NCBI GenBank assembly: GCA_009602725.1 | Contig: WELB01000026.1 | Span: 159,990-223,989 of the forward strand | Source: Spirogloea muscicola | Taxonomy: Eukaryota | Length of the DNA stretch: 64,000 nucleotides | Direction of reading: 5' to 3' | Shown here: positions 1-64,000 of the stretch, piece by piece | Numbering within the stretch: position 1 is the first letter of the stretch | Layout: the number at the start of each line of letters is the position of its first letter | The notes under the pieces: model-generated | Seen by the model: only the letters and a program-made list of their open reading frames with translations | Database searches by the model: none | What the model was told of the DNA's origin: nothing | Position numbers and translations under genes: made by a program

Positions 1-2730
1 GGCGGCAGCGGCGGCGGCGCGGGGGCCGCGCAGCAGCAGCAAGGACGTCGCCGGCGCGGGGCGGTCGTGGGTGAGCCCGGCGTGGGTGACGGGCCTGGCG
101 GTGCGCCTGCGGGGGCCGGACGAGAGCGGTATCCCGGTGGCCGACGCGAAGCTGGAGGACGTGGCCGACCTCCTCGGCGGCGCGCTCTTCCTGCCGCTCT
201 TTAAGTGGATGCTCCAGGCCGGCCCCGTCTACCGCCTCGCCGCCGGCCCCCGCAACTTCGTCATCATCGGTGCATCATCGCCGCCACTAACCACATACCT
301 GCCAACAATGACAGAACCTCCGTTGCCGCCGCCGCCGTTGCTCTATGCATGCCGCCATGGCGCCTGCTGGCAGAGCCTGACGAGGCCGCCGCCGCCGCCG
401 GAGGGGCGCAGGCGAGCCGCAGGCTGCCAAGCACGTGCTGCGGGGCACGGGCACGACGTATGCCAAGGGCCTCGTGGCCGAGGTTGCACAGTTCCTCTTC
501 GGCTCCGGCTTTGCCATCGCCGAGGGCCCCACCTGGACGGTGGAGCTCCCCGCCCCCATCGCCGCGCTGCCTGGCACGAGCTCTCCTACTGCAGGGACAC
601 GCCTGGCCACTTGCCTCGGCTTCTGCTGATCGTCATGCTGCTGTTTGCTCACACCTATGCCTTGTCTGGCCCCCAATGGGCCCGTCATGCCGCAGGCCCG
701 GAGACGAGCTGTGGTCCCGTCCCTCCACCGAAAGTACCTGGCGACCATGGTTGACGAGGTCTTTGCGGAGAGCGCGGAGCGGCTGTCGCTGCAGTTGCAG
801 GCTGCGGCCAGGGACGGGGCTGCTGTGAACATGGAGGAGAAGTTCTCGCAGCTCACGCTGGACGTGATCGGCAAGGCTGTGTTCAACTACTCGTTCGACT
901 CGCTCAACCGCGACTCGCCGGTCATCCAGGCCGTGTACACGGCGCTCAAGGAGACGGAGTCCAGGTCCACCGACATCCTGCCCTACTGGCAGATCCCGCT
1001 GCTCTGCCAGTTGGTCCCGAGGCAGAGGAGGGCGGCTGAGGCGGTGCGGGTCATACGCACCGCGGTAGAGGACCTCGTGGCACAGTGCAAGGCCATTGTG
1101 GAGCGCGAGGGCGAGACACTGGGAGAGGACGGGGAGGAGTACCTAAATGAGAGCGACCCGTCGGTCCTGCGCTTCCTGCTTGCCAGCCGGGAAGAGGTGC
1201 TTCGAGCTCCACACCTCCACCCCCTGGCTTGGACTGCAGATGACCTGCCATCTCAAGCAGAACACAAGAGGTGTGCTCGGACTGGTGGAGCTTTGTGTGC
1301 ATTGGTTTGTGTCATCGCCGAGAGGTTTCATTGTGGAGGCAATCAGCAGCTGAAGGAGATGCTGTTGCCAAGCAGGTCAGCAGCGAGCAGTTGAGGGACG
1401 ATCTGCTATCAATGCTGGTGGCGGGCCACGAGACGACCGGCTCTGTCCTCACATGGACAGTGTTCTTGCTGGCTCAGGCACGCCTCTTAGCTCCTCCAGC
1501 TGTTGAACACTGCGGTCGGTGCGCAACAGAGAGGAGCAGCTCGTCTTACACCAATGCCAGTGGGTGAACTATTAGTGATGCTGTCCTGGATAGCCCGCAA
1601 TGTCTGAGTTGCAGAACCCTGAGGCCCGCGAGAAAGTGGCCAACGAGGTGGACAAGGTGTTGGGAGGAAGGCGGCCGACCTTTGCAGACACCAGGGAGCT
1701 CAAGTACACAATGCGATGCATCAACGAGTCCATGCGCCTCTACCCGCACCCCCCAGTGAGCGCTGCATGCTTCTAATGAGGTGGATCCCGTCTGAGCTCC
1801 ATGTCTGGGTTGTCTTATGCTTGACTGCCTGAGTGACCATTTTGCAGGTCCTCATTCGAAGGGCGACGAAGGCTGACGTGCTGCCAGGAGGCTACCGGCT
1901 CGACGCTGGTCAAGACGTGATGATCTCGGTGTACAATGTGCACCACTCTCCTCAGGCAAGCTCATATTTCTTCTTCAGCAGATGCGGAGGCCTTTGCTCA
2001 GACATAGTTACTTCAGCCAGACCTCGCAGACTACCTTTGCATCCGGATGCTCCTCAACACGGGCGACCTGAATTCAGGTCGCGGTGGGATATAATGAGTC
2101 CAGCTCAATAAGCACGACATTATGTGCATCCCCCAGCAAAGAGGGCTTTTACGTGCTTGCGTGAGTGCTGATGCAGCGGCACAACTCGGTGTTGCTATCC
2201 AGGTGTGGGACAGAGCAGAGGAGTTCCTTCCGGAGCGCTTCAGCATTGACGAGCCCATACCAAGTGAAGTGACGACAGACTATAGGTACTCTGTCCACCT
2301 GGCCTCCATGTATTGTAGTACTGGAAGTGCTTCAGTGCAGAGGAAACTCAGAAAAGCGGGGTTGGACGCTTGCTGCCTTGCAGATACATCCCCTTCTCTG
2401 GGGGCCCCCGCAAGTGCGTTGGGGACCAGTTCGCACTCTTGGAAGCTCTGGTGGCTCTTGCCGTTTTACTGCAGCGATTCCACTTTGAGCTGGTCCCGAA
2501 TCAGGACATTGGGATGACCACTGGGGCAACAATACACACCAAGAATGTAAGAATGTCGCCTTCTTCCCTGAGCCGGCTGTGTGTAACTCGCACAGCATGC
2601 CGATCTCCACTCTTCATTGCCATCTGTTCAGTTGCTGCAAGATGCCTCTTAATTCGTGTTTTTGACTCCACAGGGACTCTATATGACACTCAAAGAACGG
2701 GCCCTACCACGAGTGCCTGCCCTTGCTTGA
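1..2730 (+). CDS. CYP97C1: Cytochrome P450 CYP97C (carotenoid epsilon-ring hydroxylase, LUT1-like); multi-exon, 5' end outside window
   Basis: Spliced exons give [43 protein letters not shown] (I-helix), ESMRLYP (ExxR), PERF and the heme motif [10 protein letters not shown]; last exon [12 protein letters not shown] ends at 2730. Confidence 0.93.
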
Positions 2731-3518
2731 GCCTGACAGAAGTCTAGTACTTTAGCAAACCCTTGCTTAAGCGAGCCTCCTTGCAGCGGATTTGGCCTAT
2801 TTGAACAACAAATTTTGCCGTTTAGCTGCTGGTGTAAGGAATACAAGCAGTGGTATAGTGATGATTTGACCGCGCTTACTCCTGAGTGCATCTCCACCGG
2901 GACTTTAGGGTACAAGGATCAGTGTGGCCCTGATCCGGCAGTGTTGACCAAGAGAACACTGTTAGGTACTGCAAGGTACGGCTGTCCGATGCTGGCATGG
3001 CTCTGCACTTGCCTTTCTACCATCATTGGGATTCACCCTATAGCAACCAAGCCACAACATCAACCAAGTTCCACGCCTCTTATGAAGGACTCAGCTACAT
3101 GCACCTGAGGAGCAAGAGCGACCCAGCATAAAGTCATCATCAAGATTATGAGTCGTCTGTAACACAATACTGCTCAGGGTTCAGTTGGTCATCTGAATGA
3201 AAATGTGCATGCAGTTTGCCAGGCACGTGTCCTCTGAGGGTGCAAGCACCACCCTTTTCTCCTCCACTCACCCCTCTGATGTGCAACAACCTACACAAGT
3301 CTGCACCAGTTATACTCTAAAACCCTTGCACCACCTAAACTCACGCAAAGCTGCTGTGCCTTCTGTGTCCATTGTGCACCGGCGTATGGGACACGGTGCT
3401 TACCGGCCACAGAATTCGCCGCCCATGAACCCCTACAACTCATCTGCATGATTTATCTATCCCCTCTAGCAGTGAGGGAGGTGGGGAGGAATGTACACAG
3501 CACTGCAGAGGACACCAC

Positions 3519-5683
3519 TCAGACGACAGAGATGGCACTTGTTGCACCCGCAGGCGCTGCAGAGGGAGCAGGCGCCGGCGCAGCATTTGCGGCGGCTGTA
3601 CTGGGGTTAGCTTGAAATGCTGATGAGTGCCTGCTGGGCTGCTCCAGGAGGTTGAACGAGAGGGTGGAGGAGTCGCCTGTCGTGCCGACTGGCGGGGAAA
3701 GGCCTAGCTTCGTGTCCAGCTGACTCTCCCCGACGTCCTTGACCCCTCCCGCTGGAGAGTGTGTGAGGCCAAACGCTCGGGCAGGGCCTGCCCCTCGGGC
3801 GGGAGCGGCAGGAATGCTGGGCGTGGGCCTCACCAGGGTGCTGGACAATGGTGGTGCCAGGGGCTGGGGGAGCAGTGCGCCCCACTGTTGCGCCGCAGGG
3901 CCTCCCTGCTGCCACTGCACCTGCACGGACTGTGCCTCGCCACCGCTGCCCAGCGACAGGCCCAGGCCCAGATTGCCATACCCAGACCACGGCATCGACG
4001 GGAACGGGTACAAAGCCTGGCCAGCCATGGCCTCTGTCGCCCGTGGAGGTACAGCCGATACAGCAATCGGCTTGGTCACATCCGCCCGCCCAAAGGCGGT
4101 CGAGCGCAGCTCCGTGGTCTGGTCCTGCGCATATGCGTGCTCGTATCCGCCTGTGCCGTAACCGTGACGAAGCCCCTGCATGAATGCTTGGGCTGCTGCC
4201 GCCCCTGCCGCTGCTGCTGCAGATGCTGCTGCCTGCGCCTGGCCATCCCCCCCGTGGAGGCCAGGCCCTCCAAGTTGTCCCCTGAGATGGGTCTGGCCGC
4301 TGACTGTCATATGTGGTGGAGTGCTGCTAGGGGCAGTTGCCCCCGGCGGCATCGGCATGGACTGGGGATACAGATGTGCTCGCGTGAGGTCGTAGTACTG
4401 TCTTGGAGAGAAGGCTGACGATCCACTGCCGGACCCATATGGGTGATCGGTGGGGGAAGATCCACCCTTCAGCTCGCCAATGTCGGACAGGTTTGGGGTG
4501 CTGAAGGATCGGCCCATGGTTGCCTGCACGCAAGCTCGCAGGCATGTCGAGTCAGAGTTTATCCACTGTGGGCATGTCATGTCACGACCGTGCCTATGTT
4601 GCAGCCAGCTATGAGCTAAGCATGGTATCATCATCTGGTGCAAGCACTTCTGCTGGTGAGCGGAGCCTTGCAGGGCGCAGCAGTAGCTTCGTGCTCCTTC
4701 AGATGTGCACACATGCATCAAAGTGCCATCTTGACCTTACCCTCGCTGTTGCATACTGGGCACGCAAGCATCCATCCAACTCAGACTCGCACATGCTATT
4801 CCGTCCAGGCTTGCTAGAATCAGTTCTGCAAGCTACTGCGGTCCCGCGCTTCCTAGGTGCAGGGTTGTCCATGCTGAGCTCGGAGAGGACACGGTGCCCA
4901 CCGTATCTGTGCCAATGTCGAAGAGGCTGGACCGCCGCTTGCGCTTGTTCAGGTTGCTCTGGCGGATGAAGAACTTCTGGGCGTGGCTGGCCACCTGGGT
5001 GGGCGTGCGGGACTGCACGAAGTTGCGCGAGATGCCGCGCCAGTCGCCCTTGCCCAGCTTGTGCAGGCCAATCAGGAACATGCGGTGCTCCTCCTCCGTC
5101 CACGGCACCCCTGCAGCATGCGGCCCCGACCCAGCCTCCGAGCAGGGGTCAGCCTCCAGGAGATGGCTCCTGCAAGACGGGGCTCGTCTCACCAGCGGCG
5201 GCAGCCCGGCAGAGGCGACCGGCGAGCGCTGGCTGGGGATGGAAGCGCGCGCCCATTGACGTGCTGGGCTGGCCTCCGGCAGCCGATCGTCGTCGGCAGA
5301 CGGCCGGAGGCCGGCAGCGAGCGTCCAGGGCTGGCTCGGTCGCAGGGAGAGGCCGCACCTTTCTTGCGGTCGCGCGAGCTGGCGGAGGTCTGGACGGCGC
5401 CGTCGGAGCCGTACCCGTCCTGGGCGTGCCCGTTGTCCGCCGAGTGCTCGGGCGTGACGACGGGCGGCGGGTGGTGCGCGGGCGGGGCGGCGGGCGCGGA
5501 CGGCGGCGGCGGCGGCGGCGGCGGGGGCGGGCCGCCGGTGTAGTGGGCGAGGTTGCCGGCGGAGGCGGACTTGCGCATGGCGTGGGGGTCGGTGAGGCGG
5601 ACGCCGAAGAGGCGGACGCCGCGGTCGGGGCAGGTGCGGGAGTTGTGCCCGTGGTGGCCGCAGTGCGAGCAGCGCCGGGCCAT
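3519..5683 (-). CDS. MYB-related (1R, SHAQKYF-class) transcription factor with N-terminal CCHC knuckle and LFGV motif (MYBS3/KUA1-like); about 3 exons
   Basis: [29 protein letters not shown], and [56 protein letters not shown]. Confidence 0.9.
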
Positions 5684-5946
5684 GGCGGCGGCGGCGGCGG
5701 CATCGCCGTCGCCCGCCTCCTCGCCGATGGGCTCCGTGGTGGCGGCGGNNNNNNNNNNNNNNNNNNNNNNNNNNNNNNNNNNNNNNNNNNNNNNNNNNNN
5801 NNNNNNNNNNNNNNNNNNNNNNNNNNNNNNNNNNNNNNNNNNNNNNNNNNNNNNNCCCCCACCCTCGGGGGCTAGCCGCCTCCACCCTCCCGGATGGATG
5901 CGGCCTCCTCTCCTTGCCCTACCTCATCGGCCCACCTCCCCTCCCG

Positions 5947-8660
5947 CTACTCCAGCTCCACGAGAAAGTCCTCCTTGTCAACGAACACCTGCTCGCTCGC
6001 GCGCGCACAAGCTCTCAGGCCCAGTGCATAGCGGTGTTGCCACATTCACTCTTCTGTCATCCGACAACAGGACACCCCGCACGAGATCCTTCTCATCTCC
6101 CTGCTGTGCGGTGGCCTCGTCACTCACCGTCTTCCAGCCATCTGGGTCCAGGCAAGCCATGATCTTGGTGTTCAGGCCTTGCAGCGGGCCTGGCTCTCTT
6201 GTGATCTTGCCACCAGCCTCTCTCACGGCCTCTGCTGTTTTGTAGACGTCATTTGTGCTGATCGCAATCTGCAGAGCGATTAGGGTGCTCTGCTGTCAGT
6301 TTCCCACTGCTAACACTTCTCGTTTTGGCGGCCTACCAATCCGATGCTGGGCTCCATGCCCAGCCCATCACAACAACCTTGCCTGGTAAGAACAAGGTGA
6401 GCACCTGGCCGTAAGCGTCTCCCTTCGTATAATCTTTCGTGTCATAATTATACGTCAACTCGACCACTGTGTTCTGCTCCTCAGGCCCGTAGCCCATCAT
6501 TGCAATGGTGTACTGCATGTTGACAATCATCAGAAGCTCCCACTTGTCATCTGCATGTTACTGTCAAAACCGTGAGCCAGACTGCTGCCACTTGTCAGCG
6601 TCATCCTCCTCCCTCTCTAGGTCACGCTGGCACGTACGCAGCGTACCTTGTTTTCCGGATTATCACGCTTGCGTAGCAACTTCATCCCGTACGCCTGCCA
6701 AGGTAGAGGAGCTCGAGTGCAGTTAGTATCTTAGTACAGTAAGTCATGCATGTCTCACAGAGCAGATATATGCTTCCCTGTGCCTGCGATGTCTGATAAT
6801 AGCAGGCAGGTACCTCATCAAGTAGGCCTAGATAGACTGTCCTCTCCAAGGGGGGCTGATGAGCATGGGCAGCCCAACGGGTCTGGACTAGCTACTCGAA
6901 ACGACGGCAACAAGCAGTCTCCAAATGACAGAGCGGCAAGACTACGTATGCACAAACAAACCTTCTCATAGAATGCGATGGAGCGATCCAGGTCACCAAC
7001 TCGCAGCATGACCTGGCAAAGAGGCTCTGGCGTTGACGGCCTCTGCAGGAGCTCAAACTTGTATCCATCTGCATCCTGCACAGCTCTTCAACAACTCAGT
7101 CATCCTGCCTGGCTACCAGCCTCTTCCCTCCTGTCCATCAGCCTCAATTCTCATCCCCCGTATACTTGCACTGCATTGGAGGACTGATTCTGGCTCGGTA
7201 AGTCTCACGCATCAGAACCGTTCGAAGGTCACGACCAGAGCTGGTAGGCCGATAACAACCTCAACAAATGCTATCACAGTCTTTCCACCTTTCACGGGAC
7301 CAGGCTCCCTGGCCACCTTTCCACCCTTGGCGCGCACAAGCTCAACTGTTTTGGCAACCTGTACAAAAACAACGTTAGTGCAATACTCAGCTGCCCAATT
7401 AGTCAAGCATTCACATCGAAGGTGCGTAGAAGGGGGCATCTTTCACAAGTCTGCTTATGAGCCAAGAGTCTGAGGACCACGAAGGTGCACACTTGTCATC
7501 ATGTGGACCTGCTCCGTTGAGTACATTGACTGATGTTGCATGATCTCCTACGATCTTTCAGCCTTTGAGCATTGTACTTCTGCCAATGGATACAGTAACG
7601 TCCCATGTGTGCGGCTGATGTCTGCTGTGGCATCGCCAGCAAGGAACAAGAAGGATTGCTGCTGAGATTTGTAGGTAGTGGACAGGCAGTACTCACATCC
7701 TCAACGGCAATGCCAAAATGGCCAAAGCCAGTGCCCAGGTCATACTTGTCCTTCTCATAGTCTGCTCGCAGATGAGGATCGAAGGTCAGCAAATGGACAC
7801 ACGGGCTATTGAGTACTCCGGCCTGCATCCTGCATTCAGTCATCTTCTGTTGCAACTCTGCTGTGCAAGGATCAGATGATACTTACTATAAGTCAGCTCG
7901 ACGGCAAAGTTCGTGGTCTCAGGACCGTAGCCGAGGAAAGCATTTGAATACTTCTCCTCGGGAATGTCGCGCTTGCGGAGCAACTTCATGCCCAGGCACT
8001 CCGTGTAGAACCTGGCCAAGTTGCCCGCAGCCGCGCAGCCTCAAGTTGCAGTGCTGCTCTCACCAGCCTTGTGTCATATCGTAAGGAGTAAGCTGTATGT
8101 ATCTCTGCTGGTGCACGGGTGTGACAAGGAACCCGTCAAGCGCACTTGATGGTCCGGTCCAGATCACCAACACGGTACACCACATGCAGCATGCGCCGGT
8201 CGTCAGTCTTCGCAAAGTTGACAGCCTCAGACTCTGCGGCTGGAGCAGCTACAGCGCCTTCGCCAGCGGCTGCCTTCGACATGACGACGGCAGCAGCACC
8301 CTGCAGGAGGAGCGTCCGACCTGCCGGTTTCACACGGGGGAGCCATCCAGGCTCAGCTGACACTGTACGTGGTGCATTGCCTCGGGCAGGCATCAAGTTC
8401 CAGTTGCAGAAGAAGCAGTGAGCTGAAGGCTCAGGACGAGGGAGTTAGGACCACGCACGCGGAGCCTGGGAGAAAAAGAGCAGGCCGTCGCGCGCAAAGC
8501 CGCAGCTGATGTGCAGCGGCGAGCCGACACGCTGGCAACGCAGCAGCTCGCGGAGCTGGGGTGGAGGGCGGGCGGCCGGGCCGGCGCGGCGGGCGGGCTG
8601 GAGGAGCAGCGGCGCTAGAGGGGGAGCGGCCGCCAGTCTTGCGGCGGGCAGCTTGGCCAT
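5947..8660 (-). CDS. GLX1: Lactoylglutathione lyase (glyoxalase I), two-domain type with probable plastid transit peptide; multi-exon
   Basis: [76 protein letters not shown]; last exon [13 protein letters not shown]. Confidence 0.92.
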
Positions 8661-9334
8661 AGGGGGGAGGGAGGCGGGGACGGCGGCGGCCCTGGGCGGG
8701 CTATGGGGATGGGACGGGGGGTGGAGGGTGGTGGATGGAAGAGAAGGGGGCCTTGTTCGACGCCTCAACTGGGGAGCCACTTGGGAGCAACAGCGCGGCC
8801 CCGTCTCTCGTCGTCGGGCCCGCCTCGCTCCGCATCACCACTTTCACAGTTCGTTCATTTCTCTGGGCTGGCCAACTACAGCCATCGCCGCTGTGAAAGG
8901 AAGACTGGAAGAGTCTTCCTTTCCCAGTGACACTGGCTTGATCTGGTCTCCCTCTCATTTTAAGCGAGAGAAGGCGCGCGGCGCGCAAGAAATGAAAAGG
9001 GAGGCCAAATCAAGCCAATACATTGTTCAGGTAAAGGGGAAAAGCTCATTCCAGTAGGAAGAAGTGCGCGCCCATAGAGAAGAGAGGCTGGCAAAGCCAG
9101 CCCAAAAAAGAATGGACAATGTCCAAAGCCAAAGAAAGAAGAAGAAGTGGCTCTCCCAATGGGGGCAAGGGCTGTGAGAAGCCAGCCCGAAAAGAATTGA
9201 CAAGGTTCGAAGGGGCCAAACTACGAGCTAAGCAGCGACTGCGGGGCCTGAAGAGGCTATGGCAGAACGGGGGAGGATGGACCACTTAGTAGTTACGAGT
9301 GAGGAGCCGGAAAGAAAGCGGAGCCGGAAAAAGG

Positions 9335-10327
9335 CCGACCTGCGCGGGCGCGCGCGTTTCCACTCGGCCTCCTCCCCGGGGGCCGCGGCGTGGCTCCAGG
9401 CCCTCCCCCTCAATGAAGCCCTCACCCTCCCGGTTGAGGCGTTCCGCAGTGCCGTCCACCGGCTCCTGGGCTTGCCGCCGCCATGCCTCCAGGGCGTGCA
9501 ACAGTGTGAGTGTGGTGAGCGAGGGGCCGAGCAGGGGGAGCTGGCCGCTCATGTTCTGCGCTGTTCCCACGGCGGAGAGCGGACCGCGGCCCATGACCAT
9601 CTCAGGGATGCGATGCATGGCATCCTCGTGGAGGCGGGCTTCTCGGTGGCAGCCGAGAATTCTGCCGTCATGCCGCTCCAGCAACGGGCCGACGGTCTCC
9701 ACGCTCGTCGCGTGGACCTTATGGCCACCCCACCGGCAGGCGGGCCACGTCTTCTCCTGGACGTGGTGACCACCAACTCCTATGACCGCTCCCATCCAAC
9801 CCAGTGTGCCACCAAAGCTGGGTATGCGGTAGCCTGCGCAGCTCGGGCCAAGGAGCTAAAATACGCAGATCACCCGCGGGAAGACATGTTCTTCCCGCTC
9901 GCCATCGATACGCACGGGGCGCTGGGCGCTCGGTGGCTCGAGCTGCTTGACCAGCTCTCTCGTCACGCCATTGCCCGCCGCTTCCATGGGGAGCCGGTGG
10001 ACTCCCATGCAGCAGGGTCGCTAGCGCAGGTGTACCGCATGCGCTTGGCCGTCTCGCTGCAGAGGTCTATGGCCCGCGCGCTGCACCTGCGTGCAGGCAG
10101 AGCCCTCGCCGCTGCCTCTGGCTCTGGCCAGGGAACCCGCTTCCAGGAACCGAGTCTCTCTGACCTGAGGCTGCTTAGCAGGGGTTACTGAGTGCTTCGT
10201 AGCTGCTTCGCTTCTTTTCTGTGCTTGTTGTTCTTCGTACTTCCCCTGGCCCCTTCTCGTCCTTTGTACATTCTTTTCTGGGCTCGCTTTTTCCAGCCCC
10301 TATCCTCAATGGGCGAGCCCTTCTCTC
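9335..10327 (+). mobile_element. 5'-truncated CRE-like element, family A (zinc knuckle + RLE domain + 3' UTR)
   Basis: Open frame CECG..HVLRCSHGGERTAAHD..RRVDL..LLDVV..AKELKY..FFPLAIDTHGALG..SLSDLRLLSRGY* (stop 10191), then a 3' UTR; related copy at 57576-58444. Confidence 0.9.
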
Positions 10328-10564
10328 TGAAAAAATAAAAAGGAAAAAAAACAGAAAAAGGACGGATTCCAGTTCGCCGGCTGGCTCCCACGTTGGCTGG
10401 GTGGACGTGGCACGCAGCGCCTGTGCAGGAACGCGAGCACCCCCTGCTGGCCTGCCGCCACGTGGCCTGCTAGGCCCGGGCGACATTCTCGTGTATTTCG
10501 GAACCAACGAAGGCCAATGTTGGACGAAGGGCGATGTTGGACGCCGGGCACTTGTGATAGAAAA

Positions 10565-10996
10565 GAAAAGATGGCCAATTGCGGAGCTGCGTGCTTGGTG
10601 GTTTCGGCCTTTGGCGCCAAATGGCTGGACCTCCTTCACCGCCTTGCGCGGCGAGCAGCGGCCCGCCGCGACGGGCAGCAAGGCGAGCAGCCTGGCTTCC
10701 ATGTCGCCGGGTCCCTCGCCCAAGTTTACCGGATGCGCCTGGCCGTCTCTTTGCAGCGGTCCCTAGCTTTTGCGGTCCACTTGCGCGCAGGCCGCGCTCT
10801 GGCGGCGGCCTCCGGCTTCCGTCAGGGCGACGTCTTTCCGCCTGCTAGCTACTCAGATTTGCATCTACTGACGAGAGGTTACTGAGAGTTCGCTTACTGC
10901 TGTCTCAGTCCTTAGCACTCCGACTCCTTCAGACCTTGTCCATTCTTTTGGGCTGGCCTCTCCCAGCCACCAGTTAATCTGGCCGCGCTTGCTCTT
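10565..10996 (+). mobile_element. 5'-truncated CRE-like element, family E
   Basis: AFGAKWLDLL..YRMRLAVSLQRS..ASYSDLHLLTRGY* (stop 10885); its tail recurs at about 11040, 13915 and 25140. Confidence 0.8.
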
Positions 10997-12680
10997 TCGG
11001 CCTCCCACCTGCTAATTACTCGGACTTGATGCTGCTCACCTTGTCCATTCTTTTGGGCTGGCCTCTCCCAGCAACCAGTTAATCTGGCCGCGCTTGCTTT
11101 GCTCACTCGTGGGTACTGAGCTTCCCATTTTTCCATCTACGGTCGTGTAGTGTCTAGCTGGGTAATTTTTCTTTTCGGCAACTTTTGGCTCTTTGGCCCT
11201 TGTCCATTCGTTCTGGGCAGGCCTTTCCCAGTACCTACCCCCCAGCTGGGCGAGCAAGTTTCTTTTAGACCTTACTTCTTAGACCTTGTCCACTCCTTAT
11301 CCTTGCGGCTGCTTATTAGGGTTACCAAGTGACCATTCTTCGTGGTACTTACTTAGTTGTGTGTTTCAACGCTTCCGGCCCCTTCGGACCTTGTCAACTG
11401 TTATCGGGCTGTGGCTTTTCACAGCCCTCTCCCCCTTTGCACAAGCTTACTCCTTCAAGGCTGGCCTTTCAGACTGGCTGGCTTTCCACAGCTCTGGCCC
11501 TGTTTGAAAGAGCATCTTCTTTATCACAGCCCTTGCCTCCTCCGAAACTGCTTCTTCCTCGACAACAAGCTGCCCACTCCTTCCTCGTTTGGGCTCCCGG
11601 CATAGCACAGCATGGCCGCACAGCCGGACCAAAGAGGCTCCGGGCACGCTGAGGCAATCTTTGGCAAGCCAGGGTGCTCCGCCTGTTTGGGCCCCTTCAA
11701 TGCAGTCCTGTAACTGCATGCCTCGCATACATGCTTGCCTACGCATAAATGCCTGCCTTGCTGCTTGCAACCTACCTAGCCCGCCCAGGCTGGTGTCAAT
11801 AGTGCTTCTTCTTCCGACACGAATGTGACAGTGGCATGCTTGAGGAAGTGTCCTATCAAAGTCATGCTGCAACATCCGGCTTCTATGAACCTGTGCACAT
11901 ATGCCGAAGTCAAGCGCAAATCTTCACCATGTTGGCACATCTGCATGTCCTTGTTAAGTGTCCCTTAAGATAACATCATTTGTGGTACTTGCATAGCTAT
12001 GTGTTTTAGCACTTTCCGACCCCTTCGGACATTGTCCATTCTTTCCGGGCTAGGTGTTCCCAGCCCTCGCCCCCTTTTGGAAGAGCTTACTTCTACAGGC
12101 GGAGAGGCACGTAAGAAGTCGGCTCAATCAAAGAGAATCTGGAAAGACTGCTCTTTGCGGGCTTTCCAACCACTGTTTCCTCACAGTATCGGGCCTGTAT
12201 CTCTAGGCCCTTTCTCACTAGGGGTCTTGTTGCGCCATTGACCAAGGCAGCTAGGAGCCTTGGGAATGGACATCCGCCGTGGTCTGCAACTGTAAACTTG
12301 CTGCGTGGGCTGGATGCAGTTGTGGGGCTGATTGGTTGACAGTAGCATATAATGACGGTACACAGTTGACTCACTCAAGGTGATAACATTAAGAATGCCG
12401 AGTGGAGACCTCTGTGGCCTTCTACTGCCAGTCCATAAGGTCCAGCACGTAGAACCTGCAGTAACTCCAATCTCAAAAAGTCACGCTCGTTGAAGACCAT
12501 AGCAGCTAGTATATAGCACATTTCTTGTTCCACTCCAGTCCTCATGAGCTCGTGGCTCTGGCATGCAGAGACAGAGCCACCAGAGCGATGATGTAGATGC
12601 AGGTGATAGCCTTCTGCTCATTACTTATTGTGACACTTGATAACGAGCTGTATACCTGGCAGGAGCTGCAAATGTGGAGG

Positions 12681-13473
12681 TCAGTGTGACTTGCCACAGT
12701 GGATGAGGCTCCCCGCTCCAAGGAAAAGGCCAAAAACTGCTGCACTTCCAAGTGTTGTCTGCCCCACGTACCTCACCTTCATTATGCCTGGCACCTGGTT
12801 GCAAATAGCAGGCTAAACCTCAGCAGCAATCCGCCATGACGTGATGCAGGCTATCCTGTCTCTGATTCAGCTTGCTCGGGTGTAACAATTCCTGACTGAA
12901 GTGATGCTACATCCTACACAAGCTACACCAGGTCTGATCATCTCCAACGTTCATCTGGAGCAATCCCCTTTCCTACAGTAGGACCATCGCTGCTCTATGG
13001 CGCAGACTGGTGGTCTCAAGTGGACTCCATGCCCATCCTTGCCATGTGGATTTGCTGTACGTGCAGCGCCGACCAGTCCAAGTAGTTGGGCACTCTCAGC
13101 AATCAAGCACGTTCACGGCAATGGCACTCCTCGAGGAGAGGAGAAGGGGCCAGCAAGTATGAAGCTGTGGGAGAAGCATGAGCAGACGTACTCTGTAGCG
13201 GAAGGCTTCATACGTTCCGTACACGGCACCTGAAAGCGCCGCTGACAGCTAGTTTAAATGCAAGCCTGCTCAGCCTTGTAAGCGCGCAAAATCTTGGTTC
13301 CTGCACCGATTGGTGGTACTTAAGGAGGGCGACGAGCCGCTGGGAGGCAGCAGCTCAGCGGTGGCCAGCAGCATGCGGATGGCAGCATACAGCCGTTGGC
13401 GCTGACCGATAGCACCCCCGACCGCGCTGCCGATGGTAACTCCGGCAATGACGCGGTTCGTGCACCGGTCCAT
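12681..13473 (-). CDS. ROMO1: Romo1/Mgr2 family mitochondrial inner-membrane protein; 3 exons
   Basis: Spliced MDRCTNRVIAGVTIGSAVGGAIG|AVYGTYEAFRYR|VPGIMKVRYVGQTTLGSAAVFGLFLGAGSLIHCGKSH* with GT-AG introns. Confidence 0.88.
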
Positions 13474-14546
13474 GCCCCTTGTCAGCCCAGCACGGCCGGA
13501 GTGGCGAGCTTCCGCCGGGCAGGATGCGCCTCTCCCGCTTACGCTGTCGGGCGCCGGGGTTTTGGGGGCCTAGCGGGGGCTAGCGGGAGCCAAGCGGGGG
13601 ATGCGGCGGACGCCCTGGGTTTACGCAAGCTCTGCCGAGAACAAATCTCATCCACAACGAGAGAGACGCTTCCACGAGAGGGCGGTGGCTGGTAGAAGAA
13701 GAAGTGCGCGCCCTTAGAGAAGAGGGGCTGGCAAAGCCAGCCCAAAGAGAGAAAGGCGCGCGGGGCGCATGAAATGAAAAGGGAGGCCAATTCAAGCCAA
13801 TACACAGTTCAAGCAGAGGCGAAAAAAGAATGGACAATGTCCAAAGCCAAAGAAAGAAAGAGGAGCCGGGAAAGAGAACAACAAGCACTAAAAAGAAACG
13901 AAGCAGCTACGAAAGCAAGCGCGGCCAGATTAACTGGTGGCTGGGAGAGGCCAGCCCAAAAGAATGGACAAGGTCTGAAGGAGTGCTTCGAAGCACTCAG
14001 TAACCCCTGCTAAGCAGCCTCAGGTCAGAGAGACTGGGTTCCTGGAAGCGGGTCCCCTGGCCAGAGCCAGAGGCTCCCCCAATGGGGGCAAGGGCTGTCA
14101 GAAGCCAGCCCGAAAAGTATTGACAAGGTTCGAAAGGGCCAAACTACGAGCTAAGCAGCGACTACGGGGCCTGAAGAGGCTATGGCAGAACGGGGGAGGA
14201 TGGACCACTCAGTAGTTACGAGTGAGGAGCTGGTAGAGGCCAGCCCAGATGAAAGAATGACAAAAAGGACTCTTCCAGAAGTGGGCGATGGCAGTGATGG
14301 ACCAGCCCAGAGAAGAATGCGAATCCAGAGAATGCGCGCGGTTGCGCATGAAATGAAAGCGAGCCCAAATCAAGCCAATATACTGTCCGGAATATAAGCT
14401 CATCCCAAGGGGCCAGCCCGGAAAGGAGGATTAGAAAGAAGGTCGCTTTCGGCTATTCGCGGCTGCTGATGTAATAAGGGGCGGCTGTGTGAAACAAGAA
14501 AGCAAGCTCTTTCCCGAATAAATAAGCTCTTGCGGAGGGGGCGAGG

Positions 14547-15265
14547 GCAGCCTGCCTCTGCGCGCTCCCCCTGTACGATGCCCTCAGGATGCCGGATGAA
14601 CTCTTTTGTACGGCCACCCATCGCCTGTTGGGTCTCCCCCCGCCCTGTCTGCTTGGCGTGCTGCAGTGTGAGTGAGTGTGGGGAGCGGTCGACGGACCCG
14701 GCGGAGCTGGCGGCGCATATCCTTGGAGGCGAACGTACAGCTGCTCACGACCTCCTCCAAGACGCAATGTTCGGCATCTTCCAGGAGGCTCGATACACGG
14801 TTGCGATGGAGAATACGTCTGTCATGCCAATCCTCCAGAGGGCCGACGGACCCTCACGCGCCGCGTCGACCTGGTGGCGCCCACGCCGGGCGGCGGTGTG
14901 CGCATCATTGCTGATGTGGTCACCACTGATGTGGTCGACCGCTCCAACCCGGGGCTCTCTGCCTCGCGGGCTGGCCACGCTGCGGCGAAGGCCGCTCGAG
15001 CTCGCAGCAAGGCGGCCAAACACGCCGACCACCCGGCTGCAGATGAGTTCGTACCCCTGGCTGTGGACGTGCACGGGGCTCTCGGGTCCCCGTGGCTCGA
15101 CCTGCTGGCCAGGCTTGCGCGGCGCGCTGTGTCCCGCAGGCGCGGTGAGCCGGCTGACTTCAACGCCGCTGGCTAGTGGGCTCAGGTATATTGCATGCGA
15201 TTGTCAGTCTCCCTTCAGCGGTCCATGGCCCACGCCTTGCATCTGCGTGCTGGCCGTGCTCTCGC
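14547..15265 (+). mobile_element. Truncated family F CRE-like copy (RLE region), inverted relative to the adjacent long copy
   Basis: Highly similar to the reverse complement of about 15310-16030; small indels. Confidence 0.85.
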
Positions 15266-15267
15266 TG

Positions 15268-18200
15268 ACTAGCTGCCGGAAAACTATGCCCCTGACAAAA
15301 GCCGGAGGCCGCAGCGAGAGCACGGCCAGCACGCAGATGCAAGGCGTGGGCCATGGACCGCTGAAGGGAGACGGACAATCGCATACGATATACCTGAGCC
15401 CACTAGCCAGCGGCGTGGAAGTCAGCCGGCTCACTGCGCCTGCGGGACACAGCGCGCCGCGCAAGCCTGGCCAGCAGGTCGAGCCACTGGGACCCGAGAG
15501 CCCCGTGCGCGTCCACTGCCAGGGGTGCGAACTCATCTGCAGCCGGGTGGTCGGCGTGTTTGGCCGCCTTGCTGCGAGCGGCCTTTGGCGCAGCGTGGCC
15601 AGCCCGCGAGGCAGAGAGCCCCGGGTTGGAGCGGTCGACCACATCAGTGGTGACCACATCAGCAAAGATGCGCGCACCGCCGCCTGGCGTGGACGCCACC
15701 AGGTCGACGCGGCGCGTGTGGAGTCCGTCGGCCCTCTGGAGGATTGGCATGACAGATGTATTCTCCATCGCAACTGTATATCCGACCTCCTGGAAGATGC
15801 CGAACATAGCGTCTCGGTGGAGGTCGTGAGCAGCTGTACGTTCGCCTCCAGTGGCGCAGCGGAGGATATGTGCCGCCAGCTCCGCCGGGTCCGTCGACAA
15901 CTCCACACACTCACACTGCAGCACGCCAAGCAGACAGGGCGGGGTGAGACCCAACAGGCTATGGGTGGCCGTACGGAAGCGTTCATCTGGCATCCTGAGG
16001 GCGTCGTACAGGGGGAGCGCGCAGAGCCAGGCTGCCGCGCCAGGGGAGGCGGCCGACAGCAGCCGAGCATGGCCTCGCACATCTGTGGGAGGGAGGAGCT
16101 GCAGCGTGGCCATAAAGGACGCCTTGTCGACTGCCGCAATGTACCGCGCCTGCGCTTGCGAGTCGGTGGAGTGGGCAAGGTGGGCAAACGGGACCAAGCT
16201 CTCTGCGAGGGCAGGGTGCTCCGCAAATAACTCATCTTGAGCTGAGCGGAGCGCCACCTGAAAAGGCAACGAGCCGCTCGCCTCAGCCTGCTGCAGCATG
16301 GGCCGCCCATCATGGAAAAAGCAATGTGCCACCGACGTGGCGACCTGAGCCCAACTGCTGAGGAACGCTGGCCTGCAGATGCGAGCGAGCGAGCGGCAGC
16401 CGAGGCCGCCATGGCCGGGGGGCAGAGTGGCCTGGTGCGCCGCAGCGGGCGAGTCGAGGAAGCCCGGGTGACGGATGAGGGCCGCCACGCTCTCCATGAC
16501 GCCCGCGTCGAACTTGGTGTGGGCATCCAGCACCTCGGGGCAGGGAGGGGTCTTCTGCGCCAGGTATTGGGGACGCTGCACAATGCATCTGGTGAGCATA
16601 GCAAGCGCCAGCTGCATATCCTGCAGCTCGGGAGGTGGGCCACCGGCTGGAGGTGCTCCAGGAGCCGGTCGCGCAGTTGCCCGTAGACAAAAGACGGCGT
16701 ACCGAATGGGACCCCCAGGATGGTGAGGCCGCCTGGGCGATTCTGGCACCCGGGCGGCAGGGGCAAGGGGGCAGGGAGGCCACGCGGGGACCACGCGATG
16801 CACTTCTCGGGCTGGATGGACATGCCGAGGGCGGCCAGCTGCTGCTGGAAGGTGGCGGTGGCTGCTAACACATCCCCTGAGCTGCCGACCAGTGTGGTGT
16901 CGTCGGCGTAGGACGGCAGGAGGACGCCGGGGTGCGCTGCTGCAGTTGCCTTGAGAGCGCGGTTATGAGCCAGCGCAAAGAAGAACCCTGCCAGAGGATC
17001 CCCCTGGCGTGTGCCCGTCCTCGACTGCAGCGTCTCCACCTCGCCACTCCCTGTCCGCCAGAGAAGGTCGCTGGGCTGGCCGTAGCCAAGGCGGAAGAAG
17101 GGAAGGAGGGAAGGGAAGGCCGCTCGCAGCTCCTCGGCGATGGCGCTGCGCTCTACGCTGTTGAAGGCGTTTTGGACATCGACAGCCAGGACCATCCAGT
17201 CAGGGTGGATCTCCGGAGAATCCGGAGATCCAGGGCCGCACGGATGCCGTGGACGACAGCCTCCCCGCCACTGCATAGCCCAGCGCTGTGGGGCAAGGTG
17301 GGTCTGCGCCTGCCCGAGATGTTGCTGCCACAGCGTGCGGGCCACCACCGGTACAGAACCTCGCCGATGGCGATGGGGCGGACTCCGCCATTGGCCTTGG
17401 CGATGGCGAGGAGGTTGCTGGAGCAGAGCACCGAGCGGGTAGCAGCAGGGACCTTTTCCTGGGCCACGAGCTGACAGACTTGGAGCAGTGCCTGGAAGTC
17501 GGAGGCCTCGCCCTCCAGGAACAGCTCACGGAGGTGCTCCGTGAGCATGCCAGAGGGGCCGCCTGCTGCTGCTCTGCGGCTGCTCTGGAGGACCCGGCGG
17601 GGGGTTGCGGCGTCGAGGGCCACCGCCTCTGGCAACTCGAAGGAAGTCAGCCAGGGGGGGAGGGGGCACGGGCTTCGGGATGGATGGCGTCCAGGGCACG
17701 TCTGGTTGTCGAGGTCGGTGGAGCCAGCGAAGAGTTCTCAAGTGCTTGCACAGCCCGCCAGAGCTCGCCGGCGTGTCCAAAGCCAAGAGCACGCCGGATG
17801 GCCGCTGCTCTGTCGGACGACGACTCCCCACGCCAGGCGTGGCGACTGGCGGCGGCTGCTGCCACTGCGGCGTCATGTTGCGCCAGGAGCTCCTCCCATC
17901 GCCCATTCTCGAAGAGGTGGATGCGTTCCAGAAGGGGCTGGCGGCCCTGGCTGCGGCCCTCATGCGGCACCCGGCCCAAGAGCAGGCGAGGGAAGAGGAG
18001 GTGGTCCACGCCGCTTGGTCGCGGTGGTCCGCTGCGATGCGGAGCAGGACAGGGCGGAGGGCGCGGCGGATGTGTGGGCGTGCCCAGCGGGGAACGTGGC
18101 GGACGAGGGGGAGCGCCGCCTGCCTGAGAACCGCGGCTAGGTCAAGGTCCACGGCCCACTGCCAGTGGTGGCGGCTCGGTTGTGCTGGGCGGTGGGACAG

Positions 18201-18570
18201 TCCTCCCGGGGCCGCTACGGCGAGCACCGGCTGGTGCTGCTCGTCGCGCCTGTTCCGCGCGACTGTCGCGACGGGCGCAGGCGAGCTCATGCTGGGCCAA
18301 GCTGCGGGGGGTGGGGCAGGGGCCCTGGCAGTGCCGGCACAGCAGAGGGGGAGGCGGGCTGGGCGGAACTGAGGGGGGGGGAGGCGTCGGTTGTAACGGT
18401 GGAGGGGAAGGTGGCGGCTGCGAGAGAGGAGGCGGAGGCGGCGGTAGTGGCGGCGGCGGGGGTGGCGGCGGAGCTGGCGACGATGGCGGCGGCGACGGCG
18501 GCGGTGGCGGCGGCGACGGCTGCGGGGGCGGCGGCGCTGGCGACGCTGTGGGGGTTGAGGAGGAAAGGGG
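15268..18570 (-). mobile_element. Near-full-length CRE-like non-LTR retrotransposon, family F (frameshifted)
   Basis: Pro-rich N-terminus, CRHC-x12-H-x3-C finger, AAGGPSG, VRPIAIGEVLYR, VDVQNAFNSV, GTRQGDPL, SYADD, LGVPFG, GGLG, then CECV..H..C..GGERTAAHD..RRVDL..DVV..KAAKH RLE. Confidence 0.92.
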
Positions 18571-18750
18571 GAAAAGCGCGCGGGGCGCATGAAATGAAAA
18601 GGGAGGCCAATTCAAGCCAATACACAGTTCAAGCAGAGGCGAGTGCAAATTAAACAAGGCTACGTAATACAGAGACCTAAACTAAGGTGCCTAAGGTGAC
18701 ATTAGTTCCCACGGGAGAGCACAAACAAATCGGACAAGCTAACTTGGGGA
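18571..18750 (-). mobile_element. Family H 3' end (SLSDLFVLSRGN* + tail)
   Basis: Reverse strand reads PQVSLSDLFVLSRGN*; its tail TATTGGCTTGAATTGGCCTCCC..CGCGCGC also occurs at about 8970, 13750, 14335, 25530, 49410 and 59920. Confidence 0.75.
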
Positions 18751-18769
18751 GCTGGAGCGCCGCCACGAA

Positions 18770-19415
18770 ACCTACAGTAGATTGACCCTCTCAGAAACCA
18801 CGGGTCAAGACATAAAGGTCGCTAACCGATGCCTGAATACTAGATGGCAGATACGGAGCCCTTCTGCCACCAACTAGAGCTCGCCCAGCTTTCTAGTGCA
18901 AAGCGTTAGCCTGAGCACGCTGCAAACAGGCCGAAACTCGTCGTCGCAACAACGACAGATAAGCAGCTGGCAAGCCCATCTCAGCCGGGAACATATCTGC
19001 ATGTCGTGTGTAGCCTAGATTGGCTATGTTTTGAAGGAGAGTAAGGAAACGAGGACCTAAGCAGCCAAAGATGTCGATTGCCGCTGGCAAGAGCTGATCA
19101 CATCGGGGGTAATCGGAGTAGTGCTGCAACTTTCTTTGTTCAGCACTGCCCACTGCGTGGCCAGCGATGTGTGTCGATGCTGGACCTTTATAGGCCTCCG
19201 TAACCACAATATCGACCAAAGCCCTTGGTCCTCCACCAGGTTGCACGCCCACAATGTCAAGTGTGCGGCCATGATGACGTCCCTGGGCATCCGTGGTGAT
19301 AGGCATGATGTTGTTCACTTCCACGACCGCACGGTACCCGGCGTCGCGCATCAAACCCGCCAGAGCATCACGGAGGAGGTTGTGGATGCCCACCACTTCT
19401 GGTCCAGTGGGGCAT
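18770..19415 (-). mobile_element. Truncated CRE-like element, family D (RLE domain)
   Basis: HNLLRD..RTLDIV..LVDIVV..RKLQHY..LPAAIDIFGCLG..SVSDLYVLTRGF*; related copies at 24168-24666 and 49770-50165. Confidence 0.85.
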
Positions 19416-20342
19416 CGCAGAGGCAAGGGCTGTGAGAAGCCAGCCCGAAAAGAATTGACAAGGTTCGAAGGGGCCAAACTACGAGCTAAGCAGCGACTGT
19501 GGGGCCTGAAGAGGCTATGGCAGAAGGGGGGAGGATGGACCACTCAGTAGCTACGAGTAAGGAGCCTCACATCTGACTGAGTTTCCCTCTGCATCGTTTC
19601 TGTGTTCTGCAGTGTTTTATAGTGTAGTCCTTTCTCCCTCGCTGCTGCCTCTCGCTGCTGCCTCTGGCTCTGGCCAGGGGACCCGCTTCCAGGAACCCAG
19701 TCTCTCTGACCTGAGGCTGCTCAGCAGGGGTTACTGAGTGCTTCGTAGCTGCTTCGTTTCTTTTCTGTGCTTGTTGTTCTTTGTACTTCCCCTGGCCCCT
19801 TTCTCCGGCTCCTCTTTCTTTGGCTTTGGACATTGTCCATTCTTTTTTGGGCTGGCTTTGCCAGCCCCTCTTCTCTATGGGCGCGCACTTCTCTCTTAGC
19901 ATAGGGCTTAATCACATCCGACAGACTAGCCGCTGGAAAACTATCCCCCTGACGAAAGCCGGAGGCCGCAGCGAGAGCACGGCCAGCAAGCAGATGCAAG
20001 GCGTGGGCCATGGACCGCTGGAGGGAGACGGACAAGCGCATACGATACACCTGAGCCCACGAGCCAGCGGCGTTGAAGTCAGCCGGCTCACCACACCTGC
20101 GGGTCACACAGCGCCGTGCAAGCCTGGCCAACAGGTCGAGCCAGTGGGATCCGAGAGCTCCGTGCACGTCCACAGCCAGGGGGACGAACTCATCGGCAGC
20201 CGGGAGAAGGGGCCAGGGGAAGTACGAAAAACAACAAGCACAGAAAAGAAACGAAGCAGCTACGAAGCACTCAGTAACCCCTGCTAAGCAGCCTTAGGTC
20301 AGAGAGGCTGGGTTCCTGGAAGCGGGTCCCTTGGCCAGAGCC

Positions 20343-23300
20343 ACACACTGAGAGCGCGCTCTGCACGTTGATGAAGAGCCAATGCTTGCGAGCGCAGCAA
20401 ACAAGGCGAGAGCCGCATTCTAGAATATGCAATTAAGGCCTGTGGAACGCTGGAGTGGCCCAAGCTGCCCCCCCGACTTTTACGACGCGCATCAACCAGC
20501 CGGGCCAGATGCTGGATCAGGGAGGACCACTTCACGCCGTAGCCGCCGTAGATAACCATGGCACACGGGCAAAGATGGTCCCCTCGGGGATGGTCCTGGT
20601 AGTGCCGCTCCTTCTTGCGCTCCGCGCTGGACGTGGCCCAGCCAGACACGGTTGACGTGGGTGCGCCAGCCTTGTATGCGTCGATCAGTACCACGTCCAG
20701 GAGCAGACGAGGCCCACCGCCCCGGGGGGTGCCGACCACGTCCAGACGCCGCACGTATGGCTTGCCGCGCCTGAAGGAGATTGGCATGATGCCGGACACC
20801 TCCATCGCCGGATGATACCCTGCGTCTCGCAAAATTCCAAACATTGTATCCCTGAGTAAGTCGTGGGAGGCAATGCGCTCACCCCCCTCAGCACACCTCA
20901 GCATGTGCGCAGATAGGGCGAGCTTGTCATCGGCAATGTGGCCACACTCGCACTGGCGGATGCCAGCCAAGCAAGGGGGGGGGAGGCCGAGGTGGTGATG
21001 GAGCGCGGTACGAAACAGGTTGTCTGAGAGCCGAAGGGACTCGTATATCGGCAGAGCATTTAACCACTCCGACGCGCCTGGGGAGCTGATGGAGAGGAGC
21101 CGGGAGTGAGGCCACGTCCATCGTCCTTGAGCAGTCCCTGCAATTCAGAGGCGGCCTGCACGTCCGCAGCGTGAGAGTAAAGGCCCTGCGCTTTCCTGTC
21201 AGAACAGCGTGCCCATGCCGCAAAATCTGCATGACCCTCTGCAAGCGTTGGTAAGCGGCACGAGAGGTCACGTAGTGCTGCGGTTAGAGAAAGCTGGATG
21301 GGCAGGTTCCCTGTTGCAACACCCGCTATGGCGGGTGCTAAAACAGCCTGGCCCCTCAGGATGAAGCGACTGGAGATGGTGGAGGCCACTTGGGCCCAGG
21401 TGAGCTGCTTGGGACAGGCGAGCCAATGGACGGCACCCAAGGCCGCCTTTACTGGTGGGTAGGGTACACTGTAGGATGGCCGCGGGCGTGGCGGATAGGT
21501 CGGGATGGTCCACTAGGCCATGAAGAGCCTGTTGAAGTCTGGAGTCCACGATAGAGTAGATGGCGTTTAGTGCAGTGGTGGGGGGCACAGTCCGCAACAG
21601 GTAAGTGGGACGCTGGGCCACACACCGAGTGAGGATGGCCACCGCAAGCTGCGCGTCCTGTAAGGAGGGGAGGGCGGGAGGGTCTGGAGATGGTTCTCAA
21701 GGGTGGACTCCACAACTTGCTCGACATGCGCAGCAGCCCCCAACGGGGCTCCAAGCACCACCATGCCGAGTGGTGGGGTCTGGCACCCAGCCGGCAGCTT
21801 GATGGAGGGAGGGATGCCGGTTGGAGACCAGGCTGAACACTTCTCTGGCCGGATGTTGAGGCCGAGGGTGTGAGGCGCTCCGACGTGCTGTAAGCGCTGG
21901 TGACTTCAGTTGGGGGCCCCACCAGGGTGGTGTCGTCTGCGTAGCTTGGGATTAGCACGGCAGGGTGGGCCTCCGCCGTATTACGCAGCGCACGTAGGTG
22001 TGCCAAAGCAAAGAGGAACCCGCCCAAAGGGTCTCTCTGCCGGGTGCCTGTGCTGGATTGCAAGACCACCTGTGACGTGCCCGCTCCCAGAGCAGTCGGG
22101 AGGGTGCTCCGTAGGAACACCGGAAGAAAGGGATGAGGGAGGGAAAATGCGTGCGCAGCTCCTCGGCGATGACACCGCTGTCAACACTGTTAAAGGCATT
22201 CTTCACGTCCACAGATAGAGCCATCCAATCGGGATTGCATTTCAGGGCAACACGTAGACCATGAACCACTGTCTCCGCGCCCGCAGACAGCCCTGCGCCA
22301 AACTGGTGTGGAGAGAGAAGTGGAGCTGCGCCGCCTCTCTGTTCTGCTGGAATAGGGTTTTTGAAACCAGTCGGGTAAGGACCTCACCCATCGCAATTGG
22401 TCGGACGCCTCCGGTGGGCTTGGAGAGAGCGAGCAGGGTGCTGCTGGTGAGTGCCGCCCGGGCCTTGGGTGGGAGGAGGCCGCGCGCAACCGCTTGGCAC
22501 ACTTTGTGCAGCAGACTGAAGTCACCCGCCTCGTCGTCGAGCCAGAGCTCTCGAAGGTGTTCAAAAGGCATGCCCGAGGGCCCTCCGGCGGCTGCTTTCG
22601 GGCTCTGCACCAGCGCTGTCTGAAGAGCTGCTGGATTGAGGTCCACCATGGTCGGGGGCTGAAACTCCTCGAGCCAGGGGGGTAGGGAGCTTGGGGCAGG
22701 GTTGTGTAGGGTCTGGAGAGCAGCAAGGGTCTATGCGTCGTGAGGTGCTGGGGTGGCTGGGTCCAGAGCTTGGGCAGCTCGGAAAAGGTCCCCTGCGCGG
22801 CCGAAACGATTGGCTCGGCGGACAGCTGAAGCCTCTGAGGTGGCTGGGGTGGGCCGATTCGCCTGGGACACCTGGACAGCTGCGCGATGCTCCTCCAGGA
22901 GCTGCTCCCATGCACCGCCCTCAAAACGCTGAATCCTGGCTAGCATCACCGCGCGTTGGCTTGGACCACTTGGAAGGGGTCCCAGGACTAGGCGAGGGAG
23001 GAGGTGCCAGACAGTCCACGCAGCTTCGTCAAAGCTGTTCCGAGCCATCCGAGTGAGTAGGGGCCGCGAGGCTCGCTGGATGTGTGGCCGTGCCCAGTGG
23101 GGGATGTGCCGCAAGGTGGGCAGACTGGGTTCCAGCATGACCGCATCTAGGTCCAGGAGCCTTGCCCAACGCCACTGAGCCAGCGAGGGAGCTGGGGGAG
23201 GGGTGTCGGGGCTGGGGTGCCGGGCTGCCGTCGTCGGTTAGCGGCCTCAGCAAGGGCTTGGGTCTGCTGCTCGGCGCGATTGGCCTTCCTGGAACAGTGG

Positions 23301-23897
23301 CTCTCGTGCATGCGAACGCTCCGCAGGCTAGGCCAGGGGTGCTGGCAGTACTGGCAGATTTGGGGGACAGCAGTAGCCGCAGAGCGTGTGGATGCAGCCG
23401 CTGCAGCTGCAGGGATGGCGGGAGTAGGAAGGAGAGGCGGGAGAGCTGAAGCCATCGGGGGCTGGGGCCGACGACCCCTCCTGCGCCTGTTACTGGAACC
23501 ACTTGGGCCTGAAGGAGCCACGTCGGCGGTAGTGGCAGCAGAAGCGGCAACAGCAGCAACAAGGGCAGCGGCAGCGGTAGTCGCCGGAATGGTGGATGCC
23601 GGGATGGTGGACATGGGAGGGGCAGTTGGAGGAGCAGGGGCCGCCTCGCTCGTACTCGGGCCGTCTCCGCCCCGGGAAGTGGCTGCAGTGGCCCCGCCAC
23701 CCTCCCTGCGTGCACTGTTCCTGGCCCGGGGTGGCGACTTGTTGGGGCAAGCCCGCTTTGGACGAGGAGGCGGCAGCCGCACGCTAGAGAATATCATACA
23801 CCCTGCGGCATGAGTGGCAGGGTGCAAGGGCGTGCTCGGCTGCGGTGCGACGGACAGCGGTACTGCTGAGGGAGGCGGGACAGGAGGTGATTGACGG
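20343..23897 (-). mobile_element. Long decayed CRE-like non-LTR retrotransposon, family G
   Basis: CQYC-x12-H-x3-C finger, GVRPIAMGEVLTR, VDVKNAFNSV, GTRQRDPL, SYADD, GGLG, CECG..HMLRCAEGGERIASHD..RRLDVV..RKKERHY; multiple frameshifts. Confidence 0.9.
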
Positions 23898-24167
23898 ANG
23901 GCGAGGCGCCCGGGGCGGCATCGGGCGGGGCGCCCGAGGACGCGCCGGGGCCTGGCGCGGCCATGAGCTCGGCGGCGCGGGCGCGTTAGCCGGCGGTGGC
24001 GTGGGGCAGAGGGGCCGCCGCCGGCGCCGCCGGCGGCGGGAGCGGCGGCGGCCCGGGGGGACTCAAAGGGCGGGGGGGGGGAGCCGTTGGGGGGCGCGAA
24101 AGCACGAGAAGGCAAAGAGGGCGGAGAGGGCGATGGATGAGGAGGGGGGTGATGGAGGCGGTGAAAG

Positions 24168-24666
24168 ATTTCGTGTATTTGAAACAAACGAAGGCCAAAT
24201 GGCCAAGTACAAAGGCAAGCACATCTTAAGACCTACATAACCTACAGTAGATTGACCCGCTCGGAAACCACGGGTCAGAACATAAAGGTCGCTAACCGAT
24301 GCCTGGATACTAGATGGCAGATACGAAGCCCTTCTGCTACCAACTAGAGCTCGCCCAGCTTTCTGGTGCAAAGCATTAGCCTGAGCACGCTGCAAACAGG
24401 CCGAAACTCGTCGTCGCAACAACGACAGATAAGCAGTTGGCAAGCCCATCTCAGCCGGGAACACATCTGCATGTCGTGTGTAGCCTAGATTGGCTAACCA
24501 CAATATCGACCAAAGCCCTTGGTCCTCCACCAGGTTGCACGCCCACAATGTCAAGTGTGCGGCCATGATGACGTCCCTGGGCATCCGTGGTGATAGGCAT
24601 GATGTTGTTCACTTCCACGACCGCACGGTACCCGGCGTCGCGCATCAAACCCGCCAGAGCATCAAA
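24168..24666 (-). mobile_element. Family D truncated copy with an internal deletion and a probable 12-bp TSD
   Basis: Matches 18770-19370 but lacks about 175 bp; flanked by GGAGGCGGTGAA at 24154-24165 and 24667-24678. Confidence 0.8.
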
Positions 24667-27056
24667 GGAGGCGGTGAAGGGGGGCAGGGGGATGGGGTCG
24701 TTGGGGGAGGCGTTGTCGAAGGGGCTGGTGGAGGGGACAAGGCGGGCGGCAGAGAAGAGGACCGTGAGGGCGACGATCGTGGGGAGGCAGGGACGCCAGC
24801 CGCGGCGTCCGTCACTGGCATCGAGGAGGTTGGCGACGGGGTTGGCAGCGATGGCGAAGCGGGGGATGACGACGAGGCGGTGTGCAGCGGCGGTGGCATC
24901 GTTGCGGGAGGCGACCAAGAAGGCAACCTCAGTAAGTGGTCTCCACGTTTTCCTTGTCCGTTCTTTTGGACTGACTTCTCACAACCCTTTTAGCAAGAGC
25001 TTACTTCTTCCCGGCTCCTATTGGACCTTATTTATATCCTGTGGGCTGGCTTTTCAGAGCCCTCCCCCCTGCTAGCTATTCTGAGTTGCATCTACTGACT
25101 AGAGGTCACTGAGAGTCCCCTTGCTGCCGTCTTAGCACTTAGTACCTTGCGTTCATCCGGCTCCTTCAGACTTTGTCCATTTCTTTGGGCTGGCCTCTCA
25201 CAGCCACCAGTCAATCCGGCCGCGCTTTGTTTAATGTACGTGATGTGCTTGCCTTTGTAATTGGCCATTTGGCCTTCGTTTGTTTCACATACACGTATTT
25301 TCCCCTTTACAAGAGCTATTTCTAGTTTTGAGCTCTCCCCTTTTAAATGGAGTGAGCTTTACAAAGATTACTTCTTTCCTTGCGTGCTGTCGGGTTTCAG
25401 ACTCTTCTAGTCGTTCTTTGTGAGTTGGCCCTTTCTTCCTTTCAGCTGACCCGAGCTTATTGAGCGCCTCTTGCTGACGTCTTGGAGACTAGTATCTTGC
25501 ACATTCTTTGGGCTGGCCTTTACACGTGAGAGAAGGCGCGCGGTGCGCATGAAATTGAAAGGGAGGCCAATTCTAGCCTTACAAATGTCCTGTTAGCTGG
25601 GTAATGAACTGGCTAAGGGGGACACTAATATCCCCGAGTGAGCACATACATATCTGACATGCTATACTGATGCGCCAAACCACCACCATGGAAGCCGTTA
25701 GCCTGGGCTAATGCACGACCAGCACGCTGGCGTATCGCGAGTGCCTGGGAGCGCTGTAGACTTAATAAAAGAAAGGGCTCGCCCATTGAGGATAGGGGCT
25801 GGAAAAAGCCAGCCCAAAAAGGAATGAACATAGGACGAGAAGCGGCCAGGGGAAGTACGAAGAACAACAAGCACAAAAAAGGAAGGAAAGGCGCGCGGGG
25901 CGCATGAAAAAGAAACGAAGCAGCTACGAAGCACTCAGTAACCCCTACTGAGCAGCCTCAGGTCAGAGAGACTGGGTTGTAGACATGAACACCTACGGTC
26001 CGCGCTACGCCAGCCTCAGCTGGCGTAGCGCAACTCGGAGGTAAAAGCAGCAGGTAAAGAAGGATGAGCTCTTCCGTGGAAGGCAATGGCTGTAAGAAAG
26101 TGGCTCTCTCACAAAGAAGCAAGAGAGGAGGCCAGCCAGGAGGCCATCCAGCCTGAAAAGAATCGACAAGGTCCGAAGGGGCCAAAAAGCGCTTTTCCAA
26201 AAGCTTTTCAGGTAGGATGATTACTAGTATCCTCTAATTAGGAGCCTCAAATGAAAACGACAAGCAGCCGGAAAGCAATCCCCTTGACAAAAGCCACGGG
26301 CTGCAGCTAGAGCACGGCCAGCATGCAGATGCAAGGCGTGGGCCATGGACCGCTGGAGTAATATGGACAGGCGCATGCAATATGTCTATGCTAGCGAGCC
26401 AGCGGCGTTGAAGTCGGCCTGCTCGCCTCGCATTCACAGAGAACAGCGCTTCTATATTGACTTCCAAATCGCATTTTCAAGACACAGCGCGTCGAGCAAG
26501 CCTGGCCAATGGGTCAAGCCACTGAGACCCGAAAGGCCCGTGCACATCAACGGCCAGTGGGACGAACCCGTCCCCTTCCGGGTGGTCCGCCCCTCCTTGC
26601 CACGAGCTGCGAACGCCACGAGCGGCGTTCGCAGCTGCATGTCCAGCCTGTGGAAACCAGCTAAGGAAAATTGGACAAGGATTGACCAAGGAGAGGAAGG
26701 CCTTCGCTTGCCCTCTTGCGGCGTGCCGCTTTTCCTGCTTCGAGTTGTGTTGCTCACCCGTGGATACTGAGCACCTATCTGCATCTGGTGTGTAGTTCTG
26801 TCTTTTTCGGCATCGTTTTGTGGCCTGTGTGGCCTTCGGATATTGTCCATTTCTGGGCTGGCTTTGCAAGCCCCTCTTTTCCTATGGGCGAGCGATATCT
26901 CTGTGCCTCGCTCACCACCTGCTCATCGGCTTGGCCACTCAGGCCCCTCCATCGCTCAAAATTTTGGATTCTTTGTTTGTTGATCTTCTAGTTTCTATAC
27001 ACACTCCATGGCCTGCTCGTCGCTGGCGTAGGCCAGCGAGCGAGCTCAGGCCAGCC

Positions 27057-28580
27057 ATGCCCGCCCCTCCCGCCGCCGACGCCGGCCCCCGAGCTTTGCC
27101 GCCGGCACCGGCGGTCCTCGAGGAGGCCTTCTTGGCCTGCCTGGACGCCGCCGACCGGCTGCTCGCCTCCAGGGAGGCCCTCTCCCGGGCTCTGCAGGCG
27201 GTGCGCTTTCCCCATCTCCGCTGCCCTCCCGCGCTCGATGCCACCACACCGTCTACGCGCAAGCAGCAATAGTCCCACTCGAGTTAGCTTCCTGTCGCAG
27301 GGCTGGTTCGACCTTGCTCGAGCCCGCTACTCCATGGGGCCGTCCAGCATTGGGCGGCTGCAATACGACGCTTCCCCCTCGCTCGCGCCTCCTGCAACGA
27401 CCGTCGGCTTGGGTGAGCAAGGGCATGGTAGCCTCGCCAGAGCGCCGACAAAGGGCGCTGTGACTGTGCAGCACGGTCGAGCTCGGGCCAGGACTCGCAA
27501 GTCGTCCGCGCTTGGCAGATAGAAGCCTTGCTTGCCTTCAGGACTCCACCTGGACTAAGCAGCACGGCTGCTTTTGCAGCTGCCGCTGGCGATGACGGCG
27601 TGCGTCGGCTGATACTTCAGGCACGCCAGGCAGGACAGGGGGAACAGGCGGCGGGCAAGCCGCCTTGGGTCATAGCTCCTGGCAGCCCTCCATCTCCAGC
27701 AGCAGCTTCTGGCAGCCCTGAATTGGACGACCTTGTGTCATCAATCAGCCTGGCAGCCAGCCCCTGTATGGAGGAAAGAGCCACGCCTTGCACAAAGGTC
27801 AGGTGGTTGTGTGACTGTCCTGCAGCTCCTGGGTGGACTCGTGATGCCAGTATCATGCTGTGATGGAAATGCTGCAGCTCCTGGATGGTCGTGCACACCA
27901 TTGATCACGCTGTGATGGACTGCTTCCTAGGCGAGTTCACCTTGATAATTTGTTGTTTCAATGACGATGCCACGTACATTTGATGGCGGCAGTCAGTTGA
28001 CAAGCTTAGCAGGGATGCTCTACGCTGGTTTGGGACCTTAGTGTCGCCTCACTTGCGGGTGGCCTCAGCTTCGTTCCAAGAAGGTCGAGCTTGCGAGGTC
28101 ACTTATTGCTTGTGTTGACATGGTTGTCATCCGTACGTACAGCTCAGTGCAAGCCCTTCTGATTGCTTCCATTGCTTGCCCTCTTCTTTCAAATTACTCC
28201 TGGCTTGCAAATGAGGTGCTTTCTCAGACAAGCCAGTTAAGTGCATGGATGTTGGTCTGCTGACATGAGACTCTGACTGCAGCCCTCCAGCTTGCAGTGG
28301 AGGTGGCCAATACGCAATCACAAGTTGATCACTTGCGCGCTCGTTACTTGGAGCTTAAAGGTGAGCAACTGCACAATTGTAACACTGCTAAACAGGGGTG
28401 CTTGTGTCCTACTGGTGGTTGACATACTTGACTGAAACTCTGTCCTCAGAGTGGCACCACATGGAGGTCCCAGGAAACAACAAAGCAGATGTTTCCTACA
28501 ACAATTGTAGCAAGAGCGACGCTATGGCCCCTGAGCCAAAGCTCAACACTCAGGACCTTGCCAGGATTGCAAGCCCGTAA
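27057..28580 (+). CDS. CCDC115: CCDC115/Vma22-like V-ATPase assembly factor; multi-exon
   Basis: LSRALQA|GWFDLARARYSMGPSSIGRLQYD and DALRWFGTLVSPHLRVASASFQE|ALQLAVEVAN; last exon and stop less certain. Confidence 0.8.
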
Positions 28581-28863
28581 TCAGCAAAACTTTGTCAATG
28601 AGGGATGCCTGTTTGCATCACATCAAGGAGACGTGTATACTAGCTGCAATGCTCTGTTGTTCTGACAAATATGCCAGCAGGCCAAAGAACGGGAATCATT
28701 CTGTTGTCGACCTGTTCCCCCTGTTTGGCGCGACACAAAGGCCCGCTTCCTCCAAACAGCGATGAGCGAGCTCCAAGCTTAGGGCAAAGCAGGCGTTTAA
28801 TAGGTACATCTATCCGCTATAGTGGGAGCGAAACAATGGCCAGTCCGGGCCATCCAATGGCCA

Positions 28864-31343
28864 CTATATCGTCAAGTCCTCTGGGCTGTAATATTCTTGC
28901 ACCAGTCTGTACATGTAAGATGGATTGTGACCTCCACTGCAACCATACAGGCAACAAATTACTGAAAAATCGTTCTGGTGCTCATTTGTAATCAGCTGGA
29001 GCTTGTATACGCCGCGGAGGCCCATTTGGCACAAGCACGCACTGTGCAAAGCTGCTAAAGTCATAAGCAGTGGCATGGGGAGCTAGACTGTCTTACGTGT
29101 CTGTTATGAATAGAGAGATGAGATGTGGAGGAATATAGTCGAAGGCTGGATTCAGCACATGAGCAGGAGGAGAGCCAGGAGCACCCGCCAAACATGCAGC
29201 ATAGTCGCCCACGGATAAGATGGCAGCTGGCGACTTGAGCTCGTTCAATTGCGACGGATGATTCTGTGGGAACAGGGGGCACAGCTGCCCAGGAACCAAA
29301 GAAGCAGTGTCACGCACATGCAGAAGGGTGTGCATAATCAGCAAGTCCAAGCCCTATATTATGCGGCTGCAAGTCATGGAGCTCCTGACCTTGAAGACAG
29401 CAGCGAGCACAACGAAGGGTACAGCATGTCTTTGAGCAGCCAAGGCTGTCATGTGCAGTCCCACAGGTGCTATGACGCCTCCGTCAGCCATCACAGCATG
29501 TGCTGCAACAATAACCTGCCACATCCTGCTGGTCAAGTCCAACCCAATGTGCTACAACAGGCATTAGCTCATGATACATCCATAGCAGCTGCCTAACTAA
29601 CTCTCAGCAAGCTGACAGCACGAGCCTTACCATATTAATGCGGGCCATCATGGCAAATATTGCTGAGTCAGTTATCGATGTCGTCTGAACTCCCACTGCG
29701 GCGAGCTCCTTCGCAAGAATTTGTCCATCATATCTGAAAGTTGAAATAAAGAATACTATCGAACGAACAAGGTCCAAGTACAGACATCAGACAAGAAAAT
29801 GTGGAGTATCAGACATGTAGAGGGTGTCAATCAAACCTTGGAGCACCTTCTGCCACAACCACCTGGAACAAGCGCTTCTTCTTTGCCTCTTTGAAGAATT
29901 TCAACAGAGTAGGGGACCGACCCACTGTCAGTATTACTTCACTGCACAGCACGAGCCCAACCTTCTTGTGAGTATATCACGGTACATTACCGCCTTAAGG
30001 TTCGCAATGAAACCTGAATCCGCAAGTTGTGAACGCTGGGGGCGTTTGGCTAGACGCATTCCTGCGAGGTGACCACCTCCGTCCAGGAGGAGTCGATGCT
30101 TTACTTTTGGTGGATGTGCTCCAGGGCCTGGTCCGCCACTTGGGACGAGTAATTGTTGATCTCGTCGAGTAACTCATTCACCCCCTCAATGACGTTGTGC
30201 TTCAATCTCCAGCTCCAAGAATGCTTGCCTTTCCCAACTGTTGTGAGCAATGGGGGTCGCCAAATCAGCAGGAAGATGACACTGACCCCTTACTACCTTT
30301 GAGATCAGAATTTATTGGACACAGTAGTGCTAGACAGCAGCCCTTCACTACCCAAGCTTATGTGTTCGCTCCATGTGAAGCTGTGAAGCGGCATGGACGT
30401 GATGACAGAACACCCGAGAACAACAGTGTAGCTTTTTTGAATGCAGCTGGAATGATGGCTCGCAGACAGGTAATGAAGAGCGAGGATTACGCTTGCTCTT
30501 GACCTCCGACTCCACCGGACTGGCATAATCTTGGGCACTGCCAGCTTCCTGCCTCAACCTGGTGGCACGCTCCACTGGGAGCTCCAGCAGATTGGACAGA
30601 GAAGGGGCACGGAGTGCGTTTATGTTGGAGGCCGCTGCCGATTGTGCGGCGCTTCCGTGCTGGCGGCTCAGCAGATCAATTGCTCCATTGGGCTCCGAGC
30701 TCTGGCCAGACACGGGGGCAGCTGCACTTGCGCTGGCCTCAGCGAGAAGAGCCACATCCTCCTCGCGGATGATGTGCAGGACGCGCCTGACTATGTTGCC
30801 CACTGCGAGCTCTGATCGCAGCAGGCCTCGTGGCAACGATGGGTCAGTAGTGAGCAAGGAAGGGCACAAGCCAGCTGGGCGAGGCGCAAAGGCGATGCGC
30901 CCACCGGTGGGGTTGGCGGCAGTGAGGAGGCGCCCGACGGCCCTGACAGCGTCAAGGAGCGCGGGGGCGGCGGGGCCGGCAGCGGGCATGCGGTGCTGCG
31001 AGATGACTTGCCGCAGCAGCTCGGCGGTGCGCCGGGCACTGTGGATGGACCCTTCCACCTGCCTGCGGGCAAGCAGAGGAAGCGGCTGCTGGGTACTCTG
31101 GGGCGGCTGCGATGGCCAGCCAAGCGCATACCGAGGAAGCTGTGGAGTGCCATGTGCGTGGGCCGCAGGCTGGCCTGTTCAGGCCGTCTCAGTGGCTCAG
31201 TCCCAGCAGTGAGAGTGGAGAGGAGGGCAAGAGCCGGGGCCCTCTCTGCGCGTCTCCGCACCTCGCCCTGAGCTCTCCGCGTCTCACCTCCGGCGGAGGC
31301 GCGCGGCCAGGTCGGCGACGAGGGCGGGCAGCGCGTCGGCCAT
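28864..31343 (-). CDS. EIF2B2: Translation initiation factor eIF2B beta subunit; multi-exon
   Basis: ARRTAELLRQVIS, ELAVGNIVRRVLHIIREE, DQALEHIHQ, AHAVMADGGVIAPVG, VLNPAFDYIPPHLISLFITD, GGHNPSYMYRLVQEYYSPED. Confidence 0.92.
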
Positions 31344-31409
31344 GCGGGGCGGCCCGGCGAGGGCAGGTAGCGAGCTGGGCGCAGCCGAGCGAGCGGAGGC
31401 CCGGTTGGG

Positions 31410-32431
31410 CTTCAGCCTACTTCAACGCCGCTGGCTCGCTAGCGGCGTCGCTAGCGCAGGTTTCGCATGCGCCTGCCCATATCCCTCCAGCCTCCCTTTC
31501 AATTTCATGCTCACCGCTCGCCTTCTCTCCAGCAGTTTAGCAGTCTACTTTAGCAGCAGGCGATGTGCATCTGTCAACGTACTTGCCTTCCTTTTCCTTT
31601 TTTTCTTTTGTGCCTTCTTGGCACGCTCAGGCCCTCCATCACTCAATACACACGCCATTCTTCCAGCGGTCCTTGGCCCACTCCTTGCATCTGCGTGCTG
31701 GCCGTGCTCTAGCTGCCCATTCCTTTGGGCTGGCCTCTCACAACCACCAATTAGTTTGGCCGCGCTTTCTTCTAGCTTCAATCTCTGGCTTTCATCAAAT
31801 GGACTCCTTTCTGCTGACTCAGGGTCACAAAGCTCCCCATTTTCTGTAGTCTCTCAAATAGCTGTGTGATTTTGTCGCCTTCCGGCCCTTCTTCTTTCTT
31901 CTCTATGGGCGAGCACTTCTTCTTCCGAACGGCGGTGCACCGCCTACTCGGCCTCCACCCACCATGCCTAGGTGGAGTACAACAATGCGAGTGCGGCGAG
32001 CGCAGCCCGGACGCGGCGTCACTGGCGGCCCATATGCTCCGGTGCGCACGGGGAGGGGAGCGGACCGGCACACACGACCTGCTCCGGAACGCGATGTTCG
32101 GCATATTTGTCGAAGCCGGTTACATGGCGCTGGAGAACTCCAGCATCATGCCTCTGACTGCTGGGGCGGACGGCCGCCTCCACACCCGGCGCGCCGATCT
32201 CGTCGCTCGCGCGCTCGGCGGGGGGGAAGTGCGCGCCCATAGAGAAGAGGGGCTGGCAAAGCCAGCCCAAAAAAGAATGGACAATGTCCAAAGCCGAAGA
32301 AAGAGGAGCCGGAGAAAGGACTACACTACAAAACATTGCAGAACACAGAAACGATGCAGAGGAAAGCTCAGTACCCACGAGTGAGCAACATCAGGTCTGA
32401 GTAGCTCGCTGCAGGGAAAGAGGCACTCCGT
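31410..32431. mobile_element. Cluster 3 proximal part: degraded RLE fragments, a + strand knuckle fragment (31920-32225) and a family B tail (32226-32431, -)
   Basis: FRTAVHRLLGL..CECG..HMLRCARGGERTGTHD; SYSDLMLLTRGY* and tail. Confidence 0.8.
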
Positions 32432-32439
32432 TGTGACCC

Positions 32440-34790
32440 AGACCAGGCTGAACACTTCTCTGGCCCGATGTTGAGGCCGAGGGTGTGAGCTTGCGCTCCA
32501 AAGTGCTGTAAACGCTGGTGACTTCAGTTGGGGGCCCCACCAGGGTGGTGTCGTCTGCGGAGCTTGGGATTAGCACGGCAGGGTGGGCCTCCGCCGTATT
32601 ACGCAGCGCACGTAGGTGTGCCAATGCAAAGAGGAACCCGCCCAAAGGGTCTCTCTGCCGGGTGCCTGTGCTGGATTGCAAGACCACCTGTGACGTGCCC
32701 GCTCCTCAGAGCAGTCGGGAGGGAGCTCCGTAGGAGCACCGGAAGAAAGGGATGAGGGAGGGAAAACGTGTGCGCAGCTCCTCGGCGATGATCCCTCCGT
32801 CAATGCTGTTAAAGGCATTCTTCAGGTCCACTGATAGGGCTATCCAATCGGGGTTGCAGTCCAGGGCAACACGGAGACCATGAACCATTGTCTCAGCGCC
32901 AGCAGACAGCCCTGCGCCAAACTGGTGGGAGAGAAGTGGAGCTGCGCAGCCTCTCTGTTCTGCTGGAGTAGGGTTTTTGAAACCAGTCGGGTAAGGACCT
33001 CGCCCGACGCAATTGGTCGGATGCCTCCACTGGGCTTGGAGAGACCGAGCAGGGTGCTGCTGGTAAGTGCCGCCTGGGCCTTGGGTGGGAGGAGGCCGCG
33101 CGCCACCGCTTGGCACACTTTGTGCAGCAAACTGAAGTCACCTGCCTCGTCGTCGAGCCAGAGCTCTCGAGGGTGTTCAAAGAGCATGCCCGAGGGCCCT
33201 CCAGCCGCTGCTTTCCGGCTCTGCACCAGCGCCGTCCGAAGAGCTCTGGGTTGAGGTCCACCATGGTCGGGGGCTGCAACTCCTCGAGCCAGGGGGGTAG
33301 GGGGGTGGAGGGTCCTGAAAGCAGCAAGGGTCTCTGCGTCGTGAGGTGCTGGGGTGGCTGGGTCCAGAGCTTGGGCAGCTCGGGAATGTCCCCTGCGCGG
33401 CCAAAACAAATGGCTCGGCGGACAGCCTCTCAGGTGGCTGGGGTGGGCCGATTCGCCTGGGACACATGGACAGCTGCGCGATGCTCCCCCAGGAGCTGCT
33501 CCCACGCACCACCTTCAAAACGCTGAATCCCGGCTAGCATCACCGCGCGTTGGCTTGGACCACTTGGAAGGGGTCCAAGGACCAGGCGAGGGAGGAGCTG
33601 CCAGACAGTCCACGCAGCTTCGTCGAAGCTGTTCCGAGCCATACGAGTGAGTATGGGCCGCGAGGCTCGCTGGATGTGTGGCCGTGCCCAGTGGGGATGT
33701 GCCGCAAGGTGGGCAGACTGGGTTCCAGCATGACCGCATGTAGGTCCAGGAGCCTTGCCCAACGGCGAGGGAGCTGGGGGAAGGGGCGCCGGGGCTGGGG
33801 TGCCGGGCTGCCGTCGTCGGGTAGCGGCCTCAGCGAGGGCTTGGGTCTGCTGCTTGGCGCGATTGGCCTTCGTGGAACAGTGGCTCTCGTGCATGCGAAC
33901 GCTCCGCAGGCTAGGCCAGGGCTGCTGGCAGTACTGGCAGGTTTGGGGGACAGCTGTAGCGGCAGGGCGTGTGGATGGAGCTGCTGCAGCTGCAGGGATG
34001 GCGGGAGTAGGAAGGAGAGGCGGGAGGGCTGAAGCCATCGGGGGCTGGGGCCGACGACCCCTCCTGCGCCTGCTACTGGAACCACTTGTGCTTGAAGTAG
34101 CCACATCAGCGGTAGTGGCATCAAAAGCGGCAACGGCAGCAGCAACGGCAGCGGCAGCGGTAGTAGCAGGAACGGTGGACATAGGAGGGGCAGTTGGAGG
34201 GGCAGGGGCCGCCACGGGTGGGGTGGCAGTGGTGGCACCAACAGGGGGCACGTCTGAGTCTGTGGGCGCACTGGCAGGGGGAACTTGCGGGGATGTGGAG
34301 GGGGGGGTGCGCAGGTCACTCATACTCAGGCCGTCTCCGCCCCGGGAAGTGGCGACGGTGGCCACTCCACCCTCCCTGCGGGCAATCTTCCTGGCCCGGG
34401 GTGGCGGCTTGTTGGGGCAAGCCCGCTTCGGACGAGGAGGCGGCGACCGCACGCTGGAGAATGACATACACGCTGCGGCATGAGTGGCAGGGTGCAAGGG
34501 CGTGCTCGGCTGCGGTGCGACGGACAGCGGTGCTGTTGAGGGAGGCGGGGCGGGGAGGCGATTGACGGAGGGGGACGAGCTCGGCTGCAGCTGTGGCAGA
34601 AGGGGCTGCGCCACGGTCGGGGGGGCCTCGGGGCCTGGCGCGGCATGGAGCGGGGCGCCCGAGGGCCCAGTGGAACGTAGACCGTCAAGCGAGACCGGTG
34701 GCGGGCCGCCCCACCAACGAAGGGCCTGGGCCTGGGCCTGCCCGTCTTGCCGCGCGCGCCGCGACGAAGCTGCGGCTGAACTCGCCATGA
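32440..34790 (-). mobile_element. Second family G copy (N-terminus, finger, RT up to the ADD motif; 3' half missing)
   Basis: Collinear with about 21820-23897; YADD changed to SADD; the 5' border near ATG 34788 is tentative. Confidence 0.85.
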
Positions 34791-35434
34791 CGTCCCCAGC
34801 GTCCCGCTGGAGCCTTGCCCGCCCACTTGACGCCTCTCGCCATCCGCCGCTGGCTTCCCTATGCTGGTTCAGCTCGCTCTCCTCCCGCTCTGGCGGCCCA
34901 GTCGCCTCCTGCGCTGCTGCTGCGGAGCTCTGCTCCGAAATGCACCCCGTTTGCTGAGCCAAACAACAGTGGGTCCAGCCATGGTTTCTGAGGCCCACAC
35001 CTTGGACCTTCACCTGCAAAGTACGCACTGTTTACACGGTGAAGTCCCAGTCAAATCTCCCATACAAGAAGCTCTACTGTCTACAATCGGAGGTACCAGT
35101 AAAATGTACTACCTGCCTGCATTCCACGATGTACAGTCAGGAGTGGCTGACACCTGCTTTGCATGAAACCAATCCCCACTGAGAAGTTACCTCTTGCCTG
35201 TGCAACTTGTCCGTCGTCAATGAAAGGCATCCTGAGCTCTGACCAACACCCCTACCCAAACAACAAAGTGCAGCTAGCTGCTCATAGACTATAGATGAAT
35301 AGCCAACTGCAATCTGTCGTCATGTTGGCAGCTGGTTGTAGACAGCCACCTCATGAACGTGTAATTGCCCAAGGTGATCTCGCCTCCAGATGATACACTG
35401 ATCTCAAGAAGGCTTGTGCATCTCTGTGCACAAG

Positions 35435-37571
35435 TCACCCTTCATCACCTCTCAAATCCATAGATCTGGTGACGGTCAATGCTCTAAGACCAGCCACCTT
35501 GTGCACACCCACTCGCAGACCAAGTTGTCGAGCTTGAGCTCTGGCTGCAGCCCTGGCCGACTTCCCCAAGTAGGGTGACAGTCGGAAAGTCATTCCCTGC
35601 TCGATAGTGCAGTGGCCCCAACCCACCTCCCTACTAAGTTCGGCTTCTGTTGCAGTGCTTTGAGAATCTGGTGCTTGCGATGCAAATTTACGGATCATAT
35701 CAGCTGACGCCCTCTCCCACAGAGGAGCGGCAGCATCTAGAAACTTCTGGGCATGAGTCACAGGCAGGAGTACGTGCCCAAGCTTGCACTCTGCTGACCC
35801 CCGGTTGCCGTGATAATCAGAGCCCCCGACTTCGAGAAGCTTGTGCTGCACGGCCAAAGCCCCAAACCCTGGACCGTTCCAACAAAAGTGGTCAGTCAAA
35901 CTCCAGGACAATTATGTCACAAGAAGATACATCTGCAGCAGTCAAGCCTTCAATTGCAATGCAATCAAGCTGCAGACTTCTCAACAACAGGAGCATTGAC
36001 CACATTTACCAGATTGTCTGCCATCACTCCTGAAGACCTCGATGCCGTGCAGCCCAGCCAATTTGAGTTCTTCCACCAAAGCATGCACTGAACCCTTTAT
36101 CGTCCAGGGATGGGCAAGGATAGCAACGCCCCCAGCTGCTGTCACAAGCTTCACAGCTTCCACAACAGCGATCTCTGCTCCGCTGCAGGGTCAGCGTCAA
36201 ACAGGACACTCAAGCCCCAGCTAGTGTGCGGGCACCAGCCAAGTAGCAACACTTTGCCAACTTGTTGATGCAGCAGATTGCTCACAAGCAGGAGCTGCAG
36301 CGTCACAGGCAGTCACGCTGCCTGACGGCGGAACTGACTTGGCATAAGCTGGCCCATCATCGTGCAGGTACTGTGCAAATGCTTCCCGCATGTTGTCCAC
36401 GTGGCCCTGCTCCATCAAGGCTTGTGCAATGTGCGCCCTCCCAGGTGCCACATCTGCCCCAGCCACCTGAAGGACGTGCGTCCAGCTCAAGGTCCTGCCA
36501 AGGGCCTTCAACTTGTCCACCATCTTTCTGGCCCTCCTAAATCTCCCCTCTCGTACTTTACTCAGGCAACTCAAGAGCTTCCCGCAGTCGAAGGGGCCGC
36601 ACAAACCAAAGTATGCAAGCAAATGTACAGGACCACCTCTTCTTTCGGACTGCTGCCTGGATCTGCGAGCGATGCACAATGCAAGCTCTGAGCTCTTGGA
36701 TGTACGAGCTTGAGCTGGCACAAGAATGGACAAGTCAAGCTTCCCTGAGCACAAGCAATCACAGACAAGATGGGCAATGTGGCGGGGCTGTATCTGATAC
36801 GGATGATCTTACTTGGTGCTCTGATTATTTTCTGGGGTAAAGTACGTGCTGATCTCGATGCCTGGTAAAATGCGAACTTCAACTTCTGCAGCAGCTGCCA
36901 GGGCACGGCCTACGCCCGCCATGGTGTCGTGGTCTGTCAAGGCCAAAACTTTCACCTGGCAAGATCAGCTCAGAGCGCCTTTTGCTCTGTGACTCTTACG
37001 AGGTTGAGGAGAAAGAGCTTGTGGCGTCAGTATCTCGCTGATCAGCATCATGCAAAGCAATGCAGTGTGAAATGTGGCAGCTGCTTGTGCTGCGCTGGTG
37101 CATTGTGGCACTACATCGGCACGCCTTGACATGGCAACCTCGAGAAAGCGAGTGCGGAAGGATGCTGGCGCTATCACTGGCGCCATCGCTGCGTGTTGTG
37201 CGCCGGCATGGAAGCCGGCCGTGAGACCCAAGCCGCAGGGCTTCGTGCTCGGCGGGGCAGGCACAGAGCCCGGGGGCGTGCGTACCCCTCGTCTCGCAGC
37301 CTCGGCCACCAGCTCCTCGGGCGAGAGCACGCCGTCGCTGCAGGAGCTGTGCGCGTGCAGGTCCACCAGGGAGGGCGCCGGGACCAGCGCATGGTGCCGG
37401 CTGAGCTGCAGGCCGCGCGGCTCGGCCTGGCGCTCGCCGTCGCTGCCAGACGAGCTGGCCTCGGACCGCGACGAGCCTCCGGAGGCCCCGCCGACGTCCT
37501 GCGGCGCCGGCGGGCGGAGGCGCAGCCGCTGCGCGTCAGTCAGCCGCAGCGGCGCGCGCGCGGGCGGCGCT
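35435..37571 (-). CDS. PHP-domain phosphoesterase (TrpH/YciV-like); multi-exon, start probably in the gap
   Basis: VDLHAHSSCSDGVLSPEELV, LALTDHDTMAG, PVHLLAYF, GRAHIAQAL, GGVAILAHPW, GLHGIEVF, GGSDYHG. Confidence 0.88.
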
Positions 37572-38304
37572 NNNNNNNNNNNNNNNNNNNNNNNNNNNNN
37601 NNNNNNNNNNNNNNNNNNNNNNNNNNNNNNNNNNNNNNNNNNNNNNNNNNNNNNNNNNNNNNNNNNNNNNNNNNNNNNNNNNNNNNNNNNNNNNNNNNNN
37701 NNNNNNNNNNNNNNNNNNNNNNNNNNNNNNNNNNNNNNNNNNNNNNNNNNNNNNNNNNNNNNNNNNNNNNNNNNNNNNNNNNNNNNNNNNNNNNNNNNNN
37801 NNNNNNNNNNNNNNNNNNNNNNNNNNNNNNNNNNNNNNNNNNNNNNNNNNNNNNNNNNNNNNNNNNNNNNNNNNNNNNNNNNNNNNNNNNNNNNNNNNNN
37901 NNNNNNNNNNNNNNNNNNNNNNNNNNNNNNNNNNNNNNNNNNNNNNNNNNNNNNNNNNNNNNNNNNNNNNNNNNNNNNNNNNNNNNNNNNNNNNNNNNNN
38001 NNNNNNNNNNNNNNNNNNNNNNNNNNNNNNNNNNNNNNNNNNNNNNNNNNNNNNNNNNNNNNNNNNNNNNNNNNNNNNNNNNNNNNNNNNNNNNNNNNNN
38101 NNNNNNNNNNNNNNNNNNNNNNNNNNNNNNNNNNNNNNNNNNNNNNNNNNNNNNNNNNNNNNNNNNNNNNNNNNNNNNNNNNNNNNNNNNNNNNNNNNNN
38201 NNNNNNNNNNNNNNNNNNNNNNNNNNNNNNNNNNNNNNNNNNNNNNNNNNNNNNNNNNNNNNNNNNNNNNNNNNNNNNNNNNNNNNNNNNNNNNNNNNNN
38301 NNNN

Positions 38305-39332
<1,028 letters not shown>

Positions 39333-40306
39333 TGAAAGGGAGATATTGTCCTCGTCTCAGCTGACTGCCAGGCCCTTTGTAGTCGGCCGTTTCTTTGCAG
39401 AGGCCGTTCAGGGCCACCCAGCCTAGCGTCAAGGAAGACACTGTGCATGCTCTGACACAAAGCGAGGCGAAGGTTCATACCTAAGCTGAGTGCATTCAAA
39501 TTTCGAAGATATGCAGCAATACAGTCATTGTAAGCTGGAAGCCAGCTATTTGACATGCCAGTTGAGGTTACTGTCAGGTACAAGCAAGTGCTGTGCACCT
39601 ATTTTGCAGAGCCCAGATGCGCTCTGTGCCCTGCTTCTCTACCTAAGATGCACTCCTTCCTTCTCACATCCCTAGTGACCATCTGGTCTCCCTAGTAGCT
39701 GCTCTGAGGTGTTACTCTACTCCCCAGAACAGCGATTTCATGTTGTGAACGCTTCACTCATTGCAAAGCTTGGGTGAAAGAATTTCAAGTGCAACGGGCT
39801 GGTCTTCGAGGTGCAATGCCAGCAACCAGCATCTTATGAGATCGACTGACCCAATACTGCTTGTCCTCGTTTGACGACCTTGCTATTTGTAGTTGGAAGA
39901 TATGCTGACTAGGACTATGTACAACTTGTAGGCTAGCACCACCTATGGCCGCCACTTCTTTGTGGTGACAATAAGGCAGCCTGCATCCAGTACAGGGAAG
40001 AGCGGACAGGGCTTTCTTCCAAGCGATGTATCACCTTGCGCAGGCTTGTCACTTGCAGGACAAGACGCCAGCAATTGCTTTGCAATGTAAGGTCCTGGCC
40101 TGCTCCTACTGTGCTTTCATCCTGAAGTCCCTCACTAGCAACTTCGAAAAAGGGTGTCACGGAGGACATGGAGGAGTAAACCTAAAGACCATGACACCAA
40201 CACCTGAGATACTGTGCAACTCAAAGCCCGTGCTGCGGTCACAGCAAAGGTACACGCAGCCTTGTGCCAACACATCAAGCTTGCAGGCATCAGCAAACCC
40301 TTGCAT

Positions 40307-42846
40307 TCAGCCACCTATACTGGCCATGTGGCGTCTCAAGGGCGTGACTCCGTCAGCTGATAAGAGATCCCTGGGATCCAGCTGCTGCCCGCTGCCTGCT
40401 AAGAAGGGGTTTCCAGGAGCCTTGTGGCTATGAGACTTGATCTCCTTTACAAGATTGAAGAAGCTACCAAGCTTTTCAGCATAGCTGCACTCATGCATTA
40501 CAACAGAAAGATGTGCAATAATCAGTGCACAACAATCTGTTAGCACGGGTGTGCAAGAGGATGTCAATGAGCTCCTTCGGCTGAACGGTTTCAAGCTAAG
40601 AAGATAGTTGAAGACACGCCTGCTATTGACAGATTAACTAATGACATTCTCAAGAGCTAGGTAGACAGCAAGGCCAGCAATGGGTTCGTGATGGTTACTT
40701 ACAGGTTCTTGGCTGCATCGTCCCTAAGGAGGTCAATGTTCTGGTTGTAGTCTACACACAATGTTGGCACCTGCGACAGAGGCAGAGTACTTGGGCCTGA
40801 GTGCCACTGTCAAGGCCTCAACAGGCCTACTAATGGCAATATTGAAAGGATTCCAAGATCCAAGATCCAACTGCAACATGCAGGTTATTATGCAAGTCGC
40901 AGATCACTTCAGGGCTTGCAGTCGCTTTATACTGCTCAGGCCTTGAAATAAAGGTGGTGCCTGCCTCTCACCTCACGAATCGAGTGATGCAAGTTGTCTC
41001 CCGCCAAACAGTACACTTCGCCATCAATCACCTTTGGGACAGGAATGCCCCCCCCTGGCCAGTCGCCCCGGATCAGCGTCTGCTTACCAGCATTGGTGTG
41101 GAATAACCACTGCTCGTGCTTCTCGTGAAGGTCCATGAGGTAGTCTAGCGAGACGGAGCCCTCCTCAGTGCGCGAGCGCCGATTGAGGCGCTGCTGACAT
41201 ATGGCCGGCTCCGCCCTCAGGTAGATGAAGGCGTCGGGCACAAGGCCTGGCAGCGAGGCCACAAATGGGTCGAACCACGAGTCATAGATGCTAAGCTCCA
41301 TTTCTGACATCCACTTGGCCTCGTGCACGGCCCGAACGAATACCTGCCCAACAACAAAAACAAGCCAGATGAATGCATCTGCCCTTGCATATTTTGGGCC
41401 AGCCGGCTACTCATTGGCTACTTTGATACTGAGAGTCGTGGTTGTGAGTTGTAAGAGAGCAGGGATTCTGCTCTATGTGGGATCCCTGCGCACCATGCGG
41501 TCACTGAAGACGGAGCGCTCCATGAGCCGCAGCGGCTTCGTGCCGCCACGGCTGTCCTTCTCTCGCATCATGCGGGTGACAAAGACATAGTTTTGGAATG
41601 TGTACGCAAAGCGCTGCGGCTCCTTGTAGAATGCTTCGAGGATATTGAAGTGATCTTTTCCAATATCCTGCCACTTGTCAATGGGCTCCGGGACGATCTC
41701 CACGAGCTCCTGCAGCTGTGCGGTCTGTTGTGCAATGGTCTGTAGGAAGGTGGACTTGCCAACGCTGCAAAGTCCAAGGAGGGCAATGTGTAAGAGAAGA
41801 GCAACTTCAAGGCCACACGAGGCTCAGCACACGCATGCATTTTGTGTGTCAGCATGCTGCCCTGCGAGGGCCAGAAAGCAAGTAGATGCACTCTTGGACG
41901 AGGACGATAGCACTGACTTCTTGCAGGCAAGTGTGACAATACGGAGCAACCATGCTCCCTCTTACCATGCATGGAATGGGCTTTGCAGGCGAGTGCAAAA
42001 GCATGAGAGAGCACGCACATGCAATGCCAAAAGAATCCAGGCCCTAGCACAGCATGGTGCAAGGCGTACCTTATGTTGCCTTCCACACAGAAGGTGAGCC
42101 GCTGCCTGCCGGCAGCCTCCGTGCTCTTGCTCTGCTCCTCCTCCACCGTGCTCTTCACGAAGTCGGTGATCCGCGTCGCGTGGTGCTTGAAGTGGATGCC
42201 CACGTCGCTCTGCAGGTACTCCACCATCTTCTCGGCCCCGTAGTCGGCAAACTGCCAGAGGTGCAGCACAAGGCCAACTTCAGGCAGCGGTCCGAACCCA
42301 CTCAGCACCGACATGCCTACTGTGTCCCGTGCATGCATGCACCTCACGTAGTGTAGTGGCCTGGCTGCGGCGCCCGGATGACCAAGGCCCTGTGAATCTC
42401 AGGACTCCCCAAGTCATGGAGGGCAGCCTGCAGTCACCTTGTCGAGGTAGAGCTGCTTGAGGTGGGCGACGCCGAGGATGCCCTTGGCCTTGAGCTTCTC
42501 CATGTACCGCGGCCCGATGCCCGGCACCAGCATCAGCTCGTTCTCCAGGTGCGACAGCTCCAGCTTGCGCGGCGCCCGGCGTCGCCGCTCCGGCGGGGGC
42601 TTAAGCACTGCCACGACCTTCCCGCCGCGCTCCATTGAGGAGGCCCTGGCGACCTCTTGGTCCGCGGAGGCCAGCGACACGGCCGTCAAGCCGGGCTCGA
42701 CGGCGGCAGCGGTCCCTTCTGTGGCTAAGAGGTCTTGACGGCCGTCAGCCACGGCGGCAGCATCAACGTCGACGACCGAGTCTGTGCCGGCTACGTCGTC
42801 CGCGGCCGGGCGCTCCGCAGCGGAACCTCCCGCGCCTCTGGCGCCG

Positions 42847-42877
<31 letters not shown>

Positions 42878-42934
42878 CGACGCTGGCAGAGGCCGACCAG
42901 GTCAGGGCCCGGGCCCTCCTGAGCGGCGCAGGCG
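40307..42934 (-). CDS. Deoxynucleoside kinase (dCK/TK2-like plant dNK); multi-exon, start in or near the gap
   Basis: FCVEGNISVGKSTFL P-loop, VPEPIDKWQ, YTFQNYVF, LMERSVFSDRMVF, PDAFIYLRA, RSRTEE. Confidence 0.9.
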
Positions 42935-43519
42935 NNNNNNNNNNNNNNNNNNNNNNNNNNNNNNNNNNNNNNNNNNNNNNNNNNNNNNNNNNNNNNNNNN
43001 NNNNNNNNNNNNNNNNNNNNNNNNNNNNNNNNNNNNNNNNNNNNNNNNNNNNNNNNNNNNNNNNNNNNNNNNNNNNNNNNNNNNNNNNNNNNNNNNNNNN
43101 NNNNNNNNNNNNNNNNNNNNNNNNNNNNNNNNNNNNNNNNNNNNNNNNNNNNNNNNNNNNNNNNNNNNNNNNNNNNNNNNNNNNNNNNNNNNNNNNNNNN
43201 NNNNNNNNNNNNNNNNNNNNNNNNNNNNNNNNNNNNNNNNNNNNNNNNNNNNNNNNNNNNNNNNNNNNNNNNNNNNNNNNNNNNNNNNNNNNNNNNNNNN
43301 NNTGGCGCTGGCGCTGGCGCCGCAGGCGCAGGCGCTGGCGGCGGCGGCAAGCGGCGGCGGCGGCGGCCGAGGGGGAAGGACGGGACGGTGCGGCAAGCGC
43401 GCCGCTGCTCGGTTAGCGTTCCGTCGGCGCGCCATCGAGCGGCGACGGTGCCTGGCTCCGCGCTCGACGGCGCGTGCTGTCATGTCCTGGAGATTCATCG
43501 GAAACAGCCACTACAACAT

Positions 43520-43560
43520 CGAGGCAACGGCTGTGAGAGGCCAGCCCAGAAGGATGAACC
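43520..43560 (-). mobile_element. Isolated remnant of the retroelement 3'-UTR hairpin upstream of dNK
   Basis: GGCTGTGAGAGGCCAGCCCAGAAG matches the shared tail module. Confidence 0.55.
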
Positions 43561-45647
43561 ATATAAGCAGTCAATCTCTGCATGCTATTTGCATAGAGCA
43601 CATTCTTGTCTTCAGAGCTAGTCGTGGTTGTTGTTGCATGTTTTCCTGACTCATATACTGTGTAACGTGTCGACCATCAGCGGCCAGCGATAGCTCACGT
43701 TGCACTTCTGCATGCAGAGCCAACATGTCGAGCTGACGCGCAGCGCCTTATTGGGCATGTTCACGGACGAGCAGCGGCTAGAAGGCGACCGGGGACTGTC
43801 CACCATTGACTACAGCAACCATAGTGTCGGGCACAATAAGGTGCTGGGTTTCACACAGAAATATTGCAGACCGTGAAGCGAGCGCAACTTGCAACATGAT
43901 GGCCAGTGACCTTCCTTAGGCATTCCACGTCCCTGAGTAGAGCTCCCTTCCACCAGCAGATCGCAAGCCTCAAAATTAGCAGAAGTAAGAGCCGGTAGCA
44001 GTGCAAGCCCGGCAAACTCATACGAAACAATCAAGCACGGACAAGTACGTGCACGAGCACACTGCATTTACTGGCTAAGAGGAGCTCCAACTGCACTTTC
44101 TAGTGATAGTCAGACATTCAAGGACATGTTGTTCGATGGTCGCAGCCATATGGCGTTTTAGTTGCTGCTTGCAAAGCCGGATAAGGAATCCAGATCCATC
44201 GCAGCGCTCCCTAAAGCTTGAAGCTCGTCACCCTGCCACAGCCTCCCATTTACTTGTCAGGGTCTCGCTGATGCACTTATGTAGGTCCGACGATGTCCAG
44301 AATTGCCTCTCAGTCCAAGTCTCTCGTAATTGCACATCTTGGCTCCCTGGCCTTTCTCTGGGGCGGCCGTCGCTGGTCCTCTGTATCACATTCAGTCATA
44401 TCGGGCATGAGCGCGTGTAGAAGCAAAAAAGTGACACCGTGAGCCATTGCAGCGTAGGCTAACAGGAGCTTTTCGGCAATCCCTTTATTGGGACCAGGAT
44501 TATAAACAAAAGATGAAGTACTACACAAGGTCGTATGCGGATTTGCATTACTAGACATGGATAAGCAGGTCGAAGTCAAACATACTCAATGCAGCCAGTG
44601 ACAAGACACTACTCAGTAACCTACTGCATGAGCAGGGCTGCATCATGTGGAGCATGTATACGGCACTCCTTATTGCGCACCAGCAATGCTTATTGCTGGA
44701 TTCTGCTCATTCGCTTTTGCTCCTCTTCCAGGCACAGGCCAGTCAGCCCTTTCAGCTTCCCTTAAGAGAAACCAGTTGGCTATAAGTCAGGTGTATGAGA
44801 GCAGCTCTATCTGCGAAGGTTGGTGTGGCAGGCGAGGGGTAGTCGTTCTGAGCGAGGACGCAACCTCAGATCAGGAGGTCCATCACGCGAAGTCCAGTCA
44901 TTACCTCATGGCACCATCATATAATGGCATGGCCCGCAGAACATGCGTGGCAATGGCTTGTGACAGGTCTGAGCTACATAGATTTGGACTAATGCCAGGG
45001 AGTCACTGAATCTGAAGCTAGCAATATAGCAGTTGCAGAATGAACCAGAAAGTGAACAAATGCAATGCCCAACTTATATGTGGTTGTGCCCTTCTTTGAG
45101 GTGATCGTTGGGAAAACAGGAGGTCAAGGGCGCAATTAGCAATGTATGTTGAATAATGTCAATTGCACCTCCAGCAAATTGAGGCACCCTCACATAGCAA
45201 TGTTTCAAATGCTCAGGCAAATCAAACTGTACAAAGTTGATGTGCAACTCTCCTGCGTAGGATCTTGCTCTCGAATACTTCGGCTGGAGAAGAAGGTCCT
45301 AGGCAGGAGAGGGAGCACATCAAGACTCAAGCACCTGGAAGCTTGATGTGATCGATGTCAGCTAGATTGACTCGTGTTGTTCAGGCTCGATTGTGTCCTA
45401 CTGGGGGCTAACAAAAGAAGTAAACTAAAGAAAGGACTACTGGTGCTTGAGTTGCCAGATCCTGACACCAGTTTAGGGCTGCAGGTTCAGCATGCTCAGT
45501 TTCTCCTTGTCTCCTTGTATTCACAAGGTCCACGAAGCTGACAAGGTTGACAGTCAATGCGCAGTCGATGTGGTGTGTCTGAAGTGGCATATACCAGAAT
45601 AGTGCTTCTGGTAAGCTAGAATGAAAACCGCAACCAGGAATAGGGCA

Positions 45648-47963
45648 TCACAAGGTGATCATACTGTTCAAGTCCTGCAGAATCTGTCACAAGCCAATCG
45701 GGCCTATCAGTTGCTAGAAATATGGACAAAATAGCAGAAGACCTCAGAACACGCTGGACATGCAATTAGGTAAGCTGGTAGGAACAGATCATGGGACAAA
45801 GAGCAGGAATTGGCGTGCACCTCCCGAAAGCTTGGCCGAAATTGGGGATTCGCCTGCCAGCACTGCTCAATCAGATATCGGAGTCGCTTTGGACAGGTGG
45901 TGGGTACCACAGGTCGCAGACCACTTTGAATAACAGCCGCAGCAGCCTGGATGCAAGGCAGGACGGCACAACCATCAGAAGAGCTCCAGGAGGAGCTTCG
46001 GGCAAGCACAAGGTGCCACAGGACATTGGAAAGAGGAAATCAAGGCAGGTGACAAGCATGGACACAGAGAAGGTGTAAGACTGCCTTGATGTCAAAGGCA
46101 AGTACGACAGCACATTCAGGACTTTTACAGAAGGCCTTGTCCACTCTTGCACTGCCATGCTGTTCGCTCACCTGCATCGGCAAATACTCGTCATATGGGA
46201 GCTTTGACGTAAGAAGTTCCCAGAGGACAATCCCATATGAATAAATGTCCGGCGCCCTTGCATGTTGCGTGCTCTGCGACTCAATGCGTGCTGCATTGTG
46301 GCCCTGTAGCTTGGTCATTGACACTTCTGGCGCCATCCACCGGTAGGTCTCAGGCTCCACGATGTCATGTGAAGCGCGCCAGCCGCTCATGAGGGCCGTG
46401 CCAAAGTCAGCCACACTGGCCTTGCCATCCTGGTCAAGAAGGATATTTGCAGTCTGCAATCTCAACAAGGCAACCTGCTGTTAGCTACTTGCAGATTGCA
46501 CAGAATGGATGCATGAAGAAGCCTTCACATGGCTGTCACCATGAGGCGAGACAAAGACAAAGAAAACTACTAACAAGAGTCGTGCTGCCATGAGAAGGTG
46601 TGGTGTTCATGCGCCATTACCTTAAGGTCACGGTGAACGACATCCTGAGAATGCAGGAACTGCATGCCTTCTGCAATGTCACGCGCCAGCTCGAGCACTC
46701 TTCTCGGCTCCAGCTGTTGATTGCGATGCAAGAAGTCGTGCAGGCTGCATGTCATGTACTTGCTGACAATGCATGCATTCCTCCCAACCATAGCGGCTCC
46801 AATCACAGGCACCACGTTCTTGTGATTCGCCACTCTGCACCAACAGCCAAGACGAGCATGTGAGCCATGCTGACCGCTGATGCCATCGCTTCTTAGCAGC
46901 GCTGCAGCATGGTGGTGGTCTGGCCAAGACAAAGAGTCCGCATCAGGCTTGCAGCTCAGGGCTGGACATTGGCCAGGCCTGGGCTGACATCTTGGGGCAT
47001 GTGCAAGGGGCCACCAGGAGGCCTGGGGGTGGGGTTACCTAAGAACCGCCAATTCACGTGCCAGTGCCTGGTGAGCAAGCTGTTGCACGACTTTGATGGC
47101 CACGTCTTGGCCATCGTACTGGCCACGGAAGACCCACGATGAACTTCCGGTCGCTATCTGCTCGCCGAACTGCAGCCTTCGAGCATCAAGAGGTGGACAA
47201 TGTCCTCCCATGTGGGGAAAAGGCGCTGGCTTGCTCTGCACCGCCCGAGGTGAAACCACCGGGAAGTGCCTGCTGTACTCGGAGTACAGGCCGGAGGAGG
47301 CTGGCTCCTCCGAGCGAAGTCTGATCCGAAGTCTGCAGGTGCCGGCACTGTCCACATAAACATCTCGGCTGGCGGTCTGCTCTCCTGTCTCCCGGAGCCT
47401 GTCCTGCGCAGCATTGCACTCCATGGGTGCAGGGCTTTCATCATCTGTTATGCAGGAGGTATCGTCCTGAAGCCTGCAGGGAGCCAGACAGTCACGCGTT
47501 GACGAGAGTCACGAAATAGGTGGTGATTTGTGTTTCGCAAGTGCATATAGAACAGGTAGACCCGACTCATGCACACATTGTCACATTCACTTGAGGATGT
47601 CAATTGCATGTGTTCAGGCACGTCCCCATGCACATCCGAGACAGGACAGAGGAAGAGGATGATGCAGAGGATGGCTACTCACTCTGGCACAACTTTGGCG
47701 GCGACAGGCTGCAGGCAACCGGATGCCAGGCTGCTGCAAGACGGCTGCCGCGCCGCCGACGGCCCATGCCGCCGGCGCTTTTTCGGCGTCTCGACCATGC
47801 TGGCGACGGGCTCGCGCGCCTGCACCCGCACGCCAAAGACCTTGGCGACGGCGACCAGGGTCCTGGCCTTCCAGACCGACACCGGGGGGGGTCCGGCGGC
47901 GGCGGGCGGCCCCTGGCTCTCGTGCACGCGGAGCGCGCCGTCCTCGCGCCACGGCGCAGCCAT
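45648..47963 (-). CDS. Raf-like/TKL (STY-type) protein kinase; multi-exon, start tentative
   Basis: DVAIKV, HKNVV, VHRDLKTANILL, VADFG, TYRWMAPE, DIYSYGIVLWELLT, CWQANPQFRPSF. Confidence 0.85.
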
Positions 47964-48399
47964 GCGTGCCGCCGCTGCAGCGCGGGCGCGCCGGAGGCCG
48001 TGGCGGCGGCGGCGGCGGGGTGGGGAGCGGCGGAGTAGAAGTGAGCGGCGGGTGATGGTGAAGGAGCGGCCGTAGAAGCCAGCCAGGATAAAGGCGGGCT
48101 GCCGGTGACGAGGACGTGGGCGGGCCGCCGATGGGGAAACGATGAAGGGGGATTGGGAAGGAGGGCCACTGTGCCGACGGGACAAAAAGGGCAGCACGTG
48201 TGTGCGGGAACAGCGGCCCAGGGCGCGGCGGCCGCGGAGGAACAGCTGGAAAGGTGCGCGCCCTGCTGGAGATATTTCTACGGGGCTGGAAAAGGGTGGC
48301 GTCGTCGACCCCCGACGTTGGATCTCCTTCCCCAGTTTCCGCACTTTTCCCACCCCAGTTCCCGCACTAGCTTTGGCCTTAGCAATGTGTTGGCTTCTT

Positions 48400-50240
48400 G
48401 AGCGGCTTCTGCTTACTTATGTCATCAGAATTTTCCGGCCCCTAAGGACCTTGTCCACCCTTGACACGGGCCCCGCCCCCTTTGGAAAGAAACAGCTCTT
48501 CCAATTTACGGCAATGGCTGTGAGAGGCCAGCTCAAAGGAACGTACAAGTTTTGAAAGAAAGAAATTGCTCGCCCTTAGAGAATGGAAAGGGCCGGACGG
48601 CGCCAAAAGCAGGAAGGGCTCACTTGTTATTCTATGCGCCTCCTCCGCGCCTTCTCACTTTCCGAGGTGGCGGCGCGACGAAGCGAAAGCGCGTCCACGT
48701 TGAGAGCAGTGGCTGTGAGAAAGAAAGTGCCTCTCCCAATGCTGTGAGAGGCCAGCCCAAAGGCGCGACGAAGCGGGGCCGCCAGATGGTGCCGGCAGCT
48801 CTCCCCGGCGTCGTTGGTGGCAGCGCCGCTCAGGGCGGCGCTTCCCCACGTCTGAAAGATCCGGCGGCAGCCGCTGTCGCACGTGGCTTTCTCTTTACTC
48901 TGCGCACCGCGCGCCTACTCTCTTAACGGCTGCTCAACTGGGGATATTGAGCACCCAGTGGCCACAGTCGCTGTTTAGTTTACGGCTTTTCTGGCCCCTT
49001 CGCTCTTCATTCACTCTCTTTCCTGGGCTGGCCAAGGACAGGCATCGCCCTCACCTGGAAGAGTCTTTCTCTCACGTGGGCGCCCCCCTATTTCCGCGCC
49101 GCCCCCACTTTCCGGTTCGACCGCCCACCTGCCCAGGCTTCACGTCAGCCAGCCTAGCTCTGCACTTCTTTGCCCTTGAACGAACAGCGGATTGGCTCGG
49201 CTTGGCCTCCTCTCCGTCTCCTGGGGTGCACACTGCGCTTTGGATATTGTTCATTCTTTTTGGGCTGGCTTTGCCAGCCCCTCTTCTCTATTGGCGAGCA
49301 CTTTCTTCTTCTTTCCACCGTCTGCACCCTCGGCTCTTAAGATTGCCAGAGTAGCGCGTTCGAATGAGGCCGCTTGTTTGCACGCCCTTTGCCCTCCGCA
49401 TGAACATAGAATTTGGCTCTGCTTGGCCTCCCTTCTATATTAGATTCACGCGCACCGCGAGCCCTTCCCCCTCTCGCCCCGGCTGCCCTTGTACATCTCT
49501 GGCGAACTGAGCCCTCTGCTAAGTCGCGCCGCGTAGCTGGGAGACTTTTAGTATGCCAGTGTATCCTGCATCGCACAACCTCCCTGTGCAATGAAGAAGC
49601 TCTTCCAAGGGGGTGATGGCTGTGGATCCTGGAATGAGCTTATTCCTTCGGGGTTGTTGAGCACCCAGTATTTAGCACTTGCGTAGCTGTGATTTACAGC
49701 GCTTTCTGGCCCCTTTGGACCTTTTCTAGTCTTTTTGGCCGGCCTTTCAACAGCCATCGCCCTCGTCCGGGATCGCCAGCGGCAATCGACAACTTTGGCT
49801 GCTTAGGTCCTCGTTTCTTTACTCTCGTTCGAAACATAGCCAATCTAGGCTACACACGACATGCAGATGTGTTCCCGGCTGAGATGGGCTTGCCAGCTGC
49901 ATATCTATCGTTCTTGCGACGACGAGTTTCGGCCTGTTTGCAGCGTGCTCAGGCTAATGCTTTGCACCAGAAAGCTGGGCGAGCTCTACTTGGTGGCAGA
50001 AGGACTTCGTATCTGCCATCTAGTTTCAGGCATCGGTTAGCGACCTTTATGTTTTGACCCGTGGTTACTGAGCGGGTCTACTGTAGGTTATGTAGGTCAT
50101 AAGATGTGCTTGCCTTTGTACTTGGCCATTTGGCCTTCGTTTGTTTCAAATACACGAGATTTTCCTTCCGGGAAGAGTTTTACTAGATTGGAGTAGATGC
50201 CCAACTCCTGTGCCGTGCCCTGCCAGCCCCCCGCCCCTTT
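48400..50240. mobile_element. Cluster 4 of CRE-like fragments, including a family D copy (49770-50165, +)
   Basis: Repeated tail modules; PAAIDNFGCLG..RRRVSACLQRAQANALHQKAGRAL..LTRGY* (frameshifted). Confidence 0.8.
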
Positions 50241-51540
50241 TGGAAGAGCTCACTTAATTTTTGACCCTGCGGATCTGAGCCGCGCTCCTGCTCCTCGTGG
50301 ACGAGTCAGCTCGCGGCTGCCCACGGTAATTCAGAAAGGACGAGCGGAAGAGCTGCGGCGATGGCAGTGGCAGCAGACCAGACAGCGGACCCTTTGGCAT
50401 CTAGGCACACCGTGATGGTGAGAGTCGCACTCAAACGGGAGTGAGCCAGATGCGGCCTGAAGCCACCGCAGTGAGCCACAGAAGAAAGTAACGTGTATTT
50501 AGCCACACAGATGTTCTGCGGCCCAATTCGATAACCCGAGAGATTAAGATACAAGACATACAGATAGCACTGCTGATACCTGACGCCACGTCACATGCAC
50601 GGCCAATGTCTTCTCGAGGCTGCACAAGCTTTTGTCAGCAATTGTACGCGATCAAGGCCCTTCTCCCTCCTCCTCCACTCCTTGGTTCACAAGGTTCTCT
50701 GCTCAACGTTGGACATGTATGTGTGCAAAACAACAACGTAATTGATGCACCGAGGAGCTCATACCCCTCCGGCACACTTTGAGGTCTTCGCTGAAGCTGA
50801 CATCAGGCCTGATGCTAACCAACTGTGTTGCTGGTTGCTACAGAAGTAAAAGAAATATGAACTCGTTGATCTGTTTCACAATTTGTTCCTTCAGTGAAAG
50901 CCATCTATCTATCTCTTGCCTTGTCTATTACGCACCACCTCATTGCGATATTGCATTCCTTTTCCTTTACATACTTCAGGAGATGTGAAACTTTTACAAA
51001 AAGCTGCACATTGATTGACTATTTGCAGATTACTTCCCGTGCAACAAATGAGAGTAGGTTTTACACAAAGTAAAAGTACACTTCTGGTGTTTATTGCTCA
51101 ATGTCATGACTCTATTTCTTAAAATAACACATAGAACCCTCTGAATTTGTACTAGCTTCATATCCTACTCCAACACTTTCTAGAAGGCAAAAACATCGGA
51201 GTATCTCCATAAGGTTACCAACGTGATTTACACCTCAACTCGCCAGATACGTCGGTGATTAGCCAAGGAAGGGCACAGGCGCACTGCGTACATTGAACGG
51301 GGCATACAGGTGGTCACTAGGACCACCCCGTACATCAGTATTTGATTTAATAGCAATATTCAAGCACGACAAGTTGCTGCACAGCAAGAATGTCAATGAA
51401 AGAATAAAAGAATCAATTGGGGCCTCTAGAGGAAGCACTTGAGATGCTCATGACACAGAGAGGGCAATCTAATCATAAACTCGTCGCTGGTTGTCCAATG
51501 CTGCGGCTAATTGCCACAATAGCCATCCAATTTCGGCCCC

Positions 51541-55344
<3,804 letters not shown>

Positions 55345-55958
55345 NNNNNNNNNNNNNNNNNNNNNNNNNNNNNNNNNNNNNNNNNNNNNNNNNNNNNNNN
55401 NNNNNNNNNNNNNNNNNNNNNNNNNNNNNNNNNNNNNNNNNNNNNNNNNNNNNNNNNNNNNNNNNNNNNNNNNNNNNNNNNNNNNNNNNNNNNNNNNNNN
55501 NNNNNNNNNNNNNNNNNNNNNNNNNNNNNNNNNNNNNNNNNNNNNNNNNNNNNNNNNNNNNNNNNNNNNNNNNNNNNNNNNNNNNNNNNNNNNNNNNNNN
55601 NNNNNNNNNNNNNNNNNNNNNNNNNNNNNNNNNNNNNNNNNNNNNNNNNNNNNNNNNNNNNNNNNNNNNNNNNNNNNNNNNNNNNNNNNNNNNNNNNNNN
55701 NNNNNNNNNNNNNNNNNNNNNNNNNNNNNNNNNNNNNNNNNNNNNNNNNNNNNNNNNNNNNNNNNNNNNNNNNNNNNNNNNNNNNNNNNNNNNNNNNNNN
55801 NNNNNNNNNNNNNNNNNNNNNNNNNNNNNNNNNNNNNNNNNNNNNNNNNNNNNNNNNNNNNNNNNNNNNNNNNNNNNNNNNNNNNNTGCATCGCCGCGCT
55901 GGTCGTGCCCTTGCAGCAGCCTCTGGCTTGCGCAGCGGGGTTGCTCTTCCTCCCCTCA

Positions 55959-56228
55959 GCTCATCTGACTTCCTACTGCTGACACGGGGTTACTTAGAGC
56001 GCCCTGGCTGTCTAGCCTGTGGCTCCGTCATGAACACCTGTATGCATCTGGCTGGCTTTCACAGCCGCTCTTTTAATATCAGCAGCCGCTTGAGGCTCAT
56101 CTGACTTCCTACTGCTGACACGGGGTTACTAAGAGCGCCCTGGCTGTCTAGCCTGTGGCTCCGTCATGAACACCTGTATGCATCTGGCTGGCTTTCACAG
56201 CCGCTCTTTTAATATCAGCAGCCGCTTC
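55959..56228 (+). repeat. Tandem duplication of a ~134-bp retroelement 3' end (SDFLLLTRGY + short tail, family I)
   Basis: 55959-56090 is nearly identical to 56095-56228. Confidence 0.85.
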
Positions 56229-57575
56229 CTTTTTACTAAGTGCTTACTCGTCATTACCAAGCGGGTCAGCTTAGCAGCAGGTGATGTACATCTGTCAATG
56301 TGCTTTGTATTTGGCCACTCAGGCCCTCCATCACTCAATACACACCACTCTGGACGAGCTTACTTTCCTGGCAGTCCAGGCCGTCAGCCCACGTGCGGTG
56401 CGCATAAAATGTGAGGGGGCCAAAGCAAGCCAGTACACCGTGTAAGAAGAAAGGCAAAGTGAAGGAAGTCCCACGCTCGGATGGGCTACCACCCGCCTTT
56501 CTGGCAATGGTGCCGAGTCGTCGCATGGGATTTCCCCATATCTCTGTCCTTTCACTCTTTGGTCTTGCAGATTCGTTTGGGCTGGCCTCACAGCCATCCC
56601 CTTACATTGGAAGCTGTTTCTTTCGCTGCTCTTACTTGCGGCTGCTGACCAGGGGTTGTTGAGCACCTATCTGTTGTAGCCAATTGCGTAGGTGCTTTCG
56701 ACGCTTCAGCGCTTTCCGACTCCTCTGCACCTTGTCCATGTTTCATCGGGGCTGGCCTCGAAGAGCCCTTGCCTTGCACCTGCGTGCTGGCCGTGCTCTC
56801 GCTGCAGCCTCTGGCTTTCGTCAAGGGGATTGCTTTCCGGCTGCTAGTCTTTTGGATCTGCGGCTCCTCACTCGTGGTTATTGAGTGATTTATCCTACCC
56901 CAGTTCTGAGACGGCGCTTTTGGCCCCTTCAAATCCTGTCAAATTGGGCTGGCTTTTCACAGCCCATGCCTCCTTTGAGAGAGCCACTCCCTCTTTATGG
57001 AAGCTGCCATCCTTGGTGGTCTCTTGCTTTCCTGAGTAGAATACACCTTCTGACTCCTGTGGACTTTGTTCATCCTATTGAGGCTGGCCTCTACTGCTGT
57101 TGTCAACCAGCATTGTCTACCAGCCTTTGCCCCAGATTGACAGCAGTGGCTGTGTGGCCAGCCGAAAGAAAGAAGTGGCTCTCCCAATGGGCTTTGCTAG
57201 CCCCTCGTCTCTCCCCTCGTCTCGGGCGATCAATTTCTTCTTCAATAAGGGCAAGGGCTGTGAAAGAACGAACGGCGCGCCCTGAGAGAAGAGAGCGAAG
57301 GGCTCGCCCATTGAGGATAGGGGCTGGAAAAGCCAGCCCAAAAACGAATGAACAAAGTACGAGAAGGGGGCCAGGGGAAGCGCTAGGAAAAACAAGCACA
57401 ACAAGAAACAAAGCAGCTACGTATTACTCAGTAACCCCTGCTAAGCAGCCTCAGGTCAGAGAAGCTAGTCTCCTGGAAGTGGGTCCCTTGGCCAGAGCCG
57501 AAGAGGGGCTAGCAAAGCTAGGACAATGGAAAGAGGAGAAGTGGCTCTCCCAATGGGGGCAAGGCCTGTGAAAAG

Positions 57576-58444
57576 AAGAAGAAAGGGCTCGCCCATTGAG
57601 GATAGGGGCTGGAAAAGCCAGCCCAAAGAAGAAGGAACATAGTACGGGAAGGGGGCCAGGGGAAGCGCTAAGAAAAACAAGCACTACAAGAAACAAAGCA
57701 GCTACGTGTTACTCAGTAACCCCTGCTAAGCAGCCTCAGGTCAGAGAAGCTAGGCTCCTGGATGTGGGTCCCCTAGCCAGAGCCAGAGGCAGCAGCGAGG
57801 GCTCTGCCGGCACGCAGGTGCAGCGCGCGGGCCATAGACCTCTGCAGCGAGACGGCCAAGCACATCCGGTACACCTGCGCAAGCGATCCGGTTGCAGGAA
57901 AGTCCACTGGCTCCCCATGGAAGTGGCGGACGATCGCGTGGCGGGTGAGCTGGTTGAGCAGCTCGAGCCACCGAGCGCCCAACGCCCCATGCGTGTCGAT
58001 AGCCAGCGGGAAAAATTCGTCTTCCTGCGGATGATCAGCATATTTGAGCTCTTTAGCTCGAGCGGCGCAGGCGACCACATACCCAGCCTTGATGGCACAT
58101 TGGGCTGGGTGTGAGCGGGCGTTTGCGTCTGTGGTCACCACGTCCAGCATAAGACGTGGCCCGCCGGCTTGTGGGGTGGCCACAAGGTCTACGCGACGTG
58201 CGTGGATACCGTCGGCCCTTTGCTGGAGCGGCGTGACGGCGGAGTTCTCCGCTGACACCAAGAAGCCAGCCTCCACCAGGATGCCATGGATCGCATCCCG
58301 GAGGCGGTCGTGGGCCGCTGTCCGCTCTCCGCCGTGGGAACAGCGCAGAACATGAGCGGCCGGCTCCCCAGGCTCGGCCCCTCGCTCGCCACATTCGCAC
58401 TGACGCACACCCTGGAGGCATGGCGGCGGCAGGCCCAGGAGCCG
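57576..58444 (-). mobile_element. 5'-truncated family A copy with a 6-bp TSD
   Basis: Similar to 9460-10327; GAAAAG at 57570-57575 and 58445-58450. Confidence 0.88.
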
Positions 58445-60195
58445 GAAAAGCCAGCCCCGAAGGAATGGACGAAGTCGGAGAGAGCCGGATGGCGCAGAAA
58501 GCAGGATACTAGTCTTTCAGACGTCAACAAGTGGGCTCTCAGAAGAAGTGGCTATCCCACTTGGGGGCAAGGGCTGTGAAAAGCCAGCCCGAAAAGTATT
58601 GACAGAGGGTCGAAGGGGCCACAATGACGGATGTCAGAAGAGGGGAGAAGAAGTGCACGCGCCCATAGAGAAGAGGGGCTGGCAAAGCCAGCCCAAAAAA
58701 AAATAAAATAAAGATAAAGATAAAGAGAAAAAAAGAAAAAAAGAAGTGCGCGCCCATAGAGAAGAGGGGCTGGCAAAGCCAGCCCAAAAAAGAGTGGACA
58801 GTGTCCAAAGCCAAAGAAAGGGGAGCCGGAAAAAGGACTACACTACAAAACACTGCAGAACACAGAGACGATGCAGAGGGAAGCTCAGTACCCACGAGTG
58901 AGCAACATCAAGTCTGAGTAGCTCGCTGCAGGGAAAGAAGAAGTTCGCGCCCATAGAGAAGAGGGGCTGGCAAAGCCAGCTCAAAAAAGAATGGACAGTG
59001 TCCAAAGCCAAAGAAAGAGGAGCCGGAAAAAGGACTACACTACAAAACACTGCAGAACACAGAGACGATGCAGAGGGAAGCTCAGTACCCACGAGTGAGC
59101 AACATCAGGTCTGAGTAGCTCGCTGCAGGGAAAGAGGCACTCCGCCGAAACCCAAAGGCGGCGGCCATAGCACTGCCTGCTCGCGTGTGGAGGGCGTGGG
59201 CAAGGGAGCGTTGAAGCGATACGGCCAGGCGCATGCGGATGACTTGTGGGAGCGAACGGGCGGCGTTGAAGCCGGGCATCGCCCCTGGCAGACCCGGCCG
59301 CCGGTCAATGGCCTGGCGGTCATGCCGCTGAAGGAGATCCAGCCAGCAGTTGCCGAAAGCCCCGTGTACATCCATCGCCAGGGCCGCGAATTCATCCCAT
59401 CCCTTCTCTTTTCCTTAGAGAAGCGCAGCCTGATCTCTTCCGTGTGCATCCTCCGCTGCTTCGCTCGTAGTCTGGCCCCTTCGAACCTTGTCCATTCTAT
59501 TCGGGCTGGCTTCTCACAGCCCTTGCCCCACTTCTTCATCCTCCCCCGTTCTGACATAGAAGAAGAAGAAGTGGCTCTCCCAATAGGGGCAAGGGCTGTG
59601 AGAAGCCAGCCCGAAAAGAATTGACAAGGTTCGAAGGGGCCAAACTACGAGCTAAGCAGCGACTGCGGGGCCTGAAGAGGCTATGGCAGAATTCATCCTC
59701 CCCCGTTCTGACATAGCCTCTTCAGGCCCCTAAGTAGCTGCTTAGCGCTTTTTAAGCGCCTCCATCATTTGGCCCCTTCGAACCTTTGTCAATTCTTCTT
59801 CGGGCTGGCTTTTCACAGCCCTTGCCCCCATTTCTTTTTTTTGTTCTTTTTCCAGGCCCCTTCTTTCCGAGGTAGAGCCCACTTGGCCTCGGGGAAGAAC
59901 TCGTCTGCCTCCGCGCAAGCGCATGAAATGAAAGCGTAGCCAATGTATGCCAATATTCTGTTCAGACAAAAAACTGCAGGGGTTTGGTGTCGCTTCGTCG
60001 ACGTTCAACAAGAAAGCCCAAAGACATAATCGAATGGTGGCCGCAAGCCGAGAAGCCCCATTCAAATCCCAATCCCCCGCCTCCCACACTGCCTCCTCCC
60101 CACCGGCTCCCACCAGCAACCCCAGAGCACAAGCCCGAGAGCGCGCCGCGGCGGAGATCGCGGCGGCCCCCGCGGCGCGCGGTGCGGCGGGCGCC

Positions 60196-61611
60196 ATGGG
60201 CGCCGTGGCCTTCCTCGGCCGCGTCTTCTTCGCCGCCATCTTCGTCCTGGCCGCCTGGCAAAAGTGCGGGCCCCAGAGCCGCACTGCCGACGCCGCGCTG
60301 CTGCGCCGCCGCGCAGTCCCAGCTGCCGGCGCTGTCGAGACGGCCCTTTACTTGGGTTCTGACTTCCTGCTCTCGCAAAGGTCAATCGGAAGTCGCTGAA
60401 TCTTGTGTCCCTGGGGCGTCGGTAGGACTGTGGACTTTGGCAGCGATGGGGGACCGGCGCTCAAGGGCATGGAGCCGAAGCTGGAGGCGTTCAGGGGCCA
60501 CATCACCCGCCTGCTCAACGTCCAAGTCCCCGAAGTGGACGTAGGCTCCACACCGTTAGGCGCACCACGTGATCCTAGGCGGTTGTGCCAGTAGCATGCA
60601 GACTGAAGTCATTGCCTGCTTGAAGGGTCTGGAACTGTCATGCAAGCCCTGTCGTACAATGACGATCGACGATTCGAAGGATGCGGAGCTCCTGCAGACA
60701 CGAACATTGCTTCACCTCCCTTGACGGCCTCTAGACGGACAAAGTTGCTCATACTTCTCACTCGGACTTCCATTTGATGACTTGCCCACCAAGTGTCGAC
60801 CATCACGACCATCTTGTAGAGGTCCGTCTCAAGTGGACTAAGTATGTGCGTGCTTGTTTACAGCCCAAGTTGCTGCTGATCACTGCCGTCGTCCTGGAGG
60901 GACTGGGAGGGATCCTCTTCACACTTGGGAGCAACCTCGGGGCTCTCCTTCTGGTCAAGCACCTCCCCTAGCTCACCCCACCTTGAGCCCCCTTTACCTT
61001 TGCCTTTGCTTATATGCTCTTGAATGTCAAGGTCGGATCCTGCGAAGTAGGTCACGCTGTGCATGAGGAAGATTTGCAGAGTATGCTCCTCGCCTGTGGA
61101 TTCTGTACCCTGCCACTTAACATCTCAGAGTGTGTCATTTAGAGGAATCTGGTATTGGCGGACTAGTGGCAGTACAGAGTCTGACCCGTCCTCCATTTTG
61201 CTTCTTCTAATGTATGCTCTGAGATTCTCCTTGTGGCTACTGCAGCTGCTCTTCCTTGTCGCCGTTACTCCCATCATGCACGACTTCTACAACTTCGAAC
61301 CAACCAGCCAGGAGTTTACTCAGGAGTTCATCCAATTTCTGAAGGTACTTTATAATTGGAGCAGTATAAGGACTTCACTTGAAATCCTGCAGGGATGTAC
61401 GTTCCTTCTGTATAATACGTACAAATCCGCTTGACATAAAAGAATGAGGGTGTAGTGGTGCCTCACTAGCATAACCCCCTTTATCAATTGATGTCCTTGT
61501 TGACAGAATCTGTCCCTGTTTGGCGCTCTTCTCTTCTACCTCGGCCTGCGCAACTCAGCTGCCAGATCACTTGCTCGAAGAAAGGCTGGAGTCAAGACGA
61601 AGATGACTTGA
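60196..61611 (+). CDS. HR-like lesion-inducing protein (DoxX/SURF4-like membrane protein); multi-exon
   Basis: MGAVAFLGRVFFAAIFVLAAWQK, DFGSDGGPALK, LEGLGGILF, VTPIMHDFYN, EFIQFLK|NLSLFGALLFYLG. Confidence 0.88.
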
Positions 61612-62151
61612 TGGGCCAGAGAGAGATCTTACAGGCTTAGCGTGCCTGTGTTAATGGCTAAACTTGTTTGCTAGTATGCAGATGGATCAGAAGCCGCATC
61701 AATTCTGGCTCCTGTTACGCAGCAGCGGGGTCAGCGAGTGGGAGGGTGCCTGTATTCAGTGCGTATCACGTGCAATATCCTCGTGGTCAAGCTGCAGGGG
61801 TCTGAAACGAACCCGCGGCCTGCTTCTTCTGGGTCCTAACCTTGGAGCCTTTTTCCACATAACAGCAGGTGTCAGCTATCATGTTGCAGTGTGTTATGCC
61901 AATGCTCCTGACAGAGCTTGTCAGCTTAGGGTGCCTGTCCTCCCAGATCGCTTTCTGCTTCTTCGGTCTGCGCTTGCGTACTTCGTCTTGCTCCTACAAG
62001 TGCCTATGAAGTCTACAGTGCACGCCAACTCCAGCAGAGAGCATCCTTGGAGAACATTTCACTTGTTCATTTGCTAGAAGAATAATCAGTGGCTCCTGAC
62101 TTGTGATAATCAAAGACTGGAAAATTTGCTGTAGCATTTGGTCAATGCTCA

Positions 62152-62746
62152 CTAGGGGTCGAACGCCTCAGGTGGGGGTGGCACCAGGTTGATGCCGCGA
62201 GTGTCGAGGAGCTGCACTAGCACCAGGTACGCAACACCAAGCAGCACAGCAATGACGCCGGTCACGATCGCCGTGGCCTGCCCCTTCTCGTCCTTGGCTG
62301 CAACGCCTGGCGAGACTCGAGGAGCGACCAGTCAGTCACAATACCGATACTCACAACCTGCACATCCGCTGAGGCTAAATTGGCTTTGCTTATGCCAACG
62401 GCCTTCCTGCAGGTTTTATACAGTGGGCGAGACGGCACCCACGCTTGCTGCTCGTGCTGCCGGTCGCCGGCTGAGCCGAGGGCGGCAGCGACGGCGGCGA
62501 CGGCGACGGCGGCGGCGGAGGCTCGTCTGCAGCTGCCCTCGCCACGGGTCTGGCGTTCCCGTCCGGCGCTCTGGTCGCTGCAGCACCCCGTGGCAGCCTA
62601 GACGACGGCCAGGGCGAGCCGCGTGTTGGCACACGGCTATGGCGCGCGGCGGGCCTGGCCCTCACCGTCGCCGGCGAGCGGCCGCGCCGCGGCGGCGCAC
62701 CTTGCGGGCTCACCGAGGCGCCAGCGGAGTGAGCGAGGCTGGCCAT
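62152..62746 (-). CDS. Small single-TM protein, probably plastid-targeted, resembling small cyanobacterial hypothetical proteins
   Basis: Last exon after CAG reads VAAKDEKGQATAIVTGVIAVLLGVAYLVLVQLLDTRGINLVPPPPEAFDP*; upstream exons are Ala/Arg/Ser-rich; start tentative. Confidence 0.6.
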
Positions 62747-62843
62747 TCTCATCATCACGTTCACGGTTCGATTCGTGCAAACCCCATGGCGAGAGTCCTC
62801 TTGCCGCAAGACCCCTAGCCTTAGACCCTCCGGCTCTGCGCCG

Positions 62844-63027
62844 GCTGCCAGCGCCGCGCCGCGCGCTCGGCGGCGGCGGCGGCGGCGGCGCCTCTCACGG
62901 CAAGCGATGCCTGCTCGAGCGGCAGCCCTTGCGAGCTCGCGCTCCACACCGGCAGCTTGAGCTCCGCCGGGGCAGTGGCTGCGGCGCGAGCTTGCTTGCG
63001 GTTGGGCNGCTGCCAGCGCCGCGCGCT

Positions 63028-63059
<32 letters not shown>

Positions 63060-63159
63060 TCTTTCGCGCCTGCTCGAGCGGCAGCCCTCGCGAGCTCGCG
63101 CGGCAAACCGGCAGCTTGAGCTCCGCCGGGGCGGCGGCGGCGGCGCGAGCTTGCTTGCT
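62844..63159. repeat. Two imperfect tandem copies of a ~160-bp GC-rich unit in a divergent promoter
   Basis: GCTGCCAGCGCCGCGC..(GGC)n..GCCTGCTCGAGCGGCAGCCCT..GAGCTTGCTTGC at 62844-63000 and 63009-63159, with one N between them. Confidence 0.75.
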
Positions 63160-63348
63160 ATTGGGCGGCCTTCTTGGCCGCGGCTGCTGCGGCAGCTGGC
63201 CACTATCGTTCCTTGGCGCCTCCGCGGCCGTCAGCGGCCGCGTGATTGGGGAAGCTCTTCAATGGCTCCCTTGCGCTCCGCCGAGTCCGCATCTCCCTCG
63301 TTGCCCACCTTAACGGAGCCCAGGTGACGCGCCTCGGCGCCTCTGCGC

Positions 63349-64000
63349 ATGGAGTTCTGCCCGACGTGCGGGAACATACTCCTCGTGGAGCACGCAGCGG
63401 GCCAGGGCGTGCGATTCTTCTGCCAGACGTGCCCCTTCATCTACAACATCGACAGGAAGGTGAGCAATGTAAAACTGCGCTGCCATGCGCAAGCATGCCA
63501 ATGGAGCCTGCCTCGAGCTTAGGCCTTTCGGTGCTTCTAGCCCCAACTCTTGGAGCATCTGAGCTGCACTTCAGCCCTGTTTTGATGTGATCATTGCTAA
63601 TCTAGACCACTGCATCCACACTGCGTTCGCCTCCGTTTGGCATATTGTTGATACTCATCCAAAGCCAGAGATCTGCCCACGTTGCCCACCCTGCAGCTGA
63701 GCAAGCGCCTGCAGTTAGTCAAGAAGGAGGTGGATGATGTCCTTGGCGGAGAAGAGGCCTGGAAGAACGTGGACCGCATCGAAGGTGCGACCTTCACTGA
63801 CCTGCTGCATGAGGCCCCAAGCTCAGGCTTGACTGGTGCAATATTTTGCCTTTTCGACTCGCGACGGAGCTCAGTGTGTGTGAAAGAATTAGATCTGGCA
63901 CTTACCATGCTAACCCCATGCTGTATGGTGACTTCGTGCAGTGACCTGTGAGAAATGCCAAAGTTCGGAGGCCTTCTTCATGCAAGTCCAAACTAGGTCT
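63349..64000 (+). CDS. RPC10: RNA polymerase III subunit RPC10/C11 (TFIIS-like); runs off the window
   Basis: MEFCPTCGNILL..FFCQTCPFIY, KEVDDVLGGEEAWKNVD, TCEKC..AFFMQVQTRS. Confidence 0.92.

What the first reader, a model, noticed from the sequence alone, without database searches (positions are those of the whole stretch)
8860..59965. Multi-family CRE-like retrotransposon community that accumulates just upstream of host gene starts
Seen in sequence: each cluster abuts a gene 5' end. GLX1 ATG 8660 has its first remnant at ~8860; Romo1 ATG 13473 at 13694; CCDC115 ATG 27057 at ~26900; eIF2B-beta ATG 31343 at ~31410; kinase (tentative ATG 47963) at ~48400; HR-lesion ATG 60196 at ~59960; a lone remnant at 43520 lies upstream of dNK. 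The four convergent 3'-3' intergenic regions (2730-3519, 28580-28864, 39332-40307, 61611-62152) and the introns show no copy that I could see. Established: RLE-type CRE-clade elements usually target repeated sequences such as spliced-leader arrays or telomeres. Inference: these families target Pol II promoter-proximal DNA, either via open chromatin or by tethering, which would be unusual for this clade. One divergent promoter (62746-63349) lacks them.
Basis: partly seen in the sequence, partly recalled or inferred. Interest (0 to 1): 0.85.

Follow-up and report, generated by a model that had tools for sequence, protein, structure and literature searches.

The report
Promoter-side piles of nested algal retrotransposons
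In this green alga, several families of an ancient retrotransposon type have piled up inside one another beside gene starts while staying almost entirely out of gene bodies, which likely reflects a preference for open promoter-flanking DNA, although selection alone could still explain it.

Summary
The repeats are real. About 21 kb of the window is R2-group (RT plus restriction-like endonuclease) non-LTR retrotransposon DNA from at least eight families, in six piles; the closest named hits are Spirogloea muscicola gene models. Each pile has an edge roughly 40-450 bp from a host start codon.

The contrast with 3' ends is weaker than claimed. It is 0 of 4 convergent versus 6 of 8 scorable other gaps (p=0.03); the convergent gaps are short, and the one tested is covered by RNA contigs. 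Two promoter regions lack copies, two piles also reach a neighbour's 3' end, and one old remnant lies in a first intron.

Most pieces sit in other copies (3-8 bp target duplications, same-strand runs), so independent seeds number about ten, not ninety. TTC availability does not explain the pattern: gene spans have similar TTCTT density but 0 of 27,133 bp by BLAST.

Best reading: relaxed-specificity insertion biased to accessible promoter-flanking DNA, amplified by self-nesting (0.5). Selection alone 0.3. CRE membership fits motifs but could not be tested against named members, and no genome-wide test was possible.

The parts
8840..12097 (.). Pile 1, between the GLX1 start and the Romo1 3' end: 13 tiled pieces, including family A endonuclease half 9352-10330 (+) and family B nested in family M (9058-9334, -)
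13659..26975 (.). Pile 2, between the divergent Romo1 and CCDC115 starts: 32 tiled pieces, 89% covered
15262..18545 (-). Long family B copy: zinc-finger-like motif, RT, zinc knuckle, PD-(D/E)XK endonuclease; frameshifted, 3' UTR missing, joined tail-to-tail to an inverted 3' part (14546-15267, 92%)
   Evidence: RVT_1 E=6e-14; motif; fold Z 19.0 to R2
18560..24100 (-). Long family C copy (ORF remnants 20347-24100, 3' UTR 18560-18769) interrupted by 1.6 kb of nested pieces of other families (18770-20346)
   Evidence: tblastn; joint 18770-20347 in contigs of other copies
31410..34960 (.). Pile 3, from the eIF2B-beta start to the PHP 3' end; includes a second family C copy (from 32440, -; 91% to the first)
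   Evidence: right edge read from the sequence
43497..43560 (-). Lone family S 3' remnant upstream of dNK; probably shared by the other homeologs
48400..50262 (.). Pile 5, upstream of the kinase; 1.3 kb without a hit on the permease 3' side
54958..55011 (-). Probable old family S remnant in intron 1 of the amino-acid permease gene
   Evidence: nhmmer 8.7 bits, E=0.099, controls at most 4.1; alignment
55887..59964 (.). Pile 6, between the divergent permease and HR-lesion starts: 22 tiled pieces, including family A endonuclease half 57575-58445 (-) and a 197-bp tandem of family M

Best explanation
These are high-copy, mostly 5'-truncated R2-group non-LTR retrotransposons that have inserted into one another with short target duplications, and whose piles were likely seeded by a preference for accessible DNA beside CpG-rich gene starts. 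Shown: RT plus RLE anatomy; at least eight families sharing a 3' block that ends in a short T/C tail; nested insertions at differing T-rich sites; same-strand runs; near-absence from gene bodies. Inferred: target-primed reverse transcription needing only a few T-rich bases of tail-target homology; regional choice set by open, probably unmethylated chromatin; self-nesting as the amplifier; selection removing remaining genic hits.
For: (1) TTCTT per kb: gene spans 2.84, convergent gaps 3.09, free 3'-side DNA 2.78, upstream 3.95, so the motif does not explain 0 of 27,133 genic bp. (2) In two tandem gaps the only elements lie at the 5' side, with 2155 and 1300 bp empty towards the neighbour's approximate stop; the first is free of high-copy DNA by depth. 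(3) All 10 host 5' regions measured are CpG-island-like (GC 0.68-0.79, CpG o/e 0.87-1.34) versus o/e 0.40-0.42 in two convergent gaps and one intron-rich stretch. (4) Young pieces (at least 95% to another copy, at least 40 bp): 10 of 30 within 900 bp of an ATG versus 6 of 41 beyond, p=0.058 (hand tally, tested). (5) Four nested insertions show 3-8 bp duplications at different sequences. (6) Same-strand neighbours 61 of 82 versus 47.5 shuffled, p=0.00025. (7) The single intronic remnant is in a first intron.
Against: Only one window and about ten independent seeds. Convergent gaps are short and the one tested is transcribed, so they offer little neutral target. No correlation of copy age with distance to ATG (rho 0.04, p=0.75, n=83). 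Two piles also reach a 3' end. Two promoter regions have no copy. The 5' end of the second family C copy is CpG-rich but has no pieces upstream. Methylation and accessibility are inferred from CpG content only. Split references inflate the strand statistic somewhat. Gene limits are approximate, and an unannotated gene may start near 50360.
Confidence: 0.5

Rival explanations
1. Insertion is close to random apart from self-nesting. Selection removes hits in exons, short introns and 3' UTRs, and the only tolerated space in a compact genome happens to adjoin promoters.
For: Convergent gaps are 283-974 bp and one is covered by RNA contigs. The outermost remnants are mostly old (70-82% to their best match, or no match). 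Two tandem piles fill the gap nearly to the 3' end. No age-distance correlation.
Against: Empty 1.3-2.1 kb on the 3' side of two tandem gaps. Pieces sit within about 100 bp of two start codons, where insertion should be costly. Short pieces in introns of a triplicated genome should often be tolerated, yet only one weak case was found.
Confidence: 0.3
2. The element protein is tethered to a Pol II promoter-bound host factor, as S. pombe Tf1 integrase is to Sap1 and Atf1, giving a fixed integration window upstream of the TSS.
For: 9 of 16 young pieces end within 900 bp of an ATG, a band of about 17% of pile DNA (binomial p=4e-4; events not independent, null diluted by long ORFs). Further young pieces lie just upstream of the CpG-rich 5' ends of the long B and C copies.
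Against: The count-based test gives only p=0.058. Orientation relative to the gene is mixed. The outermost pieces are old. No tethering domain was identified beyond one zinc-finger-like motif.
Confidence: 0.12
3. Remnants are kept near starts because their 3' block works as a promoter element; it carries TGGGCY, the plant site II motif bound by TCP factors (recalled).
For: TGGGCY occurs 84 times in 26.5 kb of piles versus 44 in 35.8 kb outside. Two further single-copy contigs join the 43520 remnant to unique DNA at 43672, suggesting retention in all three homeologs (shorter side only 25-29 bases).
Against: It does not explain kilobase piles. The triplication is recent, so sharing needs no selection. 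No expression test was made.
Confidence: 0.08

Closest known systems
CRE clade (CRE1/2, SLACS, CZAR; fungal Cnl1, MoTeR, FoTeR)
   Same: One reading unit with RT followed by zinc knuckle and PD-(D/E)XK endonuclease; endonuclease spacing fits the SLACS/CRE pattern quoted in PMC12857005; target duplications form (PMC3636483); many truncated copies.
   Different: No spliced-leader, telomere, tRNA or snRNA target was found in the window. Knuckle spacer is 12 rather than 7-8, and RHD reads AHD or SHD. Many families, dispersed, at very high copy.
Cryptococcus CNL1
   Same: Called CRE-type in PMC7175516; reported to insert preferentially into copies of itself, with 0-13 bp duplications and insertions of 180 bp to about 3.5 kb (PMC12139950).
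   Different: CNL1 arrays are subtelomeric; these piles lie beside housekeeping gene starts and mix at least eight families.
S. pombe Tf1
   Same: Integrates almost always into Pol II promoters, in either orientation (PMC7175516).
   Different: Tf1 is an LTR element with an integrase, and its targeting was shown with new insertions; here only standing copies were seen.
R2 (solved structures 8ibw, 9dou)
   Same: The C-terminal half folds like the R2 thumb-linker-knuckle-RLE region (Z 19.0, rmsd 4.1, 312 aligned).
   Different: Only 13-17% identity; no rDNA target; no Myb domain detected in the element fragments scanned.
HERO clade and other non-specific RLE elements (EhRLE3, YURECi)
   Same: RLE elements without a strict target are known (PMC4640811, PMC3636483).
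   Different: No promoter-side piling was mentioned in the passages read.

Membership tests
R2 group (RLE-type non-LTR) | Non-LTR RT domain | tested here: met
   RVT_1 E=6e-14; a profile of relatives ranks R2 (E=4e-45) above LINE-1 (2e-21)
R2 group (RLE-type non-LTR) | C-terminal zinc knuckle plus PD-(D/E)XK endonuclease after the RT | tested here: met
   Motif in 4 of 5 copies tested; model pLDDT 93.5; all 7 Foldseek matches at E<=0.001 are R2; Z 19.0
R2 group (RLE-type non-LTR) | 5' truncation, simple 3' tail, no terminal repeats | tested here: met
   Many pieces are anchored at 3' ends with T/C tails; depth at 3' ends is 10-40 times depth over the RT
CRE clade | RT groups with named CRE, SLACS, CZAR, Cnl1 or MoTeR in a tree | not testable with these tools
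   No named member among the names shown; the 28-row tree has no named anchors or outgroup
CRE clade | SLACS/CRE endonuclease-domain spacing | tested here: inconclusive
   Catalytic spacing fits; knuckle spacer and first residue of RHD differ; 48 of 74 long relatives keep R (pattern from PMC12857005)
CRE clade | Target site duplication | tested here: met
   3-8 bp duplications at four nested insertions, of eight junction cases printed
CRE clade | N-terminal zinc finger(s) (feature recalled) | tested here: inconclusive
   One CX2C-X11/12-HX3C motif in each of the three long copies; true 5' ends not established
CRE clade | Typical target in spliced-leader arrays or telomere repeats (typical, not obligatory) | tested here: not met
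   No tRNA; no Rfam match reaching a gathering score, 4 weak ones; no telomere array; four different nested target sequences. Rfam may lack an algal spliced leader.
Promoter-targeting elements (Tf1-like) | New insertions concentrate upstream of Pol II starts | not testable with these tools
   No genome held; only contigs, no raw or long reads

The most novel reading that the evidence does not exclude
A whole community of CRE-like endonuclease retrotransposons has traded sequence-specific targeting for targeting of Pol II promoter flanks, building a nested pile upstream of a large share of all genes in a land-plant sister alga, with the oldest remnants now part of the promoters.
Probability: 0.3. 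Interest if true: 0.85.

Novelty: new variant of a known kind. Interest (0 to 1): 0.55.

Why it matters
RLE retrotransposons are the textbook sequence-specific non-LTR elements, and promoter targeting is best known from an integrase-bearing LTR element (Tf1). A promoter-flank preference in an RLE lineage would show that this machinery can be steered by chromatin or a host factor rather than by sequence. Very many copies in a recently triplicated genome make it directly testable, with homeologs as built-in empty-site controls. It would also mean these elements shape upstream regulatory DNA in a member of the algal class closest to land plants. If selection alone explains it, it is still an undescribed high-copy, self-nesting community that contaminates the gene models.

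Tried and rejected
- Whole genome: none held, so no genome-wide map.
- Earlier findings: none for this genome or by sequence.
- Pol III or small-RNA target: 0 tRNAs; 4 weak Rfam matches, all below gathering score; 0 Rfam matches in 15 of the 80 related loci.
- TTC microsatellite availability as the cause of position: rejected.
- Assembly artefact: unlikely, since exact single-copy contigs span several junctions, though probably from the same sample.
- Metagenome scan: 80 loci kept of 220 confirmed, none matching the window's families beyond short conserved or low-complexity stretches; their flanking genes were not annotated.
- Chimeric gene models as a proxy for position: of 4 with a recognisable host part, 2 have the element N-terminal, 1 on both sides, 1 C-terminal; too few and biased.
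- Stable 3' hairpin: 0 of 10 ends fold clearly better than shuffles (z from +0.12 to -1.59), so structure is unproven despite sequence conservation.
- RNA: no holder was on record as RNA. X5 behaves as RNA (one intron joint seen only there). Its lack of cover at 44091-45089 is not used as evidence.
- Protein atlas: not answered.
- Literature: eight searches listed no paper whose title or abstract start describes these elements or promoter-side piling by an RLE element. Repbase and the species' genome paper were not seen, and no supplements were read; any of these may already list the families.

Full report
SOURCE. No genome is held. The closest named protein hits to the elements are EukProt Spirogloea muscicola gene models: 3 of 10 looked up, 7 of 10, and 10 of 11 hits with the same identifier style, at up to 94.7% local identity. 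Laid contigs show diverged homeologs of host genes, which fits the recent triplication stated for this species in PMC11604088 (passages read). The species assignment is inferred from element proteins, not from a host gene. More distant relatives occur in Klebsormidium, Chlorokybus, Closterium and Riccia.

WHAT IS THERE. Tiling with 24 window-derived references gave 89 hits and about 21 kb; 88 hits lie in six piles and one low-complexity hit was dropped, as were hits to the GC-rich first 135 bases of the two long references. Three long copies carry RT remnants (15262-18545, 20347-24100, from 32440; all minus strand). The RT hits RVT_1 at 6e-14. The C-terminal half has a zinc knuckle and PD-(D/E)XK motif in 4 of 5 copies tested, models at pLDDT 93.5, and matches R2 structures at Z 19.0 and 18.1, far above the next at 7.4. 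At least eight families can be told apart by their 3' ends, and most share a roughly 70-base terminal block ending in a short T/C tail. Summed contig depth in run X1 is 51-76 for single-copy contigs, about 9,000-22,000 over the RT and 200,000-400,000 in bins rich in 3' ends. The tool warns this is no copy number; read as an order of magnitude it suggests hundreds of long copies and thousands or more of truncated ones. Gene models from other scaffolds stitch together the same families, so mixed piles are not confined to this window.

POSITION. Every pile has an edge roughly 40-450 bp from a start codon. Gene spans (27,133 bp, approximate limits) hold no BLAST hit. A sensitive profile gave 64 of 66 hits in piles, one probable old remnant in intron 1 of the permease gene and one probable chance hit. 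A library-free depth check over 38430-48390 found only the 43520 remnant bin clearly high; the other three convergent gaps were checked only with window-derived references.

HOW THE PILES GROW. Four of eight junction cases printed are clean nested insertions with 3-8 bp duplications, B in M, C in M, Q in A and Q in M, each at a different T-rich sequence. The long C copy is split by 1.6 kb of other families, and contigs of other copies join across it. Neighbouring pieces share a strand in 61 of 82 pairs against 47.5 expected (p=0.00025; references split in two inflate this a little). This fits target-primed reverse transcription primed by a few bases of tail-target homology (inference from established mechanism), and resembles CNL1, reported to insert into its own copies with 0-13 bp duplications (PMC12139950, passages read). 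The positional claim therefore rests on about ten seeds.

AGE. Identity to the best other copy does not correlate with distance to a start (rho 0.04, n=83). Outermost remnants are mostly old. Young pieces are 10 of 30 within 900 bp versus 6 of 41 beyond (p=0.058); a length-based null gives p=4e-4 but is diluted by long ORFs and treats linked pieces as independent (hand tallies, tested). Host 5' regions and the 5' parts of the long copies are CpG-island-like, while convergent gaps and an intron-rich stretch are CpG-depleted. This suggests methylated gene bodies and open 5' flanks, but neither was measured.

MECHANISM AND ODDS. Relaxed-specificity insertion biased to accessible promoter-flanking DNA, amplified by self-nesting and trimmed by selection: 0.5. 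Selection and target size alone: 0.3. Protein tethering like Tf1: 0.12. Retention as promoter elements: 0.08.

MEMBERSHIP. R2-group identity is met. CRE clade is likely by endonuclease spacing (pattern in PMC12857005) and duplications (PMC3636483), but no named CRE member was among the names returned and the tree of 28 rows has no anchors. PMC4640811 states that CRE, R2, R4 and NeSL are mostly target-specific and HERO often is not; PMC7175516 gives Tf1 promoter integration and calls Cnl1 CRE-type. Seven papers were seen as passages only (PMC12857005, PMC3636483, PMC4640811, PMC11096116, PMC12139950, PMC7175516, PMC11604088); all others only as search listings. The names of the two genes without Pfam support, the site II motif and the Nup133-like label of one chimeric model are recalled.

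VERDICT. A real, apparently undescribed, very abundant self-nesting community of RLE retrotransposons with a suggestive but unproven promoter-side bias. New variant of a known kind; interest 0.55, and 0.85 if genome-wide targeting holds.

Noticed in passing
window 14546-16036: Family B 3' part present as a 92% identical inverted pair joined tail-to-tail near 15265; both arms lack the 3' UTR.
   Followed up: partly
window 18560-20350 and 24165-24700: Groups of young short pieces lie just upstream of the CpG-rich 5' ends of the long B and C copies, as if these mimic gene starts.
   Followed up: partly
window 50262-50480: Moderately GC- and CpG-rich stretch with an ATG and a possible splice donor near 50360-50425; may be an unannotated plus-strand gene start, which would make this gap divergent.
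   Followed up: no
window 43523-43672: Two other single-copy contigs join the remnant to unique DNA, suggesting the insertion predates the triplication (short side 25-29 bases).
   Followed up: partly
window 62856-63169: Two 159-bp GC-rich tandem copies (85%) in the element-free divergent promoter before the RNA polymerase subunit gene.
   Followed up: no
window 38305-38427 and 55222-55344: Identical-length 123-base A and T runs beside gaps, likely assembly filler; gaps fall at GC-rich gene starts. The 136-bp tandem at 55959-56227 (99%) may also be an artefact.
   Followed up: no
window 26929-27010, 31618-31655, 56311-56350: A further short repeat family not in my reference set; one copy appears to end about 50 bp before the CCDC115 ATG.
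   Followed up: partly
P0002, P0003, P0004, P0026, P0027, P0048: Public gene models of this species are contaminated by stitched element fragments.
   Followed up: partly
L017 1-7916: A distant relative occurs as three same-strand copies in tandem in a metagenome contig; no Rfam match.
   Followed up: partly
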